DNA of 64,000 nucleotides, from positions 1 to 64,000 of the IMG/VR virus record IMGVR_UViG_3300043447_000408. The stretch is one strand, 5' to 3'. This DNA is from a virus (Duplodnaviria > Heunggongvirae > Uroviricota > Caudoviricetes). Below, piece after piece: positions 1 through 64,000 of this stretch (positions within the stretch are counted from its first letter, which is position 1; each line of letters starts with the position of its first letter). A program made the translations under genes and the position numbers. Below the pieces are notes generated by a model. That model saw only the letters and a program-made list of their open reading frames with translations. It made no database searches and was not told where the DNA came from.

Positions 1-118
1 ACTCTAAAACATCTATTAAATTTAAGACATTTTGTGTGTCGGTTTTAAGTTCTTTTATCTTTGACATTTTTAAAAAGTTTTTAATAAAAATATAGGGGTT
101 TTATTTTGTAATAACAAA

Positions 119-607
119 TTATTTGAGGTTATTTGTTCTGTCCCATTTAGCTTTTCTTGCTTCAGGTGATAACATATGCGTCTCATCAATTGTATGTGGG
201 ATTTGAACTCTCACACACGTTTGAGGTAATCTACTATTCATAAAATAATTGTTGATGTACCCCATCATATTTGCGGAACCAATTGGGTTTGCTGAGTGGA
301 TGTATATCTGTGGTAAGGGTATGTTTTTATTCATACTCTCAGCAACTAACCACTTACAACAATCATAACCTGTTTTCTCATTAACTATATTATCATAGTT
401 TAATGTGTAGTTATTTTTTACGTTTGTATAGTATTCAACCATTGAGAGTTCACCTAAGTCGTGGTCCAATGATATAACTTCATAGTTTTCCAAACCATTA
501 AGTCTTATTTGGGTAACAAACTCATCATAGTTTCTTACTACTTTCCAATCACCTTCTGTTGGTGTTCTTACATCGTCAAGATATAAGTAAATTTTATTTT
601 TATTCAT
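119..607 (-). CDS. hypothetical protein with receiver-like acidic motifs
   Basis: 162-aa ORF; motifs YLDDVRTP and ISLDHDLGE resemble a REC-fold acidic pocket; 8-nt overlap with downstream RNA ligase gene. Confidence 0.5.
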   Translation of the reverse strand: MNKNKIYLYLDDVRTPTEGDWKVVRNYDEFVTQIRLNGLENYEVISLDHDLGELSMVEYYTNVKNNYTLNYDNIVNEKTGYDCCKWLVAESMNKNIPLPQIYIHSANPIGSANMMGYINNYFMNSRLPQTCVRVQIPHTIDETHMLSPEARKAKWDRTNNLK

Positions 608-1796
608 CTTTTTTAAATGGTTTTGAATATTTTGGATAAAGATTTTTCCAAATCAAATCCGTGTAATCTTTATTATCTAACATCCTAAATAGGAGTGACT
701 GTAAATCTAATTTTTGTTCTTTTATAATTAGGGCAGACTCCTTTCTAGACATTTCAGGTTTTATAAATTTCATAAATGTTAACTCCGCCATTGTTTTTGT
801 GATATTAAACATTTGTGTAAATTTATTTTCTTCACTCTTTACCCAATCATAGAATTCGTCCGGTACTTTATCTAATATTTCATCAAGTGGTTTACCAGCT
901 CTTAGATATTCCCATATGTCACGATTGGATACATTGGTTAAAATTCTGTGAAGTCGCTTGTATTCCTCTCCTTTGATTTTCATACGAAAACCATTCTTGA
1001 AACGAACAACATATCCCTCTCTATCATTTGATATTTCCTCCTTCAACAAATCATAACCTTCTCCCCAAGTTTTATATAACATAACAACACGGAATCCGAT
1101 ATTGGAAATCATATTTTGGAAACGAATATCTTCATTGCTGTTACGAATATCAACTTCATTACCTGATTTTGTTTCAATCATTCCTAACAAAACAATATCT
1201 TCATAATCATATTCACATACTATTCTATTCTCTTTGTAAATTATCTCAAACAAATATGTGTAACCCTTATGTAGTCTCTCGAAATCATATCTATCTAAAA
1301 GTTCTTTTCCTTTAATAGATTGTGATGATGTGAATGAACCACGAGTTGCCATTATCCACTCACCTTTTGTTTTTGGTGTTGGTTCATAATATGGGTTATC
1401 AAAATCAGGTAAGTTGTTTGGGTCAAAGAACCTTTCCATACCTGTTTCATAATTGTTATTAAACCATATGTTATATCTTTTCTCGTCACTCAATTCATAT
1501 TCGTAATAGAAAAGAATACCTAATGAACCATCCATCTTTTCATAAACCTCAAAAGTTTCATTTGGTAAATCTTCTGGTTTATGTTCTTCGTAGTTGAAGA
1601 ATTTCTTAAAGGGTCGTGCAACAATATCACCTTTTGAATTGGTGACCAATCCACGACATTGGATTGTAACATCGTCCCACAACTTTTCGTATTGAACTCT
1701 TGGACCATAATTCCAAATAGTTAAATCGAGAGTTGGGTGAGTCTGTTTATGTAACAACCCGTCTTTGTGATATTTTTCTAATGTCTCTAATTTCAT
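600..1796 (-). CDS. RNA ligase (Rnl2-like nucleotidyltransferase)
   Basis: 398 aa; covalent nucleotidyltransferase KxDG motif in YEKMDGSLGILFY; size and layout like T4 RnlB-type ligases. Confidence 0.8.
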   Translation of the reverse strand: MKLETLEKYHKDGLLHKQTHPTLDLTIWNYGPRVQYEKLWDDVTIQCRGLVTNSKGDIVARPFKKFFNYEEHKPEDLPNETFEVYEKMDGSLGILFYYEYELSDEKRYNIWFNNNYETGMERFFDPNNLPDFDNPYYEPTPKTKGEWIMATRGSFTSSQSIKGKELLDRYDFERLHKGYTYLFEIIYKENRIVCEYDYEDIVLLGMIETKSGNEVDIRNSNEDIRFQNMISNIGFRVVMLYKTWGEGYDLLKEEISNDREGYVVRFKNGFRMKIKGEEYKRLHRILTNVSNRDIWEYLRAGKPLDEILDKVPDEFYDWVKSEENKFTQMFNITKTMAELTFMKFIKPEMSRKESALIIKEQKLDLQSLLFRMLDNKDYTDLIWKNLYPKYSKPFKKDE

Positions 1797-2446
1797 CTGT
1801 CAACGTTTAACATATCATCTACGTGATGGTCATCGGCACCAAGTTCTGAACCTATCTCTCTTTTCTTCATATCGTTCAATACCTTCTTCAAATCGTATGG
1901 TGCGAACTCAAGGTTACCATCCATACCAACATCCATTCTACGTCCATTACTATACTTTTTATGGTTAGGTAAATGACAATGTCCGTGAAGATGAACACGT
2001 CCTTTACGAAGTCCATTCCACGATGATATTGGATAGTGGCACATTTCTATTGTTTCACCTTGGTATGAGAATTGTTCAAACCAATTAACACTTAGAAATT
2101 TATTACGGATATCGTCTCGATTTCTATCGATGTGGTGGTCGTGATTACCCAAAACTAAATGAATATTCTTACAGATTAATCTATTGTAAAATTCTTCTAT
2201 TTGTTCAAACCCACCAAACGACCAATCACCCAAATGTATTAATACATCATCTTGACCTACCAATTCATTGATGTTGTTTACAATTGAGGAATTCATTTTA
2301 TCGATAGTTTCAAAATCTCTTGTTTGTGCTATCGGTATCGAACCATCAGGCATTCTCCATTTGGTAGTTCCGCGACATATATTACTATGATTGTAATGTG
2401 TGTCAGATGTTATCCAAACTTTCACATTATTATCTATCTTTATCAT
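1793..2446 (-). CDS. calcineurin-like metallophosphoesterase
   Basis: motifs SDTHYNH, GDWSFGG, GNHDHH, HLHGHCH typical of the MPP superfamily; ATGA overlap with ligase gene. Confidence 0.8.
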   Translation of the reverse strand: MIKIDNNVKVWITSDTHYNHSNICRGTTKWRMPDGSIPIAQTRDFETIDKMNSSIVNNINELVGQDDVLIHLGDWSFGGFEQIEEFYNRLICKNIHLVLGNHDHHIDRNRDDIRNKFLSVNWFEQFSYQGETIEMCHYPISSWNGLRKGRVHLHGHCHLPNHKKYSNGRRMDVGMDGNLEFAPYDLKKVLNDMKKREIGSELGADDHHVDDMLNVDR

Positions 2447-2877
2447 CCTCTGAAAAATTTAAATTCTTTATTTTTAGGTCTTCTGTTTGGTGGTTCTATC
2501 CTTTCTATTGCTGACCTAATCGCAACTTCTCTTTCTGATTGTGCTTGAGCAATTCGTGATATTGGTGGTGGAGGTGGAATGGATTTCCAATAATTTGGAA
2601 TTGCATTTTTATTAATTAATCCTAATGTTTGAAACCATTTCTTGTGTCTATCATTAGATTCACTTTCTTTCTTTCGTTTTTCTTTTATGATTTTTTCCTC
2701 GTCATCTCCAATTAATAAGGCCAATATTGGACCTAATATTATTGCACCCATTATTATCTCCCAAGTTAATCTCCAACGTTTACTGTGATAGACCATCACA
2801 TATGTTGCGGATATCATCCAAAAAAATGATAATACAAAAATTAATTCATTACTCATTTGATAAAATTTATTTAACAA
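2443..2877 (-). CDS. membrane protein (two TM segments, Pro-rich tail)
   Basis: hydrophobic segments plus basic/Pro-rich C-terminus; ATGA overlap upstream. Confidence 0.45.
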   Translation of the reverse strand: MLNKFYQMSNELIFVLSFFWMISATYVMVYHSKRWRLTWEIIMGAIILGPILALLIGDDEEKIIKEKRKKESESNDRHKKWFQTLGLINKNAIPNYWKSIPPPPPISRIAQAQSEREVAIRSAIERIEPPNRRPKNKEFKFFRG

Positions 2878-3371
2878 AAATCAGTTGATGAACTTACTCG
2901 AAGTCCATCGATTATTAAATCGTCATATTTTTCACTATCAGTCCAAAATGACCCGTGACCTTTTAGTCTTTCTTGTTTACGATACTCTTTATTAACAACC
3001 AAACCATCAGGTTCTCCCCAATTAAGAGCCATCACAATAAATTCATTCACATCTAACTCTTCTCCATATTCATCAACAACACGACCATCTCGAATGAATT
3101 TAAGTAATTCTTCTTTATTGGAGTAGTATTTGTTATCGTGAAAATTCCAACAGAATTTCCAACCACCACTTCGTTTACCTAAATGAATGTTAGTGCCGTC
3201 AATAAATGTATCCCAAGGTGATTCTGAACCCCATTGGTCGTCAATTGGGACTCTAAATCCACATTCAATGTTAGATGGTGATATATCTAAATTGGTGACA
3301 CCACGAATTAGTTTGGTCTTTTTGTTTTCCATCTCTTCCACCGTTGGAATTCGATAATAATTTGTTCCCAT
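2871..3371 (-). CDS. hypothetical protein
   Basis: 166-aa ORF in co-oriented block. Confidence 0.5.
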   Translation of the reverse strand: MGTNYYRIPTVEEMENKKTKLIRGVTNLDISPSNIECGFRVPIDDQWGSESPWDTFIDGTNIHLGKRSGGWKFCWNFHDNKYYSNKEELLKFIRDGRVVDEYGEELDVNEFIVMALNWGEPDGLVVNKEYRKQERLKGHGSFWTDSEKYDDLIIDGLRVSSSTDFC

Positions 3372-3427
3372 TGTTAGTAAGTTCTTTTACGTAAAAATAC
3401 ATATTATTATTGATATTACAAAATATC

Positions 3428-3454
3428 AAAAAAAATCCCCGAAAAATCGGGGAT
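3428..3454 (-). terminator. rho-independent terminator (minus strand)
   Basis: inverted repeat tccccg/cgggga with 6-nt loop; plus-strand A8 run gives T8 after the hairpin on the minus strand; lies immediately downstream of gene 3459-3893. Confidence 0.6.
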
Positions 3455-3458
3455 TGAA

Positions 3459-3893
3459 TTATAATTTAACATTGAATCGGTCTCTCATTTGTTCGACCTT
3501 TTCATCTGGTACCCCGTGTACATTACTACTTCCGTGACGATTCTCCACAACAAGAGTATGGACACGATATTTGTATCTTTCCGCAATTTCAAAGTACTTC
3601 TCCATTTCCCACTCCTCGGTAAATGTATTTGCAACAACGATTCTACTGAACTCATTCTTCATTCTCTCAGCACATTTCAAAAGACAATCATTATGTGCCT
3701 CTTTCAATTTTGAACCATCGAAATTGTAAATTCCTTTATCAGACATAAAGAAGTTATCCGCAGATAAAACATCGGGATTATCACCTCTCACACATCTCAA
3801 AATAACCTCACCAACCGTAGTTTTACCTGAACCAGGTACCCCTCGTAGTAAGATTAAATCACCAACATATTCTTTATCTTCCATATTGTACAT
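3459..3893 (-). CDS. P-loop nucleotide kinase (AAA_33/Pnk-kinase-like)
   Basis: Walker A GVPGSGKTT near N-terminus, 144 aa. Confidence 0.7.
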   Translation of the reverse strand: MYNMEDKEYVGDLILLRGVPGSGKTTVGEVILRCVRGDNPDVLSADNFFMSDKGIYNFDGSKLKEAHNDCLLKCAERMKNEFSRIVVANTFTEEWEMEKYFEIAERYKYRVHTLVVENRHGSSNVHGVPDEKVEQMRDRFNVKL

Positions 3894-3906
3894 TTTTATA
3901 AATACC

Positions 3907-4446
3907 CTACAAAGATATAAAACTTGGTAATTCTAAATCCTTATCTGATATTCTTTTTTGATTTTCTGGTATTTTCCAATCTATTTTTAAGGTTTCGTCA
4001 TTGTAAACAATTCCACCTTCAGACTCCTTATTGTATTGATTATCAACCTTGTATTGAAAGATTGCGTTAGTACTCAATACTGAGAATCCGTGAGCACATC
4101 CCCTTGGAACGAAGAGTTGTCTATTCAAAGACCATCCCAACTCCACCTTAACAACCTCACCATAGGTTGGGGAGTCCTTTCTAATATCCACCACAACGTC
4201 CAAAACACGTCCTTGTGTACACGTTACTAACTTGGCCTGTTCATACTCCCCCTTTTGAAAATGAAGTCCTCTAATGGTCCCATAATGGGAATATGACATA
4301 TTATCCTGAACGAACTCAACATCATATCCCACATTTCGATTAAAGTCTTCTTTATTGTACGGTACTGAGAAGAATCCTCTATCGTCGTGAAACGATTCGT
4401 ATGTGATAAGAAAACACCCTTCGATGTCTGTCTTAATAAATTTCAT
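3907..4446 (-). CDS. rmlC: dTDP-4-dehydrorhamnose 3,5-epimerase (RmlC-type cupin)
   Basis: 179 aa; N-terminal EGCFLI..FHDDRGFF and later RGLHFQ, CAHGF motifs characteristic of RmlC. Confidence 0.75.
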   Translation of the reverse strand: MKFIKTDIEGCFLITYESFHDDRGFFSVPYNKEDFNRNVGYDVEFVQDNMSYSHYGTIRGLHFQKGEYEQAKLVTCTQGRVLDVVVDIRKDSPTYGEVVKVELGWSLNRQLFVPRGCAHGFSVLSTNAIFQYKVDNQYNKESEGGIVYNDETLKIDWKIPENQKRISDKDLELPSFISL

Positions 4447-5390
4447 TATTGGATATTTTTAAACATTTGAGGTACTGTTCCATATACCGGTAACTTACCA
4501 TCCCACTTATTAATGTACTCTAATTGTAATAATAATGGGGTTAATGTTTGTTGTTTCATTCTATTTGATTCCGCCTCAGCCTTTGCGGATGTTAACATAG
4601 CTTGAGCATTACCCTCAGCAGTTGCTACTTTAATCTTTGCCTGTGCTTCCGCAGTTTTAACTTCATTCTCTGCCCTTAACGCTGCTTGGACTGCGTTGTT
4701 CTTAGCTTCGATTGATTTCTTAAATGTTTCAGGATAAATCAAATTAGAAGTGAATTGATTAATTACGAATCCCTCTTTTAATAATTGCCCATCTAATAAT
4801 CTACGAACTTCAATTTCAAATACCGCTCTGTTACTAATCAACTCATCAGCAGTATATTTGTTAGTTGCAAGTCTGAACGCGTCATATACCGCAGTCTTTA
4901 AAAATCCTTCTTCGATATCCTCCAATGGTCTACGATACTTACTAAAAATTGTCGGTACTTTATCTCTTTGAACTGAGTAGTTCATAATAGGTGACACACT
5001 GAACTCTGAACCGTCTTTACTGTTTACAACAAATGAATTTTCACCCTTATATTCTTTGTGTTGAATGAATGTTGGGAACTCATAAACTGTAGTTGTGAAT
5101 GGGTTGTAAAACACCATACCTGTAACTGCCACCACATCATCAACACCTTTGTTATCACCATACTGATTCACTTTGACACCAACGTGTCCTGCGTCAATTC
5201 TCTCACACGAGAAAAATAAAAAAGTTAATGTAAAAAATAATCCTACTCCGATTAAAATGTTTCTCATAATTTGTTTTCTTTTTTGTTGTTGTTGTTGATT
5301 AAATTCGCTCTCCATTCGGTCGAGCTCTTCTTTTGTTCTACGATTTCCGTATCTATCGTACTGATTATCGTATCTACTAAATGATGCCAT
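4446..5390 (-). CDS. SPFH/band-7 (prohibitin/flotillin-like) protein
   Basis: N-terminal TM, SPFH core, C-terminal Ala/Glu/Lys-rich coiled coil (AAL RAENEVKTAEAQAKIKVATAEGNAQA). Confidence 0.75.
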   Translation of the reverse strand: MASFSRYDNQYDRYGNRRTKEELDRMESEFNQQQQQKRKQIMRNILIGVGLFFTLTFLFFSCERIDAGHVGVKVNQYGDNKGVDDVVAVTGMVFYNPFTTTVYEFPTFIQHKEYKGENSFVVNSKDGSEFSVSPIMNYSVQRDKVPTIFSKYRRPLEDIEEGFLKTAVYDAFRLATNKYTADELISNRAVFEIEVRRLLDGQLLKEGFVINQFTSNLIYPETFKKSIEAKNNAVQAALRAENEVKTAEAQAKIKVATAEGNAQAMLTSAKAEAESNRMKQQTLTPLLLQLEYINKWDGKLPVYGTVPQMFKNIQ

Positions 5391-5391
5391 A

Positions 5392-5790
5392 TTATTTTGT
5401 TTTATTTATTGTTGAGTGATGAGGTTTCATTGGAAACTCAGGTTTGTTTTTCTTTCTGGTTTTCACGAAAGGTTCATCGGTCTTAACGCCATCGAATTGT
5501 TTTGAGTTTCTTTTTTTCTTTGGTTTCAATTCGTCAGGATTGATGTAATCAAGTTCGGTTTCTCCGGGTTCAATATTCATTAAACCATCAACAAACTTAT
5601 CCATATTAATGTAGTAGTAAACAAACATTAAACTAAACAAACCAAGTACTCCCGATAAGATATTGAGAATTGTACTTGATGCCGTTAGTCCTGGAAATAC
5701 AATGAATGTAAAAATTGCGAACGTTCCGAAACCAACAAAGATTGGTGAAGATGTTTTCTTAGAGAAAACTTTTTTAAAAGTGTCTTTCAT
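5392..5790 (-). CDS. membrane protein, possible NfeD-like partner of SPFH protein
   Basis: two hydrophobic helices then a soluble Lys-rich tail; immediately upstream of and co-oriented with the SPFH gene. Confidence 0.45.
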   Translation of the reverse strand: MKDTFKKVFSKKTSSPIFVGFGTFAIFTFIVFPGLTASSTILNILSGVLGLFSLMFVYYYINMDKFVDGLMNIEPGETELDYINPDELKPKKKRNSKQFDGVKTDEPFVKTRKKNKPEFPMKPHHSTINKTK

Positions 5791-5839
5791 AGTTAGTAAG
5801 TTTTATTAAAATATATTAAATAATTTTGGAATTTCCAAA

Positions 5840-6160
5840 TTATTGTTCGAATTTTTTATATGTCATCCCATAAAATCCGTAATTGGTAATTACCGATTCT
5901 TTGTCCCCCATTGAAACTGCAACTTCTTCTGTTGGGAATATTGCATCAACAGGACATTCCGGTTCACAAGCACCACAATCAATACAGGTATCGGGGTTTA
6001 TGTATAGTTGTTTACCGAATAATTCCTCCTTCGACATTGTAGAAATCTCAGAAGCAATTCTATCAATATGAATTGGTCCATTGATTGCATCCACAGGGCA
6101 CACAGATACACAACTGGTGTCCAAACAATTAATACATTTTTTTCCAATAATATATGACAT
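5840..6160 (-). CDS. 2x[4Fe-4S] ferredoxin
   Basis: cysteine clusters [14 protein letters not shown] and [12 protein letters not shown], each followed by VDAI. Confidence 0.8.
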
Positions 6161-6169
6161 ATAATAATT

Positions 6170-6586
6170 TTAACTATCGAACCAAAAGACAAATCGAGGA
6201 ACCATACCACGATTATCCAATGATTTCATTATATCTAATACAAGATGATAATCAGTACCAACAAACACATCCTCATCTTCATTCTTTAACATCTCCTCAA
6301 TTAACATTTCATATTCATTTAATGATAACCAAGAGTGTGAATGGTTATATTCATCATCCCCATTAGCTTCCCTAACTTCGAAACTTAGGTTACCTTTTGG
6401 TAGTCCTTTTGGTCTCACACCAAATTCTAATTCAGGTTCGTATCTAACAGCACCATCGGTTAAATAACCAAATAGGTTATAGTTTCTACCTAAACTAAGT
6501 TCTTCCGATACCGCATTCCATTGTGGTTCATCTCTTTTATCGTCCTTACTACGATACTCAATAAATCCGTGAATATCACAACCCAT
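6170..6586 (-). CDS. hypothetical protein
   Basis: 138-aa ORF, acidic. Confidence 0.5.
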   Translation of the reverse strand: MGCDIHGFIEYRSKDDKRDEPQWNAVSEELSLGRNYNLFGYLTDGAVRYEPELEFGVRPKGLPKGNLSFEVREANGDDEYNHSHSWLSLNEYEMLIEEMLKNEDEDVFVGTDYHLVLDIMKSLDNRGMVPRFVFWFDS

Positions 6587-7172
6587 AATTCATTTTTTTT
6601 GATTGGTAAATTACTTTATTCATTGTACTTGTTTCTTTCTTTATCACATCATTAAAGAACATCCAATCGTTTGGATATTCCTTTTTTAATTTATCCAACA
6701 ATTCTTTTTTTGTTAAATAAATTCTGTTGTATTCAAAATCATATTCTTTTTTATTATGTGGGAATTTCCCATCGAATAATGTAGATAGATTTTTTAGATT
6801 TATAAACTCAAACTTTATTTTGCTTTGAGTAATTTCTTTTAATAAAGTACTCCACAGATTTGTTGACCAATGTTCTGCGTCATTTATTTTAAACAGTTTT
6901 ATAACTGGTTTTAAATCTAATTCGTCGAGAGTACGTTCTCTACAATACGTTAAGACTTCAGTGTGGAATGCCGTTATGAAATGTTCCTCCGGTTGTCGAT
7001 AAACAAAGTAATTTGTTTTCTCGTTTCCCGTGTAATTTTTTGTTAAATCATAATGCGAATCGTACTTTGAAAATGCTAATGGTTTAGTATAGTCATAGAG
7101 CCATCTTGTCCCACTCTTTAAAGGAGCAAGAACACTAACACCATCCCCATACCAATACCTTTTTAATACCAT
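6576..7172 (-). CDS. hypothetical protein
   Basis: 198-aa ORF overlapping neighbours by a few nt. Confidence 0.5.
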   Translation of the reverse strand: MVLKRYWYGDGVSVLAPLKSGTRWLYDYTKPLAFSKYDSHYDLTKNYTGNEKTNYFVYRQPEEHFITAFHTEVLTYCRERTLDELDLKPVIKLFKINDAEHWSTNLWSTLLKEITQSKIKFEFINLKNLSTLFDGKFPHNKKEYDFEYNRIYLTKKELLDKLKKEYPNDWMFFNDVIKKETSTMNKVIYQSKKMNYGL

Positions 7173-7831
7173 CTTCTCAATACTTCAATAACATCCCACG
7201 CATCTTCCAATGCATTATGTGTAACAATACCTTTAACACCCGCACGTTCTTTACAAACTGTTAAGTTTGGTAATGACTTATCGTTTACCCAATCGACCAT
7301 TAAGATTGCCGGGTCCAAAACTCTTTGACGAGTACGAATTAACTTTTGCCACCAAGGAAGTTCTTGTAAAAATAGTTTATCAAACGTTCCAAAGTTTTTA
7401 CCCGCAACATTTAATGTGATTGGTTTGGTACCACCATTAATCATTGGTCTGGTTACACCATCAACAACTTCGGCATAACCACCACTGTTGGTTAGTCCGT
7501 GGCCAAATCCATTCTTATCTAAGAAGTAATAAAATTCTTTAATCACATCTTCTTTCTCATAAAAACTATAATCAGAATGTGTGTTCATTAAATGTCTAGT
7601 CTCATTAGTCCCTTCAAGATATTCACCAATCATTGCAATGATTTCTTTGTTCATCGTGATTGCTCTTGGTGAACCTGTGATTTCGTTTTGAAGGACTATT
7701 GCATTGAACTTGGGACATTCTTCATATGGTAACTTCTTTTCAGTATCTTCGATGATTGCACCGATGGATAATACTTTGTGTTTCTCGTGGTCAAGACCGG
7801 ATGTCTCAATATCAATTGATACGTAAATCAT
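7163..7831 (-). CDS. DEDDh 3'-5' exonuclease (DnaQ/RNase T-like)
   Basis: Exo I motif VSIDIETSGLD, C-terminal THNALEDAWDV (Exo III H-x4-D). Confidence 0.7.
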   Translation of the reverse strand: MIYVSIDIETSGLDHEKHKVLSIGAIIEDTEKKLPYEECPKFNAIVLQNEITGSPRAITMNKEIIAMIGEYLEGTNETRHLMNTHSDYSFYEKEDVIKEFYYFLDKNGFGHGLTNSGGYAEVVDGVTRPMINGGTKPITLNVAGKNFGTFDKLFLQELPWWQKLIRTRQRVLDPAILMVDWVNDKSLPNLTVCKERAGVKGIVTHNALEDAWDVIEVLRRWY

Positions 7832-7997
7832 TTTTTATGAAATTAAAGGTGTGAATAACAGATGTAAAAAATATAACAAAAAAAATCAACAATCCAAAAT
7901 CCATATTGATTTTCGGGTAAAAAATGATGAACAATCCGGGTGATGCCATCACTAAGAGTAATTTGAGGAGTTTACTTGTATTTTTCATAATATTCAA
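7812..7997 (-). CDS. small membrane protein
   Basis: 61-aa hydrophobic ORF. Confidence 0.3.
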   Translation of the reverse strand: MNIMKNTSKLLKLLLVMASPGLFIIFYPKINMDFGLLIFFVIFFTSVIHTFNFIKNDLRIN

Positions 7998-8065
7998 TTA
8001 AAATACAAATATAAAATATATTCTTGAATAACAAAAAAAAACCTCACATTTGTGAGGTTAATTTT

Positions 8066-8308
8066 TTACATAAATAATTGATGTTTGGAGTGTAGTTTCA
8101 TAACGTGTTTACAATCAGGTAGATTGTCCTTTCCTTCACACCATCTAATTGCTAAATTGGTTAGTAAAGATGCATCATCACGAGACATCGAAACCTCACT
8201 TTCTTTATTAGATTGGTAGTTTTTCAACATTTCATCCCAAGTATAGTCTTCAACTAATTTTACTACATTTTTAAGTTGTGATTCGGTAATTGCTATTTTC
8301 TTTGACAT
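8066..8308 (-). CDS. hypothetical protein
   Basis: 80-aa ORF. Confidence 0.4.
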   Translation of the reverse strand: MSKKIAITESQLKNVVKLVEDYTWDEMLKNYQSNKESEVSMSRDDASLLTNLAIRWCEGKDNLPDCKHVMKLHSKHQLFM

Positions 8309-8337
8309 TTTATATGTATTTTTTTTATTATATTATT

Positions 8338-9639
8338 TTAATCAACGTTTGTAACCTCATTTGGTTCAAATAATAATTTCTCAAGGACACTATCAGGGTT
8401 AACCTCTAAAATTTTCGAAGTTAGCTCTTGGAATAATTCTAAATATAATTGTTTAAATATGTCCAAATTCTGAACACAATTCATTGAATTTGAGTCCATA
8501 TCACCAAGTGGATATGTTACACTCGCTCTAATTGGGTCAAATAAATTTCCTCTTTTAGATGCAAATGTTTGTTGGACTGTTCTAACCGAATTTGTTGCAG
8601 TGAATATTGCATTTAATTTATAAACATCACCTGTAACGTTTCCAATAACGGTTAAGTCAGAAATAACATTAAAAGCTTTTTCACCTTTTTGAACCGCTTG
8701 TTTATATAATTTTAAAATTGGGGTTAATTCAAATTGTGATTTATCATATGCTCTTTGTTGTGGGTCCCACTTTCCGCCTGAGTAAACTTGACCAGCATAA
8801 TTTCTAACCATTTTACTCGGGTCTGGTCTTTTACCTTTTGGTTTTGCACCAGTCTCTAATGACATTCTAAAATCAAGGATTTTTTCAATTGCGTCTTGAA
8901 TATCGTTATCATCTCTAACAGTATGGTAGTTGAAATATATTTCGGGTCCACAAAACTTAGATTCTTTATCTCTGTATGGAGATAAAATATTAATGTTTGA
9001 AGTTGGTTCGGTAAAAGTTGATTCTCCCTTTAATTCAGGAATTCCACATTTATCTAAATGTGTTATTATACTTTTTTGATTAAAGAACGCATTTATTAAT
9101 GGATTAACAAGTGTTCTTTTAGCCATAGAATCGTTTTTACTTAATCCAAGTCTTTCTCTTACTTTGGCTCTTTGTTCCTCATCTTCTTTATTCCAACCGA
9201 ATTTCTTTTGTCTTGCGGCTAATTTATCAATTCTTCTATCCACTTTTACTTCAGTATCTACAGGACCTTCGTAACTTGTACCATACTTAGGTGTTCTTGG
9301 CGGGAATTTAAATGTATTAATTACATTATCATTTCCATCAATCTCAACATATCTTGTTTCTCGTTTTCCATTTTCCAAATTAAGGAATGGTACTAATCTG
9401 TGTTCTAATGGACCGGTTCTCACCGTATGAGATTTAATAGTACCTGGCTCTAATTGTTCACCTGTCTTTGAATCAATAGCATTTACGGGAATTCCTCTTA
9501 TGGAATCCACGTTAAATGTCATTTGTTGAGGTAATTCAGAGGGTGCCCACATTGCATTGAGGGCCATTTCCGATAACTCATAACTTTGAACTTCTTCAAG
9601 TATAAGTTTAGATATAAATTCTTTAGTTAAAAATTCCAT
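8338..9639 (-). CDS. hypothetical protein (433 aa)
   Basis: long ORF, no recognisable motif. Confidence 0.55.
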   Translation of the reverse strand: MEFLTKEFISKLILEEVQSYELSEMALNAMWAPSELPQQMTFNVDSIRGIPVNAIDSKTGEQLEPGTIKSHTVRTGPLEHRLVPFLNLENGKRETRYVEIDGNDNVINTFKFPPRTPKYGTSYEGPVDTEVKVDRRIDKLAARQKKFGWNKEDEEQRAKVRERLGLSKNDSMAKRTLVNPLINAFFNQKSIITHLDKCGIPELKGESTFTEPTSNINILSPYRDKESKFCGPEIYFNYHTVRDDNDIQDAIEKILDFRMSLETGAKPKGKRPDPSKMVRNYAGQVYSGGKWDPQQRAYDKSQFELTPILKLYKQAVQKGEKAFNVISDLTVIGNVTGDVYKLNAIFTATNSVRTVQQTFASKRGNLFDPIRASVTYPLGDMDSNSMNCVQNLDIFKQLYLELFQELTSKILEVNPDSVLEKLLFEPNEVTNVD

Positions 9640-9712
9640 TATGTTTTGGTTTTATTCTATAAATATACCAAAACGTACTTTAATTCTTTATATTAGTAAA
9701 GCTATAGGAACT

Positions 9713-9859
9713 TTATTTCTTTTTCTTGAATAGGTCTGATAGTTTTTTACCCGGTTTTAGGATTCTTCCGGTTTTTTCATCCATCATAGGGGCTCTGTAG
9801 ATTTCAAAAGCCGTCCATAGACCTACTACAATCATACCAATTCCAATGTAGAAAAACAT
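9713..9859 (-). CDS. small single-TM protein (48 aa), not in ORF track
   Basis: ATG at 9859, frame MFFYIGIGMIVVGLWTAFEIYRAP...KKKK, stop at 9713-9715; fills an otherwise empty gap. Confidence 0.3.
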   Translation of the reverse strand: MFFYIGIGMIVVGLWTAFEIYRAPMMDEKTGRILKPGKKLSDLFKKKK

Positions 9860-9861
9860 AG

Positions 9862-10134
9862 TTATTCGGTTTCGTGATTAAGATAATTCTCGTATTCGAG
9901 TTGAAGGTTTTTGTGTTTTTCGAAAAAAAAGTCTCTGGTTAATTCGTGTCTACCCAACTCAACAGATTTAATGAAATTCTCATCATAAAGACTGTCTTTT
10001 GTGTTGTTGAGGTTATCTATTGTGGTTTTTTGTACTTGAATGGTTGATATGTCGTTATTCCACATAACCGTCATCCACAATAGGATTAATACTAATAGTA
10101 CAATAACACCTCTTAATTTAGTTTCTAATTTCAT
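9862..10134 (-). CDS. membrane-anchored hypothetical protein
   Basis: N-terminal TM helix. Confidence 0.4.
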   Translation of the reverse strand: MKLETKLRGVIVLLVLILLWMTVMWNNDISTIQVQKTTIDNLNNTKDSLYDENFIKSVELGRHELTRDFFFEKHKNLQLEYENYLNHETE

Positions 10135-10136
10135 AG

Positions 10137-10427
10137 TTATTTAATTTTCCAAAATTGCCACCATTTTTTCTCTTTAGGTGGTAAACATTGTGAGAATGGG
10201 TTATCACCGAATGACACCTTACCATAGTATTTTGAGGTCATCATATTTAAAAAAACCTCGTGGTACTTTTCAGGTATGGTACTAAAATCAGCGGTTATTT
10301 TAACATCCAACGTTATGTCTTCAGTATCGTCTGTCAAAAGTAATGCGTTTCTTAATTCGACAGGTTTTGACGTGGTCACACCAATGTGGTCACCTTGTCC
10401 TATATGTCTTAAATCGAAGTTGTTCAT
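10137..10427 (-). CDS. hypothetical protein
   Basis: 96-aa ORF. Confidence 0.45.
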   Translation of the reverse strand: MNNFDLRHIGQGDHIGVTTSKPVELRNALLLTDDTEDITLDVKITADFSTIPEKYHEVFLNMMTSKYYGKVSFGDNPFSQCLPPKEKKWWQFWKIK

Positions 10428-10489
10428 AAGTCAAATATAAGAATATATTTGATAAATCCAAAACGATATTGAAAAATTTTAAGAAATAA

Positions 10490-12088
10490 TTAAGCCATAC
10501 TGCTAACAATCTTCTCAATCTTTCTACCTCCTTGTGCAATTAGACTGTTAGATGCTTTATTGGAAGAGCTCCAATTCTTTCTTGTTTCAACTGCAATATT
10601 TAAAAGTTCTTTAGGGTCAGTTATTCCCGAAGCCACTTTTTCATTCATAACCCTTGCAAATCTTTGGAACCAACCCGGTCCATTCCAAACAGCATATACG
10701 AAATTAAACGTAAGTCCTGCGTCACTCATTACAATTGCTCTTGCTGGTTCGGACATATAACTTCCCATATATTTTTGGAATAATGGTTTCATCATTTTAG
10801 GAACCAACTCTCTAAGTTTTGATTCTAAAGGACCACCCATATATCCATATTTCCAATTAGTTCTTGCACCCGCTTCATCAATTAGTCTCCAAAACTCTCT
10901 AGCGTCAGGACCTTGTGTTTCCCAACCACCCGTTTTTCTATCCATACCCATCATAGTCTCACCCGATGCTCCGTATCTTGAATCTTTGATTCTACCGTCA
11001 GCTAACATATCAGGATGATAATAACCACCCTCCAAATTATCGATTACGATGTTAGCCATTTTTTCAAAATCAGTTGCCGCAACACCTTTTAAGTCAACCG
11101 CACCTTTCAATCCTTTCATAGATGCATTACTTAATTTTGCAATATCTTCTTTTGTAACATTTTTAAGTTTAAGAAGTTCAATCATTTTAAGTAACATCTC
11201 TCTCGAAGCTTTAACCATATTCAATGAACTTCCACCACCCGATGCTGCAGTTGAACCTCCGGTTGCCTTTGTTAATCCATTTACATAGTCTGCTAAGTTA
11301 CCACTTGATAAACCTACGTGAACGTGAGAAGCCATACCTGGTAATGTCATAATCTTACCAATAACATCACCCTCTTTTACTTGGTCTCCTTTTTTTACAT
11401 TACTTTCAATGTGTGTGTAGAAAACATCTGGTTTACCATCAGAACTTTGTACTTTTACTTGGTCACCGTATATTTTTTTAACACCTACCTTTTTAAGTCC
11501 ACCACTACCTTTAACGAATCCCGTAACGGTTCCATTTGTTATGGAATAAACATCAGTACCCGCAGGTGCTGCAACATCCCAAGCATTATGACTTGGCCAC
11601 CCTTCAGCACTATGAGTACCTTGACCAGGATAACCAATCAAAGAACCACCACCCGCACTTGTTAAGTTTACAGCTTCGTTTACTGTTTTACCTGATTGAG
11701 TATTGGTGCTACCTGATGTTACATAATCATTTGTAAACTTTTGAACTGCCGCCGCAGTTTCAGGACCAAATAAACCGTCAATACCATAATTTGGTAATTC
11801 GTATCCTAATAATTTTAAACCGATTTGCATTGATTCAACCTCATTTTTAAATGATATTGAACCTTTTTCTTGTTGAGTTATTCCTTCTCCAGCTGCTGCC
11901 TTTTCTAAAGTTTCATAAAAGTTAGCTAGGTCATCCTTTACCGTATCTGCTTTCTTTGGGTCTGCACCATTTTCAGTTGTACCTGTAGTTGAAGCTACTT
12001 CCATTACCTTACCCAATAAATCTTCCGATAATACTCCGTAAGTTAATGTATGTATTCTTGTAATCTCCTCAAGTAATGTTCTTTTCAT
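10490..12088 (-). CDS. multidomain peptidoglycan hydrolase (PG-binding + M23 peptidase + GH108-like muramidase)
   Basis: PG_binding_1-like LKLLGYELPNYGIDGLFGPETAAAVQKF; M23 motifs HNAWDVAAPAGTDV and HVHVGL; C-terminal EGGYYHPD...GETMMGMD resembling the GH108 motif. Confidence 0.75.
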   Translation of the reverse strand: MKRTLLEEITRIHTLTYGVLSEDLLGKVMEVASTTGTTENGADPKKADTVKDDLANFYETLEKAAAGEGITQQEKGSISFKNEVESMQIGLKLLGYELPNYGIDGLFGPETAAAVQKFTNDYVTSGSTNTQSGKTVNEAVNLTSAGGGSLIGYPGQGTHSAEGWPSHNAWDVAAPAGTDVYSITNGTVTGFVKGSGGLKKVGVKKIYGDQVKVQSSDGKPDVFYTHIESNVKKGDQVKEGDVIGKIMTLPGMASHVHVGLSSGNLADYVNGLTKATGGSTAASGGGSSLNMVKASREMLLKMIELLKLKNVTKEDIAKLSNASMKGLKGAVDLKGVAATDFEKMANIVIDNLEGGYYHPDMLADGRIKDSRYGASGETMMGMDRKTGGWETQGPDAREFWRLIDEAGARTNWKYGYMGGPLESKLRELVPKMMKPLFQKYMGSYMSEPARAIVMSDAGLTFNFVYAVWNGPGWFQRFARVMNEKVASGITDPKELLNIAVETRKNWSSSNKASNSLIAQGGRKIEKIVSSMA

Positions 12089-12115
12089 AATAATATAAAT
12101 ATGTAAACATTACAA

Positions 12116-12319
12116 TTAATACCCATAATGAGAATCCATATTTCTCTTATGTTGTTGGTTAGTTTTTTCGGGTTTTTTAATGTCCCAATTTAGGAAATCC
12201 TCTCCTTTATAATCGGGATGGTTCTTTTGCATATGGTCAATACCTCTTACCCAAAAAAATGAGATGATTGCTGCTAATCCAAAACTGCAACCAATTCCAA
12301 TTAAATAACTTTCCATCAT
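12116..12319 (-). CDS. small membrane protein
   Basis: 67 aa, one TM. Confidence 0.4.
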   Translation of the reverse strand: MMESYLIGIGCSFGLAAIISFFWVRGIDHMQKNHPDYKGEDFLNWDIKKPEKTNQQHKRNMDSHYGY

Positions 12320-12912
12320 TTGTTTTCTGTTAAGTAGTTTAAAATTTTCTCTTTAATACCTGATTGTTTAATACCTTCCATACGCTTAGGTGTTAGAACA
12401 AAATTGGATAATCCCCAATCCATTTCCATATCTCCCCACGATTCGTGAACTTGAGGGATTCCCATATTCAAGTCATCAATCGCAACCCAGTGAGTAATCT
12501 CAGGATGGTCGTGTAGATATTGTGTAATTTCAATTGAACGTTCCTGCTCTAACATCCATCTCGGTGACCACACGAATGTGTGTTCGTTATAGTAAGTACA
12601 ATCGGATACCCTCTTTGTGAATGCTATTGGTTTCTTTATGATTCCTTGTGATTCATAATACTCACCCATTTCATCAACATCAGCCCATTTCTTCCAATCA
12701 GATGATACAACAATTTCCGCACCTGTCTCTTCAAGTATTTCATTTAATACTTCAATGGCTTTCTTATTAAAATTATCAAATCTCACATCAACAGGTAAAG
12801 ATAATACCGATTGACTCAACTTACGTTTTGCCTTTTGTTGTTTTTTAACTCTACCTCCCCACTCGGTTGCTAAACATATAACACCGTCGTGGTCTAAAAA
12901 AATAACTTTCAT
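12316..12912 (-). CDS. HAD-superfamily phosphatase-like protein
   Basis: motif I VIFLDHDGVI (DxDGV) at N-terminus. Confidence 0.5.
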   Translation of the reverse strand: MKVIFLDHDGVICLATEWGGRVKKQQKAKRKLSQSVLSLPVDVRFDNFNKKAIEVLNEILEETGAEIVVSSDWKKWADVDEMGEYYESQGIIKKPIAFTKRVSDCTYYNEHTFVWSPRWMLEQERSIEITQYLHDHPEITHWVAIDDLNMGIPQVHESWGDMEMDWGLSNFVLTPKRMEGIKQSGIKEKILNYLTENK

Positions 12913-12968
12913 AGTATTTTTAATTAATAGTTCAAATATACTAATAATTTCTAAAAAAAAAGAAACTA

Positions 12969-13385
12969 TTAATCAATATGTTCGGGTTGAGGTGTCCATT
13001 TACCTTCAGATATAATAGCTGGTGAGTTATTTCTATCAATCATAACCCACTCCGCTTCAACGATTCCCCAAGGTTCAAACTGTTCCATAACGTCTTGTAA
13101 TGTGAAACATTTACAACTGTAAATGTCAAATTGAGCCATTGCCGGTTGGTGGTGGTCCCAAATGTGTATTGATGAATGTGATGTTGCTAAAGTTACTGTA
13201 CCTGTTAAACCTTCATTACCAGGATAATCTACATAAACACTTGTTGGTCCCCCAACAACCTCCATCTTAACTTTGTGAACTAAGTCAACAAACCATTTAT
13301 TTAAAACTTCTACCTCTTTAGGGGGATTCTTAATCCAAATCTTCATTAAAAGATGTTGGTGGTAGGGTTCAAACTTTTCAATCAT
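12969..13385 (-). CDS. S-adenosylmethionine decarboxylase-like pyruvoyl enzyme (SpeH/SpeD class 1 fold)
   Basis: LATSHSSIHIWDHH aligns with the ESHxxIHTWPE self-cleavage motif; later FDIYSC resembles VDVFTCG. Confidence 0.55.
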   Translation of the reverse strand: MIEKFEPYHQHLLMKIWIKNPPKEVEVLNKWFVDLVHKVKMEVVGGPTSVYVDYPGNEGLTGTVTLATSHSSIHIWDHHQPAMAQFDIYSCKCFTLQDVMEQFEPWGIVEAEWVMIDRNNSPAIISEGKWTPQPEHID

Positions 13386-13428
13386 ATATGTCTTTTTACA
13401 TTACATATATATAACGAAATTTGTATTT

Positions 13429-14106
13429 TTATAAGAATTTTTTAAAATTTCTAATAAATTCTTTTTCGTATTTTTTTAGTTCTTTGGTGTCCAATCCATT
13501 ATATAAACCGGTTGACATAAATGCATTAATCTCATCATCAATAATTTTCTTGTCATCCACATATCCCATCTTCGTTAATTTCTTTTTTAACTTTTCGTAA
13601 TGTGATGGTTTTATCTTATTGATAAGTTTTTCAACTTCCTTCTTATATTCTTTATTAGTGTAATATAATCCGTGTGCGATTTCGTGGTCCAAAGTTTTCA
13701 GGTCTTTACTACTAGCACCAATTAGATACCAATTACATCTTGTCCCACTATTCTTTTCCATCGAGTCATTCGCACAATAAAAATAAATGTCGTTCATAAT
13801 ATGGTCGTATTCGGTTTCTTTATAAAAAGTGTCTATTCCCTTTTCCACCACATTACTTGGGATGTTATAACCTGACCAATCTTCAGGATATGTGAACACC
13901 CTCTTCTTCCAAGCACTTTTATAAAATCTCATATACTCCATCCAACTGAATTTTTTACCTCTAAACTCTTTGTATGGAGATTCATAAAATTCTTGATAAC
14001 GGCAAAATAACATTGCTCTGTCATAGTCGTCATCGACTAATACGCAATAAATTTTTGGTTTAATTTCTTTAACTTTCCCTTTAACTAAAGGATGTTTAAT
14101 CTTCAT
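13429..14106 (-). CDS. hypothetical protein with HExxH motif
   Basis: LDHEIAHGL zinc-metallopeptidase-like motif. Confidence 0.45.
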   Translation of the reverse strand: MKIKHPLVKGKVKEIKPKIYCVLVDDDYDRAMLFCRYQEFYESPYKEFRGKKFSWMEYMRFYKSAWKKRVFTYPEDWSGYNIPSNVVEKGIDTFYKETEYDHIMNDIYFYCANDSMEKNSGTRCNWYLIGASSKDLKTLDHEIAHGLYYTNKEYKKEVEKLINKIKPSHYEKLKKKLTKMGYVDDKKIIDDEINAFMSTGLYNGLDTKELKKYEKEFIRNFKKFL

Positions 14107-14525
14107 TATATAAGTAAATTTGTAATGTCGTTACCGTCCTTATATATGTCAAGATACCCCACGACTTTGGGTATCTTATTAGTATTCTCAAATTCAGTTG
14201 TTTTTGGCATCATACCAATAACCCATTCAGGTTCTTCAATCTTTTTTAGATTAAATGAAAAAATACCTTGTGGTGTTGAGTTAATATAATATACAGACCC
14301 CTTTTGAATAAGAGAATCCCATTTTATTTTTTCTATCAATAAATCAGAATAATCCGCTCGTCTACACTTTAACTCATAGACTTTTTTTCTAAGAGTACTA
14401 AATGCATCCGTCGGATTATACTGGTCAGTCTTTTCCAAATCAGGAATCAACTTAGTTTTAAGAAGATTAAAAAGTTTTTCTTCGTTTAAATTGATAAGAA
14501 GTCTTTTCTTTTCAATCGATAACAT
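14106..14525 (-). CDS. hypothetical protein
   Basis: 139-aa ORF. Confidence 0.45.
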   Translation of the reverse strand: MLSIEKKRLLINLNEEKLFNLLKTKLIPDLEKTDQYNPTDAFSTLRKKVYELKCRRADYSDLLIEKIKWDSLIQKGSVYYINSTPQGIFSFNLKKIEEPEWVIGMMPKTTEFENTNKIPKVVGYLDIYKDGNDITNLLI

Positions 14526-14806
14526 TAACGCAAGTATTTGAATCTATCTGCCAAGTTATTAATAAATTGTTCTTCAGTAACTGTAAGAAGGTCTCTACAC
14601 TTAGCTAACTTATCAAGACTATCCCAAAAACGTTGGTCGTTAATGTTTGGTCTGCGAACACCCGTACCTTTTTGTTTACTCGATTGGGGTGGTTCAATGT
14701 GTCCATCCTCTTCTAAGATTTCTACTAATCTTGTAAGTTCTCTTTTACTACAAGAGTCAACAAATTCACTCGGGTCGATGTCAATTTCGGTTGTAAATTC
14801 TGGCAT
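14525..14806 (-). CDS. hypothetical protein
   Basis: 93-aa ORF. Confidence 0.45.
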   Translation of the reverse strand: MPEFTTEIDIDPSEFVDSCSKRELTRLVEILEEDGHIEPPQSSKQKGTGVRRPNINDQRFWDSLDKLAKCRDLLTVTEEQFINNLADRFKYLR

Positions 14807-14810
14807 ACTA

Positions 14811-15002
14811 TTATTTTTTAGTTTCTATCAAAATGGATTTTAATGAATCCGCTTTCTTTAAATCCACTTCTTTAACAATGTTAACATTTTTCTCAGCTCT
14901 TAATTTGGCTAATTCTTTTTGTTGGAAGAAGCAGATAACCAATAAAGCAATTGCACCACCCATAGTGATGTTCTTTTGATTATTTTTAATAAATTCTATC
15001 AT
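14811..15002 (-). CDS. small membrane protein
   Basis: 63 aa, one TM. Confidence 0.35.
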   Translation of the reverse strand: MIEFIKNNQKNITMGGAIALLVICFFQQKELAKLRAEKNVNIVKEVDLKKADSLKSILIETKK

Positions 15003-15149
15003 ACTATTTGTTTTTACAATTCTTCAACAATCCCTAATAACTCCGCTAATCCTAATAGTATTGCAGTGTTGCCAAATTGTTCGTTAAATAAAAACCAACA
15101 AGCTGTCAATCTTAACACACTCTTGACTAAACTAATCCAAAAATGTGAA

Positions 15150-15416
15150 TTACTTTTTGATTCTTTTGGTTGCATTTGTTTTCTTTTTAAAACTTTTCTT
15201 CAATGTATAAATTATCTCATCAACCTCATTGACTGCCATTCCGAGACCAAGTGAAACTTCACTTGATAGTTGGAAATTTTCGTTATCCCCAAGTTTAAGA
15301 TATCTTAAAGATTCTTTACGAAAACCTGAAGCTTGTCTTTTAAGGTCTTCTTTTTTGTTTCTTAACTCTGCATATACTTTGTTAAGAGTTCTTTGGTCGT
15401 AAGTAAGTGCTTTCAT
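15150..15416 (-). CDS. hypothetical basic protein
   Basis: 88-aa ORF. Confidence 0.4.
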   Translation of the reverse strand: MKALTYDQRTLNKVYAELRNKKEDLKRQASGFRKESLRYLKLGDNENFQLSSEVSLGLGMAVNEVDEIIYTLKKSFKKKTNATKRIKK

Positions 15417-15433
15417 AATAAAAATATATTAAA

Positions 15434-16387
15434 TTATTTTGAAGATTCCAAATAATTGTGAATAAAATTTATTCTTTGACCAATCCAATACATAACATTA
15501 ACTGTCATTGAATTACCCACAGCACCTTTTACATTAGAATAACTTGGTTTTTTCCCGTTAATTTCAAAATCTAAATAACCATCAGGAAACCCTTGTAATC
15601 TTTCTAGTTCTCTTTCAGTAAATGTTCTGATACCTTTATCATCCACCCAATAGTTTGCGGTAGACACTTTACCAAACCCATCAACCAATGTTCTTGCATA
15701 GGATTTGGTTACCGTACCAGCGAGTTTAATTTGTCCGAGAATATTTTTGGTGTACTCATCCCTCTTGAGTTTATTCTTTTCTTCAACGCTTTCAAAACAT
15801 CCTTCTTCAAATAATACTGAGAATGGGACTCTCCAGTCTTTTCCACGATATCCGACAATATAGATTCTTTTGCGTCGTTGGGGAACTCCGAAGTATTGCG
15901 AGTCGAAAACCCTATAAGCGATTGAGTAGTTTTCCCCTTGGACAACCCCTTGTTTTTCGATGTCTTCTGGTCTGAAGTCAACTCCTGTAAAAGAGGAGAT
16001 GATTTCACATAAGGCTTTTTTGTGTTGACTTTTAAAAACGCCTTCGACATTTTCCCAAATGAACCACTTAGGTCGTTTTTCTTTAAGAATTTGTCCATAG
16101 CTAAGGGCGATTTGACCACGGATATCATCCATTCCTTTGTTGAGTCCTGCATCGGAAAAAGATTGACAAGGCGTTCCTCCGACCAATAAGTCGAATTTTG
16201 TTTTTTTGTACGTTTCATTCGTGTTGAGTTTAGTAATGTCAGTAAATAAAGGTGTGTTTGGGTAGTGATGCGATAGAACTTGTTGTGGGAACTTTGCAAA
16301 GTCACATACACCTTTACATTCCCAACCAAGTGGTGACCAAGCAACAGTTGCCGCTTCGATTCCACTACAGACAGATAGGTATTTCAT
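15434..16387 (-). CDS. DNA (cytosine-5)-methyltransferase
   Basis: motif I LSVCSGIEAATVA, motif IV GTPCQSFSDAG (PCQ), motif VI WENVEGV (ENV), QRRKRIYIVG. Confidence 0.85.
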   Translation of the reverse strand: MKYLSVCSGIEAATVAWSPLGWECKGVCDFAKFPQQVLSHHYPNTPLFTDITKLNTNETYKKTKFDLLVGGTPCQSFSDAGLNKGMDDIRGQIALSYGQILKEKRPKWFIWENVEGVFKSQHKKALCEIISSFTGVDFRPEDIEKQGVVQGENYSIAYRVFDSQYFGVPQRRKRIYIVGYRGKDWRVPFSVLFEEGCFESVEEKNKLKRDEYTKNILGQIKLAGTVTKSYARTLVDGFGKVSTANYWVDDKGIRTFTERELERLQGFPDGYLDFEINGKKPSYSNVKGAVGNSMTVNVMYWIGQRINFIHNYLESSK

Positions 16388-16483
16388 TGTGTTATAGTTT
16401 AGTTAAACAAATCTAACAATAAAAAAATAAAATTGAAAATTTTTTTGAAATCTTTTTTAATATATCATATAATCAACTATAAA

Positions 16484-17881
16484 TCAATTAGTTATGATTT
16501 CGTATTTCTCTTTTTTCCACACCAAATATGGATATTCTTTCAAACGTTCACATAAAATTCCCATTGCATCATCGAATATTTCTTTGTTGACCGGTGTATT
16601 TGCTTTTCCATATGCTTGTACGAATGAACCTCTTCGATATTGTAAATTAATTCTTTTTCTACCATATGATAATGCAACGTAAATGTATAATGCTCCGTGA
16701 AAAAATTGTTTGGACATACAGTTCTTCATCAATGTTCCTTCGAGAATAAAATCATCTTCAGATAAAATTACTTTTGGTATGTAAACATTATCATCAAGAA
16801 CAATCGGTTCTTCAATTGCGTTAACAACATCATCTGGTATATTATATTTTAATTTATATCCAAGAGACAAATGTTTTTTAAGTAAGGACCATTCACTTAT
16901 TAAGTAATCAATATCATCAGGTTTCTTCAACCTGATTTTTAATTCATATCCTCTTTCCTCTAAGTAATGTCTGAGGGTAAACAAATCGTAAATAACGTTG
17001 AAGGGACTTTCTAATCTATCATCATCTGACATCCATTTCTCAAGAACCTTTGTTACTGATTCCTTTTCCGCATCATTCTTACATACGAATATTTTTCTTG
17101 GTGTATTTTGAACATTACATACTGACCACCAATCAAATCGTTTGATGTATTCAATATAGTTGTCACCAAACAATTTACAAAGAAAACTTAGACATTTGAT
17201 ATTAACTTTACCATATTTGTTTGAGGATAACGCTCCCACCAAGTACTTTGATTTAATGCCGTATGAATCTAATACTGATGGTAAAAACTTGTTGTCGTTT
17301 AATTTAAGATATTTCTTTTTTGGGTACTCATCCATAATGTTTAGATAAACATTATCGTGAAATTTAATTCCCTTTTTGTGTAAATGAAAATCAACAATCA
17401 AATCAAATAAAGGATTGATTTTGGTTTTCTCATCGTAAGTTTTGTTCTTAATGAATTCATCATCTACATTTAATAGTAATTCATTTTTAATATGAGTAAA
17501 GATGGTCTCAGTAATTCTTTTGTACTTGACTCCCCAATAGTTTAATCTTTTCTCACCATAGTAAAATCCCCTATCAACTAAATCACACAACTTATCGAAG
17601 TTGTTCTTTTTTACTGTTAAAACTGATTTAACGGCCTCACCATTCTTTATGCGGTCATTTTGTAATCTATAAGTTACCTGTATATCACCTGTTACCTTAT
17701 TGATTATTAATTCGTGACAAAACCTTAATTTATTACCATCACCGAGTCTGGTGTAGTTAATGTAGAAGTCCGCGTAGTAAACTAATGTGGTATCATCAGA
17801 ACCGAGTCTTAATTCACAAGTTGAACTTGATTGTTTATTTCTCTCTACCTTTTCTTGAAAATAATGTTCTTGTGTTATCAT
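16484..17881 (-). CDS. hypothetical protein, paralog of 17920-19806
   Basis: shared blocks PKKKYLKLNDNKFLPSVLDSYGIKSK and C-terminal EEPI...EG..M.NC with the neighbouring 628-aa protein. Confidence 0.6.
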   Translation of the reverse strand: MITQEHYFQEKVERNKQSSSTCELRLGSDDTTLVYYADFYINYTRLGDGNKLRFCHELIINKVTGDIQVTYRLQNDRIKNGEAVKSVLTVKKNNFDKLCDLVDRGFYYGEKRLNYWGVKYKRITETIFTHIKNELLLNVDDEFIKNKTYDEKTKINPLFDLIVDFHLHKKGIKFHDNVYLNIMDEYPKKKYLKLNDNKFLPSVLDSYGIKSKYLVGALSSNKYGKVNIKCLSFLCKLFGDNYIEYIKRFDWWSVCNVQNTPRKIFVCKNDAEKESVTKVLEKWMSDDDRLESPFNVIYDLFTLRHYLEERGYELKIRLKKPDDIDYLISEWSLLKKHLSLGYKLKYNIPDDVVNAIEEPIVLDDNVYIPKVILSEDDFILEGTLMKNCMSKQFFHGALYIYVALSYGRKRINLQYRRGSFVQAYGKANTPVNKEIFDDAMGILCERLKEYPYLVWKKEKYEIITN

Positions 17882-17919
17882 CTACATAAAATGTAGAGAA
17901 TAACATTTACATTGTGTAG

Positions 17920-19806
17920 TTAAAATAGTCCTAACACATCATCAGTAGGAAGTGTTGTCTTTGTAACATCTATACCATTGATGGTTAAAGGGATAACTCT
18001 TTTTTCGATTGATTTGATTGGATACTTGTATTTCCCTATTCTTCTTTTTAGTGCATCCAACGCATCCTCAAAGTGTTCAGGTGGTACTTGATTACAGAAA
18101 TATCTTGATTGTGTACAACTCTTATCTCTAACATCAAACTCATTAGTAACTCTTTCACTACCAATTACACTGTCGGCTCTTAATGATACAATTATAGATA
18201 TTTCTTTATTTGAATATGACGCAACACAATGATGCATATGTGAACCCTCCTCAGAATATTCCATTTCCTGTTTCAATAATACAGGATAGTACATTCTATA
18301 TTTTTCCATACTTGGGTAGATACCATCTAATTCCCAAACTTTAATTGGTTCTTCTATCATTGAAATTAATTTCTCATCAAAGACATATTCAATTACGCTA
18401 CCCTTTTTTATCAATCTGTCAAGACGTGATAATTCTAAGTGTTCATTATGAAACTCTTTCCAGTTCTTAGCTCTCAACATCATATCAGGATAATAATCCC
18501 TCAACTTTTTAATCATTAAAAAATGGTCATCAATTTGATTTAACTGACTGTTTAAAACGGTATCCATTCTATGATTGTTTTCATTTACCGTTGCGTACTC
18601 ATTAAATAATTTAATTAGATTATATTTCTCAGTATCGTTTAAATAAAACGTATTATCATATGTGACCTTTTCTTTGTAGAAATTATTAGTGTAAGGTGAA
18701 ATAGTCTTATCTGACATATTTTTACAAAAAATATCAATATTAATATTTGATAGGTACTTAAACATCTCCTCACCAAAATATCTTTTTAATCTGAATAGAC
18801 TTGTAATATCAATATCGGGATTTTTATGTAGAAGTTTAATTGTTTGTTTAGATTTAATTCCTAATCTATCTAATATTGCGGCAACTAATTTATTATCGTT
18901 CTTTTTAAGAAAGGGTTTTGTTGGGTAACAAAACGTAATTAAATTTCTGTAATTATCGGGTGTTTTAATACCTTTAATCATCACGAACAAGTCGATTAAA
19001 TTGTTATATATCCATTGGTTAGAATCCCTTTTCACACCATAATTTGGTTCTGTCGTTTTATGGTTTTGGAAGGTATTGAAGAAATGGTATAATGTTTCAA
19101 AGAAAACCTTATCACTAAATTCTTCAGATAGTTCTTTTTGTATCTTTATTGAACTTTTAAAATCGTTATTAGTAATAAACTTATCTACTCTAGCACCAAA
19201 ATGAGTTAATAAAGAATCTAATGACATCCACAAATTACCAAAAGTATTCTTTCTGGCTTTCATTACGTTTGAATTGTACACCTTATCAAATGTTGTGATA
19301 TCACCTGTCTTTAAGTTTAAACAAATTCCATTGATGGTCGTTGCTTTTTTAAAGTACTTACAATTTACAAATCGCTTCTTTGTTTGAGCATACAATTTAA
19401 TTGTTAATTTATCCCCGTTCTGAACTATTGACCTTTCGTAATAATATGTTTCAATAGAACTGAACGCTCTACCAAAGTGTTGTTTTATTTGTCTATCATT
19501 TTTTGTATAATATGCACCGTTTTTTTTGAAGTACCCATTTAATTGTACATTAATACCGGTAGACTCAGGAGAATAAAAAAACTTAGTGTTCTTTTTTCTC
19601 ATTTCTGACTTATTCTCTAATTCAATTGTATGAGTACTATATGAACGTACGAATATATTATTCATAGATTCACTGTCGAAATCCCAATTATCTACTTTGA
19701 AAGTATTAAATGCGTTGTTTTTCGGTTTTTCAGAAAGCTTACAATAATCCCTGTATGGGTGAATTTCAGTGAAAGAGTATCTTTGAGCGAGAATTTCTTT
19801 TTTCAT
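17920..19806 (-). CDS. hypothetical protein, paralog of 16484-17881
   Basis: PTKPFLKKNDNKLVAAILDRLGIKSK and EEGSHMHHCVASY blocks. Confidence 0.6.
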   Translation of the reverse strand: MKKEILAQRYSFTEIHPYRDYCKLSEKPKNNAFNTFKVDNWDFDSESMNNIFVRSYSTHTIELENKSEMRKKNTKFFYSPESTGINVQLNGYFKKNGAYYTKNDRQIKQHFGRAFSSIETYYYERSIVQNGDKLTIKLYAQTKKRFVNCKYFKKATTINGICLNLKTGDITTFDKVYNSNVMKARKNTFGNLWMSLDSLLTHFGARVDKFITNNDFKSSIKIQKELSEEFSDKVFFETLYHFFNTFQNHKTTEPNYGVKRDSNQWIYNNLIDLFVMIKGIKTPDNYRNLITFCYPTKPFLKKNDNKLVAAILDRLGIKSKQTIKLLHKNPDIDITSLFRLKRYFGEEMFKYLSNINIDIFCKNMSDKTISPYTNNFYKEKVTYDNTFYLNDTEKYNLIKLFNEYATVNENNHRMDTVLNSQLNQIDDHFLMIKKLRDYYPDMMLRAKNWKEFHNEHLELSRLDRLIKKGSVIEYVFDEKLISMIEEPIKVWELDGIYPSMEKYRMYYPVLLKQEMEYSEEGSHMHHCVASYSNKEISIIVSLRADSVIGSERVTNEFDVRDKSCTQSRYFCNQVPPEHFEDALDALKRRIGKYKYPIKSIEKRVIPLTINGIDVTKTTLPTDDVLGLF

Positions 19807-19883
19807 ATAAGTGTATAATTAGTAGAATTCAAATATAGGAAAAAAACTGGAATATCACTATTTATTTAAAAACTTTTATATAT

Positions 19884-20012
19884 ATGGCAAAGTCTAAGGG
19901 AAGTTCTACATCAATGAAGGTATCATTTGGTAAGAAAAGTACAGGTAAAGCTCGTAAATCTTATGGTCCAAAAGACCAAAAACCAAAAAGATACAAAGGT
20001 CAAGGACGTTAA
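19884..20012 (+). CDS. small lysine-rich basic protein (42 aa), not in ORF track
   Basis: ATG preceded by ttttatatat; MAKSKGSSTSMKVSFGKKSTGKARKSYGPKDQKPKRYKGQGR; sits in gap between two minus-strand genes. Confidence 0.35.
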   Translation: MAKSKGSSTSMKVSFGKKSTGKARKSYGPKDQKPKRYKGQGR

Positions 20013-20260
20013 TCTTCTTCGTTTATCGGATATATGTGAATCGGTGTGTACTCCCCAACATACGCATTTAGTATGTTGAATTCAACCCATTCGTAAGCAT
20101 CTTCGTACGTAAACTCATTTATCCTTTGAGTTTCGGATATCAGTTTATTAATATCATAGACTGCCCTACCTTCCTGTGTAAAACCGATAATGGCCAAGTC
20201 TAACTCGTCCCATAGAATTGCGTCAGGATTAATTTCCGATATTTTTTCTCTTGTTATCAT
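20009..20260 (-). CDS. hypothetical acidic protein
   Basis: 83-aa ORF. Confidence 0.45.
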   Translation of the reverse strand: MITREKISEINPDAILWDELDLAIIGFTQEGRAVYDINKLISETQRINEFTYEDAYEWVEFNILNAYVGEYTPIHIYPINEED

Positions 20261-20799
20261 AGTCTTCCAGCTCCTTTATATGATTTTTTATATTTTGGTT
20301 CACTTAAACTACTAATCTTAACACCTTCAGCTTTATTTGCTGCGTGGACAAATTTATCATTACCAATGTAAATTCCACAATGCCAACCACTTGGGCTAAT
20401 TCGAGTATTAAAGAATACGATATCACCAATGATTAAATTAGTCTTGGTTATTCTATTAGTTTGTGACCATTGTTTATATGCAACATCTTTTAATTCTAAT
20501 CCGTAAACATCACGGTATAATCTTTTAGTGAATTGGGAACAGTCAATCCCACTTTTTGTTCGACCACCTAGTCTATACTTAACACCTAACCAATCTCTAA
20601 TGAAGGCGTCTAATTTTGCACTATCAGTTAAAGTTATTATTTCAGTTTTACCTTTAACCATAACATAAACATAATCACCATCAACCAGTGACTTTTGATA
20701 ATTTACATAATCAGAAAATTGATTCTGACTAAACGCCGATATTGTTAATAGGGTTAAAACAATTATTAACCATATTATTTCTTTAAATTTTTTATTCAT
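20257..20799 (-). CDS. secreted NlpC/P60 family cell-wall peptidase
   Basis: N-terminal signal peptide; Cys in GIDCSQF, His in HCGIYIG...FVHA. Confidence 0.75.
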   Translation of the reverse strand: MNKKFKEIIWLIIVLTLLTISAFSQNQFSDYVNYQKSLVDGDYVYVMVKGKTEIITLTDSAKLDAFIRDWLGVKYRLGGRTKSGIDCSQFTKRLYRDVYGLELKDVAYKQWSQTNRITKTNLIIGDIVFFNTRISPSGWHCGIYIGNDKFVHAANKAEGVKISSLSEPKYKKSYKGAGRL

Positions 20800-20802
20800 A
20801 TT

Positions 20803-21897
20803 TTAATTACTTATTGGTGCTTTAATTGTTGAGTGTGATTGGTAATTCTCTAATATCACATCCCGACCCCCAAATGAAAATATACCATCTCTAACGTGTA
20901 CCGTCGGTAAATCAAATGGTTCTCTCTTTATTTGTTCTTTTGCTTGTTCTATGTGGTTCTTATATAAATGCACATCTCCCAAATTCCCTATTAATTCATC
21001 GGGTACCATATTCATTTCATCCGCAATCATCATAAGTAATAAACCATATGATGCTATATTGAATGGTAGTCCTAAAAATGTGTCCACTGAACGTTGATTC
21101 CACATTAATGAAATTGCTCTTTTTGGGATATTGTACGCTTGTAATTCTTCACTTAACCCTCCACCGAATGGAACTATATCATCAACCATCAATTGAAACC
21201 TTTCATCACCAACTTTCTTCTTTAACAAATCCCATCTTTCTTCTCCTGTTAACTCTCTAGTGTATACTTGAAACCCATAATGACAAGGAGGAAGAATCAT
21301 ATGGTTTAACTCACCAACATTCCAAGCAGATACCATTAATCTTCTACTATCAGGATTTGATTTAAGTTCATCGATTAGGTTTTGAATTTGGTCAATCTCT
21401 TCACCAACTTTTAACCAACTTCTCCATTGTTTACCATATATTGGGCCTAACTCACCCCAATGTTCGGCAAACTCATCATTCATTTTTATTTTATCAATAA
21501 ACTCTTCTTGAGTTAATGGAGTTAATTTATCAGAATCACTAAACCACTCTTCTACGTGTGGTTGCATTCCCATTATATCACCACACTTGTATCCATCAAT
21601 AATGTCATTAATTTTTTTAGTGTAGTTCTTAAATGCATCACCATTCCAAATATTACATCCATTCATTACCAGATACTTGATGTTGGTGCTTCCACTTAAG
21701 AACCAAATCAACTCGGTCACCATTGTCTTCCAAGCCATCTTCTTGGTTGTAAGTAATGGAAACCCTTGTGACATTCGATGTCTTATTTGACGACCAAATA
21801 CTGATATCGTACCAGTACCTGTTCTGTCAGTTTTAACAACACCGTTATCTAAAATGTCTTGTAATAATTCTTGATACTTACTATCTATTGTGTTCAT
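20803..21897 (-). CDS. thyA: thymidylate synthase family enzyme (ThyA-type; dCMP/dUMP hydroxymethylase not excluded)
   Basis: DRTGTGT, RH, FPLLTTKK, catalytic LPPCH; 364 aa, longer than typical ThyA. Confidence 0.7.
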   Translation of the reverse strand: MNTIDSKYQELLQDILDNGVVKTDRTGTGTISVFGRQIRHRMSQGFPLLTTKKMAWKTMVTELIWFLSGSTNIKYLVMNGCNIWNGDAFKNYTKKINDIIDGYKCGDIMGMQPHVEEWFSDSDKLTPLTQEEFIDKIKMNDEFAEHWGELGPIYGKQWRSWLKVGEEIDQIQNLIDELKSNPDSRRLMVSAWNVGELNHMILPPCHYGFQVYTRELTGEERWDLLKKKVGDERFQLMVDDIVPFGGGLSEELQAYNIPKRAISLMWNQRSVDTFLGLPFNIASYGLLLMMIADEMNMVPDELIGNLGDVHLYKNHIEQAKEQIKREPFDLPTVHVRDGIFSFGGRDVILENYQSHSTIKAPISN

Positions 21898-22246
21898 AAA
21901 TGTTTAATCTTTTTTCGTTTTCAATTTTATCTTGATTGGTATATCTTTCTTTGTAAGATATAATTCTATGAAATTCTTTATATGCCGATGGGTGAGTTTC
22001 TTTTATCCTATCTAAACCATACTCATATTCAAAAAGTACGTCTTCATATCTTCTTTCTTTTTTATCAAAACCATCCTCTAGTTGTTCTAATTGTCCTTGT
22101 AAATTAATTACTTCATTTCGTAATGAATCTTCATTACAAATCGAATCAGATTTTATAGGTGTATTGTCCGGTTTATTCAGTGTAATAATTAGTAAAGTCA
22201 TTATTACAATTATTGCAATAGAAAGTCTGATTGCTACATTTTTCAT
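21881..22246 (-). CDS. membrane-anchored coiled-coil protein
   Basis: N-terminal TM, then heptad-like region. Confidence 0.4.
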   Translation of the reverse strand: MKNVAIRLSIAIIVIMTLLIITLNKPDNTPIKSDSICNEDSLRNEVINLQGQLEQLEDGFDKKERRYEDVLFEYEYGLDRIKETHPSAYKEFHRIISYKERYTNQDKIENEKRLNIYEHNR

Positions 22247-22905
22247 ATTAATTTATCTTTTAGTAATTCAAAAAATATATTGGTAAGAGTTTTATGTGCA
22301 TTCTCACCATAATGATTATCATTAACAATATTATTACTATCCATTTTTATTGTTTCAAGTTTCAATAACTTATGTACATTTAAATCAACATTATCATCAA
22401 ATGGTGTCCAATGAATTATTTTATTTTTCTTCATTGTATGATTAATAAAATGAATCCAATTATTAACTTCTCTATAATAAATTGGGTTATCTCTATTAAC
22501 AAAAATCTCCTCAATTGTGTTTCTTGACATATCGGTGTGATGAGTGATGTGATAATCCGTTACGGTGCCAGGTACAAATTTCACCCAATCACCATCTTTA
22601 GCAGCAAGTCTAAATCTAATCACACTCGACCAACCAATAATTACAATATCATTTTCTTTAATTCTATGTACGTTATTACACAAGGTTCCGAAAATAGAAT
22701 AATTATCATATCCCCCAACTCCTAAGTTCTCACTTTCAATCCCCAATTTTTCACCTAAAAAATCACAATAAACTTTTGGTAAATAACCTTTATAATCGAT
22801 GTAACTTTTACACCAATCGACGTTTGGGTTATATCTTTGTGTATAGCTATCACCAAAACACCACAACTTATTTTTTGTAGTATGCATTTTTTTGTATTTG
22901 TACAC
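22243..22905 (-). CDS. SGNH/GDSL hydrolase-like protein
   Basis: block I LWCFGDSYT, block V DNHYGENAH. Confidence 0.55.
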   Translation of the reverse strand: MYKYKKMHTTKNKLWCFGDSYTQRYNPNVDWCKSYIDYKGYLPKVYCDFLGEKLGIESENLGVGGYDNYSIFGTLCNNVHRIKENDIVIIGWSSVIRFRLAAKDGDWVKFVPGTVTDYHITHHTDMSRNTIEEIFVNRDNPIYYREVNNWIHFINHTMKKNKIIHWTPFDDNVDLNVHKLLKLETIKMDSNNIVNDNHYGENAHKTLTNIFFELLKDKLI

Positions 22906-23066
22906 CCATAAAAAATGTTAACCATCTAAACGATAAACCACACGCTGGCATCGATATACCGGTCTCAAAAAAAGTTTCTTTATTGTAAAAGAAAACAATT
23001 GTTGGTATCATAAACCAATGATGTTTCTTTTTATATATAAAAAAATCAGTTAGGTATTTTGGTTCT

Positions 23067-23369
23067 TTAATCATCTTTCTTTTTGAAAAGTGGTTTTAGT
23101 TTTTCTTTTGTTTTTTCGTAGTGTACCATTGCAAACCATTTACCTATGATACTCCCAATGATGTAAAATACTACTCCGAGATAATCTCCTTTGAATAAAC
23201 TGTCCAAGGAATAATATGTTGCACCTAACGACACTAAACTTGTCCAAACACTATTAAGTAATAAACTTCTAATCTTGTTTTCATATGTGTACTTAATCTC
23301 CATAACTTTGAAGATATTAAACATAATTTGAAAAAATAAGATTAGAAGATAATTTTTAATCATCATCAC
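23067..23369 (-). CDS. membrane protein
   Basis: three hydrophobic segments. Confidence 0.4.
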   Translation of the reverse strand: MMMIKNYLLILFFQIMFNIFKVMEIKYTYENKIRSLLLNSVWTSLVSLGATYYSLDSLFKGDYLGVVFYIIGSIIGKWFAMVHYEKTKEKLKPLFKKKDD

Positions 23370-23649
23370 CGTAATTTCCTGTTGTTCTTCTTAATAATCG
23401 GTCCACCTCATCTTCCTTCTCTCTCATTTCAATCATACGGATATAATAGGTATCAGAGCTGTTAGTTTCGGTCTTCATATTCTTATCAAACCATTTACTA
23501 AACCATTTACCTTTATATGCAAGAACTTGACATCTGTCAGAAAATTCATCTGCATCATCTTGGTCCAATAAACCTTCGTCAACAAGTTTCGCAAGTACAA
23601 TGTCTTTTACCTTGTTGTAATTTTCCATTTCTGCCGTTAAATCAATCAT
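23356..23649 (-). CDS. hypothetical acidic protein
   Basis: 97-aa ORF. Confidence 0.4.
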   Translation of the reverse strand: MIDLTAEMENYNKVKDIVLAKLVDEGLLDQDDADEFSDRCQVLAYKGKWFSKWFDKNMKTETNSSDTYYIRMIEMREKEDEVDRLLRRTTGNYGDDD

Positions 23650-23860
23650 TATCTACGTTTTTAGTTTCTTCTTTTAATTTATTTAAACATTTGTACAATG
23701 TGTGTGACTCGGCCAAAGTATAGGCACCCTGACCCTGTAAAGTCTCAATTGAGAGTTCTATAATTTTGAGTGCAGTCTCCTTATCCAACTTATCAACCAA
23801 ATAGGTATCCAACTCTTGGGATGTCCTATATTCCAAAAAATTATTAAAAATACTTGCCAT
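23642..23860 (-). CDS. hypothetical protein
   Basis: 72-aa ORF. Confidence 0.4.
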   Translation of the reverse strand: MASIFNNFLEYRTSQELDTYLVDKLDKETALKIIELSIETLQGQGAYTLAESHTLYKCLNKLKEETKNVDND

Positions 23861-23907
23861 AATTTAATATTACGAATTTATTTTGAGAAAACCAAATAAT
23901 TATAGGT

Positions 23908-24267
23908 ATGTCAGTCTTAATTAACAACCAAACATTTCCTGCAGAGTATCTATCCCAACCAGACGAACTACAAAGAGGTATGATGGGTAGAGAGTCCCTA
24001 AACGGGTGTATGGTGTTTAAAATGGGTATGGGGACACATTCATTTTGGATGAAGAAGTGTCTAATACCACTTGATATTGTTTTTGTTAATAAAAACAGAA
24101 TAAGTAACATACATCGTGATTGTCAACCTTGTGAGGACGATTGTGATAAAAGATACAGGGGTATCGGTGACCACGTAATCGAATTCCCATCAGGAACCTG
24201 TTCCAATTTCAAAATTGGTGATAAAGTTAAAATGTATCTTGGGACTCCACAGAATCCTGTTCAATAA
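23908..24267 (+). CDS. DUF192-like protein on opposite strand
   Basis: CLIPLDIVFVNKN resembles the DUF192 PLD[IV][IVA]F core; own upstream AT-rich region. Confidence 0.45.
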   Translation: MSVLINNQTFPAEYLSQPDELQRGMMGRESLNGCMVFKMGMGTHSFWMKKCLIPLDIVFVNKNRISNIHRDCQPCEDDCDKRYRGIGDHVIEFPSGTCSNFKIGDKVKMYLGTPQNPVQ

Positions 24268-24928
24268 AACTATCAACCGCATTTATAAAATCGTACTTAA
24301 CTTTTGGTTTTACCTTTTCAAATACCCAAAAGTAACTATGATATTTTCTGGCGTGTTCTTGTTTAGTCCATTTAGTACCAAAACTATTGATTCTCACATT
24401 GGAAGTAAGTACAAACATATCTCTCGGGTAAAATCCAATCTGTAAAGCCATATTCATAATTAAACAATGGGTGAAGTGGTTCTTACCACCTGATACAGTG
24501 TCCTGACATTTCATTACCACATATCCACCTTTATCACAAATTCTATACAATTCCTTTAAAGTGTTGAAGTAATTGACTTTCAAGTCATTATATGTTGTGT
24601 AACCCTCAAATCTCTTCGCAATAATGGAGCTACCTTCCTTATTACCTTTATACGATGCTCCCGCAACCACGAATGGCGGGTCGTACATAATACTCTTCAT
24701 TGAGTTGTTCTCAAATGGTAGGTTCTCAGAGTCGGCCTCTACAACTGACTCATTTACAGGGAATAAATCACTTTTGTATGTTGGGCCTGGTAAGTCTTTC
24801 CAAAAATTACCTTTCGAATAGGTACAATCCAAATCGAATCTTTCGATTTTGTACAAATCCATAATGTTTCTAATCGCCTCAAAGTTAGATGTGTAAACAC
24901 TTTTGACCGGTTTAAAGTCTTTTTCCAT
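24227..24928 (-). CDS. DPP[FYW]-motif amino-methyltransferase-like protein (MT-A70 / N6-N4 MTase-like)
   Basis: SIMYDPPFVVAG followed by LKELYRICDKGGYVV; no clear FxGxG motif seen. Confidence 0.45.
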   Translation of the reverse strand: MEKDFKPVKSVYTSNFEAIRNIMDLYKIERFDLDCTYSKGNFWKDLPGPTYKSDLFPVNESVVEADSENLPFENNSMKSIMYDPPFVVAGASYKGNKEGSSIIAKRFEGYTTYNDLKVNYFNTLKELYRICDKGGYVVMKCQDTVSGGKNHFTHCLIMNMALQIGFYPRDMFVLTSNVRINSFGTKWTKQEHARKYHSYFWVFEKVKPKVKYDFINAVDSFIEQDSVESQDTF

Positions 24929-24929
24929 T

Positions 24930-25622
24930 TTAAATTAAGTTTTTAAGTTGTGGGTATATGAAATTATCGAATATTATTTTTTGTGATTCATTTCCAAAAT
25001 GTGAGTCCTTCGGTATTGGTGGTACATTATTGTTTTTTGTGAAGTCATCAACTGTACCATAAAGTATACGTATTTTTTTTATCAATTCCAAATAACCTGA
25101 TTTTTCAGCCAATTGATGGATGTCCTCGTACCAACTAAAGAATATCACTTTTTTACCATATGATTCACAAATGTGATGTACTAACAATATTGTATGTAGA
25201 ATCTTAATTTCGAGATTATATTTTGAAATTATGGATTGTTGATAGATAAAATCTAAAACTTTATTAGTATCGTACCATTTACTAAATTCAGTTTCAAACG
25301 CCTTTTCATTCCTCATTGTGGTGAAGTTAAAATACTTAACACCGTTCACGTTTGATGGTGAATGTAATCCCCTTTCATCGGATTTAATCATCGAAGCTCC
25401 CATCATAGTTCTAGCGGGGTGAGTTAATTGAAAAACGAATAAATCTAAGTCGGGATTGTTTTCAATAATGTATTTTACTTTCTCAATATTAACTTCATTT
25501 GACCCTCCTCTCGATGAGGAATCAATAATTTCCGCATTTAGAGTTTCACCCATATGAAACCACCAAGGTTCTCCTCCGTAATTTCTTGAACTATGTGAAC
25601 ACCCTGTCACACCTATTTTCAT
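24930..25622 (-). CDS. SGNH hydrolase-like protein (GCS variant)
   Basis: likely start at MKIGVTGCSHSS (internal Met of the 275-aa track ORF); block V KDSHFGNESQ. Confidence 0.5.
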   Translation of the reverse strand: MKIGVTGCSHSSRNYGGEPWWFHMGETLNAEIIDSSSRGGSNEVNIEKVKYIIENNPDLDLFVFQLTHPARTMMGASMIKSDERGLHSPSNVNGVKYFNFTTMRNEKAFETEFSKWYDTNKVLDFIYQQSIISKYNLEIKILHTILLVHHICESYGKKVIFFSWYEDIHQLAEKSGYLELIKKIRILYGTVDDFTKNNNVPPIPKDSHFGNESQKIIFDNFIYPQLKNLI

Positions 25623-25718
25623 ATTCACTTGATTTTTAAATAAATCTTTGTTAGATTTTATTAAAATATAGTGAATAAAAAACAATAAACCAAAATATTT
25701 ATATAAAAAGAAAACAAT

Positions 25719-25907
25719 ATGGGATGCGGATGTAAAAAAAGAAATGTTCAACCACAAAACACACCTCTACCGGTTGAAGTACAAATAAACTTTTCGGAAG
25801 AAACTACCTCTACCGAATTAGGTCCTGTCACTGAAGAACAAAGTACTCTTATCAATGAAATTGCTAATAAGTTAAGAGAGATTAATTCATCAGAAGAACC
25901 TCAATAA
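25719..25907 (+). CDS. small protein beginning MGCGCKK
   Basis: 62-aa ORF followed 4 nt later by a strong intrinsic terminator. Confidence 0.35.
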   Translation: MGCGCKKRNVQPQNTPLPVEVQINFSEETTSTELGPVTEEQSTLINEIANKLREINSSEEPQ

Positions 25908-25910
25908 AGT

Positions 25911-25940
25911 TAACAATATCGGACTTCTGTCCGATATTTT
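25911..25940 (+). terminator. rho-independent terminator
   Basis: 10-bp perfect stem aatatcggac/gtccgatatt, loop ttct, then tttttt. Confidence 0.6.
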
Positions 25941-25975
25941 TTATCTATATAATATATAAAAATTTATATACAAAT

Positions 25976-26173
25976 ATGAAAGCTGAAGTTAAATTAACTA
26001 GTGTAAACATTTTAGATGATGTTTATAAAAAATTCAAAATTAAATCGATTGATGGTTCAATCAACCTACAAAAACTCGTAAACAGGTCTTTAGATTTATA
26101 TACTAAAAGTGAAGATTTCAAAGACAAGATTGACAATCATAATGGGTTAGCATCTAGCGGTTCAAAGTTTTAA
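25976..26173 (+). CDS. hypothetical protein
   Basis: 65-aa ORF leading the plus-strand glycosyltransferase block. Confidence 0.45.
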   Translation: MKAEVKLTSVNILDDVYKKFKIKSIDGSINLQKLVNRSLDLYTKSEDFKDKIDNHNGLASSGSKF

Positions 26174-26176
26174 TTA

Positions 26177-27532
26177 ATGAAAAAAAAGATATTATTATTA
26201 TCTGATGATTTGAGAATGACATCAGGTATATCTACTATGTCAAGGGAACTTGTGTTGGGGACAATTCACAAGTACGATTGGGTACAGTTGGGTGCTGCAA
26301 TTCAACATCCTGAGTTTGGTAAAGTGGTGGATGTAAATCAAGATGTGAGAGATAGAACAGGTATTGAAGATGCAAATCTTAAAATATATCCTAGCCACGG
26401 TTATGGTGATATTAATATTTTAAGAACATTATTAGCAATTGAAAAACCAGACGCAATCTTACATTTTACTGACCCACATTATTGGCAATGGTTATATGAT
26501 AATGAACACGAGATAAGACAACAAGTTCCGATATTGTATTATCACATTTGGGATGATTTACCTGACCCAAAGTACAACAGAGATTACTACGAGAGTTGTG
26601 ATTGGGTTGGTTGTATATCTAAACAAACTTATGGTATTGTTCATCGAGTTGGTAAAATGATTGATGAGGTTACACATAAACCATTGGAAGATTGGCAAAT
26701 TAGTTATGTACCTCACGGAATCAATCCAAAAGTATTCAAACCTTTAGATGATGTTAGTGATGATATTAAAAAACTAATGTTTGGTGACAAGGAATATGAT
26801 TTTGTGTTATTCTATAACAACAGAAACATAAGAAGAAAACAACCATCGGATGTAATCTACTCTTATAAATTATTCTGTGATAAATTACCAAAAGAACAAT
26901 CGGACAAATGTTTATTATTAATGCATACAGCCGCTGTTGATGAGAACGGAACTGATTTACCTGCTGTGATTGATGCGTTGTGTCCTTATGATGTTAAGTT
27001 CACAGGTTTAAAATTAGAACAAGATAAGTTAAATGAAATTTACAATCTTGTTGATTGTACCATTAACATAGCAAACAACGAAGGGTTTGGTTTAACAACT
27101 GCAGAATCATTAATGGCAGGTACACCAATCATTGTAAATGTGACTGGTGGTTTACAAGACCAATGTGGATTTAATTATAGTGCCGATGACTACATTACAT
27201 TTGGTACTCTACACGATAAGAAGACGCACGGTTCAACATTACACGGTGAATGGGTTCTTCCTATTTGGCCGGCAGCAATTAACTTAAATGGTTCAGTGCC
27301 CACACCTTACATCTTTGACGATAGAGTTAATGATGATGAGGTCGCAAATAAAATTGCCACAGTTTATTCTTGGGGTAAGGAAGAGAGAAAAAGAAGAGGT
27401 TTGTTAGGTAGAGAATTTATGATTGAGAATTTATCTTCAGACAATATGAATAACTCATTGATTGAAGGTATTGAAAGAGTTTTTGAAAACTATAAACCAA
27501 GAAAAAGATTTGACTTATATAAGATAGTATAA
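26177..27532 (+). CDS. glycosyltransferase, GT-B fold (GT4/group 1)
   Basis: NNEGFGLTTAESLMAGTPIIVNVTGG (E-x7-E-like motif). Confidence 0.8.
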   Translation: MKKKILLLSDDLRMTSGISTMSRELVLGTIHKYDWVQLGAAIQHPEFGKVVDVNQDVRDRTGIEDANLKIYPSHGYGDINILRTLLAIEKPDAILHFTDPHYWQWLYDNEHEIRQQVPILYYHIWDDLPDPKYNRDYYESCDWVGCISKQTYGIVHRVGKMIDEVTHKPLEDWQISYVPHGINPKVFKPLDDVSDDIKKLMFGDKEYDFVLFYNNRNIRRKQPSDVIYSYKLFCDKLPKEQSDKCLLLMHTAAVDENGTDLPAVIDALCPYDVKFTGLKLEQDKLNEIYNLVDCTINIANNEGFGLTTAESLMAGTPIIVNVTGGLQDQCGFNYSADDYITFGTLHDKKTHGSTLHGEWVLPIWPAAINLNGSVPTPYIFDDRVNDDEVANKIATVYSWGKEERKRRGLLGREFMIENLSSDNMNNSLIEGIERVFENYKPRKRFDLYKIV

Positions 27533-27533
27533 T

Positions 27534-28781
27534 ATGAAACCATTTTTATTATTTAGAGGACCTGTAAAAACAAGAAGTGGATATGGTGCACATTCAAGAG
27601 ATTTGTTGCAAGCATTATATGAAATGGATTTGTTTGAGATTAAGATAGATAGTTGTATGTGGGGGTCAACTCCGATGACTGCGTTAGAAAAAGATAATCA
27701 GTTTCATATGTGGATTGAATCTAACATAATTAACCCTGCCGGTGTTACCTCTGATTTTTATGTTCAAGTAACTGTACCTAATGAATTTGAAAGGAGAGGT
27801 AAGTTTAATGTTGGTATAACTGCAGGAATCGAAACTACAGTTGCACCTAAAGAGTGGATTGATGGTTGTAATAGAATGGATTTAGTTATAACGACATCGA
27901 AGTTCTCAAAAGAAGTGTTGTTATCAACTGTATACAATGAGAATGAAAACAACACAGGAAAATTAATTAAACAACATAAGATACAAAAACCGATAGAAGT
28001 TCTATTTGAAGGTGTTGATGTTTCTACATTCAATAATGAATATAATGGTATTGATTTGGATATCAAAGAAGATTTTGCGTACTTGTTTGTTGGTCATTGG
28101 TTAAAGGGTTCACTTGGTCAAGATAGAAAGGATGTGGGAATGATGATTAAATGTTTTATGGAATCATTCAAAGATATTGAAGATAAACCTGCACTTATAC
28201 TTAAGACTTCTTCGGCAACATTCTCAATTAAAGAACGTGAGAATATGAGAAGAAAGATTGAAGAGTTAACAAAAGGATATGATAATCCTCCATCCGTTTA
28301 TCTATTGTTTGGTGAATTAACTAATCAAGAAATGAATGAATTGTATAATCATCCTAAGATTAAATCGATGGTATCAATCACAAAGGGTGAAGGTTTTGGT
28401 AGACCTCTATTAGAATTTTCAATGACAGGAAAGCCAATCATAGCGTCTAACTGGTCAGGTCATAAAGATTTCTTACCAATGGATAAAGCGATTATGATTG
28501 GTGGTTCATTAACTGATGTACACGAAAGTGCTGCTGATAGTTTTATACTAAGAGGGTCTAAATGGTTTACCGCAAACTATAATGAGTTCGCAGAAGTGTT
28601 AAGATTAGTTAAAAATGATTATGACAAATTCAAAGAAAAATCTGAAACACTAAGAGAAGAAAATAAAGAAAAGTTCTCAATGGAAAAAATGAAAGATGTG
28701 TTTATGAATTTGATTAAACCATATACCGTTCAACCTAAAGAACATAATTTGGTTTTACCAAAACTTACAAAAATTAAGTAA
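27534..28781 (+). CDS. glycosyltransferase, GT-B fold (GT4/group 1)
   Basis: TKGEGFGRPLLEFSMTGKPIIASNWSG. Confidence 0.7.
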   Translation: MKPFLLFRGPVKTRSGYGAHSRDLLQALYEMDLFEIKIDSCMWGSTPMTALEKDNQFHMWIESNIINPAGVTSDFYVQVTVPNEFERRGKFNVGITAGIETTVAPKEWIDGCNRMDLVITTSKFSKEVLLSTVYNENENNTGKLIKQHKIQKPIEVLFEGVDVSTFNNEYNGIDLDIKEDFAYLFVGHWLKGSLGQDRKDVGMMIKCFMESFKDIEDKPALILKTSSATFSIKERENMRRKIEELTKGYDNPPSVYLLFGELTNQEMNELYNHPKIKSMVSITKGEGFGRPLLEFSMTGKPIIASNWSGHKDFLPMDKAIMIGGSLTDVHESAADSFILRGSKWFTANYNEFAEVLRLVKNDYDKFKEKSETLREENKEKFSMEKMKDVFMNLIKPYTVQPKEHNLVLPKLTKIK

Positions 28782-29044
28782 TGTCGTTTAAATTTTTAAG
28801 GGATAATAATAGTTTATTTTCAGATTTAGAACCGACACAAATTTTAACATTAAGTCGAGCAGCGTACTATCCTGAAAATGTTGAGTTTTGTTTTCAATTT
28901 GGTGATAATGAACCTACAGTGTTTGCCACGGGTCCTAATGAATGTACCATTCGTTTATCACCGAGTCCCAATGGTAATGTAACATTTACAAGTAATGAAG
29001 GTTCAACATTTAAATTATTTGCAAGGGAGATTCAAAATGGTTAG
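28781..29044 (+). CDS. hypothetical protein
   Basis: 87-aa ORF, ATGA coupling. Confidence 0.4.
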   Translation: MSFKFLRDNNSLFSDLEPTQILTLSRAAYYPENVEFCFQFGDNEPTVFATGPNECTIRLSPSPNGNVTFTSNEGSTFKLFAREIQNG

Positions 29045-29255
29045 TGAATTTAAATTTTTTCGAGGTATTCCTAAAAAGGCAAGAGTGTTACGTGTAGATT
29101 GGAGACCAGAATTAGTGGATGATGGTGTCAATTATACTGATATTGTATCAGAATTATCGAGAGCACTTTCTGAAACAATTTCTCGTGAAATTGATAACGA
29201 CATTGTGAATCAACTAACAAGAAGAATAAACGGAGGATTTAATCAAAGAGCATAA
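29037..29255 (+). CDS. hypothetical protein
   Basis: start chosen at MVSEFKF (ATGGTTAG overlap) rather than upstream Met of track ORF. Confidence 0.4.
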   Translation: MVSEFKFFRGIPKKARVLRVDWRPELVDDGVNYTDIVSELSRALSETISREIDNDIVNQLTRRINGGFNQRA

Positions 29256-29258
29256 AAT

Positions 29259-29879
29259 ATGATATTAAGTTACGCAATTACAGTTTGTAATGAATTAGAC
29301 GAAATCAAAAGATTGTTACCTTTCCTGATTGAGAAAAAAGGAATCAATGATGAAGTGGTAATTCTTTTTGATGAGAAAAATGGTTCTCCTGAAGTACTTG
29401 AATATTTGTTAAATTTTAATAAATTACCGAATGTACAGACTTGGAGAGGATTAGATTTTGGAAATAACTTTGCAGATTGGAAGAACAAATTATCTGACTA
29501 TTGTAAAGGTGATTACATATTCCAATTGGATGCTGATGAGTTGATTGGTGAAATGTTTATGTTAAACATTAAACCGATACTCGAAACTAATCCTGAGGTT
29601 GATTTATATTATCTATCAAGAATAAACATAGTTGATGGGATAACTGATGAACACATAAGGAAGTGGGGTTGGAGTGTAAACCAAAAGGGTTGGATAAACT
29701 TTCCTGATAAACAGGGTAGAATATTCAGGAAGAATTTAAAATGGTTTGGTAATGTTCACGAAAGAATTATGGGTGCCGAAACAATTACCTCGTTACCTGA
29801 TAGTGAAGATTTTTGTATAATCCATCATAAAAAAATTGAAAGGCAAGAAAAACAAAATAACTTTTACATAACATTATAA
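29259..29879 (+). CDS. glycosyltransferase family 2-like
   Basis: N-terminal ILSYAITVCNE, DAD motif in FQLDADELI. Confidence 0.65.
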   Translation: MILSYAITVCNELDEIKRLLPFLIEKKGINDEVVILFDEKNGSPEVLEYLLNFNKLPNVQTWRGLDFGNNFADWKNKLSDYCKGDYIFQLDADELIGEMFMLNIKPILETNPEVDLYYLSRINIVDGITDEHIRKWGWSVNQKGWINFPDKQGRIFRKNLKWFGNVHERIMGAETITSLPDSEDFCIIHHKKIERQEKQNNFYITL

Positions 29880-29880
29880 A

Positions 29881-30879
29881 ATGAAGATATTAATAACAGG
29901 AGTTGCAGGATTATTAGGGTCAAGATTAGCAGACTATATTGCTGAGAATCATCCAGATGTACACATAGTCGGTATGGATGATTTGAGTGGTGGTTACAAA
30001 GAAAATGTAAATCCAAAGGTTGAGTTTTGGCAAATGAATTTGGTTGAACATCCAATTGAAAATTGTTTCGAGGTTCATAAGTTTGATTACGTTTATCACT
30101 TTGCAGCATACGCAGCAGAAGGGTTATCACCATTCATTCGAACTTACAACTATCAAAACAATTTAGTTGCAACATCGAGAATCATAACACAATGTATCAA
30201 ACACGATGTTAAACGTTTAGTGTTTACATCAACGTTAGCGGTGTATGGTCACCAAGACGGTAATATGTTTGATGAGGTTCAAGTACCTAAACCTATTGAC
30301 CCATATGGTGTTGCTAAGTATGGTTGTGAAATGGATATTCAAATTGCTGGTGAACAACACGGATTAGATTGGTGTATCATTCGTCCTCATAATGTATTTG
30401 GAGTTAAACAAAACATATGGGACAAGTATAGAAACGTATTGGGTATTTGGATGTATCAACATATGATTGGTGAACCGATGACAATCTTTGGTGATGGTAC
30501 ACAAACAAGAGCATTTAGTTATATTGATGATAGTCTTGGACCATTATGGAAAGCGTCTCAAGATATTAGAGCAAGTAAACAAATTATAAATCTTGGTGGT
30601 ATCAAAGAATATTCAATCAATGAAGCTAACGAAATATTAAGAGAAGTTGTTGGTGGTGGTTCTGTTCAATATTATGAACAAAGACACGAAGTTAAACATT
30701 CAATACCTACTTGGCAAAAATCGATAGACCTATTAGATTTTGAGTTTAAAACGGATTTAAAAGAGGGACTAACAAAGATGTGGGATTGGGCAAAACAACA
30801 ACCTGTAAGAGAAAGATTTGTTTGGCCGTTCTATGAGTTAGATAAAGGAATTTATTCATTTTGGAAAAATAAAAAATAA
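29881..30879 (+). CDS. NAD-dependent sugar epimerase/dehydratase (SDR)
   Basis: Rossmann MKILITGVAGLLGS, catalytic YGVAKYGCE (YxxxK). Confidence 0.8.
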   Translation: MKILITGVAGLLGSRLADYIAENHPDVHIVGMDDLSGGYKENVNPKVEFWQMNLVEHPIENCFEVHKFDYVYHFAAYAAEGLSPFIRTYNYQNNLVATSRIITQCIKHDVKRLVFTSTLAVYGHQDGNMFDEVQVPKPIDPYGVAKYGCEMDIQIAGEQHGLDWCIIRPHNVFGVKQNIWDKYRNVLGIWMYQHMIGEPMTIFGDGTQTRAFSYIDDSLGPLWKASQDIRASKQIINLGGIKEYSINEANEILREVVGGGSVQYYEQRHEVKHSIPTWQKSIDLLDFEFKTDLKEGLTKMWDWAKQQPVRERFVWPFYELDKGIYSFWKNKK

Positions 30880-30882
30880 TAT

Positions 30883-31506
30883 ATGATAAGTGTAATAATG
30901 CCGACGATGTTCGTGCCTGATGGTGTTGTTGAACTAGTTAAAGAAGTTACTTCACATCCTTTAGTTAGTGAATTGATTTTGATTGATAACACAAATGATG
31001 ATGAGATTCACATAAAAGAAGAGATACCAAAATTAGTTTACATTAAAGAAGGTAGAAACACATATGTGAATCCCGCTTGGAATAAAGGTTATTCAATTGC
31101 AAAAGAAGATAAGTTAATGTTTCTTAATGATGACATAACAACTGACTGGTCTTTACTTGATAAAATTCACGATAGCATAACTGAAGATAAGGGTATCATT
31201 GGATTAGGTGATGGGTGTTGGACAGAACCTAAGGGTAGATTTTTATTAACTCCAATTTATCAATTGATTGGTGGGTTTGCTTGTTTATTCTTCATACATA
31301 AAAATTCATATCGACCTATACCTGAAGAATTAAAAGTATGGTATGGTGATAATTTTTTAATTCATAAAGGACCTAAACAAGCATTTCAAATGTTAAACTG
31401 GAAAATGGGTGGACACATATCAAAAACGGTATTAAAAGCTGAGTTTAGTCCTGTTATTAGAGAAGACGGAATTGCTTGGTCGAATGTAATAAGTAAAATG
31501 AGATGA
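30883..31506 (+). CDS. glycosyltransferase-like (GT-A)
   Basis: N-terminal ISVIMPT; LNDDIT. Confidence 0.45.
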   Translation: MISVIMPTMFVPDGVVELVKEVTSHPLVSELILIDNTNDDEIHIKEEIPKLVYIKEGRNTYVNPAWNKGYSIAKEDKLMFLNDDITTDWSLLDKIHDSITEDKGIIGLGDGCWTEPKGRFLLTPIYQLIGGFACLFFIHKNSYRPIPEELKVWYGDNFLIHKGPKQAFQMLNWKMGGHISKTVLKAEFSPVIREDGIAWSNVISKMR

Positions 31507-32615
31507 GTATATCGTTAGTAATGGCGGTCTACAATAAATTAGACCTAACAAAAAAATGTTATGAGAGGGTTCGTCTGTTATATCCCGAAGCACCATTTGT
31601 AATTAGTAGTGGTGGTTCAAGTGATGGAACGAAAGAGTGGTTAGAGTCATTAAATGATGATAACTTATCATTCATACACGATGATGATAGAATAACATTC
31701 TCGGACACATATAACGCAGGAATCAAGTTGGTTGATACTGATAAATTAGTGTTGATTCACAACGATATGATTTTAGGTGAATACTTTCTTGAAAACTTAG
31801 AATTGTTATTAGATGAGAATCCGAATACTCTTATCTCTTACACCACAATAGAACCCCCAATATTCAAAGGTCACTTAAGACCAGGTAAAGTATTGTTGAA
31901 TTTAGGTTCAAGTTTTGATGACTTCGATTACTTCCATTTTAACAGTTATGTAAATCAATGGAAGGATAGTAAAAACTTATATGATGGTGCGGTATTCTTT
32001 ATGAGTGGAACTAAAAAGATGTTTGATGATGTGGGTGGATTCGATGGATTTAGTTTCGTTCCGTGTTTCTGTGAAGATGACGATTTCTTGGTTCGTGCGA
32101 AACTAAAAGGTTACGAACTAAAAACTTGTGATTCCGCAATTGTTTATCATTTTGTTTCGCAGACTTCAAGATTCAGTGATGATATGAGAGTTGATAGAAG
32201 AATTATCGAAGTATCATCCAATAGAAACTTTGTTAGAAAGTGGGGTATACCATTCTCAGCATTCAATGAACTAAGATATTGGGAAGAGAAGAACTTTAAG
32301 TATAAAACCTTCACAATGGGTTTAACCACCAACAATAGAAATCGTTTTATGGAGATTGAACCATTCTTCGATAAAATCGAAATAGGGACGATTCCTGAGG
32401 ACTATATTGAAAATGAACAGAAGAATACCCGTTATGATTTAAGGTCGAAATTTACGTTCACAGATAACGTAGATGTGATGATTTATGAAACTGCACCATT
32501 TGATGATATGGATATTAGAACCTTACATAAATTGAGGTTATCGATACCCTACTATGAGGTGGGTGAATATCAAATTGGTAATATGATGATAGAAATAAGA
32601 AAGGAGGTTATTTAA
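31503..32615 (+). CDS. glycosyltransferase family 2
   Basis: SISLVMAVYNKLDLTKKCYERV, CEDDDF. Confidence 0.7.
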   Translation: MSISLVMAVYNKLDLTKKCYERVRLLYPEAPFVISSGGSSDGTKEWLESLNDDNLSFIHDDDRITFSDTYNAGIKLVDTDKLVLIHNDMILGEYFLENLELLLDENPNTLISYTTIEPPIFKGHLRPGKVLLNLGSSFDDFDYFHFNSYVNQWKDSKNLYDGAVFFMSGTKKMFDDVGGFDGFSFVPCFCEDDDFLVRAKLKGYELKTCDSAIVYHFVSQTSRFSDDMRVDRRIIEVSSNRNFVRKWGIPFSAFNELRYWEEKNFKYKTFTMGLTTNNRNRFMEIEPFFDKIEIGTIPEDYIENEQKNTRYDLRSKFTFTDNVDVMIYETAPFDDMDIRTLHKLRLSIPYYEVGEYQIGNMMIEIRKEVI

Positions 32616-32630
32616 CCTCCTTATTTTTTA
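32591..32630. terminator. bidirectional hairpin terminator between convergent genes
   Basis: stem aggaggtt/aacctcct, loop attt, flanked by A-run upstream and T-run downstream; spans both stop codons. Confidence 0.5.
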
Positions 32631-33075
32631 TTAGTCTGAATAAAACTATATAATTGTCTTTTGTTTTTCCTGCATTTACTAAATCCTCTTTTGTAATTTC
32701 GGGGTATTCTACCTCAATCTCTTTATCTAATAATTGGGTGTATTCCTTTTCAAATTCTAAGTAATCGGGATTTAATTTTTTTGAGATAATGACACCATTT
32801 TCGTCTTTTTCGAAAATATGCATATTAACAACAATTCTACTATTATTGTCCATCTTACCATATTTGGTTACTAATTCATCTCTCAATCCATCTACTTTTT
32901 TTCTTTCAGTTTCTAAAAATTTAGTAGTTTCAGTCAAATCGTATTTTAAGATGATTGATAATTTTTGATTTATAAATCCTTCATAATATTTTTCACCAGT
33001 CTCAGGATTAGTAAATCCGTTAATTTCACTTTCTAATTGAAGTACGTCTTTTAATTTTAATGATATCTTTTCCAT
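32608..33075 (-). CDS. hypothetical protein
   Basis: 155-aa ORF. Confidence 0.5.
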   Translation of the reverse strand: MEKISLKLKDVLQLESEINGFTNPETGEKYYEGFINQKLSIILKYDLTETTKFLETERKKVDGLRDELVTKYGKMDNNSRIVVNMHIFEKDENGVIISKKLNPDYLEFEKEYTQLLDKEIEVEYPEITKEDLVNAGKTKDNYIVLFRLIKNKEVK

Positions 33076-33112
33076 AAATTAATTATACTAAAAATTTTTA
33101 TAAATGTCAATG

Positions 33113-33484
33113 TTATTCTTCGTCCTTAGGAAACTGAGTTTTAACATCACTGATAGATTGAAACCATTGTCCTGAAGATGATATCGAACCATTTTCATTT
33201 ATTTCGTGCCATAACATATCCAATTGTTCTCCTAAATCAGGATAACTCATCTTTCTTAATGCACCGTATGGTGGGACATATGAAGGGTCAGGGTACGGCA
33301 TATATTCAATATTATCTTCAACCCAGTCTTCTTCAGGTTCTGCATCAAATAATATAGTATGGATATCACCATTTGGTGCTCTATATCTTTTATATTGGTC
33401 AATGACCTCTGTCCAAGTTTCTTGTGGTGTTTCACCATCAAGTAATAAATGAAACACTCCTAAATTATCAATAAATCTTCTCAT
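33113..33484 (-). CDS. hypothetical acidic protein
   Basis: 123-aa ORF downstream of fiber-associated paralogs. Confidence 0.5.
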   Translation of the reverse strand: MRRFIDNLGVFHLLLDGETPQETWTEVIDQYKRYRAPNGDIHTILFDAEPEEDWVEDNIEYMPYPDPSYVPPYGALRKMSYPDLGEQLDMLWHEINENGSISSSGQWFQSISDVKTQFPKDEE

Positions 33485-33496
33485 ATATTTTTAATT

Positions 33497-33985
33497 TTAT
33501 TGTACCGGTCCTCCATAATAGTTACCACTATCACTTGTTTGAACGGCTGCGATTATACTTACATTTGATTGGGTTACATCACTTCTTGTTGCGTATGCAT
33601 TCAATGTAAATCCGTTATAATAATTACTACCATTTGCATATGCTCTCAATACAATATATCCATCAGACGCAATATAAACTCCGTGTGCAGACATACCAGG
33701 GTATTGATTTCTCAAACCTATATTGTAAAGGAAACCATTAGTATACGGCATACCTGCGGTACTAATATGAAAACCCCAAGAACATCTAATAGGTGCAGCA
33801 ACTCCGTAATTATAACCAACCGCTTCGAACATCCACATATTATATGTTGTTGCACCAATTAAATTAGTCTTCATATGGATATACAATGGACTACCCGCAG
33901 TGGTGTTAAAAGTGTAGATGTACTTTTGTTGAAAGTACCAACTACTTACTGAACCTATTCTAAATGGTGGTGTTAATATTGCCAT
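33497..33985 (-). CDS. tail-fiber-associated Tyr/Gly-rich protein, paralog 3
   Basis: shares EAVGYNYG, PIRC.W.F, SAHGVY..SDGY.V.RA, FTLNAY, AVQTS..GNYY with two upstream genes. Confidence 0.6.
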   Translation of the reverse strand: MAILTPPFRIGSVSSWYFQQKYIYTFNTTAGSPLYIHMKTNLIGATTYNMWMFEAVGYNYGVAAPIRCSWGFHISTAGMPYTNGFLYNIGLRNQYPGMSAHGVYIASDGYIVLRAYANGSNYYNGFTLNAYATRSDVTQSNVSIIAAVQTSDSGNYYGGPVQ

Positions 33986-33988
33986 AGT

Positions 33989-34426
33989 TTAATAATATGT
34001 TGCCGCTGATGTTTGAACCGCAGATACTACGGACGTTATGGTTCCATAACCATTTCCTGCGGTATTATACGCATTTAACGTAAACCCACAATAATATAAA
34101 CTACTTGCATATGCTACAATCACAATTTTGTTGTCCGCAGCAACATAGTGACTATGTGCTGTTAATCCGTCATATGCTGAGTTTTGAACATTACCAAAAA
34201 AGTAACTATAACAATAAAAATTCCAAGCACATCTAATGGGTGCTGAAGTTCCGTAATTATAACCAACAGCCTCAATCATTATCATTGCATATGACTGATG
34301 GGTAATGTTCAATTTCATATGATAATATTGACCACCTCCCGATGACAAATTGGCAACATTATATATTCCAAGTTGTTCTAAGTAACCATTTTCAGGATAT
34401 ATTCCAGTTCCTTGTAAATTAGCCAT
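33989..34426 (-). CDS. tail-fiber-associated Tyr/Gly-rich protein, paralog 2
   Basis: same conserved blocks as 33497-33985 and 34426-34854. Confidence 0.6.
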   Translation of the reverse strand: MANLQGTGIYPENGYLEQLGIYNVANLSSGGGQYYHMKLNITHQSYAMIMIEAVGYNYGTSAPIRCAWNFYCYSYFFGNVQNSAYDGLTAHSHYVAADNKIVIVAYASSLYYCGFTLNAYNTAGNGYGTITSVVSAVQTSAATYY

Positions 34427-34854
34427 TAGTAGTAGTTTCCTGCATTATCTGTTTGAACGCTAGCTGTTACACTAACTACAAAATTATATCCTGTTGGATT
34501 TAAACAATACGCATTAAGAATCCATCCACTATAGTACGATGCACAGTTTGCTCTTATAACTACATATCCATCTGATGATGTGTAAACTCCGTGTGCACTT
34601 AGACCACCGTAAACATTTGATGTCCCGATTTGTATTGTTGAATTAGAACCAGCGTAAGCGTAAAAACTCCAAGCGGCTCTAATTGCTTGATTTGCACCAT
34701 ACGCATAACCAACAGCTTCAATAGTGCACATAATATTGTTCATATTGATGTTTGTTTTATAGTGAAAATAATTGTTTCCACCATAATACCTATCTCTAAA
34801 AAATCCCAACTGAACGCCAGGTGCTGGTCTCGTATTTGCTAAAAAATTAGCCAT
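34426..34854 (-). CDS. tail-fiber-associated Tyr/Gly-rich protein, paralog 1
   Basis: same conserved blocks; ATGA-type overlaps with neighbours. Confidence 0.6.
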   Translation of the reverse strand: MANFLANTRPAPGVQLGFFRDRYYGGNNYFHYKTNINMNNIMCTIEAVGYAYGANQAIRAAWSFYAYAGSNSTIQIGTSNVYGGLSAHGVYTSSDGYVVIRANCASYYSGWILNAYCLNPTGYNFVVSVTASVQTDNAGNYY

Positions 34855-37800
34855 TATTCTTTAATTCGTTTATTTCTTTTTTCAAATCTTTTATCGCCTC
34901 GATTAACACCGCTGTAATTCTACCATAAGATACGGAATCTACTTTACCTTCTGAATCGTAAAGTACCACATCAGGTAAAATTTCGGCAATTTCTTCTGCA
35001 ATAACACCCATTTCTTTAACGTTATTCTCTTTTTTAACGTAAGTAACACCTCTTAATTGTAAAACTTTATCCAAACCATAACTAATGGTTTCGATATCTT
35101 TCTTATATCTGATTGACGAGTTTTCCGTAATTGTTCCTGAAGTTGTTAAATTACCGTTTGAACCTAAAGTAATCACCGCGGAGCCGCCTCTATTTGCCGA
35201 AAAAATACGAACACCAGCACTAAATCTCATAGAACAATATGCGTCGTTTAAATCAACAATATCACCATCATCAGCCAAAATAATACCTCCACCGGTTGCA
35301 TTATTTGTTGAGATGGTTATACTACCTTCAACGGATAAACCATTCGATGTTGTTGATGTCGACACTAGACCTGAACCAATAGTCATTCCTCCGTGAACGT
35401 GTAATTTTTTACCACTCACATTTGAGCCTCCTCCACCAATCGCAAACGTTTGTGCTCCTCCGTGGTACCAAATATAGTCAGGTGAACTATTGGTATCGTC
35501 AAATTCCATACCCGCCCACGTATCGGTACTTCTTAACGAGATTTGCCAATCACTCGCACCTGACGTGAAAATTCCAGTACCATTAACAGTTAATGTTCCA
35601 TTTGAGGTTAGTCCTGCAAATGTTGGGGCGTTACTTGTTCCAACGCTTTGATTAATTGTATACGATGTAATGTTAGATGCAGTTCCTGTCGTGTTTTGAT
35701 TCCACGTAGGTATATTTCCTGCGTGATATATCGTATTTCCTCTCCAATAAGGTGCAGTTGCGTTTACTTGAAAATAAATTTCATTTATAGTACCGTTTGT
35801 TCTATAGAATCTAAAGTCTCCACTATGTTGAACTAAGGATGTTACGTCTCCTGCTGTGATGTCTCCCGCGGCGTTATTAGGGTTACCTCGGAGAATCATT
35901 CCGTGATAATTGTCAGTAAATGCTATTCTACCATAACCACTATTGTTAAATCTAAGGTCACCAGTTAATGTTCCACCCGCTAATGGTAATGCATCAGTAA
36001 TCCCATACCCAGTTAGAGTTGTTGGTTTTGATGAGACGTTTGCAAATGAAATACCTGTTATGTAACCGTTTGGATTAGTTGCGTTATATGGTGTATATCC
36101 TAATGCCGTAGTTACTGCACTTGAATTAATTCCTGTTATATAACCATTTGGATTAGTTGCGTTATATGGTGTATAACCTAAAGCAGTTGTAACAGCACTT
36201 GAGTTAATTCCTGTTATATAACCAGGTCCGTTTGTTAATTGATTAAGGTTAGTCAAGTTACCTGAATCCCAAATTGTATATCTTGTTGCTTTATTACCAC
36301 GATATATGACACCTGCAGGATTTAAATATATGTTGGCGGTAGATTCTATGGCTAAGTTATCTTCCACATTACCTACACCATCATTAGATGTACCTATTCT
36401 AAGTACTGACCTTTCAGTACCGCCAGCATCACTATAAGTTGTACTGTTATTATCAAATGTTATATAACCATAATCGTCACCGCCTGTATTAGAACCACCA
36501 AAAGATTCTTCCCTACCAAAATATAATGCATTACCTGCATCTACACCTAAATCAGAACTCATTCTTAACTTACCCGAAAGAGTAATTTGTGTGGACGAAC
36601 TTGCCCCACGTGCGGTTACCGACGCCAGTGTATCAGTTTCAGTGTATGAACTAATATATCCATTTGGATTGGTTGCGTTATATGGTGTGTATCCTAAACC
36701 ATTGGTAACTTGTGTACTTGTTAATGTAATTTGTGAACTACCAGACACTAGACCACTTGGTATACTACTAATACTTAAGAAAGTAATTTGTGAACTACCA
36801 GACACTAATGCCGGTTTATCGGTTATACCATTAAATGAAATTTGAGCGGAACCTGACACAACAGAAATTCCGTTAAAGAAACTACCCGAATGTATTGTTG
36901 TTCCTGCTAATACCTGTGAACTTCCTGATACTAAACCACTCGGTATACTACTAATACTTAAGAAAGTAATTTGTGACGAACCTGATACCACACCTGATGG
37001 TAATTGTGCGGAACCCGACCAAACTCCACTTCCGTTTAATACTTGTGAAGAACCTGAAACCAACGTAGGTTTATCAGTGATTCCGTTAAAAGATATTTGA
37101 CCAGAACCTGACACGACAGATATTCCATTAAAGAATGCACCTGAATGTATTGTTGTCCCTGCAAGTACTTGAGAAGAACCTGATACAGTTCCTGATGGTA
37201 AATTTGCTATAACCTGAGCGGAACCACTAACAACTCCTGACGGTAATTGAGCAGAACCCGACCAAACACCTGTGGATGTTAATATTGTTGCCGCAGTTAT
37301 TGAGCCACCTAATGATGTACTTGTACCTGCAATTGATATTGAACTATTTGTAAGTGAAGAGTTACCAATATTTGATAATGTGTTAGAACCTCCACTAATT
37401 GTTTTGTTTGTTAATGCTTGTGATGCTGTCTTTAACACAACTTCATCCTCAGAACCTAATGGACCGGCAACCCACTTATCGTTTGTTGAGTCCCAAAGGA
37501 ATGAACCCGAAGTAAGTGTTGGTGATGTCGCATCTCTAACAACAATACCTGCATTAGTTGCCCCTGTACCATTTAATTGAATAATGTTATCACCAATATT
37601 AACAGTTGTCGAATCAACTTGAGTTGTGGAACCTTGTACGGTTAAATTACCTTTAACGGTAACGTTTGCACCACTTAAACCAAATGCAGTATTAAATGAT
37701 GTGGTAAATGAATTCAACGCAGTAATTGCGGTTGTGTTACTACTTGTGTAAGAATTTAAACTACTTGATGCAGTTTCTAACGCGGTTAATCTACCCGAAG

Positions 37801-38677
37801 CACTACTTGTAAAACTATTCAAACTACTTGTTGCAGTATGAATAGCATTTATGTTTGTAGTGTTTGAACTTGTATATGAATTTAAACTACTTGTTGCAGT
37901 ATGAATCGAATTAATATTGGTAGTGTTACTACTCGTGTAAGAATTCAATGCATTGATTGCGGTGTTGTTCGAACCTGTATATGTGTTTAACGCCGCAATT
38001 GAACCGGTTACCCCCTCAATAGAAGTTAATCTACCATCAGCACTTGAAGAGAATGAATTCAAACTTGCGGTTGCGGTGTGAATTGCATTTATATTTGTAG
38101 TGTTTGAACTTGTATAGGTGTTCAAACTTCCTGTTGATGTTTGTAACGTACCAATAATAGTATTGTTACTTCCTGTATATGTATTCAAACTCGCAGTTGA
38201 GGTATGAATAGCATTAATATTGGTTGTATTAGATGATGTATAGGTGTTTATCGAACCTGTAGATGTCTCCAATGCGACTAACCTATCCGAAGCACTTGAT
38301 GTGAATGTGTTTAAACTTGCTGTTGAGGTTTGTAATGTACCGATAACAGTATTATTACTTCCTGTATATGTGTTTAACGAGGATATTGAACCAGTAACTC
38401 CTTCAATTGAATTTAATCTACCGTGAGCACTTGATGTGAATGTGTTTAAACTTGCTGTTGAGGTTTCTATTGCAGTTAGTCTACCGTTGGTAGTTCCTGA
38501 GTAAGCGTAAAAACTTGAGGTTAGGGTATATCTCGGAGCAAAAGATGCGGTATCTGCACTTGTGGTGTTACCACTAATGGTCGCATTAATTATTCCAAGT
38601 ACCGTTAAGTTTCCCTGAATCTCCGCTGAAGAGGATACCGACAGGGAACCCGATATGTGTGCGTCAAATATATTCAT
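34847..38677 (-). CDS. tail fiber protein with C-terminal intramolecular chaperone (peptidase S74-like) domain
   Basis: 1276 aa; about 20-aa Ser/Thr/Asn repeats; GYTPYNATNPNGYI x3; C-terminal SSIRYKKDIETISYGLDKVLQLRGVTYVKK...coiled coil typical of S74 autoproteolytic chaperone domains. Confidence 0.85.
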   Translation of the reverse strand: MNIFDAHISGSLSVSSSAEIQGNLTVLGIINATISGNTTSADTASFAPRYTLTSSFYAYSGTTNGRLTAIETSTASLNTFTSSAHGRLNSIEGVTGSISSLNTYTGSNNTVIGTLQTSTASLNTFTSSASDRLVALETSTGSINTYTSSNTTNINAIHTSTASLNTYTGSNNTIIGTLQTSTGSLNTYTSSNTTNINAIHTATASLNSFSSSADGRLTSIEGVTGSIAALNTYTGSNNTAINALNSYTSSNTTNINSIHTATSSLNSYTSSNTTNINAIHTATSSLNSFTSSASGRLTALETASSSLNSYTSSNTTAITALNSFTTSFNTAFGLSGANVTVKGNLTVQGSTTQVDSTTVNIGDNIIQLNGTGATNAGIVVRDATSPTLTSGSFLWDSTNDKWVAGPLGSEDEVVLKTASQALTNKTISGGSNTLSNIGNSSLTNSSISIAGTSTSLGGSITAATILTSTGVWSGSAQLPSGVVSGSAQVIANLPSGTVSGSSQVLAGTTIHSGAFFNGISVVSGSGQISFNGITDKPTLVSGSSQVLNGSGVWSGSAQLPSGVVSGSSQITFLSISSIPSGLVSGSSQVLAGTTIHSGSFFNGISVVSGSAQISFNGITDKPALVSGSSQITFLSISSIPSGLVSGSSQITLTSTQVTNGLGYTPYNATNPNGYISSYTETDTLASVTARGASSSTQITLSGKLRMSSDLGVDAGNALYFGREESFGGSNTGGDDYGYITFDNNSTTYSDAGGTERSVLRIGTSNDGVGNVEDNLAIESTANIYLNPAGVIYRGNKATRYTIWDSGNLTNLNQLTNGPGYITGINSSAVTTALGYTPYNATNPNGYITGINSSAVTTALGYTPYNATNPNGYITGISFANVSSKPTTLTGYGITDALPLAGGTLTGDLRFNNSGYGRIAFTDNYHGMILRGNPNNAAGDITAGDVTSLVQHSGDFRFYRTNGTINEIYFQVNATAPYWRGNTIYHAGNIPTWNQNTTGTASNITSYTINQSVGTSNAPTFAGLTSNGTLTVNGTGIFTSGASDWQISLRSTDTWAGMEFDDTNSSPDYIWYHGGAQTFAIGGGGSNVSGKKLHVHGGMTIGSGLVSTSTTSNGLSVEGSITISTNNATGGGIILADDGDIVDLNDAYCSMRFSAGVRIFSANRGGSAVITLGSNGNLTTSGTITENSSIRYKKDIETISYGLDKVLQLRGVTYVKKENNVKEMGVIAEEIAEILPDVVLYDSEGKVDSVSYGRITAVLIEAIKDLKKEINELKNNG
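37690..38500 (-). repeat. intragenic tandem repeats encoding SLNTYTGSNNT-type units
   Basis: near-identical nucleotide blocks recur, e.g. cacttgatgtgaatgtgtttaaacttgctgttgaggttt twice near 38290 and 38420. Confidence 0.6.
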
Positions 38678-38731
38678 CTAATATGTTATTATACTTAGAT
38701 AAATACTTTGTTTGTCGGTTATGACTTCCGT

Positions 38732-39505
38732 TTATTTAGGTAAATAATCGGGAAAATTGGATTTTACAAACTGAAGTAGTTTTTTGGAGTATTCTTCGTT
38801 GTGTTTTGGTGTTGCGTGTTTACCATCAATTGAGAATTCACGGAAATCTCCGTAGTCACCATCGAACCGATATTTGTCAGAATATTCGTTATCCATCAGG
38901 AAAGAACCGTTCCATATATATGGGATGCTCCTATTCTCCAAATAATTGGTGATTAGAAGATGGTTTTTGTACCAATTGATTAAATCGTTCTCGTCGTGGG
39001 TAATCCTTGCAATTGATTTGTACTCCTCTTTCCCCTCACTATCTTCCTTAAAATAACCCCAAGGAGTCATATGAAATGGTTCCAACTCTCCGTTGTATCG
39101 ATAGTATTCTTTACGGGATGGGTAGGTGTACATTAAGTTAACCAAATTAGGTCTTATCTTTTGGGTTAAGGTGATTACACATCTAGCAATGTAATCATTA
39201 CTACGTCCACCAAACCCCAAATTTAAATCTACCCCGTTCTGTATCTGTCTTGAGAAATAGTGAGGCCAAGTTTGGTTATCACTAACCCCTACACCTTCGG
39301 TGTGGGAACAACCAACTGACATTATTCTAAACCCATCCTTATATAATGAATCTCCCCTGAACCCCATTTCATTGTATGTGTAGGTATTCGTTTCGGAAAT
39401 GTCGGAACCTGATGTGTTAAATGTTTTATTCCTACGTTCATCTAATCTCCAAGAATGGTTACCCACCTCAAACCCCGAACTTGTCCAAAACTTCATTGAT
39501 TTCAT
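38732..39505 (-). CDS. SGNH hydrolase-like protein (GCS variant)
   Basis: block I SVGCSHTEGVGV, block V DGKHATPKHNEE. Confidence 0.55.
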   Translation of the reverse strand: MKSMKFWTSSGFEVGNHSWRLDERRNKTFNTSGSDISETNTYTYNEMGFRGDSLYKDGFRIMSVGCSHTEGVGVSDNQTWPHYFSRQIQNGVDLNLGFGGRSNDYIARCVITLTQKIRPNLVNLMYTYPSRKEYYRYNGELEPFHMTPWGYFKEDSEGKEEYKSIARITHDENDLINWYKNHLLITNYLENRSIPYIWNGSFLMDNEYSDKYRFDGDYGDFREFSIDGKHATPKHNEEYSKKLLQFVKSNFPDYLPK

Positions 39506-40200
39506 ATTAAATTCTTGTTTCTAATGAAATGACTAACTTTATTTTTATCCGCAATGTGACAAACCCCATTCATTGATAACTCATCAAACGATGGGTTATG
39601 TTTATATAGGTAATTTATATCATCAAAGTATAAATTTAAATATTGTTGATTTAAAGTTATTGGTGGTATCCCGTGGTAACGTTTGTTAAAAAAATCGTAA
39701 TTTGACTCAATAACATCTAAAACTTCGGAATATGCTTTATTCACATTTCTAAAGTTGCGAGACGCAATTATTGAGGTGTTATTCAATTCCATATAATCTA
39801 ACGAGGTATTTGAATATAGTTTATGTAGTTCGGTAAAATGTTCAATTTGTGAACTCGATAAAGGATGTTTGTAACATAAATTTAGTTTATCCTTTTTAAT
39901 TATATCTAATAATTTTTTAATATCCTCAACTACTAAATCATTATCCAAATGTATAAAAGGAAACTGAATTTCGGATAGTACTTTTAATTTAGGATATGAC
40001 CATATTGTTGGTTTTCGGTATCTATCCGATAGGGACAATTCAACCCAATCATATACTAAGTCTAAATTTTTAAAATAATCAATATCGGAATATATTATAG
40101 GAACTTCACCCTGTATATTCAAACTTTGAATTGAGTACTTTAAGTAAATTTCAGTAATCTCTTTGAGTCTGGTTGGTAGATATGTGAATACTATTCTCAT
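39502..40200 (-). CDS. hypothetical protein
   Basis: 232-aa ORF, ends NLI. Confidence 0.5.
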   Translation of the reverse strand: MRIVFTYLPTRLKEITEIYLKYSIQSLNIQGEVPIIYSDIDYFKNLDLVYDWVELSLSDRYRKPTIWSYPKLKVLSEIQFPFIHLDNDLVVEDIKKLLDIIKKDKLNLCYKHPLSSSQIEHFTELHKLYSNTSLDYMELNNTSIIASRNFRNVNKAYSEVLDVIESNYDFFNKRYHGIPPITLNQQYLNLYFDDINYLYKHNPSFDELSMNGVCHIADKNKVSHFIRNKNLI

Positions 40201-41444
40201 TATAGTAATGGTCGTTTTGGTATGGGTTCGTTAGATATTGTACCATTAACCATCATATCTAACATTGAATTTTCTTTATGTAATCTATCAATAAAAATGT
40301 CGTGACATTCTTTAATCCAATCCTTACATAGTTGATAATTGTTGTCAAAATCACTAATGAATGTTCTTACAAAATCCGCAAATAGTTTAGCATTTCCTTG
40401 ATATTGTTTGGACTCATCATAAAAAGGATGTTTTCTAATCCCAACCAAATCCATAATACAATCGTATGGATATGAATGAGTGGAAATGAAAGGAACGTTT
40501 GCTAAAATTAATCCTAATGACTTTTCACTTAGGTATTGACTGTGGTAATCAGCAGAATTATGAGCCCAAGATTCGTCACATATTTGAATTTTAGACATTG
40601 GTAAAATCCTCAAGAAAAAGTCAAGACCTACAGTTATGTTTGTTAATATCCTTAAGTTCTGAAAATCAATTTCAGAATCGTAATCATTTAAGTAAGCTCC
40701 TTCAATTTTTCTATATTTTGGTTGGACTGAGTTATGTTCAATAACATTCGTTTGTGAAACAAATATATCTTCTATTTGTGTTAACTCTTCAGCTATTTTA
40801 ACTCTGAGGGGTTTATGTGCTCTAACCGAATAGCCCATTTTATATTTTGGAACTATAACATCACTAACATTTTTATAATCATAAAACCACCTAATACTAA
40901 TCATTTCATTCCATTGAAAAATAATGTTAGTGAATGGATTGTATAAGTTTGGGTGTTTACTTAATACTATTTTATTAGTAAAAATATTATCAGTTAATAT
41001 ATAATGATTTGATAATCTAAGAATTTGATTCTCAATTTCTTCAATTTGTATTGTTCCGTCTGTCTTTACTTTTGCGTTATCATTCTTAATGAATATTTTT
41101 TCAGTTCTAAATAAAGATACCACCCAATTCTTTTTGTCTTCAATGAGGTCCGCCATTCTTTCGATTATGGCAAAAGAATCCGAACCTTTATGTTCGGTGT
41201 TTTCAAAATTTGTATCTTGACCTCTTTGTCTAAGTGCTCCAAAGAAATCAATTATGTGAATCCCCTCATCATCATTTATCTCAGGATTAAATGACACTTC
41301 AAAGTTCTTTCCTCCGTACTCAAATGTGATATCCCTAATCGCACCGTTAGTGTTATCCACTTCAACCATCTCTTTGTTCTTAACATTATGAAAGAACTTT
41401 TGAAATAACATATCGGTATAATAATGATGAACGAATATTTTCAT
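40200..41444 (-). CDS. hypothetical protein (414 aa)
   Basis: long ORF, no motif recognised. Confidence 0.5.
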   Translation of the reverse strand: MKIFVHHYYTDMLFQKFFHNVKNKEMVEVDNTNGAIRDITFEYGGKNFEVSFNPEINDDEGIHIIDFFGALRQRGQDTNFENTEHKGSDSFAIIERMADLIEDKKNWVVSLFRTEKIFIKNDNAKVKTDGTIQIEEIENQILRLSNHYILTDNIFTNKIVLSKHPNLYNPFTNIIFQWNEMISIRWFYDYKNVSDVIVPKYKMGYSVRAHKPLRVKIAEELTQIEDIFVSQTNVIEHNSVQPKYRKIEGAYLNDYDSEIDFQNLRILTNITVGLDFFLRILPMSKIQICDESWAHNSADYHSQYLSEKSLGLILANVPFISTHSYPYDCIMDLVGIRKHPFYDESKQYQGNAKLFADFVRTFISDFDNNYQLCKDWIKECHDIFIDRLHKENSMLDMMVNGTISNEPIPKRPLL

Positions 41445-41447
41445 AGG

Positions 41448-41945
41448 TTAAATTAATTTCTTGATTGTTTTATCTCTATCACCTTTTCTTAATCTCTCCT
41501 CACTGTTGAAATCAAAAATATCTTCATAATACGTAATTGGGACATTAAGTTTGGTGGATAAGTCACTTAACTCCTTATTCCATTTTATAATGTCGTTGTG
41601 GCACAGTTCAAAAATATCTGTAGGTATCTCTTCATAAACATAAGGTTTGTTTGAGTCATAATTTTTAATCTTTGAGAAGTATGTTTGGTAAGCGTGTGAT
41701 TCTGTACACTCTTTAACGTTTCTTCTCGTTAATAATATCACCTCATCAAAGTTTTTTGATAGTTGTATATTATCGTTGTGATGACATATTATTGTTTTAA
41801 CCACAACATTCTTTTCACTATTATATTCAACTCTACCAGTACCATCAAACGGTTCAAACAAAGGTTTTAAATTTTTCTCTTTTGCTAATTTGTGTAACAA
41901 TGAAGTAGAACCTGTTCTTGGTAGGGAGATTATTAATACACTCAT
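41448..41945 (-). CDS. NodH/Stf0-like sulfotransferase
   Basis: 5'-PSB-like loop IISLPRTGSTSLL at N-terminus; LLTRRN..ES 3'-PB-like; short (165 aa). Confidence 0.5.
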   Translation of the reverse strand: MSVLIISLPRTGSTSLLHKLAKEKNLKPLFEPFDGTGRVEYNSEKNVVVKTIICHHNDNIQLSKNFDEVILLTRRNVKECTESHAYQTYFSKIKNYDSNKPYVYEEIPTDIFELCHNDIIKWNKELSDLSTKLNVPITYYEDIFDFNSEERLRKGDRDKTIKKLI

Positions 41946-42508
41946 AACAATGTTTTATTACTTTTAACTCTCGGATAATCAAAATCAGTTTCGGTCATCC
42001 ACACATTTAACGCATATCTTATTCCCTTAGTTACCGGTAAAACTCCGTGATATGTTTCCGAACCATTGAATGAAATACTATCACCCAATTTCAAATCACA
42101 TAATGTTAAACCGTCCAATTTCTCAAAGTTGTATGGTGGATTCTCATCTTGGGTTAACACAAATTGACCACCTTCAAAATCGTCAGAAAGAACGATAACA
42201 GTCGTCAACTCACTTGACTTGTCTTTATGTAGATTAAGGTACCTACCATCATAGTACGATGTTAAACTTATATTGAAATTTTTTAAATTAAATGTTGAAT
42301 AATCAAACCATAATTTAAACTCTCCATTTTTGTAATTGGTTGTTAATAAATTAATAATTCTTTCTTTAAAATTGGAATCGTACATTCTTCTACAATCCCA
42401 TACTTCGGTTGGTTTATATGAAAAGGGTTCACCGAACTCAAGACAAAAATCAATTATATCTTTAGCGGTTTCTCTATCACAAAAATTATTGTTTATGTTA
42501 TAATTCAT
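41942..42508 (-). CDS. 2OG-Fe(II) oxygenase (prolyl-4-hydroxylase-like)
   Basis: HKD (HxD), distal YHGV His, RYALNVW Arg. Confidence 0.7.
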   Translation of the reverse strand: MNYNINNNFCDRETAKDIIDFCLEFGEPFSYKPTEVWDCRRMYDSNFKERIINLLTTNYKNGEFKLWFDYSTFNLKNFNISLTSYYDGRYLNLHKDKSSELTTVIVLSDDFEGGQFVLTQDENPPYNFEKLDGLTLCDLKLGDSISFNGSETYHGVLPVTKGIRYALNVWMTETDFDYPRVKSNKTLL

Positions 42509-43326
42509 AGTAGATATGAATTTTTCTTTTTATTATGAATTAGTAAATTACCTTCATTTATGAATTTATACAATTCCTCAGCAATTAATTTATATCCATT
42601 GTTACTTGGATGTTTACCTGCGGTTGTGTCCACCCATCGATTATTATCCTCCCAAACATCTTTTCTATTTGTGTCGATTAACAAATTAGCCATTGTTTTA
42701 TCTCTATAACCCCAATATCTTTCACCCTCAATCAAATGAGTTTTATCAACCAGAACATCAATATTTTTGTTAATCATAGTATCAAACGCATCACAAAAAA
42801 CATATCTAATCCCCAACTCTTTAAACATAAATTGTAAGTGTAGAATGTAGTTTTGGTTAACTATGTCATAGTACGTGTCATTAAACAAATTACTAATGTA
42901 GTAATCTCTAAAATTTTTTTCTGCTCTATTATAGTTTACATTATCCCCACTAACACCGTCGAAAATATATTTGAAAAGATGTTGTTTACTCTTATATCGT
43001 TGACCCCAAATATGAAAACTATTCTCGTTCGGAAAAAATGGTAATTGGTCTCTTAATGAGGAGGACCACATAATAACAACAAAATCATCTTGAGTGATGA
43101 TTTCATTTTTTAATTGATAACAAACTGTATTGAATATTGAGTTGTTTGAAAAAGCCCCAACTCCGTTATTTTTAACTTCACATTCAAGTAGTTCTGATAA
43201 GTGTTTTGGCCAACAATATTTTTGTCTTATGTTAGTTCTTTCCTCAGGAATTTCTGTTGTTAATTCTTCCTCAACATTACCCCCAACACCTTCTGTCCAA
43301 CTATCTCCATATGTGAATAACTTCAT
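42505..43326 (-). CDS. SGNH/GDSL hydrolase
   Basis: block I LFTYGDSWTEGVGG, block V AGKHPSNNGYKLIAE. Confidence 0.6.
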   Translation of the reverse strand: MKLFTYGDSWTEGVGGNVEEELTTEIPEERTNIRQKYCWPKHLSELLECEVKNNGVGAFSNNSIFNTVCYQLKNEIITQDDFVVIMWSSSLRDQLPFFPNENSFHIWGQRYKSKQHLFKYIFDGVSGDNVNYNRAEKNFRDYYISNLFNDTYYDIVNQNYILHLQFMFKELGIRYVFCDAFDTMINKNIDVLVDKTHLIEGERYWGYRDKTMANLLIDTNRKDVWEDNNRWVDTTAGKHPSNNGYKLIAEELYKFINEGNLLIHNKKKNSYLL

Positions 43327-43337
43327 AAAACATTATC

Positions 43338-43481
43338 TTATTCCCCCAAGTGTTTAACCTTAATAGCAGTTACAACCGCCTCAAACGCAGTTGCTACTTT
43401 TGTTTTTAGTTCACTTGAAATGGGTGCAACAATTGCTTTAATTGTTTGTGCGGGTCTTTCTATTCTTTCTTTTTGTGCCAT
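43338..43481 (-). CDS. small hypothetical protein (47 aa), not in ORF track
   Basis: MAQKERIERPAQTIKAIVAPISSELKTKVATAFEAVVTAIKVKHLGE fills the gap between flanking genes. Confidence 0.3.
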   Translation of the reverse strand: MAQKERIERPAQTIKAIVAPISSELKTKVATAFEAVVTAIKVKHLGE

Positions 43482-43493
43482 AATAAATTAGTT

Positions 43494-44987
43494 TTAGATT
43501 TTAGGTAATGGTACGTTACTACAACTTGGGCAGTACCAAGAATTACACCAATGTCCACAATAGTTCCAAGGACACCAACAAGTGTTGTGCATCACACTGA
43601 AATCACCGTCACCAATGTCGACTAAGAATAAATCCGAAGATTCAAAGTCCAAACTGTAAATGGTTTTTTGTGCGTGTTCCATTTCCAAACCAGTAATTTC
43701 AACAGTTGTTAATAGATTGGTATTCGCGTCTGTGATTACCAATTTGTCACCAACATACATTTTATTGACTTTTTCAAATCTGGTTGAAGTTGAGTCTTTC
43801 TCCTCAATATAATAAGTTGCTGACGGTGCGTCGGTCCAAGTTCTACCATCAGATAATGTTATTCTGATGTAAATCGTATCAACAGCGCCAGACACCATCG
43901 CATTTAATGTGGTTCCGGTTTGAATTAATGTTGAGTTGTCTTGTGCAACTGTACTATCCCACCCAAATGTTTCAATCTTACTTTGCTCAAATTTAGCTGC
44001 GTGGTTATCATTTAAGTCTACGTAATCAATTGAACGAACATAATCACCCAATTCTATGGTATCAACATCTAATAATGTTCCGTCATATTTTAATATAACA
44101 CTATCATCATCAGTGTGATAATCATTCTTTGCGTAGTTACCTAATTCCTTAGTAATATATTTGTATCTACTTTTCTGATTTAACTTATTAGTTCCCGTAA
44201 CAAATTCATCATCTGAGAATGTTAATGGTATAATTGTTGATTGTGTATATCCACCCATATGGATAACATCCAATTCAGGTCCATATATAATGTCAATACT
44301 TCTTATTATTGAATATCTACCTTGGACTAAGTTGTTTTCGGAAAAAATGAATTCTTGAGCTAAGTGATTTGGTTCTACTAAATTTGCCTTCATAGATTCT
44401 AAATCCTCATTATTTGATATTCTATATAGTGCAGGATAATCCATTGGATTATAAGAAGGGTTTCTTGGTTTTATTAAAATATTTGGGGTCGATGTGGTTG
44501 TATAATCCACTGAATCTATTGTATCAAAATTTATTTCACTAGTCTCAAAATATGTTTTTGGGATAAACTCTGACTGACCCATTAAATTAAAAAATTCAAA
44601 CTTATCCGCACAGTAGGTTTCATCGACTAAAGCGGTGGTATCAAAGGATTGTCTCAGTATAAACTTGTGAACATCGTCTTCAATGTATGGTACCGTAACA
44701 GAACCCACTGGCACAATAAATTCAGTGAATGACATATTATTTTCTTGACACTTTTCTTCTAAAATTTTCTTAAATCTATATTGTTCGGTTAAGGGTTTAT
44801 ATGCATCCCCTTCGGTCCATATTAAATAGAATTCAGTAATGTTGTTGTCAACCAACATCGTAAATAACGAGGTATAATCAAGGAAATCAGCACCCTCATT
44901 ATAAATTGTGGTGTTTGTGTTTATTTCCAAAAACTTCACCGAGTCTCCTGTTTGTAGTAAGTCACTACCAATTATAGTTGCTTTCAT
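43494..44987 (-). CDS. hypothetical protein with C-terminal Cys/Trp-rich tail
   Basis: 497 aa ending HNTCWCPWNYCGHWCNSWYCPSCSNVPLPKI. Confidence 0.55.
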   Translation of the reverse strand: MKATIIGSDLLQTGDSVKFLEINTNTTIYNEGADFLDYTSLFTMLVDNNITEFYLIWTEGDAYKPLTEQYRFKKILEEKCQENNMSFTEFIVPVGSVTVPYIEDDVHKFILRQSFDTTALVDETYCADKFEFFNLMGQSEFIPKTYFETSEINFDTIDSVDYTTTSTPNILIKPRNPSYNPMDYPALYRISNNEDLESMKANLVEPNHLAQEFIFSENNLVQGRYSIIRSIDIIYGPELDVIHMGGYTQSTIIPLTFSDDEFVTGTNKLNQKSRYKYITKELGNYAKNDYHTDDDSVILKYDGTLLDVDTIELGDYVRSIDYVDLNDNHAAKFEQSKIETFGWDSTVAQDNSTLIQTGTTLNAMVSGAVDTIYIRITLSDGRTWTDAPSATYYIEEKDSTSTRFEKVNKMYVGDKLVITDANTNLLTTVEITGLEMEHAQKTIYSLDFESSDLFLVDIGDGDFSVMHNTCWCPWNYCGHWCNSWYCPSCSNVPLPKI

Positions 44988-45078
44988 AAATTTTGTTTCC
45001 TTACAATAAATATATCTATAAAAATATTATTAGAAAAGGATATTTATAATGTTTATTTTTTTATTATATATGTATATA

Positions 45079-45366
45079 TTAAATTAAAGTACTATTTTTC
45101 TTACTCATAATGGGTGTTATATATTCTGAATCAACCTCTTCCCAATAACCTTTGGTACAAGGATTAAAATTCTTCGAAAAAACTTTTTTGTTTAATGGGC
45201 ATCCACAATCACCACAATAAGCAGACCATTTTACACCTTTCAAAACTTCTTTCCTATATTCACAACCCAAACAAACATTTAATCTTTTTTCTGCCAACTC
45301 CTCTTCTATCGGGGTTGGGTTGAATGATGTTTTCCAAGCTTCAAAAATTTCTTTATAGTCTATCAT
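45079..45366 (-). CDS. small Cys-rich (zinc-ribbon-like) protein
   Basis: CLGCEY...YCGDCGCP...NPC. Confidence 0.45.
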   Translation of the reverse strand: MIDYKEIFEAWKTSFNPTPIEEELAEKRLNVCLGCEYRKEVLKGVKWSAYCGDCGCPLNKKVFSKNFNPCTKGYWEEVDSEYITPIMSKKNSTLI

Positions 45367-46154
45367 ATTAATGTCTTGGTTAATTTTGGTAGGTCGTAAT
45401 AATCATAAATACTGTTGTATTTTTTTATAAAATCATCATCTAAATTCACAACACATTTCATATGTTTACTTGAATTAACCGAATGAAGCTCAAATGGTTT
45501 TTCTAAAATATTTGATACCCATTCCTCTAACTTATCTAATTCATCAAAATCAAACCAAATTATTGTTTGGTCATTATTTGTCCAATTTGATACGGGGGTT
45601 AATAGAATGTCAATCATATTAACTGCATATCCCTTGGTGTTAGATTTAAAATATTCTTCTTCTGATTTTTTAAATTTTGATGTTACTGAGATATCTATTT
45701 TTTCATCAATCAATTTCAAATCCATTAGAAATTCACAAATTTTATTCCATCTTTGTTTTTTAGTTGCAACATCTTCTTTTGTAAAAAAGAATAATTCATC
45801 CAATGATAGTTTGGAGAACTTTTTATAAATCTTACTAAATCCCATCCTTTTTAAATCAAATAAGACGTGTTTATATAATGAATAAAATCTTTCGTGTCTT
45901 TGTCTTTTAACAGCAATAATCGGGTAGTTTCTACCAAATTTAGTCTGTAAATCAATTAAAGATTCGTGTCCGTGATAGATATAATTCATTAAGTCTTTTG
46001 TATCTACCGATTTAAAATCAATGTCTGAATTTGCTAATTCCCACTCACCATTATGTGTCTGTACTTTAACATCATTAACTAAACAAGAATAATGAAATGC
46101 GGTAGACGCACATCTCGGTAAACTCAAATAAAAAAACTTATTTTCAACTAACAT
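45363..46154 (-). CDS. sulfotransferase-like protein
   Basis: N-terminal FYLSLPRCASTAF resembles the PSB loop of the 41448-41945 protein. Confidence 0.4.
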   Translation of the reverse strand: MLVENKFFYLSLPRCASTAFHYSCLVNDVKVQTHNGEWELANSDIDFKSVDTKDLMNYIYHGHESLIDLQTKFGRNYPIIAVKRQRHERFYSLYKHVLFDLKRMGFSKIYKKFSKLSLDELFFFTKEDVATKKQRWNKICEFLMDLKLIDEKIDISVTSKFKKSEEEYFKSNTKGYAVNMIDILLTPVSNWTNNDQTIIWFDFDELDKLEEWVSNILEKPFELHSVNSSKHMKCVVNLDDDFIKKYNSIYDYYDLPKLTKTLI

Positions 46155-46723
46155 TATATTAAGGATTTTTTAATTATTTTGGAGGGCCATACATTTATGG
46201 AGTATCTAACTCCGCTTGTTATTTCTTTTACTGAATGTACGATGTTTGAATCAAAAATGAATACACTACCTTCTTTTTTAGGTACCGAATACTCAGTTTC
46301 GTTTATCATATACTTAACATCTCCATCCTCGTATTGGTCGTTTAATTGAATTATATAAGTTATTGTTGCACCATTTACAATTTCGTGACTATCGGGATGC
46401 CAATCTAAAAAATCACCTTCCCCATATCTGTTAAATGAATAATTGTGTATTCGATTATACGTGATTCCATTATATGGGTTTAATTCATTAGATAAAGTAA
46501 TGATTTTATCGGTTAACTCTTTTAGTATTGGTAAGTCTAATAATCCGTTAGTAAAATATGTTCCCATTCTTTTATTACCACTATACTCAGTATTTTCTGT
46601 TAATACTTTCCCGTTAACCACTAATGATGATTTCATTTGTACTAAATTAGTTGATTCACCTAACTTTATTAAAGACTTGCACTCATCAGGAGTTAAAAAA
46701 TTTTCAATGTACCTCGTAAACAT
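46154..46723 (-). CDS. 2OG-Fe(II) oxygenase (P4H-like)
   Basis: WHPDSHE, HSVKE, RYSINVW. Confidence 0.7.
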   Translation of the reverse strand: MFTRYIENFLTPDECKSLIKLGESTNLVQMKSSLVVNGKVLTENTEYSGNKRMGTYFTNGLLDLPILKELTDKIITLSNELNPYNGITYNRIHNYSFNRYGEGDFLDWHPDSHEIVNGATITYIIQLNDQYEDGDVKYMINETEYSVPKKEGSVFIFDSNIVHSVKEITSGVRYSINVWPSKIIKKSLI

Positions 46724-47377
46724 TTATATCAGAGATTTTTCTTTTTTTATATAATCGAACCCAACATTACCGGCAACCACAATTCTATCTATAGTTGAGT
46801 TAGGTGCATTATTTGGGCTATGTGGCATATCCGCCTCCATAATAATTAAATCATCTTCTTCGGGTCTAATCCAATATTCTTTTTTATTGTTTCCTTTAAA
46901 ATATAAAACTCCGTCTTCACCATTCATAACATCAGGCATTTGAATATAATAAACGTACGTATAATGAGGAATAAATGATTTAATTTCTTTGTTTATGTCT
47001 GTGTGTACGTGATATTTGTCTACCCCTTTCAATTCCTCGTGTTTGAATTGTATTTGAACTGGGTCAGTCGAGCGGACAACGTTAACCCAAGCATCTGTAT
47101 TAATTTTATTATATAAAATATTTTTTTCTTTGTATAAATCTTTACAACGGTCAATTCCAATTTGAATGATTTCATCCATTTTTGTTTTAATATCAATTTC
47201 ACCAGTAAAATTGATATTCTGATTCCATTCTTTTACAAAACCATACCCATCAGTTTTAACATCTGGTTGGGATTCTATAATAGAATTGGCTTCTTTTAAT
47301 AAATCCGTTTTATCAGATAAACGATTTAATTTACCTCTCCAAATATATGTCTCTTCGTCAAAGTATAATTTCTCCAT
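46724..47377 (-). CDS. putative cupin/2OG-Fe(II) oxygenase-like protein
   Basis: HVHTD and distal MPHSP, RIVVAG; weaker match. Confidence 0.4.
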   Translation of the reverse strand: MEKLYFDEETYIWRGKLNRLSDKTDLLKEANSIIESQPDVKTDGYGFVKEWNQNINFTGEIDIKTKMDEIIQIGIDRCKDLYKEKNILYNKINTDAWVNVVRSTDPVQIQFKHEELKGVDKYHVHTDINKEIKSFIPHYTYVYYIQMPDVMNGEDGVLYFKGNNKKEYWIRPEEDDLIIMEADMPHSPNNAPNSTIDRIVVAGNVGFDYIKKEKSLI

Positions 47378-47378
47378 A

Positions 47379-48623
47379 CTATATCAATTCTTTTTTAAGT
47401 ACTTTTTTGTTCTTTCTGAAAATGGTTAGATAATTGTTTACAAAAAAAGTAAGTTCGTTTGGTGTAATATCTTCCAATTCAAATGATGATAGTAATTCCA
47501 CATCACTTCTAACTGTGATTGAGTTATTTTTGTCTAATATCTTTTTTAGTTTTGAAGGTATCGGCATTGATGTACAGTCTTTCCAAAACTGCGTGTCATC
47601 TCTCTCACACAAATAATGATATCTTATGAAATTTAAATTCTGTTCGTTTATTTGATAACACCATTTATTATATCTCTCAACATATTGTTCATCGAAGTTT
47701 AAATCAATTAACTTCTTTAACTGCATTATAGTCGACATCAATGATGTCGCTTCTAAAGGTTCAATAAACCCATAAGATAGTCCTATCGATATACTATTCC
47801 CAATCCAACTTCTTTTATGTGTACCAGGATTAAAGTTAAAAACTTTTTGTAAAGTTACTTCGTGACCTAAACGATTCTCAATCTCTTTCTTTGCATCTTC
47901 TACGGTTATATATTTGTCATTGAAAACATAACCGCAACCCCATCTATGTTGTAATGGGATTTTAAACATCCAACCACAATCCATCGACACCATCTCGGTA
48001 TATGTCTTATCATTTAATTGATATTTGTTTTCTTGTGGTAAAAAGAACGCTATTGCCTTATTCATCATCAAGTAATCGGTATACCCAATCCACTCTTCTT
48101 TATGTACACCATCAATAACGATTTTAGCAAATCCACTACAATCAAATACAAAATCTAAATCAATGGTTGTACCATCTTTCATTTTTAATTCTGAAATGAT
48201 ACTATTTTCATTTTTTATCTCACTCACCTCACCGTCAACCCAATTAACTCCTCTACTAATTGCAATTTCTTTAAAGTATTGTGCAACTAATCTTGCATCA
48301 AAATGATAAGCATACGATTTATTAAATTCGCTTGGTCCGTCACCAAAGAAAAGATGCTTTGATAATTCATTATTACCTGTCCAATTATATAAATGTAATC
48401 CACCTTTTACTGTTGATTTAGTTTTCTCAAAGAATTCATTCTGATTAATATCTAATAACACGAGCATCTTACCGAAGTTGGATGTTCCTCCTTCACCAGC
48501 ACCCAATATTCCAATTTTAGAACTCTCTACTAATGTAACACTAACATCCTTCCAAAATTTATTAACCACCAATGAGGTTAACCATCCCGCAGTACCACCG
48601 CCAATTATTACAACTTTTTTCAT
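47379..48623 (-). CDS. flavin-dependent halogenase (tryptophan halogenase family)
   Basis: N-terminal VVIIGGGTAGWLTS; GWMFKIPL resembling the WxWxIP motif (second W is F); AGEGG near N-terminus. Confidence 0.65.
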   Translation of the reverse strand: MKKVVIIGGGTAGWLTSLVVNKFWKDVSVTLVESSKIGILGAGEGGTSNFGKMLVLLDINQNEFFEKTKSTVKGGLHLYNWTGNNELSKHLFFGDGPSEFNKSYAYHFDARLVAQYFKEIAISRGVNWVDGEVSEIKNENSIISELKMKDGTTIDLDFVFDCSGFAKIVIDGVHKEEWIGYTDYLMMNKAIAFFLPQENKYQLNDKTYTEMVSMDCGWMFKIPLQHRWGCGYVFNDKYITVEDAKKEIENRLGHEVTLQKVFNFNPGTHKRSWIGNSISIGLSYGFIEPLEATSLMSTIMQLKKLIDLNFDEQYVERYNKWCYQINEQNLNFIRYHYLCERDDTQFWKDCTSMPIPSKLKKILDKNNSITVRSDVELLSSFELEDITPNELTFFVNNYLTIFRKNKKVLKKELI

Positions 48624-49168
48624 ATTAAATTTTGTTTATTTGGGGTAGTCTTAATTATCGATACCCAATTTACTAATGAATATCTTGTACCCGATTCAAC
48701 CGGTGTGACTCTATGTCTTAAACCCGATTCGAAAACATATAATGTACCTGCTCTTTTTTGTGAGGGTATGTTGTCACCTTTCGAATCTTTTATTTCTAAA
48801 AATCCACCTTCATAATCATCGTTTAAAAGAATGACAGTTGACACGATTCTTTCTTTAAAGGTGGTTGAGTCCTTATCGGTATGCCAACCATAATACTCCC
48901 CGACTTTGTATTCAGTAAATTGAAAAGAGCCGAGACCTGTGACCTCAGCACCATTCAATTTAAAAGATTCTCTTAATATTTCTTTTAATCTAATATTAAC
49001 ATCACCCAAATCATTAATCCAAGATACTGAAGATTTTCTTTCGTTCGGATTTCCGTTCGCAACTCCTGCAGTTTCTAATGTTAATTCTTTGTGACACTTG
49101 TTTAACACATAATGACATTCATCATTTGATAAAAAGTTTTCAAATATGTAGAATTCATTATTTGTCAT
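48620..49168 (-). CDS. 2OG-Fe(II) oxygenase (P4H-like)
   Basis: WHTDKD, HRVTPV, RYSLVNW. Confidence 0.7.
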   Translation of the reverse strand: MTNNEFYIFENFLSNDECHYVLNKCHKELTLETAGVANGNPNERKSSVSWINDLGDVNIRLKEILRESFKLNGAEVTGLGSFQFTEYKVGEYYGWHTDKDSTTFKERIVSTVILLNDDYEGGFLEIKDSKGDNIPSQKRAGTLYVFESGLRHRVTPVESGTRYSLVNWVSIIKTTPNKQNLI

Positions 49169-49379
49169 TTTCCTTTCTTAATCCAAATTTTATCCACTTA
49201 TACCATATCCTTTCGTGAATATAATATTGAATTGGTTTATATACAAGTTCAGCAATACCAAATGCAGCTCCGACTTTAATATCACCACTAACCCACCACA
49301 TAATTACAAATCCGATTAATGTACTTATAACTCTGTAGGATATAGTTTTGGCTATATGTCGTTTACGTTCTACTACCAT
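49158..49379 (-). CDS. small two-TM membrane protein
   Basis: 73 aa, two hydrophobic helices. Confidence 0.45.
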   Translation of the reverse strand: MVVERKRHIAKTISYRVISTLIGFVIMWWVSGDIKVGAAFGIAELVYKPIQYYIHERIWYKWIKFGLRKENDK

Positions 49380-49725
49380 CGTTGTTTATTTCTCCATTAC
49401 GGATTTTAGTACCACTTATTGCCGCAACATCTGCAGGTGGTTCGTGATAGATTACTTCATACCCAACTCCTCTACCATAATTCACCGATTCAATGTCAGG
49501 AATAATTGATAATAATAACTTATCGAAATTGTCATTAAAGAAAGGTTCTTTAATTAATTCTTCAAACACTTCTCGTGCCGTTTTGGGATTGTTTTCATCA
49601 ACTTCAACATCTCTAATTGCCACCCATACATTTTTACCTTGGTCTAATTGTTGTCTAATTAACCATTCGTGTCCTTTGTGCCAATTCTGCCATCTTCCGA
49701 TGTACAGTGCATACTTTTTACTCAT
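49363..49725 (-). CDS. HxGH nucleotidyltransferase (NMNAT/cytidylyltransferase-like)
   Basis: YIGRWQNWHKGHEWLI (HxGH) and C-terminal ISGTKIRN (ISxTxIR) motifs. Confidence 0.6.
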   Translation of the reverse strand: MSKKYALYIGRWQNWHKGHEWLIRQQLDQGKNVWVAIRDVEVDENNPKTAREVFEELIKEPFFNDNFDKLLLSIIPDIESVNYGRGVGYEVIYHEPPADVAAISGTKIRNGEINNDGSRT

Positions 49726-50156
49726 AAAAATAATTTATTGATTAATTCTGTGTACGATACCATTAATTCGGTATCGGTTGTGTTAATTGATATATAATTT
49801 TCGGTTGGGGGTTCGTAGTCCTTAACGTGAAAGTTTTCCCTACCTCTAATGTCAGTTGTATGAACGTATATTTCAATTGCACCGGATTTACCTTTAAGGT
49901 CATCCCTTAAATCTTTATATGGTGACACTAACGACGCCACCACATTGTATCCTTTTTCATTTAGAAAATATGCAATATCCATAGCCTTTTGAATATTTGC
50001 ACGTCTTCCATTTTCAGAATAATCTTTATTTTTAAAGATGTCTCTTAAATCGTCACCATCAATGTGAATGGTGTTTCCAACATTTAAATACCCAACTAAC
50101 TTTTTAGCTAAGGTTGTTTTACCTGCACCAGGTTGTCCTGTAAACCAATAAATCAT
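49722..50156 (-). CDS. cysC: adenylylsulfate (APS) kinase
   Basis: FTGQPGAGKTTLA, IDGDDLR, RRANIQKAMDIAYFL, SLVSPYKDLRDD match the CysC consensus throughout. Confidence 0.8.
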   Translation of the reverse strand: MIYWFTGQPGAGKTTLAKKLVGYLNVGNTIHIDGDDLRDIFKNKDYSENGRRANIQKAMDIAYFLNEKGYNVVASLVSPYKDLRDDLKGKSGAIEIYVHTTDIRGRENFHVKDYEPPTENYISINTTDTELMVSYTELINKLFL

Positions 50157-50188
50157 ATAATATAATATAAAGAAAAAAAACTAAAAAG

Positions 50189-51133
50189 TCAAATTCGTAA
50201 AAGATTCAAATAGTCCTCATATCCGTTTGTAATCACAATATGTGTCCATTCGTTAATTCTTTCTGTCCTATATTCCTCATTATTAACGATGTGTGATTTT
50301 TTCAACCATATGTGGTCATATTCTATTTTGGGTGTATTCCTTACAGTACCTTCATATTCCATCCAATCGGAAATGTACCCTTGTTTAAACCTGTTGTCGT
50401 ATGGGTCGGCAAATTGTATGAAAAGTCTGTTCTCAATATCACCTACCTTCAAGTCTAAATGTCTGATTGTGTATCCTAAAATATTTTGGTCCGACATTAA
50501 CCATAACCAATCTAAAACATTGTCATAAGTTTTATTTACAATTCTCATATGAAGTTCACGATACTTGTTAAGTAACAACTTATTATTAACAAATAAGAAT
50601 GATGTATTTGGTATTGCCATCCTTTCCTCAAACTCAGGCATATGTAACTTAACATCATTTAATTGATAGTCGTGGATGTACATATGACCTCTTAACATTT
50701 CCCAATGTGTATGAACAACATCATAATTAAATAACCATTTAGGTAATGGTGTCTTAATTATTAAATCTAAATCTAAAAACACAAATGGTGGTTTTTCGTG
50801 ACAAATAGAAAATATTTTACCACTAGTCCAAAATTGTGCAGGATTGACTAATGTCTTATCTAATTTATTCAATACATCAACATCAATTTCATCAAATAAA
50901 TCGATAAACCCTACCTTCTTGTAGTATTCATAACCAACGGTATCAGTATACAGTTTAATAGGGACTCCTCCATATTTTTTAGCACTGGTTATTGCCGCTA
51001 ATTGCATATACAACTCGTATGGTTGTAATTTATAATCATCCGTTTCGTCCGCAATTGTTATGTCTTTTTTATATCCATTGAATTTGTCTCGATGGAAAAA
51101 TGGTTTTGTCCAATTTACAAAAATTATTTTCAT
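50189..51133 (-). CDS. putative DXD glycosyltransferase
   Basis: FVFLDLDLI DxD-like motif. Confidence 0.4.
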   Translation of the reverse strand: MKIIFVNWTKPFFHRDKFNGYKKDITIADETDDYKLQPYELYMQLAAITSAKKYGGVPIKLYTDTVGYEYYKKVGFIDLFDEIDVDVLNKLDKTLVNPAQFWTSGKIFSICHEKPPFVFLDLDLIIKTPLPKWLFNYDVVHTHWEMLRGHMYIHDYQLNDVKLHMPEFEERMAIPNTSFLFVNNKLLLNKYRELHMRIVNKTYDNVLDWLWLMSDQNILGYTIRHLDLKVGDIENRLFIQFADPYDNRFKQGYISDWMEYEGTVRNTPKIEYDHIWLKKSHIVNNEEYRTERINEWTHIVITNGYEDYLNLLRI

Positions 51134-51759
51134 TATATATCAATTTTTGTAAATGGAATATCATTATTAGTTAAAACTATTGAAAGTGCCAACCCTTCCG
51201 CAGAACCTAATACAAATGGTCTTATATATGTATTATCATTCATTACAGAAATGTAATCAAATACTGTTTGTAGGATTTGTAATTCTTTATTAATCAGTTT
51301 ATAATTAATGGTTTTTTTAAAGACCATAACCTGTTCTAAAATTGTTGGGTAATCGATAATGGGTATGTTTTTGTAACGAAAATACTCAAACAAATATCTA
51401 AAACAAGGGTCGTCTTCATATCCATAAAAATTACCCTTTGGCCAATTCGACGTGTATATGAAGTCGGATTCCGAACGAGATGATATGTTTGTAAGAATAT
51501 GTTTAGGTAATGCAGATGTACCGTCCATATAAATGACATTCTTACCATATTCTTCAACTATTTTTAATGAAAAATGTATTTTATCAAAATAATTAAAAAT
51601 TGGTCTATTATATAATGATATATCATTTATATCATAATGTGATGGTTCGTCTGTTAGTACTTTGATAGTAAAACCTGAGTTTTTTAAGTCCCAATAATAA
51701 TCTTTTATTTCTTGGTTATAATACTCACCAACCGCCACTAATACAATAATGTCGTCCAT
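51133..51759 (-). CDS. hypothetical protein
   Basis: 208-aa ORF. Confidence 0.45.
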   Translation of the reverse strand: MDDIIVLVAVGEYYNQEIKDYYWDLKNSGFTIKVLTDEPSHYDINDISLYNRPIFNYFDKIHFSLKIVEEYGKNVIYMDGTSALPKHILTNISSRSESDFIYTSNWPKGNFYGYEDDPCFRYLFEYFRYKNIPIIDYPTILEQVMVFKKTINYKLINKELQILQTVFDYISVMNDNTYIRPFVLGSAEGLALSIVLTNNDIPFTKIDI

Positions 51760-51760
51760 T

Positions 51761-51877
51761 TTAGTGTTTATAAATGAATGGGTCTCTTTTTTTAAGTTCG
51801 GCTAATTTCTTTTTAAATTCTTTTTTCTTTTTCCATTCTACCCATTTGTGGGTTAACCATCCAATAAATGCTTTCAT
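51761..51877 (-). CDS. small basic protein (38 aa), not in ORF track
   Basis: ATG overlaps the TGA of the upstream carbamoyltransferase gene (ATGA); MKAFIGWLTHKWVEWKKKKEF... Confidence 0.3.
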   Translation of the reverse strand: MKAFIGWLTHKWVEWKKKKEFKKKLAELKKRDPFIYKH

Positions 51878-53511
51878 TTGTTTCCGTTTTTATAGATAAT
51901 ATAATCACCAATCACCAATATGTCCATAGCAGTGTCCAAATATGTTAGTATAGCATCTTCTGGTGTTAAAACCATTGTTTTATCTTTAACATTAAAAGAT
52001 GTATTCAATAATATTGGGTAATCAGTTCTCTCTTCAAATTCTTTTAATAGATGATAAATTGGGTTATTTGGTGTGACAGATTGAACTCTAGCACTACCAT
52101 CAACGTGTGTAACCGCAGGTAACTTATCTCTATATTTTTTTAACACATTAACCACTTGATTCATATATGGAATATATTCTTTTGAATCAAAGAACTCACT
52201 TTGACGTTCAAAAATTACCATAGGGGCAAATGGTCTAAACCCTTCTCTTTTTTTAATAACTTTATTAATCCTTTCTTGCATATCGGGTACTGTTGGATTT
52301 GCCAATATTGACCTATTACCCAACGCCCTTGCACCAAATTCTATTTTATCTTGGAACCACCCAACAACTAACCCCATACTTAAATATTGTGCAGTTCTTT
52401 TATATAATCTTTCTTTTGTATGTTTTCTATAAAATATTTTATGTCCGTATTTGTTTAATGTATTTTGAATTTCATTATGACTATAAGAAGGACCTAAAAA
52501 TGGTGTTGGTGAAATTCTCACATTAAGTCCTTTAACTTTTGATAGGTAGTCTAAACAAGAACCAATACAAGAACCTGCGTCAGAAGGTGCCGGTGGAACC
52601 CATACCTTTTTAAAAATTCCGTTTTTAATTATTTTACCATTAGCACATCCATTATATGCACAACCACCCCCAATACAAATGTTATCTGAATAATAAAACA
52701 ATTTCGCATCTTTTATTAATTGAAAAAACAACTCTTCATATCTTTCCTGTACTGATGCTGCTAAGTCTTTGTGGTCATCGGTAAGAGGTGTATTTGGTAA
52801 TCTGTTTTCAATACCTAACAAATCAGCTAATTTGTAATTAAACATTGTGTCATCGGATTTATTCCATATGAAACAATCCATATTACAGGATAATTTATAT
52901 CCATCAAAATTAATTAACTGAGCAACTTTACTTCTAAATCTTTCGGGGTCACCATATGCGGCCAAACCCATTACTTTATACTCACCTTCGTTTGGTTTAA
53001 AACCCAGAAAAGCAGTCATTGCAGAATAATATAACCCTAATGAATCAGGGTATTCGATTGTCTTAATATTATGAACCACTCCATTAATACCTTTACCAAA
53101 TGAAACCGTTGAAGTTTCACCAACACCGTCAACAGATACTATAACCGCCTTATCAAAATTCGATGATAAATACGAATAAGCCATATGTGACATATGGTGT
53201 GAGGTATAGTGTATCTTATCAGATATCTTTCTTAAATTCCACCAAACTTTAATGTTGGTTTTTAGTGAGGTAAAAAAAGATTTCTTTCTTTTGAATCTGA
53301 GTCTTGGGTTTTCATAATAACAAACCGCTTCAATGTCCGATTTTTTTAAATTGAAGTGGTCAAAAATGTATTCTATGGTCTTTTCAGGAAATGAACTATC
53401 GTGTTTGATTCCAGTGAACTTTTCTTCCTCACAAGCAAAGACTAATTCCCCATCTTTAAAAAGACAAGCAGAAGAATCGTGATAATATGCGGATACTCCA
53501 ATAATATACAT
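51874..53511 (-). CDS. carbamoyltransferase (NodU/CmcH family)
   Basis: 545 aa; N-terminal IIGVSAYYHDSSACL signature. Confidence 0.8.
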   Translation of the reverse strand: MYIIGVSAYYHDSSACLFKDGELVFACEEEKFTGIKHDSSFPEKTIEYIFDHFNLKKSDIEAVCYYENPRLRFKRKKSFFTSLKTNIKVWWNLRKISDKIHYTSHHMSHMAYSYLSSNFDKAVIVSVDGVGETSTVSFGKGINGVVHNIKTIEYPDSLGLYYSAMTAFLGFKPNEGEYKVMGLAAYGDPERFRSKVAQLINFDGYKLSCNMDCFIWNKSDDTMFNYKLADLLGIENRLPNTPLTDDHKDLAASVQERYEELFFQLIKDAKLFYYSDNICIGGGCAYNGCANGKIIKNGIFKKVWVPPAPSDAGSCIGSCLDYLSKVKGLNVRISPTPFLGPSYSHNEIQNTLNKYGHKIFYRKHTKERLYKRTAQYLSMGLVVGWFQDKIEFGARALGNRSILANPTVPDMQERINKVIKKREGFRPFAPMVIFERQSEFFDSKEYIPYMNQVVNVLKKYRDKLPAVTHVDGSARVQSVTPNNPIYHLLKEFEERTDYPILLNTSFNVKDKTMVLTPEDAILTYLDTAMDILVIGDYIIYKNGNK

Positions 53512-53520
53512 CTATTATAA

Positions 53521-54546
53521 TTATTTAGTTTTCATTATTAGACCGTTAAGTCTGTTGGTTAATGATAATAAGTACTTATAGTACATTAAACTAATCTCAT
53601 CAGACTTTGTCTGTTTAGGAAACATATTATCAATAATTGCAATGTAGTTTAGACCATTAAAATCTTCAATGATGCGTTCTTTTATTAAGAAAATAATCTC
53701 TTCAAAATTTTTATATCCATTCAAATGTAAAAATCCATTAAAGTCGAACATCACTCTTTTAAATAAATTGTGATAATCATCAACCATAGTTAAATCTTCA
53801 CCAGACCTTATTCCAAAAGGAAAATCCCAATCTTTACCTTTACTAAACTCAATATATGTTGGATTATATTCAAATAGGAATTTGAAGTTTTCTAAATTGT
53901 GGTCACCCTTTATCATTCTCATCGCTGCAGGAATGAATAGTTGTTCAATGATACAAGCGTTATAATAATTTGAATCGAAAAAGTCAGTATGGTTTTGGTA
54001 TAGTTCTAAACAATATTTTGAAGATTCTTTAATCAATTCAAAGTTATGTCCACCAAATACTGACATATTCGGAACATTATTGAACTTAACGTATTTTAAA
54101 AACTCTTCGGGTAACTTACTTTGGATTTCAAAACTTCTTTTTACGTATGTTGTATAAAAAGAAGTATTTGTTCTTTCAAAGTTAAGTATGTCTCCACTAC
54201 CTTCCGCAAAGGTGGAGTATATGTTTTCAAAATCATTGAAGAATATCTTTTTAAAAATAAAAGTATCTAAATCAATGTGAATGTAAGGTTCAGTTTGTTG
54301 TGAATAAACAACTAATTTAGGTACTGAAAAGGTTTTAACATTCACGTCTTTTAAAACGTCAGTGTTGATTTCATCATAGGGTAAACCTATCTTTTTAACG
54401 ATATCACCCACCTCTTGATTTGTATACAACACAACATACCCATAATGTCTTTTAGCTAACAATAGAGATAATGACATTAAATAAAATATATTTTTATTTA
54501 ATGGACCGCTATTTCCTGTTTGTATGTATGTGTGTACTATTTTCAT
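53521..54546 (-). CDS. putative DXD glycosyltransferase
   Basis: YIHIDLDTFIF. Confidence 0.4.
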   Translation of the reverse strand: MKIVHTYIQTGNSGPLNKNIFYLMSLSLLLAKRHYGYVVLYTNQEVGDIVKKIGLPYDEINTDVLKDVNVKTFSVPKLVVYSQQTEPYIHIDLDTFIFKKIFFNDFENIYSTFAEGSGDILNFERTNTSFYTTYVKRSFEIQSKLPEEFLKYVKFNNVPNMSVFGGHNFELIKESSKYCLELYQNHTDFFDSNYYNACIIEQLFIPAAMRMIKGDHNLENFKFLFEYNPTYIEFSKGKDWDFPFGIRSGEDLTMVDDYHNLFKRVMFDFNGFLHLNGYKNFEEIIFLIKERIIEDFNGLNYIAIIDNMFPKQTKSDEISLMYYKYLLSLTNRLNGLIMKTK

Positions 54547-55283
54547 ATACTTTTAAAGTCAGAGAAATCTCCACTTTTTTCAACTAATTGTTTGAAGTTA
54601 ATATATGTATTTTTTTTGTCTTTTTCAACCAATGACTCCCATTTTTCCGCAATCATATCCATACTTTCAGTATAATACTCAGGTAACCTTGTCTTTACCC
54701 AATCCAAATGGGTTGTTATTGTTGGATGTGAATCAAATTCATCAATAAAGTTATATTGTGGTTTGCCTTCATTAAAATCCATTAAATTATCTGCGGTTAA
54801 TATTTTTTGTAGTTCGTTACTACAATTAACCATTCTTTTTGGTATGTTTTCTAATGTCCCCTTTTGTGATGATATGTCAAATGCTGACATAAACTTATAC
54901 TCACAACCAATACTATCTAATAAGTACTTTACACTCAATATGTTGTACCAACTCATAAAATATCCGTGTTCATCGGTCCAATATTTGGTGACAAAATCGT
55001 GACCATATAAAGTTTGATTGTAAAGATTGCCAGCGTTTATCCAATTGGAATTTTTATCAATCATATCATTTCTGAAATATTGACTAAACATCACCAATAC
55101 TGTATCATCCTTAGTAAACTTATTTACTGAATTACATTCAAATAGTCTCGATGATATAAAATAGTTACCAGCACCAGCATTAGCCCAATTTTGATGGGTG
55201 TCAAAATTTAGTGCAACAAAATCTGCCCAAGTGGGCCAAATATAACTCGTAAAACTACAACCAAATGTAAAAAGTCTACCCAT
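54543..55283 (-). CDS. SGNH hydrolase-like protein (GCS variant)
   Basis: block I LFTFGCSFTSY, block V DSHPTITTH. Confidence 0.55.
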   Translation of the reverse strand: MGRLFTFGCSFTSYIWPTWADFVALNFDTHQNWANAGAGNYFISSRLFECNSVNKFTKDDTVLVMFSQYFRNDMIDKNSNWINAGNLYNQTLYGHDFVTKYWTDEHGYFMSWYNILSVKYLLDSIGCEYKFMSAFDISSQKGTLENIPKRMVNCSNELQKILTADNLMDFNEGKPQYNFIDEFDSHPTITTHLDWVKTRLPEYYTESMDMIAEKWESLVEKDKKNTYINFKQLVEKSGDFSDFKSI

Positions 55284-56547
55284 TTAATTCATTCCACATT
55301 TCTAATAAAACTTCCCTTATTGTTGATGATTGGTCACTCTCACTATACTTCTCTTTATAGATTCGATTATAGTTTTCTTTATTGTGAACTAATACCTCTT
55401 GTATCTCTTCTCTAATTTTAATTAACTCTTCTTTCGATTTCTGCTTCAATTTTAATAGTTCATCAACTATCATTTTACTTCTCTTATCTCTATCAGGTTC
55501 ACTATCATAACTTTCGTCCCACCATCTATCAAAAGTTTTATAACCAATTGATTTTAAATACTTTAATGAACCTTCATTACCATATAATAAGAACGGATGA
55601 CCAACCATAATCGGTTTCCATATCTTTTCCGAAAAGAATAGTGTACCAGTGTCTACCAATGTTTCAGTAACAACTGAAACAAAAGTTCTTTCAAAATCTT
55701 CAGTGGTTATGTTACACGCGAGATTGAATCGTAGTTCTGGCATACTATCAATCATAAATGGTGTGTTGTTGAAGAAAAAGTGATGAACTTCAGGAGGTAC
55801 AGGATAAGGTAACGGATGTACGATTTTATCTAAACTTATTAACCCGTCATATATTAATCCCTTTTCATATAAATCAATCATAAAACGTAATCTATGGTGT
55901 CTGGGTTGACGATTGTAGGATAGGAATAGGTATTTGTCATCACTTGGTTTAAAGTCCACCATTGGTCCTTTATATTGATTCCACGGTTCAAAATAGTGAA
56001 TACCTCTTGCTTGGTATCCAAGACCTTTGTTTTTAACAATTTGTTCAGATAATAGATTACCACAGACGTAGTAAATTGAATCGATTGGGAAATTCATCTG
56101 TAATCTCCACTTTTCAATCATTTCAAAATCATAGTTGTTTTGGATACCAGAATAACCCTCATAAATGAAGAACATCAATATTTTACACTTACCATTTCTA
56201 ATATCTTCAATATACTCAGGAGATATACACTTCAACCCAATCTCGTTGTTAAGTGTGAAAAAATCGTGACTATACACGTTGATTATGTATATGTGTTTGG
56301 AATCACCAATCTCCTCTTTTGGGGTGTATTTTATCAGACTACTATGGGTTGGTGTGATGGAATTTCTCATATGTCCGTCTTGAAACATCTCACCTTGTTC
56401 GGTGTACACATTCCATTGACCCCACATATGTGGTATTGCCAATCTCTTTAACTCCTTAATGTACCAGGTTTTGGACGAACCGTTTGGTCTATAATAGTTT
56501 AGAATACTGTCCCAATCCTCTAAACTGCAAATAATTTTTTCTTTCAC
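55276..56547 (-). CDS. putative fucosyltransferase-like glycosyltransferase, paralog of 58758-60041
   Basis: LSYNRQPRHHR, FSEKIWKPIMVGHPFLLYG (GT10-like EKxW), WDESYDSEPDRDKR shared with paralog. Confidence 0.45.
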   Translation of the reverse strand: MKEKIICSLEDWDSILNYYRPNGSSKTWYIKELKRLAIPHMWGQWNVYTEQGEMFQDGHMRNSITPTHSSLIKYTPKEEIGDSKHIYIINVYSHDFFTLNNEIGLKCISPEYIEDIRNGKCKILMFFIYEGYSGIQNNYDFEMIEKWRLQMNFPIDSIYYVCGNLLSEQIVKNKGLGYQARGIHYFEPWNQYKGPMVDFKPSDDKYLFLSYNRQPRHHRLRFMIDLYEKGLIYDGLISLDKIVHPLPYPVPPEVHHFFFNNTPFMIDSMPELRFNLACNITTEDFERTFVSVVTETLVDTGTLFFSEKIWKPIMVGHPFLLYGNEGSLKYLKSIGYKTFDRWWDESYDSEPDRDKRSKMIVDELLKLKQKSKEELIKIREEIQEVLVHNKENYNRIYKEKYSESDQSSTIREVLLEMWNELNG

Positions 56548-56628
56548 AGTTTAAATATAAAAAATTTTTTCTTAAATTTAAAGTGGTTGACTATTGATAA
56601 AAAATTATTTAAATTAGTGTTTACAGAT
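56548..56628. promoter_or_regulatory. divergent intergenic region at strand switch
   Basis: AT-rich 81-nt gap between minus and plus gene blocks. Confidence 0.25.
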
Positions 56629-57597
56629 ATGAAAATTTTAATCACAGGAGGTGCTGGATACTTAGGTTCAGTGATAACAAAAAAACTACTCGATTTGGGT
56701 CATAAAGTGACTGTAATTGACACGTTATTGTTCAATCAGATTTCCCCACTCCAATTTACTTACAATCCAAATTATAACTTCATTTATGGTGATGTTAGAA
56801 ACCTAACCCTGTTTGAAAGGGAAGTTAAATCTCACGATGTTATAATTCCACTAGCCGCAATTGTTGGGTTCCCTGCTTGTAAAAAAGACCCTGAATTAGC
56901 AACACAAATCAACTATAACCAAATCATTAATTTGATGAACTTCATTAGTCCAAATCAAATGATTATCTATCCAAACACAAATAGTGGATATGGTGTTGGT
57001 AAAGATGATAAGTTTTGCACTGAAGAATCACCATTGAATCCGATATCGGTATATGGTGAAACTAAATGTGCTGCGGAAAGACATTTACTTAATTACACCA
57101 ATGCGACTTGTTTTAGATTAGCAACTGTATTTGGTTCTTCTCCAAGAATGAGAACTGATTTGTTGGTAAATGAGTTTGTTTATAAAGCAATGACAGACAA
57201 GTACATTGTTGTATTTGAAAAACATTTCAAACGTAACTTCATTCATATTCAAGATGTTGGTGATGTGTTTACATTCGCTCTTGAAAATTATGAAACAATG
57301 AAAGAGAATGTTTACAATGTTGGGTTGAGTGACGCTAATTTAAGTAAACAAGAATTATTAGAAAAAATAAAATTATACATTCCTGATTTTGCAATCACTT
57401 ACTCAGATTTCTATGAAGACCCTGACAAAAGGGATTACATAGTTTCAAATGAAAAGATTGAAAAGACGGGATGGAAACCAAAGTGGTCTTTGGATGATGG
57501 TATTAAAGAACTGATGAAAACATATCAAGTACTAATACCAAAAATGACATCGGAATTTAGAAATGGATTTCCATTAGGATACGCAAACAATACATAA
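56629..57597 (+). CDS. NAD-dependent sugar epimerase/dehydratase
   Basis: start at ATG giving MKILITGGAGYLGS (track ORF begins at upstream TTG); YGETKCAAE. Confidence 0.8.
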   Translation: MKILITGGAGYLGSVITKKLLDLGHKVTVIDTLLFNQISPLQFTYNPNYNFIYGDVRNLTLFEREVKSHDVIIPLAAIVGFPACKKDPELATQINYNQIINLMNFISPNQMIIYPNTNSGYGVGKDDKFCTEESPLNPISVYGETKCAAERHLLNYTNATCFRLATVFGSSPRMRTDLLVNEFVYKAMTDKYIVVFEKHFKRNFIHIQDVGDVFTFALENYETMKENVYNVGLSDANLSKQELLEKIKLYIPDFAITYSDFYEDPDKRDYIVSNEKIEKTGWKPKWSLDDGIKELMKTYQVLIPKMTSEFRNGFPLGYANNT

Positions 57598-57598
57598 T

Positions 57599-58144
57599 AT
57601 GAGTAATAAATGGGATGAGTTTGTTGAAACTCCATCAAAAGTTTTTGGTTATGAAGTACCAATTTTCACTCCTTCGATTTATAGAGAATATAGGGGTGAA
57701 ATTTTTACCACGTTTCATAGTGAAGAACATCCTGTGATGAAACATATTCATTATGATAAAAGTGAAATCTCAATTCACGGAAGATTTTCAAAATCATATA
57801 AGGGTGTTCTAAGAGGATTACATTACGATACTAAAACTTGGAAATTAGTTCAGGCTGCTGTTGGTGACATTTACTTGGTTGTGTTAGATATGAGACCATC
57901 ATCACCGACATATGGTGATTGGGAATCATTTATGATAACTGAGAAAGATAGAAACCAAGTATTAGTTCCACCAGGTTTTGCAAACGGACATTACGCACTA
58001 ACTGATTGTATGTTTCACTATAATCTATTCTATAAAGATGGTTATGTGGATGCAAATGAACAAGGTGTAGTTAAATGGAATGACCCTGAGTATCAAATGG
58101 AATGGCCGACAGATAAACCAATATTACAAAAAAGAGACAGATGA
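57599..58144 (+). CDS. RmlC-like cupin sugar 3,5-epimerase
   Basis: EYRGEIFTTFH, KGVLRGLHYD, HYALTD. Confidence 0.75.
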   Translation: MSNKWDEFVETPSKVFGYEVPIFTPSIYREYRGEIFTTFHSEEHPVMKHIHYDKSEISIHGRFSKSYKGVLRGLHYDTKTWKLVQAAVGDIYLVVLDMRPSSPTYGDWESFMITEKDRNQVLVPPGFANGHYALTDCMFHYNLFYKDGYVDANEQGVVKWNDPEYQMEWPTDKPILQKRDR

Positions 58145-58773
58145 TAAAAAATTTAGATGACCATCTACCAATTGTTAGGGAGATGTTATGGGATAAAGAA
58201 GGACTTATACAATTTGAGAGAAAAATGGCCGACCATTGGGAAGCTGGTAGAGTTCGTGGACCGATTCACTTAAGTGGTGGAAATGAAGATGAACTAATTG
58301 AAATTTTCAAAAGAGTTAAAACAACAGATTGGGTATTCTCAACTTGGAGGTCTCATTATCACGCATTGTTAAAAGGTGTACCTTCTGAATGGTTAGAAGA
58401 GGAGATATTAGCTGGTAGGTCAATTACAATTGTGAATAAAGACGAGAAGTTTTATTCATCCGCAATTGTTGGTGGTACAATTCCAATTGCTGTTGGTGTT
58501 GCTATGGCTTTGAAACAACAAGGTAGTAAAGATAAGGTGTGGTGTTTCGTTGGTGATATGTCTTTCGAGACTGGTGGTTTTATGGAAAACTACAAATACG
58601 CCAAGAACTTTGACCTCCCAATTCAATTTGTAGTTGAGGATAATGGTGTATCAACAAACACTCCAACAATTGAAACTTGGAAAGTAAAAACTGAAGCACC
58701 TGAGGGTGTAATTTGGTATAATTATATTAAACAATGGCCGCACTACGGAACAGGTAAATGGGTAATTTTTTAA
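58141..58773 (+). CDS. TPP-binding subunit of split transketolase/E1-like enzyme
   Basis: thiamine-diphosphate motif GDMSFETGG...FVVEDNG. Confidence 0.7.
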   Translation: MIKNLDDHLPIVREMLWDKEGLIQFERKMADHWEAGRVRGPIHLSGGNEDELIEIFKRVKTTDWVFSTWRSHYHALLKGVPSEWLEEEILAGRSITIVNKDEKFYSSAIVGGTIPIAVGVAMALKQQGSKDKVWCFVGDMSFETGGFMENYKYAKNFDLPIQFVVEDNGVSTNTPTIETWKVKTEAPEGVIWYNYIKQWPHYGTGKWVIF

Positions 58774-60041
58774 ATTTAGTATATGACGATTGGCACCACA
58801 ATGCAACTCATCCAAATATTAATGGTGAGAAGGAATTTGGTGCGAATAATTTCAGAAGATTCGATGGTTTGATGAATTTTTATGAATTTAATAATTTCAA
58901 AAGATTTAGGATAACGGAGGTTAAGAATCATCCTAATGAAAATTTCTATTATGTTATTGGCCATATTCACGAGATTGGTCACGCATTAAAAGCTCATAAC
59001 ATATTACCATTACCAACCAAGGTAATTAAACATTTAAAAGAAAATCCAAACCTCTATGTTATTTTTCTAAATGAACACGAGGTGGAAACTGAAGAAACCG
59101 TTATTGGAATTGAAAAATGGGTAATTGATAAGGGAATCGACCCAAAACAAATATATGTTATCAACAACAATTACAATTTAAAGAAGTATAAAGAGGATAA
59201 CAATTTAAGTTTGAATGTCCATACAATTAAGTTCTTACCAATTAAAGTTGCTAAGGAGTTAGATATGTACGATACTGATTTCATAACTGATAAACAATCT
59301 GAATTTTTTGTTTCACATAACAGGACACCAAAAGTTCATAGATACGCTCTTTTAGTTTTACTTAAAAAGAACAAATTGTTACAGGAAGTTGATTGGTCTT
59401 TGGTGATGGGGTGGAATCATAAAATGGATATGAAACACACAACAATAAACACCTTCTATCACGAATTATTCACAGAAAAGGAAATTCAAAAAATGAAATC
59501 TGAGATTGATTTTTTTGAGGATATTGATATCAAGAAAAGTAAGTACGAAGACAATATTGATTGGTTTGATAGGGATTGGGATAGTCACGTAAGGAGTCTT
59601 CCGTTTCACATTGAATGGAATCGAGTTTATGAGAAGCAAACATATGAGAACTCATACGTTAACATAACTACGGAATCTTGTTTTAAAAGAGATAATGTTG
59701 TCCATTTAAGTGAGAAAACATTCAAACCTCTTTTCTTTAATCAATATCCGCTTTATGTTGCAAGTATGGACCACGTAAAGACTGTAAAAGATGTTTATGG
59801 GTTTGATGTGTTCGAAGATATATTAGACCATTCATATGATTCTGAATCTGACCAAAGAAAACGATTATTCAAATTGTTTGATGAGATAAAGAGAATATAT
59901 AAAAATAAAAACAAGTTCATTTCAAATTACATTAACCTAAAAGATAGGTTTGAAAATAATAAAAAGTTAGTACTGGAATTATTAAATAACAAAGATGATG
60001 TGGAGTTTTTCACATCACTAATCGAAAATAAGAAAAAATAA
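58758..60041 (+). CDS. putative fucosyltransferase-like glycosyltransferase, paralog of 55276-56547
   Basis: FVSHNRTPKVHR, LSEKTFKPLFFNQYPLYVAS, LDHSYDSESDQRKR. Confidence 0.45.
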   Translation: MGNFLNLVYDDWHHNATHPNINGEKEFGANNFRRFDGLMNFYEFNNFKRFRITEVKNHPNENFYYVIGHIHEIGHALKAHNILPLPTKVIKHLKENPNLYVIFLNEHEVETEETVIGIEKWVIDKGIDPKQIYVINNNYNLKKYKEDNNLSLNVHTIKFLPIKVAKELDMYDTDFITDKQSEFFVSHNRTPKVHRYALLVLLKKNKLLQEVDWSLVMGWNHKMDMKHTTINTFYHELFTEKEIQKMKSEIDFFEDIDIKKSKYEDNIDWFDRDWDSHVRSLPFHIEWNRVYEKQTYENSYVNITTESCFKRDNVVHLSEKTFKPLFFNQYPLYVASMDHVKTVKDVYGFDVFEDILDHSYDSESDQRKRLFKLFDEIKRIYKNKNKFISNYINLKDRFENNKKLVLELLNNKDDVEFFTSLIENKKK

Positions 60042-61814
60042 ATGAAAAAAATTTTAATTACAGGTTGTTCAGGTTTAGTCGGTGTTCATTTGGTTAAGGA
60101 ATCGATTATGAGAAACCATTTAGTCATTGGTGTTGACAAAGTTAAATCGGAGCATTTACCAGAATCTGATAGGTTTAAGTTTTATGAATTAGACCTTATG
60201 AATGAGGAGAACATTACAAAATTATTTGAAGAAGAAAAACCAGACGCAGTATTCAACTGCTTCGGTGTTAAGGGTTCACCATTAAAAGCTAAAACTCAAC
60301 CGGTGGACTTTCTATATCCATCACAAAAAATCAATACTGAAATAATTCACCAATGTGCCAAAAATAACGTTTGGTTAGTTTTTGTAAGTTCTGTTGGTGT
60401 TTACTCTCCTGCTGAGAAATTCTTAGAAACTGATGTATGGAAGACATTACCTTCTGAAAATGATTGGTTTCCTGCTTGGTCAAAAAGAATTGGTGAGTTA
60501 TTGGTAGGTGCATATAGAAAACAATATGGTTATAAAAAATGGACTATTGTTAGACCCGCAAACATATTTGGTGAGTATGATGATTGGAGTGGTAATGGTA
60601 CTGTAATCTCAAGTATTATTAAGAAAGTATATGAAGCCGAGGATGGTGGTGAAATTGAAGCTTGGGGAGATGGTACACCTGTTAGAGATTTTATTTATGC
60701 TAATGACGTTGCAGTTGCTATTTTAAATTGTTATAAGAATAGAGTGAATGACGTAGTTAATTTAGGTTCTGGTGAAACGATAACAATTCAATCAATGATT
60801 GAAGAGGTTATTAAAATTAGTGGTAAAAATTTAACCATTAAATGGGATAAATCAAAACCAAATGGAGATATGCGTAGACAAATGGATACCAGTCTTCAAA
60901 ACGGTTATCAACTATTACCTTTTGTAGGATTTAAGGAAGCACTTAGAAGAACGTATAGTTATTATGAAAAACACTATGGTACACTTGAATTGAATATGGA
61001 CATTGAAGAGTATCTTGAAAAGGGATTTTATGTTGGTAAAGTTAAAGAATTTATTAAAAAACACGAATGGGATGATTATCTAAAAAGATTAGAAAATATT
61101 AGAAAAAAATCTGAAGATAAGAAAGGTTATGGATATCGTTTTGAATTTAGAATACCAACAGACTATTCTGAAGAAGGATTTGATTATGTTAGAACAATAC
61201 CCGCAGATGAGATAGAAGAAAGAGAAAAATTCGTTACCGAAAAAGGTTGGGATGTTGTTCAGCGTTGGTGGGAGTTGAGGGATAGTGAAGGAAATTTCAA
61301 TGACGATATATTCTACTTTAGAGATAAGGTATCAAGATTTGTTCATAAGATATATCCTGAAGTAAAAGAATGGAATATTGGGCACAACGATGGGTTAACA
61401 ATTTATGAAAATGGTGACTTTATTGAACCTCATATTGATGGTCAAAATCCTGATAGATATTGTGTGGTATTAATTTACTTATCAGACGAAAAAGACTATA
61501 TTGATGGTGGAGGAAAATTAATATTACAAGATAAGGGATATTATGATGAAGTAATTCCAATCCATTTAAATTTTGCAATGTTAGATTTCTCAAAAAATAA
61601 TTCAAATCACACAGTTGAAATGGTTAAGAATGATTTTAAAAGATTTACATACATTAATTTCATTCAAGTTAGACCTTATAGTCCTCCCGCAAGATACAAT
61701 GGTAATGAAAAAATTGAAGAGGTGTGGGAACCTGATACTGATGTATGTTATGGTAAACCATTTGAGATTCCACAAACTAATGATGTAAAAAAAGTTAAAA
61801 AAAGTTTAATATGA
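60042..61814 (+). CDS. fusion protein: NAD-dependent epimerase/reductase + 2OG-Fe(II) oxygenase
   Basis: N-terminal MKKILITGCSGLVGVHLV Rossmann; C-terminal EPHIDG, NHTVEMV, RFTYINF; ends KKSLI like other oxygenase paralogs. Confidence 0.7.
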   Translation: MKKILITGCSGLVGVHLVKESIMRNHLVIGVDKVKSEHLPESDRFKFYELDLMNEENITKLFEEEKPDAVFNCFGVKGSPLKAKTQPVDFLYPSQKINTEIIHQCAKNNVWLVFVSSVGVYSPAEKFLETDVWKTLPSENDWFPAWSKRIGELLVGAYRKQYGYKKWTIVRPANIFGEYDDWSGNGTVISSIIKKVYEAEDGGEIEAWGDGTPVRDFIYANDVAVAILNCYKNRVNDVVNLGSGETITIQSMIEEVIKISGKNLTIKWDKSKPNGDMRRQMDTSLQNGYQLLPFVGFKEALRRTYSYYEKHYGTLELNMDIEEYLEKGFYVGKVKEFIKKHEWDDYLKRLENIRKKSEDKKGYGYRFEFRIPTDYSEEGFDYVRTIPADEIEEREKFVTEKGWDVVQRWWELRDSEGNFNDDIFYFRDKVSRFVHKIYPEVKEWNIGHNDGLTIYENGDFIEPHIDGQNPDRYCVVLIYLSDEKDYIDGGGKLILQDKGYYDEVIPIHLNFAMLDFSKNNSNHTVEMVKNDFKRFTYINFIQVRPYSPPARYNGNEKIEEVWEPDTDVCYGKPFEIPQTNDVKKVKKSLI

Positions 61815-62785
61815 TAAATAAAAATTCAAAAATTTTAATAACCGGTGGTTCTGGTTTGGTTGGGCAAAACTTAACAAATAGGTTAGTGTCCGAAGGATAC
61901 AACAACATAAGAGTTTCTTTACACGCTAGAGAACCAAGAATAAAACATATGGATGTAGAATATTGGTATTCTGATTTACAAACACAAGAAGGTTGTAAAA
62001 CTATTACCAAAGATGTTGATGTTGTTTTTCATTGTGCAGCATCTACTTCAAATGCTGTTGATACTGTCAATGACCCATTAGCTCACGTAACTCCAAATGT
62101 TGCAATGAACAATTTTTTAATTGATGCCGCTTGGAGAAATAACGTTAAACATTATGTATTTATTTCATCGAACACTGTGTATCCACCTAAAGGTGATGAA
62201 CCTGTGGTTGAAACTGATTTCTTATTTGATGAACCTTATCCTGTTTATTTCCCTGTTGGTTGGATGAAACGTTACGCTGAGGTTCAATGTGAATTGTATG
62301 CAAAATACTTACCACGAACAATGAAATGTACTGTCATCAGACCTGCTAATTTGTTTGGCCCTCACGATAAGTACGATTTCAATAAGTGTCACGTAACACC
62401 CGCAACTATTCGTAAAGTTGCTGACCAATTAAATCCAATTCCTGTTTGGGGTGATGGTACTGAGTTAAGAGACTTACTATATGTTGAAGATTTTGTTGAA
62501 TCTTTACAAGTTGTAATGGAAAATGAAACTGAAATGTTCCAAGTATATAACGTTGGTTCAAATAAAGTTTATTCAGTACTTGAAGTATTGGATGAAATGA
62601 AGAAAATTGCAAACTACGATGCACCTACTGAGTTCATTAGTGGTAAACCTTCAATGATTCCAACAAGAAAAATCGATTCAAATAAAATAAAAGATAAATT
62701 AGGTTGGGAAGCTAAAACTTCATTATCTGAAGGTTTAGAGAAAGCCTACGAATGGTATAACGAAAACAAAAACGAATTTAATTAA
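61811..62785 (+). CDS. NAD-dependent epimerase/reductase (GDP-sugar synthase-like)
   Basis: ILITGGSGLVGQNL, VFHCAAS. Confidence 0.75.
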   Translation: MINKNSKILITGGSGLVGQNLTNRLVSEGYNNIRVSLHAREPRIKHMDVEYWYSDLQTQEGCKTITKDVDVVFHCAASTSNAVDTVNDPLAHVTPNVAMNNFLIDAAWRNNVKHYVFISSNTVYPPKGDEPVVETDFLFDEPYPVYFPVGWMKRYAEVQCELYAKYLPRTMKCTVIRPANLFGPHDKYDFNKCHVTPATIRKVADQLNPIPVWGDGTELRDLLYVEDFVESLQVVMENETEMFQVYNVGSNKVYSVLEVLDEMKKIANYDAPTEFISGKPSMIPTRKIDSNKIKDKLGWEAKTSLSEGLEKAYEWYNENKNEFN

Positions 62786-63594
62786 TGAAAAAGGGAATAG
62801 TATTTGCTGGTTGTTCTTTTACTTGGGGTCAAGGTCTTTATTATTATTCAAAAATGAGTACAGTTAAAGAACCCGCACCCGAACAATTCGAACAAAAATT
62901 AGTAACAGATGCACATAAACGTTTTATGTCTACTTTAAGATTTCCAAGATTAGTCGCAAATCATTTTGAAACATTTGAAATTGTTAAAAAAGAAAATGGT
63001 GGTAGTGAGGACGAGTCGTTATTGTTTTTAGATTACATTTTTACCAATAGAAACGGATTAACTCACTTACTTGAGGAAAAATTTTCATATGAAGAAATAG
63101 GGTATGCCGTTTTCCAAACCAGTCAACCAGGTAGATGTTCATTTACATTTACACATAAGGGAAATGACCACAAAATGAATTGGATTGGTTCGTCTCAAGG
63201 AATCCAAAGAATCTTCTTTGAATGGATGGAAGAAAATGGTATTGGTGGATTTCCTGAATGGTATGTTGAACACTGTAAACAACAAGTTAAAAAAATTAAA
63301 GAGACGTTTGAATTTTTGGAGAGTAAGGGTATTAAGTGTATAATTGTTAATTGGCAAGATGACTATGTTAAGTATGTTAAGGAAGACCCTTATTTACACG
63401 ACAGAATGGTCTATCTAAATTATAACGGTACTGAATATACCAATATCGATTATATGATGAGACTTAATAATGGTTTAACCATTAGAGATGATTTTGATGA
63501 ATTAGGAGAACATCCACCGAAAGATTCTCACCCATCTAAAAAATGTCATAGAATAATTGCAGACGCAGTAATCAAAAAAATAGAATCATTATGA
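62785..63594 (+). CDS. SGNH hydrolase-like protein (GCS variant)
   Basis: block I IVFAGCSFTWGQG, block V KDSHPSKKCHRIIADAV. Confidence 0.55.
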   Translation: MKKGIVFAGCSFTWGQGLYYYSKMSTVKEPAPEQFEQKLVTDAHKRFMSTLRFPRLVANHFETFEIVKKENGGSEDESLLFLDYIFTNRNGLTHLLEEKFSYEEIGYAVFQTSQPGRCSFTFTHKGNDHKMNWIGSSQGIQRIFFEWMEENGIGGFPEWYVEHCKQQVKKIKETFEFLESKGIKCIIVNWQDDYVKYVKEDPYLHDRMVYLNYNGTEYTNIDYMMRLNNGLTIRDDFDELGEHPPKDSHPSKKCHRIIADAVIKKIESL

Positions 63595-64000
63595 GTTCAC
63601 CACAATACACCCCATATAAGGACGCTTTAACCAAATCAATGACTTACCTTGGTCAACAAGAAGATACGGTCTTCTTGGGTCAGCAAATCCTTTGGCACGG
63701 TAATCCAATGAGTACAACTATCGGAGAAGTTCCAAAAGATAAGTTAATTGAACTTCCTGTTATGGAAGAATCGCAAATGGGAATGAGTTTAGGTATGGCA
63801 ATGGCGGGTAAAACTGTTATTACATTTTATCCTCGATGGGATTTTTTAATTTGTGCAACTAATCAATTAGTAAATCACGTAGATAAAATTAAATTAATGA
63901 GTAATCAAGAATGGAATCCTAATATGATTATTCGATTAGGTAAGGGTTCTGATAAGCCATTAGACCCTGGTCATCAACATAGAGGTAGTTATTTAGCATC
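63591..64000 (+). CDS. transketolase C-terminal-like / E1-beta-like subunit (3' truncated by window end)
   Basis: ATGA overlap; ELPVMEESQMGMSLGMAMAGK...LICATNQLVNHVDKIKLMSNQ...IRLGKG matches pyrimidine-binding domain of TPP enzymes. Confidence 0.7.
   Translation, partial: MSSPQYTPYKDALTKSMTYLGQQEDTVFLGQQILWHGNPMSTTIGEVPKDKLIELPVMEESQMGMSLGMAMAGKTVITFYPRWDFLICATNQLVNHVDKIKLMSNQEWNPNMIIRLGKGSDKPLDPGHQHRGSYLA

Follow-up and report, generated by a model that had tools for sequence, protein, structure and literature searches.

We analyzed a 64,000-nt stretch of DNA (the window) from a large uncultured tailed phage, whose 22-64 kb region is an island for sugar and glycan biosynthesis and tailoring. 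PHROG profiles matched a tail fibre, an RnlA-like protein and an endolysin in the window, and these matches, together with overlapping operon-style gene junctions, led us to reject the giant-virus origin that low GC, a GVMAG-named contig and long contigs had brought into consideration. The mimivirus-type AAAATTGA motif was not enriched (10 occurrences observed vs 17 expected). Glycosyltransferases, SDR enzymes, 2OG oxygenases and a carbamoyltransferase populate the island; a Trp-halogenase-like gene is found there too, and 2OG oxygenase domains number at least six. No PKS, NRPS or ACP genes were seen in it, nor was an obvious acyl donor system (AT3, MBOAT, ACP or acyl-CoA ligase). Large aquatic phages with core glycosyltransferases ('moraphages') have been described (PMC12619734).

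The island encodes six small SGNH-like proteins, hereafter A to F. Their ORFs lie where the initial annotation had placed them, with a refined start for A, and the translations bear out its reading of block I as GCS in four (B, C, E and F) and GDS in two (A and D), the strings being FGDSYT (A), TGCSHS (B), VGCSHT (C), YGDSWT (D), FGCSFT (E) and AGCSFT (F). A, a 214-aa protein of the GDS type, is encoded at 22243..22887 on the minus strand in an ORF that opens at GTG 22905 and likely starts at ATG 22887. It carries G12-D13-S14 (Ser codon 22846-22848), G59 and N62, D80, S87-x3-R91 and, as block V, D190-N-H192 (His codon 22312-22314), all conserved in 22 relatives that are 26-93% identical. The 230-aa GCS-type protein B (24930..25622, minus strand) has its sensible start at ATG 25622, as annotated initially, and not at the listed TTG 25757; its residues are C8-S9 (Ser codon 25596-25598), G39/N42/E43, Q65-x-T67-x-P69-x-R71 and D206-S-H208 in block V (His codon 24999-25001). 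C (257 aa, GCS type; 38732..39505, minus strand) bears an N-terminal extension of ~60 aa with a Y-x-(Y/F)-N-x-x-G-(F/Y)-R motif, followed by C66-S67 (Ser codon 39305-39307), N95-x-G-x-G100-x-S-N103-D, T127-x3-R131-x-E133 and the block V residues D227-G-K-H230 (His codon 38816-38818). The GDS-type protein D (273 aa; 42505..43326, minus strand) displays D8-S9 (Ser codon 43300-43302), N53-x-G55, N61-N62, D81 and S88-S-S-L-R92-D93, and its block V reads A-G-K-H239-P240 (His codon 42610-42612) with no conserved Asp near the His. The last two, both of the GCS type, are E (246 aa; 54543..55283, minus strand), with C9-S10 (Ser codon 55254-55256), G37-x-G39-N40, D60, S67-x3-R71-x-D73 and D184-S-H186-P187 in block V (His codon 54726-54728), and F (269 aa; 62785..63594, plus strand), in which C10-S11 (Ser codon 62815-62817) is embedded in an invariant GCSFTWGQGLY and followed by N71-G-G73, Q111-T-S113-x3-R117, D247-S-H249-P-S as block V (His codon 63529-63531) and an invariant C254-H255. 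Neither a signal peptide nor a transmembrane segment was found in any of the six (maximum 19-residue hydropathy ≤1.07), which are thus predicted to be soluble, cytoplasmic proteins.

Alignment of each protein with its relatives revealed a common set of conserved positions. The nucleophile Ser is kept in 120/120 E, 121/121 F, 27/27 B and 135/139 C sequences and in at least 95% of the A and D families, while the His and an Arg are essentially invariant in every family. The block II Gly, in an N-x-G-x-(G)-G context, is likewise conserved; it is invariant in A (G59), B (G39), D (G55), E (G39) and F (G73), and G100 is the majority residue in the C family (108 of 132 aligned). On the other hand, no family has a conserved Asn at block III (canonically G-x-N-D), where an [S/T]-x-x-x-R motif is invariant instead (R91 in A, R71 in B, R131 in C, R92 in D, R71 in E and R117 in F). 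Loss of this Asn from all six had been overlooked initially. Block V also departs from what had been proposed: a C-terminal D-x-x-H(P) was said to be retained by all, but this is true of C only and wrong for the other five, since A, B, E and F have D-x-H, and D has a conserved His lacking a neighbouring Asp. As read from the alignments, the six proteins therefore appear to share a derived layout made of Cys or Asp before the Ser, [S/T]-x-x-x-R in place of the block III Asn and, usually, D-x-H. The block III Asn is also lost in the accepted members SASA and AlgX (PMC9487903) and in DltD and 4I8I (PMC10792757), and both D-x-H and Ser-His dyads occur in accepted SGNH members (PMC9487903).

We then assessed how the six proteins are related. 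Pairwise BLAST and phmmer comparisons detected only the A-D (1e-10) and A-E (~3e-5) pairs, identity among the six being below ~35%. However, an HMM of the C family ranked exactly A to F as the top six among the 209 six-frame ORFs of the window, with E-values of 1e-79, 5e-11 (D), 1.3e-7 (A), 1.8e-5, 1.4e-4 and 2.2e-4; the next ORF scored 0.36, and no seventh member was found among these ORFs. The E-family HMM also matched A, at 2.8e-8. Profile-profile alignment (hhalign) to the C family yielded probabilities of 92.9% for B (E-value 3.6e-7, full length), 93.2% for F and 97.0% for E, whereas comparisons bypassing this family were weak (E-F 12%, E-B 0.6% and F-B 67%). At the profile level, the relationship of the six thus appears clear only with the broad C family as the hub. 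The initial description of a six-member paralog family holds inasmuch as the C-family HMM picks exactly these six, but not in the sense of a recent expansion in this genome: the four families searched directly are old and count 27 (B), 351 (E) and 644 (F) database clusters and >1,250 cluster representatives (C) elsewhere, and identity between any two of the six stays below ~35%. D has 75 related viral loci. Each protein is the local member of a separate, old family.

Public models recognize these proteins poorly. None of the six reached the Pfam gathering thresholds of Lipase_GDSL and Lipase_GDSL_2 (23.6 and 32.9 bits): A scored 17.2 and 18.3 bits, respectively (E-values 0.004-0.006, N-terminal part only), C 13.2 and D 15.4 bits, and B, E and F had no match to either. 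D matched Pfam DUF6071 (PF19547) at 26.4 bits (E-value 6.4e-6), just below the cut-off of 27. This model was also matched by 2 of 46 C-family members (best 3e-9), but not by A, B, C, E and F themselves. PHROGs and NCBIfam returned nothing above threshold for any of the six, and neither Pfam nor NCBIfam has a model for the E, F and B families. A link to solved structures came from the C profile, which matched the GDSL esterases 9otv (2.5e-6), 3hp4 (7e-5), TesA and TAP in the PDB, aligning GCS with GDS, Ser with Ser and D-x-x-H with D-x-x-H. Its likeness to TesA is limited to blocks I-II and V, and the E, F and B profiles produced only noise against PDB sequences, with no SGNH structure matched. 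Structure prediction, which the initial annotation had put forward as a check, was performed for E and F, and both high-confidence models adopt the SGNH fold (alpha/beta/alpha, with a five-stranded parallel sheet). In these models GCS directly follows strand 1, the His lies just before the C-terminal helix, and a beta-hairpin comes directly after [S/T]xxxR. The E model matched 38 BFVD models at E-values <1e-3, nearly all from uncultured phages, some of which had already been auto-named as containing an SGNH_hydrolase domain. Insignificance of most pairwise comparisons and the lack of any above-threshold Pfam match would be expected as well if the six were a chance collection of short motifs (an N-terminal G-x-S and a C-terminal H) in unrelated AT-rich ORFs. 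This reading, exceedingly improbable in our judgement, is refuted by the selection of exactly six ORFs by the C-family HMM, with a gap of more than three orders of magnitude to the next one, by the profile-profile probabilities of 93-97% and by the two high-confidence models with the SGNH fold. Collectively, these data identify the six proteins as members of the SGNH hydrolase fold superfamily, very distant from the SGNH/GDSL esterases.

The residue preceding the nucleophile deserves separate consideration. Cys occupies this position in 120/120 E, 120/121 F and 27/27 B sequences, the remaining F-family member carrying Asp, while the C family has 123 Cys, 15 Asp and 1 Ser. The nearest neighbours of several GDS members of the C family (among them P0268, P0345, P0374 and P0396) are GCS proteins, which indicates that Cys and Asp have been swapped several times within this family. 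The claim of a conserved, non-canonical Asp-to-Cys change therefore stands as to its near-invariance in B, E and F and its absence from surveyed structures, but the change is not fixed. In a survey of ~30 representative SGNH structures, the nucleophile is preceded by Asp, Asn, Gln or Thr, as well as by Ser in Table 2 (DltD, GSSEL), but not by Cys; the same survey describes this preceding residue as forming an Asx or ST motif that shapes the nucleophile turn (PMC10792757). Our literature search found no mention of GCS or GCSL motifs in SGNH enzymes. A catalytic Cys, acting as nucleophile, as thioester relay partner of the Ser or as redox switch in a chemistry unlike that of SGNH hydrolases, would account for the near-invariance in three families and for the lack of Cys in the surveyed representatives; the thiol would stay reduced in cytoplasmic proteins, and C254-H255 is a second Cys-His pair that is invariant in the F family. 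We nevertheless consider such a role very unlikely: 15 of 139 C-family sequences have Asp instead, with several switches between close relatives while the Ser is kept in 135, A and D combine GDS with the same remaining motif set, and the C profile places GCS on the GDS of solved esterases and its Ser on their nucleophile. Given the repeated swaps in the C family, the Cys most likely stands in for Asp as a structural cap and is not a nucleophile. It would cap the nucleophile turn, possibly pairing with the invariant Arg. The variant is thus conserved but apparently interchangeable with Asp, and does not amount to new chemistry.

Comparison with characterized systems revealed partial likenesses. 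TAP/TesA-like and GDSL-1/2 esterases (1IVN, 4JGG, 3HP4 and 9OTV) have Asp before the Ser, G-x-N-D in block III and D-x-x-H in block V, as opposed to Cys in four of the six proteins, [S/T]-x-x-x-R with a predicted beta-hairpin, and D-x-H in four of the six. CE2 acetyl-xylan esterases (2WAA, 2WAO, 4XVH and 3U37), which use a Ser-His dyad (PMC9487903), are secreted enzymes that retain the block III Asn and bear a jelly-roll carbohydrate-binding domain at the N-terminus; F, 13-16% identical to them, has none of these traits. SASA/CE6 (GQSN and HQGE), 4I8I (BACUNI_01406-like; GNSFS and QQASPL) and DltD (GSSEL and IISPQW) likewise have no Asn in block III and carry a residue other than Asp ahead of the Ser, and the block III of the latter two (x-S-P-x) resembles Q-x-T/S-x-P-x-R of B and F and Y-T-Y-P-S-R of C. 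However, this likeness is one of motif strings, and these enzymes have neither Cys before the Ser nor an invariant Arg four residues after S/T; conversely, the SASA/CE6 motifs G-Q-S-N (block I) and (H)QGE (block III) occur in none of the six. AlgX/AlgJ (GTS, Tyr and D-x-H), like SASA, have been described without the block III Asn (PMC9487903), and they share with the six both this loss and the D-x-H, but are periplasmic and circularly permuted (H-S-G-N). The six are cytoplasmic by prediction and follow the S-G-(R)-H order, all having an N-terminal Ser and a C-terminal His, so a permutation of this type is not found among them. Finally, the guanidinium of Arg359 serves the oxyanion hole in PatB1, of the DHHW family (PMC9487903), where this Arg sits in block II rather than at block III.

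Each of the six genes overlaps or abuts a neighbour at a stop/start junction. Of the seven such junctions, four are ATGA overlaps (A, D and E with the gene downstream, C with the gene upstream), one is TAATG (on the upstream side of F), one an 8-nt overlap (on the upstream side of E) and one a 1-nt spacer (behind B). The partners are a gene for a 121-aa unknown protein (A); a methyltransferase-like, namely N6_N4_Mtase-like, gene directly downstream of B (233 aa; 24227..24928, minus strand); a DUF6734-like gene whose stop overlaps the start of C (232 aa; 39502..40200, minus strand) and whose product has an invariant D-x-D after a hydrophobic strand; a 2OG-Fe(II) oxygenase gene whose start overlaps the D stop (188 aa; 41942..42508, minus strand); and a DUF6734 gene (341 aa, E-value 3.4e-20; 53521..54546, minus strand) that overlaps the E stop with its start. 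The E operon also includes a carbamoyltransferase gene (545 aa; 51874..53511, minus strand). Upstream of F, the segment 60042..62785 (plus strand) encodes an SDR epimerase/dehydratase-2OG-Fe(II) oxygenase fusion (590 aa) and then a second SDR (324 aa), the stop of which overlaps the F start. These genes and F belong to an operon (56587-63594) in which they follow genes for an SDR, a 3,5-epimerase, a TPP E1-like protein and an unknown. Tight coupling, as proposed initially, is thus evident, but no gene with a glycosyltransferase match in Pfam is an immediate neighbour of any of the six. A gene of the thymidylate-synthase family and a DNA-methylase-like gene adjoin A and B. The arrangement of modules around B, E and F is kept in distant phages: one phage, with an E homologue of only 36% identity, has an E-family gene abutting a carbamoyltransferase gene, SDR, 2OG oxygenase, SDR and F-like genes stand in this order again at 46% identity, and the B-like and methyltransferase-like pair recurs at 45% B identity beside a GT1-GT1-GT2-SDR-GT2 block. 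DUF6734-like genes, too, adjoin an SGNH-like gene in 19 of 23 cases. Single-sequence and profile searches of DUF6734 against the PDB gave no result as to its fold, and a literature search found no mention of DUF6071 or DUF6734, the former having no described function.

Outside this phage, the D, E and F families look largely virus-restricted. A motif-seeded scan of 185,579 bacterial and archaeal species genomes found no F and only five MAG loci of E, three of which come from a single MAG, on two large contigs that are probably viral. In deposited phages the families escaped detection, as tblastn of C, D, E and F against 50,697 genomes gave no match (E-values up to 1e-3, or 1e-2 for D), nor did megablast of 24 kb against GenBank phages.

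Fold, conserved Ser and His, and gene context make cytoplasmic O-acyl tailoring of phage-made sugars the most likely role of these proteins. The Ser would form an acyl-enzyme with the His as base, and O-acyl groups would be added to or removed from nucleotide-activated sugars or the glycan assembled by the neighbouring enzymes. Alternatively, the proteins might act on non-glycan substrates, that is, acyl-CoA or lysophospholipids for a TesA/TAP-like thioesterase or lipase, small-molecule intermediates, or glycosylated or hypermodified phage DNA: the closest solved relatives of the C family by sequence are lysophospholipase L1/TesA/TAP-like, the halogenase-like gene and the 2OG oxygenase domains are typical of secondary metabolism, and A and B sit beside the thymidylate-synthase-family and DNA-methylase-like genes. 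This option seems rather unlikely, however, given that the genes that recur nearby code for nucleotide-sugar enzymes, glycosyltransferases and a sugar-type carbamoyltransferase, PKS, NRPS and ACP genes were not seen, and the likeness to TesA is confined to blocks I-II and V. A virion-associated role would in turn fit the location of an E homologue among the tail genes of one phage. Still, that the six are host-directed, possibly virion-associated esterases that de-O-acetylate host polysaccharide or peptidoglycan at adsorption or lysis, like phage tail-fibre SGNH domains, is clearly unlikely, because they are small stand-alone proteins without signal peptide, tail-fibre adaptor, trimerisation domain or carbohydrate-binding module, are coupled in translation to SDRs, 2OG oxygenases and a carbamoyltransferase, which are cytoplasmic biosynthetic enzymes, and match tail fibres well below free esterases. 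Within the preferred reading, O-acyl tailoring, transfer instead of hydrolysis would be a real possibility, since loss of the block III Asn, D-x-H and an oxyanion-hole Arg are known from SGNH-type O-acetyltransferases. The SGNH domain of CASD1 reportedly transfers acetyl from acetyl-CoA to CMP-sialic acid via a covalent acetyl-enzyme. More speculatively, and in our view with a low probability, the GCS/[S/T]xxxR/D-x-H proteins might form a clade of cytoplasmic sugar O-acyltransferases, apparently virus-restricted as far as D, E and F were searched, in which an Arg-based oxyanion hole anchored by Cys or Asp would favour acyl-CoA transfer to (nucleotide-)sugars, and large aquatic phages would swap cassettes beside DUF6734, a putative DxD glycosyltransferase, thereby varying the decoration of phage-made glycans.

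The explanation as a whole, i.e., separate old SGNH-fold families with a derived active site that perform O-acyl tailoring in a sugar island, is in our assessment moderately probable. It reveals no new fold or new chemistry, but shows that Cys, too, is tolerated ahead of the SGNH nucleophile, and the natural Cys/Asp pairs provide ready-made material for mutational tests. Apart from the weak DUF6071 matches of C and D, no curated model covers the C, D, E and F families, and recognizing them as SGNH-fold enzymes that share an altered active site is a first handle on a recurrent but unannotated component of the sugar islands in large aquatic phages.

All six SGNH-like ORFs of the initial annotation, namely A (22243-22887, −), B (24930-25622, −), C (38732-39505, −), D (42505-43326, −), E (54543-55283, −) and F (62785-63594, +), are present in the window, and their block I motifs read as described, GDS in A and D and GCS in B, C, E and F; the probable start of A is the ATG at 22887, not the GTG at 22905. 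Raw pairwise similarity among the six was detectable for A-D and A-E only, so their proposed kinship needed testing. Homologues were collected from a clustered database (351 hits for E, 644 for F, 27 for B and, in an exhaustive search, 1,256 representatives at E up to 1e-3 for C), and an HMM of 46 diverse C-family sequences was searched against the 209 six-frame ORFs of the window. Its top six were exactly the six candidates (E-values 1e-79, 5e-11, 1.3e-7, 1.8e-5, 1.4e-4 and 2.2e-4; next ORF 0.36), with no seventh SGNH-like member detected in this ORF set. The E-family HMM also found A (2.8e-8) and D (1.7e-7). Profile-profile comparisons with the C family as hub linked E (probability 97.0%, E-value 8e-11), F (93.2%, 2.9e-7) and B (92.9%, 3.6e-7) to C, the B-C and F-C alignments running full length with every motif block in register and the E-C alignment covering blocks I-III. 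HMM retrieval and profile-profile scores thus make the six-member family real at the superfamily level. Nonetheless, the notion of a paralogue expansion was overstated: the six share less than ~35% mutual identity, and each constitutes its own orthologous family spread across many contigs. As judged from these sequence comparisons, they are anciently diverged lineages and not a recent expansion within this genome.

The SGNH fold assignment holds. AlphaFold2 models built from the family alignments were confident for both E (pLDDT 93.9, pTM 0.91) and F (pLDDT 94.4, pTM 0.91); in both, strand 1 runs directly into G-C-S and the conserved His lies just ahead of the C-terminal helix, both being positions canonical for SGNH proteins. 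Further, the C-family profile matches by sequence solved TesA/TAP/lysophospholipase-L1-like esterases (9otv, 2.5e-6; 3hp4, 7e-5), aligning GCS on GDS and D-g-l-H-p-G on D-G-I-H-P. The E, F and B profiles retrieved no structure by sequence alone, and B is placed among the SGNH proteins, putatively, by hhalign and its motifs only.

The family alignments have in common three departures from the textbook S-G-N-H anatomy. The first is the residue before the nucleophile, which is Cys in 120/120 E, 120/121 F and 27/27 B sequences, and Asp in the A and D families. The C family is mixed (123 Cys, 15 Asp, 1 Ser), with GCS proteins repeatedly being the nearest relatives of GDS proteins; indeed, the representative closest to the window's C (P0268) carries GDS, while its nearest neighbour, at 67% identity, carries GCS. 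This residue fixes the geometry of the nucleophile turn, Asp, Asn or Gln forming an Asx motif and Thr an ST motif, and a table of ~30 representative SGNH structures lists GDS, GQS, GNS and GSS, with Thr given for AlgX/AlgJ in the text; Cys is absent from both the table and the text of that survey (PMC10792757). The conserved, non-canonical Cys before Ser noted in the initial annotation is therefore a real variant that had not been listed before, although the annotation had made too much of the change: the exchange of Cys and Asp within the C family, the stronger conservation of Ser than of Cys, and the surveyed pre-Ser residues indicate that Cys most likely fills a structural role in place of Asp and is not a catalytic novelty. 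Secondly, the block III Asn is missing from all six, and an invariant [S/T]-x-x-x-R occupies its place after the strand that usually bears G-x-N-D (Arg at A R91, B R71, C R131, D R92, E R71 and F R117), followed by a beta-hairpin in both models. Thirdly, the D-x-x-H(P) block V ascribed to all six occurs in C only; A, B, E and F have D-x-H, and D a lone His-Pro. Accepted SGNH members provide precedents for such features: SASA, DltD and 4I8I also lack the block III Asn, AlgX/AlgJ have D-x-H, PatB1 has an Arg in the oxyanion hole, and CE2 enzymes use a Ser-His dyad (PMC9487903; PMC10792757). Beyond its GCS Cys, the F family also has an invariant C254-H255 pair five residues past the block V His and an invariant H44, which might form a metal site or contact C10.

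The six genes all have overlapping or abutting junctions, with DUF6734-like genes (C and E), a 2OG oxygenase (D), an SDR (F), a methyltransferase-like gene (B) and a small gene without assigned family (A). None of these partners is a Pfam-recognised glycosyltransferase. Some arrangements persist in distant relatives: an E-like gene adjoining a carbamoyltransferase at 36% identity, the order SDR, 2OG oxygenase, SDR, F-like at 46%, and a B-like plus methyltransferase-like gene next to a GT1-GT1-GT2-SDR-GT2 block at 45%. F closes an operon (56587-63594, +) encoding an SDR (336 aa), a dTDP-4-dehydrorhamnose 3,5-epimerase (181 aa), a TPP-dependent E1-like protein (210 aa), a 427-aa protein, an SDR-2OG-Fe(II) oxygenase fusion (590 aa) and an SDR (324 aa). 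Its last four domains recur in the same order in a related locus (L086), and the operon has the look of a pathway to an unusual deoxysugar, possibly C-branched. Between D and a 497-aa ORF lies a 47-aa ORF (43338-43481, −), which is probably a real small gene, since one of equal length is called there in all six D-carrying metagenome contigs.

The DUF6734-like proteins (39502-40200, 1.7e-4; 50189-51133, 1.2e-4; 53521-54546, 3.4e-20; Pfam E-values, all −) share with their viral relatives an invariant D-x-D (HLDNDL / HIDLDT) behind a hydrophobic strand, a pattern suggestive of a GT-A-type glycosyltransferase. Sequence searches matched them to no solved structure, and a literature search for DUF6734 returned no mention of the family. 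A DUF6734-like ORF abuts an SGNH-like one in 19 of 23 cases. Phages with a D orthologue of 80-91% identity encode, after the DUF6734-like gene, a ~219-aa GDS-type SGNH-like protein in place of the C type; this seventh type (GDSMTFG ... TLHGR ... NDTHFS), syntenic with 38732-39505, occurs at loci L014, L020-L025, L036, L040, L048 and L053. The slot thus appears to exchange SGNH cassettes.

These SGNH-like families are plentiful in metagenomes. However, tblastn of C, D, E and F detected no homologues in 50,697 GenBank phage records, and motif-seeded scanning of 185,579 prokaryotic species genomes uncovered no F-family genes and five E-family loci only. Three of the latter (L102, L104 and L105) lie on two large contigs, PBPT01000016.1 (335 kb) and PBPT01000082.1 (153 kb), of one MAG binned as 'Candidatus Neomarinimicrobiota bacterium RS350'; because the E family is otherwise almost confined to viral contigs, both are probably viral and may have been mis-binned. 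Querying BFVD with the E model in Foldseek gave 38 hits, nearly all 'uncultured Caudovirales phage', a few already auto-named SGNH_hydrolase domain proteins. Related phages commonly carry several SGNH-like copies per locus, such as four C/D-type genes inside 20 kb, or three F-family paralogues (292, 294 and 295 aa; L086 425-1303, 2017-2901 and 8001-8888) within 8 kb of a 233-kb viral contig. The L086 paralogues adjoin radical-SAM-like genes and two GT7-type (Glyco_transf_7N/7C) glycosyltransferases.

The source of the window (GC ~32%; dense, co-directional ORFs) is a large tailed phage known from metagenomes alone, with near-identical as well as related contigs (96-316 kb) among IMG/VR viral contigs, several freshwater or estuarine, and no DNA-level match in GenBank phages. 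The first 22 kb of the window hold genes for an RnlA-like RNA ligase, a phosphoesterase, a C5 DNA methyltransferase, and M23/endolysin-like, NlpC/P60 and thymidylate-synthase-family proteins. The last of these (20803-21897, −) has 364 aa against 266 positions in the Pfam model, hence an insertion of ~100 residues, and L099 likewise encodes a 364-aa form. A 218-aa GTG ORF (15709-16365, −) is most likely spurious, as the C5 DNA methyltransferase gene (15434-16387) encloses it completely in another reading frame. The sugar and tailoring island spans 22-64 kb, with two GT1/GT4 and three GT2 glycosyltransferases, four stand-alone SDR epimerase/dehydratases besides the one fused to a 2OG oxygenase, the 3,5-epimerase and E1-like protein, three DUF6734-like proteins, one carbamoyltransferase (51874-53511) and at least six 2OG-Fe(II) oxygenase domains. 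Of the oxygenase domains, those at 41942, 46154, 46724 and 48620 belong to the stretch 41942-49168 (−), another makes up the C-terminal half of the 60042-61814 (+) product, and the others are weaker; a Trp-halogenase-family protein (47379-48623, −; E 1e-88) lies between them. Mid-island, immediately downstream of C, a 1276-aa protein (34847-38677, −) with a C-terminal Peptidase_S74 intramolecular chaperone matches many tail-fibre PHROGs.

Overall, the core observation is confirmed apart from the block V description. Its interpretation finds partial support: the family and the fold stand, while the function of the six is putative. In contrast to most bacterial SGNH esterases and periplasmic O-acetyltransferases, the six all lack signal peptides and membrane segments. 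No dedicated acyl-donor gene was seen in the island. The proteins would act as cytoplasmic Ser-His(-Asp) catalysts forming an acyl-enzyme. Acyl transfer by them is plausible by analogy, because their derived features recur in SGNH-type acetyltransferases, and further so given that the CASD1 SGNH domain reportedly moves acetyl from acetyl-CoA onto CMP-sialic acid via a covalent acetyl-enzyme. The six may add O-acyl groups to, or remove them from, nucleotide sugars or the island-built glycan, with virion proteins, the host envelope or DNA as candidate targets of the island.

Follow-up and report, generated by a model that had tools for sequence, protein, structure and literature searches.

Three knob-domain genes maintained as a fixed set behind an S74 tail fibre in an uncultured phage, with a possible heterotrimeric fibre end

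Descriptions of phage receptor-binding organs nearly always show homotrimers, and reports of fibre ends that are heterotrimers have only begun to appear. In T2/T6/S16-type phages, the small Gly/Tyr-rich gp38 adhesin is encoded directly after the distal fibre gene and sits non-covalently on the end of the gp37 fibre; it is the product of a single gene, carries hypervariable segments in a polyglycine-II sandwich and sets host range. The globular head of C1q provides an example of a different kind, as three tandem paralogous genes (for the A, B and C chains) give rise to a heterotrimeric beta-sandwich head. Three consecutive tail proteins of the virophage DSLV2 (Aquatic Virophage 1 lineage), which have a PF07484 collar domain and a gp37-tip-like fold and fall into position-specific clades, co-purify as a heterotrimer in a 1:1:1 ratio, and this complex binds Synechococcus LPS (J Virol 2025, PMC12724248). 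The co-encoded paralogs gp131-gp135 of phiKZ form a hetero-oligomeric fibre complex (PMC13250141).

The window analysed here, a stretch of 64,000 nucleotides from a member of the Caudoviricetes (positions 1 to 64,000 of IMG/VR record IMGVR_UViG_3300043447_000408), contains three consecutive paralogous genes, p1, p2 and p3 (the trio), directly behind a tail-fibre gene that ends in a Peptidase_S74 domain (Table 1). As in DSLV2, the three genes are small and co-oriented, and proteins in the same position are closer to each other than paralogs from the same genome. The trio nevertheless belongs to another protein family and lacks both PF07484 and the gp37-tip-like fold; it is a predicted compact beta-sandwich, encoded in a large myovirus-like genome between an S74 fibre gene and a further small gene, d1, and the heterotrimer, which is demonstrated for DSLV2, is here a prediction. 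Unlike gp38, the trio comprises three conserved paralogs of regular predicted beta-sandwich fold with no family match, while the phiKZ complex is a hetero-hexamer of large, sequence-unrelated proteins with a seven-bladed propeller as C-terminal domain. The likeness to C1q is by analogy only; one fused homolog of the trio (P0255) does have a collagen-repeat stalk before the knob. Beta-sandwiches also occur in trimeric tailspikes, fibres and baseplates (WceF, 6TGF; Fri1 gp49 of an Acinetobacter phage, 6C72; AM24, 5W5P; APK09, 8OQ0; Kp9 gp42, 7XY1; Pa193 gp46, 9B45), but there they are part of the single chain of a homotrimer rather than the products of three separate genes, and the trio shares with these PDB chains no profile match and 4 to 14% identity, a value not assigned to a particular domain within the chain. 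The trio locus presents a second, unrelated family with the signature of exactly three position-orthologous genes. What is new here is a previously unannotated, predicted fibre-end domain family, here in the form of an obligatory set of three genes after an S74 fibre; the principle has recent precedent.

Table 1. Coordinates of the features discussed, counted from the first nucleotide of the window
Feature	Coordinates	Strand	Basis
Tail fibre, 1276 aa: conserved N-terminal part, mosaic shaft, swappable tip, C-terminal S74	34847..38677	minus	ORF, Pfam, PHROGs
Fibre tip cassette, aa ~1022-1172, ~150 aa	35162..35614	minus	sliding identity vs close relatives
Peptidase_S74 intramolecular chaperone region of the fibre	34850..35119	minus	Pfam PF13884
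p1, first stand-alone knob-domain paralog, 142 aa	34426..34854	minus	ORF, family profile, AF2 model, position-1 clade
p2, second paralog, 145 aa	33989..34426	minus	ORF, alignment, profile, position-2 clade
p3, third paralog, 162 aa	33497..33985	minus	ORF, alignment, profile, position-3 clade
d1, 123 aa, always after the trio	33113..33484	minus	synteny
d2, next gene after d1	32608..33075	minus	
2OG-Fe(II) oxygenase-like paralogs, three	41942..42508, 46154..46723, 48620..49168	minus	
Possible fourth 2OG-Fe(II) oxygenase-like gene	46724..47377	minus	
Tryptophan-halogenase-like gene	47379..48623	minus	
Nol-type carbamoyltransferase	51874..53511	minus	

The three tandem paralogous small ORFs described in the initial annotation were confirmed: BLASTP gave 43-45% identity for each pair over 116-136 residues (E of 6e-23 to 8e-29), and the three-way alignment has 41 invariant columns, includes the common blocks EAVGY.YG, IR..W.F, AH..Y..D and LNAY that had been noticed, and places an internal insertion in p3 relative to p1 and p2. 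The reported Tyr/Gly-rich composition was also borne out, at about twice the level of the window's other ORFs for both residues (Tyr, 11-14% versus 5.3%; Gly, ~10.5% versus 6.2%). Charged residues are scarce (K+R, 2-4% versus 11.8%; D+E, 2.5-3.4% versus 13.2%), such that the proteins are Tyr/Gly/Asn-rich and nearly without charge, and neither a signal peptide nor a membrane segment can be seen in their sequences. The genes are tightly packed. The ATG of p1 overlaps the fibre stop codon by 8 nt (ATGGCTAA), the stop of p1 and the start of p2 have one base in common (TAATG), p2 and p3 are separated by 3 nt and p3 and d1 by 12 nt. Because start and stop codons overlap or abut, we infer translational coupling of the fibre and the trio, and the fibre, the trio and d1 are most likely expressed together from one gene block.

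Sequence searches with p1-p3 gave nothing significant in Pfam (none at E<=1), NCBIfam or PHROGs (only noise at E>0.01), no adhesin match in PHROGs or Pfam and no match in a profile search of PDB sequences. In megablast searches of 50,697 deposited phages, neither 6.5 kb nor 25 kb of the window had a match, and in tblastn searches of the same phages p3 (E<=0.01) and p1 (E<=10) also had none, so that there is no cultured relative or proteome to draw on. A search of 185,579 species genomes for the family pattern returned no relatives and therefore no host clue; tblastn with the RNA ligase of the window and its 414-aa neighbour, run for taxonomic placement, was uninformative or without match. An AF2 model of p1 from a 67-sequence alignment (pLDDT 91, pTM 0.86) is all-beta with nine strands. 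The predicted fold class of the trio is a beta-sandwich of the lectin/CBM/tailspike-domain type, the initial annotation having proposed structure prediction to check for a lectin or jelly-roll fold. Tail proteins were also, weakly, among the Foldseek matches to predicted viral structures.

A family profile built in this analysis (A2; domain of ~130 residues) matches p1, p2 and p3 over the whole domain with E values of 3e-53 (p1) to 4e-67. In a 90%-clustered metagenome protein library, 332 relatives were found at E<=1e-3, and among the matches listed all were unnamed proteins of 109-176 aa. An exhaustive profile search of a 50%-clustered library of 1.84 billion sequences gave 606 cluster representatives at the same threshold. 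Stand-alone proteins (<=200 aa) made up 87 of the best 150 of these 606, and in them only ~10-15 residues, with the motif MA-N-L-x3-(T/P)-x2-I, precede the domain. The remaining 63 of this best 150 were long proteins (201-1497 aa), and in 55 of them the domain ends <=15 residues from the C terminus. Owing to this C-terminal place in library homologs, we call the domain a knob: it is a previously unannotated, putative C-terminal knob of long proteins, some of which are recognisable phage fibres. P0255 has collagen triple-helix repeats ahead of the knob and strong matches to tail-fibre PHROGs; P0241 likewise matches tail-fibre PHROGs, and its shaft is similar to cyanophage and pelagiphage fibres (tblastn). 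The other long proteins scanned had no family match, and P0216 adjoins genes for T4-type gp13, gp14 and gp15. The assignment of the trio to a tail-fibre module, already made in the initial annotation, is upheld. In many long proteins, of which two have recognisable tail-fibre regions, this domain is the covalently joined C terminus.

Some homologs have other surroundings. By eye, the N termini of P0255 and P0249 are signal-peptide-like and the bodies have GIGT-type repeats, which suggests that they are bacterial surface proteins, and the knob may be common to phage fibres and cellular adhesins. In P0246 and P0247 the knob is followed by an ALK/LTK-type glycine-rich domain. A 794-aa protein at positions 9606-11990 of locus L019, downstream of a trio and d1, has a weak match to the knob profile (E 1e-7); this phage may have a fused knob copy besides its trio. 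The family occurs widely among uncultured aquatic phages, and its domain is a marker of the distal end of phage fibres and some bacterial surface proteins; no database model of it exists, and one would help to annotate tail fibres in metagenomic data.

Exact-protein look-ups, IMG/VR and metagenome contigs yielded 57 related loci. Exactly three copies were present in each of the 46 loci that span the region (34 distinct triplets), always in the order S74-ending fibre (310-2483 aa for complete genes), three copies, d1 (76-141 aa). The loci outside these 46 are cut by a contig end, except L054, a contig of 1.75x coverage with two short fragments. In one 5106-bp contig (L036), a third-position copy and d1 come first and an S74 fibre with first- and second-position copies last; this looks like an effect of assembly, by wrap-around or collapse of a repeat, and not like another gene order. 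Proteins in the same position are 57-100% identical across phages, while paralogs of the same locus are ~40% identical, and three related contigs have a p3 of 100% identity. By neighbour joining, the 25 core triplets gave one pure clade each for p1, p2 and p3; the nine most divergent loci kept position-specific pairing inside each subgroup, and in no case were paralogs of one locus nearest neighbours of each other. The triplication is evidently old, given these position-specific clades and the distance between same-locus paralogs, with no detectable turnover, gene conversion or loss: the 34 triplets have diverged to ~30-45% identity without gain, loss or replacement of any copy. Divergence of the three proteins is correlated (Spearman coefficients of 0.87-0.91 among p1, p2 and p3, 0.79-0.84 with the S74 domain and 0.60-0.70 with d1). 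This co-variation weakly favours a heterotrimer, as it is also explicable by tight linkage and a shared fold, and the data are non-independent.

Variation is found instead in the upstream fibre. It matches 12 PHROG tail families, mostly annotated as tail fibre, and PF13884 at aa 1187-1239 (E 1.3e-12; 48 bits, cut-off 22); from the known behaviour of this family, the S74 region is presumed to be cleaved off. Between the window and its close relatives the fibre is 48-86% identical, with a length of 1129-1612 aa in these relatives, and sliding identity was computed for five close relatives. Four of these are near-identical to the window over residues 1-450, where L023 is at 54-94%; the shaft is a mosaic and the S74 region (aa 1201-1276) is 86-100% identical. 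Identity at aa 1051-1150 falls to 8-18% between phages with flanks that are 96-100% identical, and the junctions of this tip are kept, with ...SVGTSNAPTFAG upstream and GN(L/M)T..GT(I/L)TENS downstream; six backbones that are near-identical carry three different alleles of the tip. In the same relatives p1-p3 are 92-100% identical to those of the window, like the neighbouring genes. As the tip is swapped where the trio stays conserved, the predicted exchangeable host-range cassette is the ~150-aa tip of the fibre and not the trio, and the trio cannot rely on specific contacts with the tip. The initial annotation had proposed alternative cassettes for the trio and a potential host-range diversification locus. 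The comparison among relatives, suggested there as a search for copy-number or sequence variation, instead disclosed fixed order, number and positional orthology, with neither duplication nor loss in recent times. Efforts to predict or engineer host range in this lineage would target the tip before S74 and keep the trio intact. Ser/Thr/Asn-rich repeats (...TSTASLNTYTSSNTTNINAIHT...) are present in the translation of the N-terminal third of the fibre (aa ~60-330, window positions ~37700-38500), and the length differences among relatives may be due partly to these repeats.

The PHROG matches of d1 are confined to families of unknown function (best, phrog_1787), and structural comparison of its model, in which a small beta domain is joined by three helices at the C terminus (pLDDT 84), gave no informative match. 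In cultured cyanophages and one pelagiphage, genes homologous to d1 come after those for tail fibres and small Gly-rich proteins. Two cyanophages, MED4-213 and S-B64, have small Gly-rich proteins in the position of the trio; these were considered as its relatives and rejected, having no profile similarity. A d1-like gene directly follows the fused knob fibres P0241 (E 9e-15) and P0210 (E 5e-13). Locus L058 mirrors the layout of the window: an S74 fibre (832 aa) is followed by a knob-ended fibre (608 aa) and a d1-like gene, one long gene filling the slot of the trio. These arrangements suggest that d1 serves the knob domain, as a candidate adaptor or helper in assembly, and that the trio corresponds in function to a knob-ended fibre, which is presumably a homotrimer. 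L058 as a whole (3500-10537) has three consecutive fibre genes (832, 608 and 800 aa) with a common N terminus (MARYN[ST]...) and different ends (an S74 chaperone, a knob domain and another end), and looks like a case of alternative fibres on one attachment module.

The overall explanation that we prefer, with confidence slightly on the favourable side of even, is that the trio consists of three non-redundant, anciently diverged knob copies that form one heterotrimeric knob; for the p1/p2/p3 heterotrimer as such, we would put the case at about evenly balanced. One copy each of p1, p2 and p3 would assemble into a pseudo-threefold 1:1:1 heterotrimer, a split version of what in the fused fibres is presumably a homotrimeric knob, and d1 would aid its assembly or attachment. 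The short N-terminal peptide (MA-N-L-x3-T/P-x2-I) might dock the knob on a conserved part of the tail-fibre apparatus, and the low-charge Tyr/Asn/Gly-rich surface might bind a conserved cell-surface glycan; the presence of the trio in the virion is presumed, as are its docking site and ligand. A heterotrimer is the most economical reading because the copies are always three, in fixed order, positionally orthologous and translationally coupled, and are homologous to presumably trimeric fibre ends. A more specific version, which we think doubtful, is a shaft-less heterotrimeric knob with d1 as its dedicated helper, docked via the three N-terminal peptides on the C-terminal stub (...GT(I/L)TEN) that S74 autoproteolysis would expose on the fibre. 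This would imply a two-layer tip, comprising an exchangeable fibre domain and a conserved lectin-like cap, and it would represent a second, structurally unrelated invention of the fibre tip made as one trimer from three genes that was recently shown in virophages.

Not all observations sit easily with a heterotrimer. With a variable tip in the fibre itself, the gain from an extra knob is not obvious; the few residues before the domain in the stand-alone proteins leave little for attachment, for which no partner was identified. Each paralog also contains a complete domain and the fused homologs presumably homotrimerise, making three separate homotrimers possible. Each paralog would then be a receptor-binding tip of its own, alternative or additional to the others, and a phage would have three specificities, which is the adhesin-cassette idea of the initial annotation; L058, with its three fibres of common N terminus and differing C-terminal ends, illustrates that alternative ends can coexist. 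Independent knobs of this kind seem unlikely to us, since no copy has been gained, lost or replaced in the 34 distinct triplets, the trio is conserved where the fibre tip is swapped, its start and stop codons are coupled, and there is no shaft or attachment domain on which three separate knobs could be mounted.

Tail-fibre assembly genes, such as those for lambda Tfa and T4 gp38, are established occupants of the slot directly after the fibre gene. The trio and d1 might accordingly be chaperones or scaffolds that fold or attach the upstream fibre and are absent from the mature virion, a role that would also accommodate a trio conserved, like the S74 domain, next to a variable tip, and that the initial annotation had allowed for. 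We regard it as distinctly less probable than independent knobs: an intramolecular chaperone, S74, is already part of the fibre, and the domain of the trio is elsewhere a covalent terminal structural part of long proteins, tail fibres among them. A low-charge Tyr/Asn-rich beta-sandwich fits exposed fibre ends and not the known Tfa-type chaperones, and p1-p3 had no match to Caudo_TAP or any other chaperone family in Pfam, PHROGs or NCBIfam. The trio might, finally, be lectin-like proteins that bind phage-made or host glycans, or act in superinfection exclusion, and are merely located in the fibre operon. The unusual richness of the window in sugar-modifying genes is in keeping with such proteins, but strict synteny with the S74 fibre and d1 at every locus, the homology of the domain to the C termini of long proteins, some of them tail fibres, and the lack of a visible signal peptide or membrane segment make this the least credible of the explanations, with very little to be said for it overall.

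A few features of the wider window were recorded alongside the trio locus. A perfect sigma-70 consensus (12/12; TTGACA, 17-nt spacer, TATAAT) is present on the minus strand at 33082-33110 and, because it sits between d1 and d2, d2 may be transcribed apart from the fibre block. The T4-type late promoter motif TATAAATA occurs at five sites in the window, below the chance expectation and with none near the trio locus. A palindromic hairpin (AAGGAGGTTATTTAACCTCCTT; 32601-32622) with T-runs on both sides lies where the minus-strand fibre block meets a plus-strand glycosyltransferase block and looks like a bidirectional terminator. Two large sugar-modifying clusters on the plus strand (26177-32615 and 56587-63594) flank the tail-fibre region and hold glycosyltransferases, NAD-dependent epimerases and a dTDP-4-dehydrorhamnose epimerase, and a run of auxiliary genes occupies the minus strand at 41942-53511, among them the oxygenase-like, halogenase-like and carbamoyltransferase genes of Table 1.

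Follow-up and report, generated by a model that had tools for sequence, protein, structure and literature searches.

What is produced by a phage gene island in which carbamoylation, sulfation and sugar-nucleotide genes lie close together? The window analysed here, the whole stretch of 64,000 nt, corresponded to positions 1-64,000 of the IMG/VR virus record IMGVR_UViG_3300043447_000408 (Caudoviricetes). A sequence-only reading had placed in it a Nod-factor-like glycan tailoring set: a NodU/CmcH-type carbamoyltransferase, two NodH-like sulfotransferases, an APS kinase and SGNH proteins. The four located genes (4/4) were real ORFs, all on the minus strand, and the functional calls were partly right. 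The Nod-factor analogy was only partly supported, and the set as such was not borne out: the carbamoyltransferase fell below the NodU equivalog cut-off, nothing connected either sulfotransferase to NodH, and no NodL-type acetyltransferase was found. The dominant content had gone unmentioned, namely five P4H-type 2OG-Fe(II) oxygenase domains with one weak 2OG-like protein, a flavin halogenase of the Trp_halogenase family, and a 497-aa Hint-domain protein (43494-44987). We give about an even chance to the reading that the minus-strand block of approximately 38.7-53.5 kb, which is conserved among large uncultured phages, is a RiPP-like peptide or protein maturation cluster beside a glycan block. 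Its product would likely be a peptide or protein appendage, possibly glycosylated, and not a free glycan.

Gene content of the island

The phage origin of the DNA was confirmed by the tail fibre gene directly upstream of the island (Table 1), the phage RNA ligase and thymidylate synthase genes within the 64-kb window, and 173 IMG/VR loci that encode relatives. The C-terminus of the tail fibre resembled an S74 chaperone when read by eye, and the fibre also had repeats. The claimed co-location of the carbamoyltransferase, the sulfation module and the sugar-nucleotide and glycosyltransferase (GT) genes in phage DNA held.

Table 1. Features of the island, with C-terminal residues and presence in 32 related long loci
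Feature	Coordinates	Strand	Length (aa)	Profile or note	C-terminus	Loci (of 32)
Tail fibre	34847..38677	-	1276	PHROG tail-fibre families, E down to 7.5e-25; flanks island		
Three accessory genes	38732..41444	-	414; DUF6734; 257	DUF6734 protein with DxD; 257-aa SGNH-like	...PLL; ...KNLI; untagged	
ST1, small sulfotransferase-fold protein	41448..41945	-	165		...KKLI	23
P4H-type 2OG-Fe(II) oxygenase	41942..42508	-		2OG-FeII_Oxy_3 36.4 bits	...KTLL	
SGNH/GDSL-like protein	42505..43326	-	273	GDSWTEG motif	...SYLL	18
Helical Lys/Ala-rich ORF	43338..43481	-	47	Directly downstream of core gene		32
Core protein	43494..44987	-	497	N-terminal domain, degenerate Hint, 29-aa tail	untagged	32
Cys-rich zinc-ribbon-like protein	45079..45366	-	95	phrog_13558	...STLI	30
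ST2, sulfotransferase-fold protein	45363..46154	-	263		...KTLI	anchor
P4H-type 2OG-Fe(II) oxygenase	46154..46723	-		2OG-FeII_Oxy_3 48 bits	...KSLI	29
2OG-oxygenase-like protein	46724..47377	-	217	2OG-FeII_Oxy_3 22.2 bits, below gathering score	...KSLI	32
Flavin-dependent halogenase-family enzyme	47379..48623	-	414	Pfam Trp_halogenase 298 bits	...KELI	26
P4H-type 2OG-Fe(II) oxygenase	48620..49168	-		2OG-FeII_Oxy_3 61.6 bits	...QNLI	
DUF2061-like small membrane protein	49158..49379	-	73	PF09834 in homologues		25
HxGH nucleotidyltransferase	49363..49725	-	120	Weakly NMNAT-like; overlaps kinase stop codon	untagged	25
APS-kinase-family P-loop kinase	49722..50156	-	144	Short lid region	untagged	22
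Two genes	50189..51759	-	314; 208	314-aa protein weakly DUF6734-like (22.1 bits)	untagged	
Basic conserved ORF	51761..51877	-	38	Overlaps carbamoyltransferase stop codon		
NodU/CmcH-family O-carbamoyltransferase	51874..53511	-	545		untagged	12 (within 10 kb)
Glycan-type block start	53521..56547	-	DUF6734; 246; 423	DUF6734 73 bits, DxD; 246-aa SGNH-like		
Nucleotide-sugar operon	56587..63594	+		Pfam: Epimerase 115-147 bits, dTDP_sugar_isom 114.5 bits, E1_dh 56.9 bits		

The carbamoyltransferase was upheld by Carbam_trans_N (191 bits) and Carbam_trans_C (209 bits). It was rejected as a NodU equivalog, scoring 151.8 bits where 1000 are required. Enzymes of the NodU/CmcH family usually carbamoylate sugars or small molecules. 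The window's enzyme shared approximately 30% identity with the 'Nol-like carbamoyltransferase' found in S-SSM7, P-SSM2 and HTVC008M. Counterparts of 38-39 aa to the small basic ORF occurred at the matching position in three related loci (L006, L007 and L093), and the two genes between this ORF and the kinase were poorly conserved.

Among the SGNH proteins, which had been read as esterases or acyltransferases, the 42505..43326 product scored 26.4 bits with DUF6071, just under the gathering score of 27, and its homologues gave faint Lipase_GDSL matches. The other three (ORFs 38732, 54543 and 62785), in contrast, had no significant profile match and were recognised by eye from G-[DC]-S and D-x-H-P motifs. 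The epimerase and glycosyltransferase calls stood, with three SDR epimerase/dehydratases, an RmlC-like epimerase, GT4-like genes at 26-29 kb of the window and three DUF6734 proteins. The operon began with an SDR epimerase/dehydratase, the RmlC-like 3,5-epimerase, a TPP E1-alpha-like fragment and a 427-aa protein, followed by an SDR-2OG oxygenase fusion (...KSLI), another SDR and a 269-aa SGNH-like protein. ORF 55276 was a paralogue of ORF 58758. The accessory genes at 38732..41444 were restricted to the closest subset of loci.

For the oxygenases, five 2OG-FeII_Oxy_3 domains in the window reached the gathering score, and a sixth fell below it. Of the established halogenase motifs, the enzyme contained GGGTAGW, the Lys in TVKGGLHLYNW and GFIEPLE, with WMFKIP at the WxWxIP position.

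The sulfation genes ST1 and ST2 lay among the P4H-type dioxygenase and flavin halogenase genes. Neither product had a significant match in Pfam, NCBIfam, PHROG or PDB sequences, and the best family match was Sulfotransfer_3 (E=0.11 over 34 residues). Both had a PAPS-loop-like motif, LPR(T/C)(G/A)ST, with an Arg/Ser motif downstream, and a distant ST2 homologue scored 21.6 bits with Sulfotransfer_2 (gathering score 22); because of this, a sulfotransferase fold is supported for both. The predicted models agreed, and their structural neighbours were carbohydrate sulfotransferases (Stf0; heparan-sulfate NST/3-OST/6-OST), Stf0 being the best match of ST1. The substrate sulfated by Stf0 is trehalose. 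The earlier call was hence sound as to the probable fold but not as to NodH, to which nothing specific pointed. Furthermore, the kinase belonged to the APS kinase family by Pfam (58.5 bits; gathering score 21.1) and by PDB matches to APS kinases (1e-9 to 1e-7 over residues 3-101; best 8a8h at 1e-9), but it was short and lid-less, its alignment spanned just residues 2-101, and it lay under every NCBIfam cut-off (63.9 bits versus at least 127). In the 22 loci with the kinase gene, the nucleotidyltransferase gene was always its neighbour. This second protein scored 27.6 bits with the NCBIfam NMN adenylyltransferase (cut-off 127) and E 0.04 with Pfam CTP_transf_like.

The core Hint protein

The core protein was the constant element of a block whose synteny recurred in at least 173 contigs of uncultured phages, and its family comprised 261 representative clusters. 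A pattern scan across 185,579 prokaryotic genomes turned up no relative; there was likewise no match among GenBank phages or to any PHROG structural family. The N-terminal domain, of approximately 290 aa, gave weak RimK ATP-grasp matches and is possibly ATP-grasp-like. The Hint domain covered approximately residues 291-468 and ended in an invariant His467-Asn468, followed by a 29-residue tail rich in Cys, Trp, Tyr and Pro (TCWCPWNYCGHWCNSWYCPSCSNVPLPKI).

In hhalign, residues 288-468 (107 family members) matched the genuine Hint domains at the C-terminus of longer relatives with Prob 98.6% and E 7e-15 over 133 columns, against E of at least 0.07 for reversed and shuffled controls. In addition, the family profile matched the KlbA intein 2jmz (4e-8), the VMA intein 4o1s (5e-5) and a hedgehog Hint (4e-3) in the PDB. 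The N-terminal nucleophile (Cys1) and the block-B His were lost, and the terminal His-Asn was kept. Since Cys1 is gone and the residue after Asn468 is no conserved nucleophile, a putative C-terminal cleavage is the sole reaction that would be open to this Hint domain.

Nearly all full-length family members ended in x-H-N followed by a Cys-rich tail, the sequence and length of which were unrelated between members. Some relatives added bona fide PT-HINT or intein domains (49-77 bits) after the tail, so the Cys-rich segment was flanked there by self-cleaving modules. Others carried a Peptidase_S74 domain at this place.

Conservation of the cluster and its C-terminal tag

With ST2 as the anchor, synteny was counted across 32 loci that were 17 kb or longer, and the reverse dependence was sampled in just five distant loci. 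The core gene, the 47-aa ORF and the 217-aa protein were present throughout, and the other genes less often (Table 1). The window's GT-like and epimerase genes, unlike the Hint protein, were not co-conserved with ST2 in these loci. ORFs of 45-46 aa occupied the position of the 47-aa ORF in L091 and L094, and in L088, L093 and L094 the zinc-ribbon-like gene likewise adjoined the core gene. In L093, one of the distant relatives, the carbamoyltransferase, kinase, a 2OG oxygenase and the nucleotidyltransferase were directly upstream of the core gene; the carbamoyltransferase and kinase were linked to the cluster at this distance too. Distant clusters had core proteins of 27-32% identity with the same architecture and unrelated Cys-rich tails. 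Several 2OG oxygenases were retained there, as was the small ORF, and the halogenase gave way to B12-radical-SAM, radical-SAM and SET-domain enzymes; a Sulfotransfer_2-like protein was gained as well.

A C-terminal tag, K-x-[LI]-[LI], was common to the oxygenases, the halogenase, both sulfotransferases and one SGNH-like protein. The [LI][LI] ending occurred in 15 of the 87 window ORFs, versus 2.0 expected (P 1.7e-9), and in 11 of the 13 genes at 38.7-49.2 kb. Moreover, the tag was found on oxygenases, halogenase, sulfotransferases, radical-SAM and SET proteins in L005-L007, L088, L091 and L094. It was missing from the carbamoyltransferase, kinase, nucleotidyltransferase, core protein and large GTs. 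Its Ser was encoded by both AGY and TCN, and four Leu codons and all three stop codons were used; therefore, selection acts on the protein.

A proposed maturation model and its alternatives

The position of the sulfotransferases among oxygenases and a halogenase, the common tag, the synteny with the Hint protein and the radical-SAM/SET swap point to a peptide or protein substrate. P4H-type oxygenases act on proteins and flavin halogenases on aromatic rings; radical-SAM enzymes commonly modify peptides, with sugars as the substrate of some; and to our knowledge every known SET-domain substrate is a protein. In the maturation model, the core-protein tail would be hydroxylated by the P4H-type oxygenases, halogenated on aromatic residues by the flavin halogenase, and sulfated by ST1 and ST2 with PAPS from the phage kinase, the HxGH nucleotidyltransferase possibly assisting the PAPS supply. 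Asn cyclisation at the Hint C-terminus would then free the tail as a peptide. The domain assignments, synteny, hypervariable tails and tag are observations, whereas substrate, cleavage, chemistry and tag function are inferred. In this view, the enzymes acting on the macromolecule would be recruited via the tag, and the untagged carbamoyltransferase, glycosyltransferases and cofactor-supply genes may either attach or alter a sugar of this product or work for the neighbouring glycan block at 53.5-64 kb.

Similar ideas have been put forward in previous studies. For cyanophage arrays of dioxygenases and halogenases, Iyer et al. (2010) predicted that the substrates are peptides or proteins, and for bacterial hydroxylase-sulfotransferase-PAPS-synthetase neighbourhoods they predicted that sulfation follows hydroxylation (PMC2938197). 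Marine T4-like phages are known to carry carbamoyltransferases, Trp halogenases, 2OG oxygenase arrays and LPS clusters (PMC3037559, PMC2938197). The component types were thus familiar, but this gene combination and the core protein were not found described in the literature, and to that extent the claim of an undescribed phage system stood.

A decorated, sulfated and carbamoylated saccharide of the host surface or virion, with the oxygenases, halogenase and Hint protein as unrelated neighbours, is a rather unlikely product, yet it draws on evidence that counts against the peptide model. The closest folds of ST2, its weak family match (Sulfotransfer_2) and the Stf0 match of ST1 were of carbohydrate type, the confirmed carbamoyltransferase belonged to a family that usually acts on sugars or small molecules, and sugar-nucleotide and DxD/GT genes occupied both flanks. 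Large GT/methyltransferase proteins followed the cluster in L006, L007 and L094, and such proteins and sugar-nucleotide genes lay beside it in many loci. LPS clusters and carbamoyltransferases are also on record in large cyanomyoviruses (PMC3037559). Against the saccharide stood the tag that the sulfotransferases had in common with the oxygenases, halogenase, radical-SAM and SET proteins and not with the carbamoyltransferase, kinase and GTs, the inseparability of ST2 from the Hint protein and not from the window's GT-like and epimerase genes, and the lack of NodU, NodH or NodL specificity noted above.

Less probable still is a structural role for the 497-aa protein in the virion or at a fibre tip, its Cys-rich tail remaining in place as a hypervariable tip for receptor binding or adhesion. 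In that case the tagged enzymes would act on it before assembly, perhaps on the neighbouring tail fibre too, and the tag would target them to the assembly site. The cluster abutted the tail fibre gene, as the Syn9 dioxygenase and halogenase array does, and the hypervariability of the tail was reminiscent of receptor-binding tips. The S74 chaperone domains, typical of fibres, that end some family members suggest a fibre-like structural protein instead of a freed peptide. Tail-collar and collagen-like proteins were proposed by Iyer et al. as hydroxylation-then-sulfation substrates (PMC2938197), but the window's tail fibre had no collagen-like repeats and the core protein no PHROG structural match. 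Furthermore, the Hint His-Asn before the tail and the extra Hint domains after it in relatives are difficult to reconcile with an attached tail.

Small molecules are, as is generally known, frequent substrates of NodU/CmcH enzymes and of flavin halogenases; still, a halogenated, hydroxylated and sulfated small-molecule secondary metabolite made during infection, or independent auxiliary genes gathered in a hypervariable region, is improbable. The Hint protein would have an unrelated role in both cases. Organohalogen synthesis was suggested for cyanophage clusters by Iyer et al. (PMC2938197) and 'stuffer' DNA by Sullivan et al. (PMC3037559), but no NRPS, PKS or similar scaffold builder was found in any locus, gene order and content were kept across proteins diverged to 27-60% identity, and the common protein-level tag speaks for a single coordinated system with a macromolecular target.

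Conserved gene block around the 497-aa protein

Contigs carrying homologues of either sulfotransferase-fold protein of the island (ST1 or ST2) shared one conserved gene order: carbamoyltransferase, 38-aa ORF, kinase, nucleotidyltransferase (NTase), DUF2061, 2OG oxygenase, halogenase, 217-aa oxygenase-like protein, 2OG oxygenase, ST2, Zn-ribbon, 497-aa protein, 47-aa ORF, SGNH-like protein, 2OG oxygenase and ST1. Relatives were encoded at 173 IMG/VR loci. Among 32 loci, each of at least 17 kb, the 497-aa protein, the 47-aa ORF and the 217-aa oxygenase-like protein were present in 32/32, followed by the Zn-ribbon (30/32), the 2OG oxygenases (29/32), the halogenase (26/32), the NTase and DUF2061 (25/32), ST1 (23/32), the kinase (22/32), the SGNH-like protein (18/32) and the carbamoyltransferase (12/32). 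The DUF6734, 423/427-aa and epimerase genes of the window were seldom or never kept with the block.

More distant clusters were compared through their core proteins, the relatives of the 497-aa protein, with identities given relative to the window protein. At locus L088 (32%), a B12-radical-SAM gene lay upstream, accompanied by Zn-ribbon, 2OG oxygenase, Sulfotransfer_2-like and SET-domain proteins and, after these, further 2OG oxygenases and a second radical SAM. Locus L091 (27%) encoded a 46-aa ORF, 2OG oxygenases and a SET-domain protein, and L093 (31%) had an SDR, a carbamoyltransferase, a 38-aa ORF, a kinase, a 2OG oxygenase and an NTase directly upstream of the core gene. In L094 (42%), the order was halogenase, ST2-like, Zn-ribbon, core, 45-aa ORF, 2OG oxygenase and ST1-like, followed by two ~900-aa GT/methyltransferase proteins. 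What stayed constant was the core protein with the small ORF and multiple P4H-type oxygenases; the sulfation genes and the carbamoyltransferase were frequent, and the halogenase, radical-SAM and SET genes varied by locus. Trp-rich tails of the core protein were mostly accompanied by a halogenase, which is an anecdotal pattern; in the one case inspected, L088, the tail was Lys-rich without Trp, with SET and radical-SAM genes present and the halogenase absent.

The ORFs of the island were closely packed with common overlaps, on the minus strand from 38732 to 56547 and on the plus strand from 56587 to 63594. The window had a GC content of ~29-37% and, besides the tail fibre gene flanking the island, encoded an RnlA-type RNA ligase, a thymidylate synthase and GT4-like glycosyltransferases. 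The island had been taken as phage DNA in the sequence-only reading, and this assignment held: host contamination was rejected on account of these phage genes, of the relatives in IMG/VR and of the lack of core-family members in cellular genomes, where a pattern scan based on the close alignment found no relatives of the 497-aa protein in 185,579 prokaryotic genomes. Furthermore, tblastn of the 497-aa protein and ST2 gave no matches among 50,697 GenBank phage records, and neither did tblastn of a distant relative, P0262, against GenBank phages or megablast of 38732-60000 against the same phages. PHROGs gave no matches for the core protein, ST1, ST2 or the 414-, 423-, 208-, 257- and 246-aa proteins.

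Features of the window discussed in the text
Feature	Position (strand)	Length	Family evidence
Tagged gene outside island	14106-14525
Thymidylate synthase	20803-21897
Tagged gene outside island	22243-22905		weakly GDSL-like
Tagged gene outside island	24930-25757
Convergent gene pair	31503-32615 (+); 32608-33075 (-)
Inverted repeat	32590-32630
Tail fibre	34847-38677	1276 aa
SGNH-like protein	38732		Lipase_GDSL_2, E 0.13
Tagged stretches in island	39502-49168; 60042-61814
Protein without family match	40200-41444
ST1	41448-41945 (-)	165 aa	Sulfotransfer_3, E 0.11 (best match)
2OG oxygenase	41942		PF13640, 36 bits
SGNH-like protein	42505		DUF6071, 26.4 bits, near threshold (27)
Core protein	43494-44987 (-)	497 aa
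ST2	45363-46154 (-)	263 aa	no family-model match
2OG oxygenase	46154		PF13640, 48 bits
Sixth 2OG-like protein	46724		22 bits, under gathering score
2OG oxygenase	48620		PF13640, 62 bits
Kinase/NTase/DUF2061-like trio	49158-50156
NTase	49363-49725	120 aa	weak NMNAT match
Kinase	49722-50156	144 aa	APS_kinase, 58.5 bits (gathering 21.1)
Carbamoyltransferase	51874-53511	545 aa	Carbam_trans_N, 191.2 bits (gathering 24); Carbam_trans_C, 209 bits (gathering 27)
SGNH-like protein	54543		no family-model match
Protein without family match	55276-56547
E1-alpha-like fragment	58141-58773	210 aa	E1_dh, 56.9 bits
Protein without family match	58758-60041
SDR epimerase/dehydratase fused to C-terminal P4H-type 2OG oxygenase domain	60042-61814		Epimerase, 145 bits; PF13640, 30 bits
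SGNH-like protein	62785		no family-model match

Hint-like domain, Cys-rich tail and C-terminal tag

The core family comprised 261 representative clusters with lengths of 460-776 aa, as obtained by an exhaustive search. Nearly all full-length members carried the motif ...[IV]D[VF]E..D.F[LI]...x-His-Asn and then a Cys-rich tail, whose length and sequence were unrelated between subfamilies; the tail in the window is TCWCPWNYCGHWCNSWYCPSCSNVPLPKI. Residues 288-468 (107 members) aligned end to end with genuine Hint domains in hhalign (Prob 98.6%, E 7e-15), and the local alignment gave 98.3%, with reversed and shuffled controls at E of at least 0.07. In addition, a 58-member profile matched KlbA 2jmz (4e-8), the VMA intein (5e-5) and the hedgehog Hint (4e-3) in the PDB, and weakly the BIL domain structure 2lwy (0.025). 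Inteins were found by the diversified profile only: 27 close core-protein homologues had no Pfam matches, and the close-homologue profile found nothing in the PDB. These profile comparisons place residues 288-468 in the Hint/intein superfamily as a predicted domain. The N-terminal 290 residues showed weak RimK ATP-grasp matches in 3 of 58 members, with E of at least 0.055.

The Hint-like domain was degenerate. At the Cys1 position the window protein had His291 and the family H, G, K, I or L; the Hint alignment showed no block-B His, and the +1 residue after Asn varied (T, S, A, G, N or P) and was no conserved nucleophile. With these three elements missing, splicing and N-terminal cleavage are excluded; the domain is thus not an intein in the sense of protein splicing, and the terminal His-Asn alone was retained. 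By the chemistry known from inteins, the retained His-Asn would permit C-terminal cleavage via Asn cyclisation. Directly after the tail or the His-Asn, longer family members possessed genuine Hint/intein domains (PT-HINT, 49-77 bits; Intein_splicing), and one longer member a Peptidase_S74 chaperone domain.

In four relatives (P0242, P0249, P0252 and P0254), the Cys-rich segment lay between the degenerate Hint ending in His-Asn and a complete terminal Hint starting with CF.AGT, and therefore self-cleaving modules flank the segment on both sides. Two further relatives, P0352 and P0361, had two additional Hints immediately past the His-Asn. SICLOPPS-like cyclisation was rejected for the long relatives, in which the residue following His-Asn is not Cys.

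Many enzymes of the island shared a C-terminal tag. Ends of the type [LI][LI], usually K-x-L-I, were found in 15 of the 87 non-overlapping ORFs of the window, compared with 2.0 expected (binomial P 1.7e-9); the 38.7-49.2 kb stretch had them in 11 of its 13 genes. In the window and six comparison loci (L005, L006, L007, L088, L091 and L094), the oxygenases, the halogenase, both sulfotransferase types and the SGNH-like, Zn-ribbon, radical-SAM and SET proteins were tagged. The carbamoyltransferase, kinase, NTase, DUF2061, core protein, small ORF and large GTs never were, nor were flanking genes such as HSP20. The tag residues were kept across homologues with differing codons (AGY or TCN for Ser -3; TTA, CTA, TTG or CTT for Leu) and were followed by all three stop codons. 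Because both codons and stops vary, within and across families, selection acts on the tag peptide itself, and an origin as a by-product of ATGA overlaps or of a ribosome-binding sequence was rejected. The tag was absent from the dioxygenase/halogenase array of cyanophage Syn9.

Sulfation, oxygenase and glycan-type genes

Several island genes had been overlooked in the sequence-only reading, namely the oxygenases, the halogenase, the HxGH NTase and the DUF2061-like, zinc-ribbon-like and 497-aa proteins. The island encoded five PF13640 (prolyl-4-hydroxylase-type) 2OG-Fe(II) oxygenase domains, above the gathering score and with the HxD...H motif. Moreover, a Trp_halogenase-family flavoenzyme (298 bits) was assigned as a flavin-dependent halogenase; GGGTAGW and the Lys in TVKGG were present, and WxWxIP was degenerate as WMFKIP, as read by eye.

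ST1 and ST2 had been proposed to be NodH-like sulfotransferases, of which the fold survived and the NodH likeness did not: no NodH-type match was returned by the libraries searched, and neither protein had a significant match in any sequence library, PHROGs included. A distant ST2 homologue reached 21.6 bits with Sulfotransfer_2, compared with a gathering score of 22. Metagenome homologues at E <=0.001 numbered 413 and 323 proteins for the two families, on contigs of up to 333 kb. Their alignments showed an invariant LPR(T/C)(G/A)ST loop of the 5'-phosphosulfate-binding type, in which the Walker-A lysine is lacking, and downstream of it an Arg/Ser motif that was also conserved; the two families were distantly related (hhalign E 1.5e-5). 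ST1 and ST2 are taken to have the sulfotransferase fold and are probably PAPS-dependent.

The APS kinase call was confirmed by Pfam, but not as a full-length enzyme with a matching lid: only residues 2-101 of 144 aligned, and the lid-equivalent segment was about half the usual length. The best PDB matches were all APS kinases (1e-9 to 1e-7); in those to 8a8h and 5cb6, the P-loop and the DGD, R..N and SP motifs aligned as GQPGAGKT, IDGDDLR, GRRANI and VSPY. The kinase scored 59.6 bits with NCBIfam TIGR00455 (cut-off 138.7) and was below all NCBIfam cut-offs. The NTase overlapped the kinase stop codon. It could be a minimal ATP sulfurylase completing PAPS synthesis; alternatively, together with the kinase it could form a NAD-salvage pair of the NadR type. 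The kinase, the HxGH NTase and the DUF2061-like gene travelled together as a trio in related loci. Labelling such sulfotransferase and APS-kinase genes as sulfur or glycan auxiliary metabolic genes could mislead annotation.

The NodU/CmcH family of the carbamoyltransferase was borne out by both Pfam domains. With the NodU equivalog NF041651 (NCBIfam), it reached 151.8 bits (cut-off 1000) over residues 249-511 only. It was ~30% identical to the "Nol-like carbamoyltransferase" of cyanomyoviruses S-SSM7, P-SSM2 and S-CAM1 and Pelagibacter phage HTVC008M, a class that Sullivan et al. (2010, PMC3037559) count as sporadic in marine T4-like phages. Pfam likewise recovered the SDR epimerases, the RmlC-like protein and the DUF6734 proteins. 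The SGNH calls drew on one near-threshold match (DUF6071) and on G-[DC]-S and D-x-H-P motifs read by eye.

Some further features of the sugar genes were observed. The E1-alpha-like fragment, which resembles that subunit of thiamine-diphosphate-dependent dehydrogenases, was located between the RmlC-like epimerase and a function-unassigned gene of a sugar-nucleotide operon, a placement reminiscent of two-carbon branching enzymes in the pathways to branched-chain deoxysugars. The epimerase-oxygenase fusion was the sole K-S-L-I-tagged gene of the plus-strand sugar operon. Three proteins of 414-427 aa lacked a family match, two of which (55276 and 58758) were paralogous, with 30% identity over 93 residues and a common NRxPxxHR-type motif; these may be novel glycosyltransferase-like enzymes.

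Candidate functions and comparison with known systems

The substrates of P4H-type oxygenases and SET domains are proteins, and those of flavin halogenases are aromatic rings. In the clusters studied, the sulfotransferases were grouped by the tag with oxygenases, halogenase, SET and radical-SAM enzymes, and the sole invariant non-enzyme partner was the protein whose tail, delimited by the Hint, is hypervariable and rich in Cys, Trp, Tyr and Pro. Iyer et al. (2010) predicted peptides as the targets of phage dioxygenase and halogenase arrays, and proposed for hydroxylase/sulfotransferase/PAPS-synthetase neighbourhoods that a co-encoded protein is first hydroxylated and then sulfated (PMC2938197). 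Because of these substrates, the tag grouping, the invariant partner and the agreement with those predictions, we consider that there is about an even chance that the island holds a RiPP-like cluster for the maturation of a peptide or protein. The kinase would supply PAPS, and the carbamoyltransferase and GTs would either carry out further tailoring steps or belong to an adjoining glycan block.

More specifically, the cluster might make an undescribed class of phage peptide natural product, a tentative proposal that we regard as rather doubtful. A large protein would carry a hypervariable Cys-rich peptide as its C-terminal tail, and the degenerate Hint would excise this peptide autocatalytically, with self-cleaving modules on both sides in relatives. 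The peptide would be hydroxylated, halogenated and sulfated, and methylated in relatives, by enzymes recruited through the common K-x-[LI]-[LI] docking tag, and the lid-less APS kinase and the HxGH nucleotidyltransferase would form a minimal phage PAPS supply for sulfation. Such a modification set resembles that of conotoxins.

A serious variant of peptide or protein maturation is that the core protein is a structural, fibre-tip component, which is favoured by the S74 domains in some relatives and by the tail fibre gene adjoining the cluster. That the island genes instead build or decorate a saccharide is less likely, but three points favour it: carbohydrate enzymes provide the nearest folds for both sulfotransferases, NodU/CmcH enzymes act preferentially on sugars, and GT genes persistently adjoin the cluster. 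The peptide and glycan readings would be reconciled if the product were a glycopeptide. The Nod-factor-like gene set proposed earlier held at the level of classes (NodU/CmcH-family carbamoyltransferase, PAPS-dependent sulfotransferase folds, APS kinase) but not of NodU, NodH or NodL specificity. It was different from the rhizobial NodU/NodH/NodPQ/NodL set in that no ATP sulfurylase (NodP/Q), NodL acetyltransferase or NodH-specific match was found, and in that its sulfotransferases were grouped with peptide-type modifiers.

The RiPP-like maturation cluster was compared with described systems. Like known RiPP clusters, it combines a conserved N-terminal part with a hypervariable Cys-rich C-terminal segment, and the tailoring set (2OG oxygenases, halogenase, radical SAM, methyltransferase, sulfotransferase) differs between relatives; by sequence, architecture and neighbourhood are compatible with a RiPP. 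However, the "leader" would be a 468-aa two-domain protein, release is predicted to be Hint-autocatalytic rather than by a dedicated protease, and recruitment apparently depends on the enzyme tag rather than on a leader recognition element. In Pretoxin-HINT modules and BIL domains, a Hint likewise directly precedes hypervariable C-terminal cargo, and BIL domains can cleave without splicing. The window Hint differs in lacking Cys1 and the block-B His, and its cargo is a 20-60-residue Cys-rich peptide in a phage tailoring cluster rather than a toxin domain.

The Syn9 gp41-gp54 arrays (PMC2938197) similarly place divergent 2OG-Fe(II) oxygenases and a Trp-halogenase-family enzyme beside tail fibre genes. 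Unlike the window cluster, they lack the Hint/Cys-rich protein, the sulfotransferase/kinase module and the K-x-L-I tag. The bacterial beta-hydroxylase, sulfotransferase and PAPS-synthetase neighbourhoods (PMC2938197) also co-encode PAPS supply and a candidate protein substrate. There the substrate is tail-collar/collagen-like, whereas in the window the candidate is the Hint-linked Cys-rich tail, the kinase is minimal and APS-kinase-like, and the genes are phage-encoded. Phages P-SSM2, S-SSM7 and HTVC008M carry carbamoyltransferase and sugar-nucleotide/GT genes in hypervariable regions, and sulfotransferases go unmentioned in the comparative paper on marine T4-like phages (PMC3037559). No DNA similarity to the large marine T4-like phages was found, and tblastn located no ST2 or core homologues in GenBank phage records.

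Carbamoyltransferases, Trp halogenases, 2OG oxygenase arrays and LPS clusters are already known in marine phages. The statement that the combination is not a described phage system is thus too broad for the component classes, but it stands for the combination and the core family: in the literature searched, PHROGs and GenBank phages, neither the Hint/Cys-rich core family nor its constant pairing with tailoring enzymes was found described, and the same held for the enzyme tag and for the sulfation module in such surroundings. There is a substantial chance that the cluster is a new class of system. If the peptide or protein reading is right, abundant uncultured aquatic phages would own machinery for a heavily modified, fast-diversifying Cys-rich peptide or fibre tip. 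Phages could then interact with hosts or with one another by a new route, and modified peptides would have a new source. The marine-phage 2OG-oxygenase/halogenase arrays, whose function has been unexplained since 2010, would gain a concrete candidate substrate. Moreover, the shared tag would be a simple, testable principle of enzyme recruitment beyond phage biology, and Hint-mediated release would liberate peptides without a protease.

Other observations concern the remainder of the window. The thymidylate synthase shared 61% identity with its counterpart in the Baltic Flavobacterium phages vB_FspM_immuto, far closer than the other cultured-phage matches found for the window, which hints weakly at a host from the Bacteroidota or at a related lineage of phages; comparison of the RNA ligase was of no use for lineage placement. 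The tail fibre contained long Ser/Thr/Asn-rich repeats, with units such as SLNTYTSSNTTNINAIHT, and its C-terminus resembled the Peptidase_S74 intramolecular chaperone. The Syn9 array (L092) likewise adjoined tail fibre genes. The stop codons of the two convergent genes overlapped, and their 3' ends contained an apparent inverted repeat, AAGGAGGTTA...TAACCTCCTT, read by eye, which could be a candidate bidirectional terminator hairpin.
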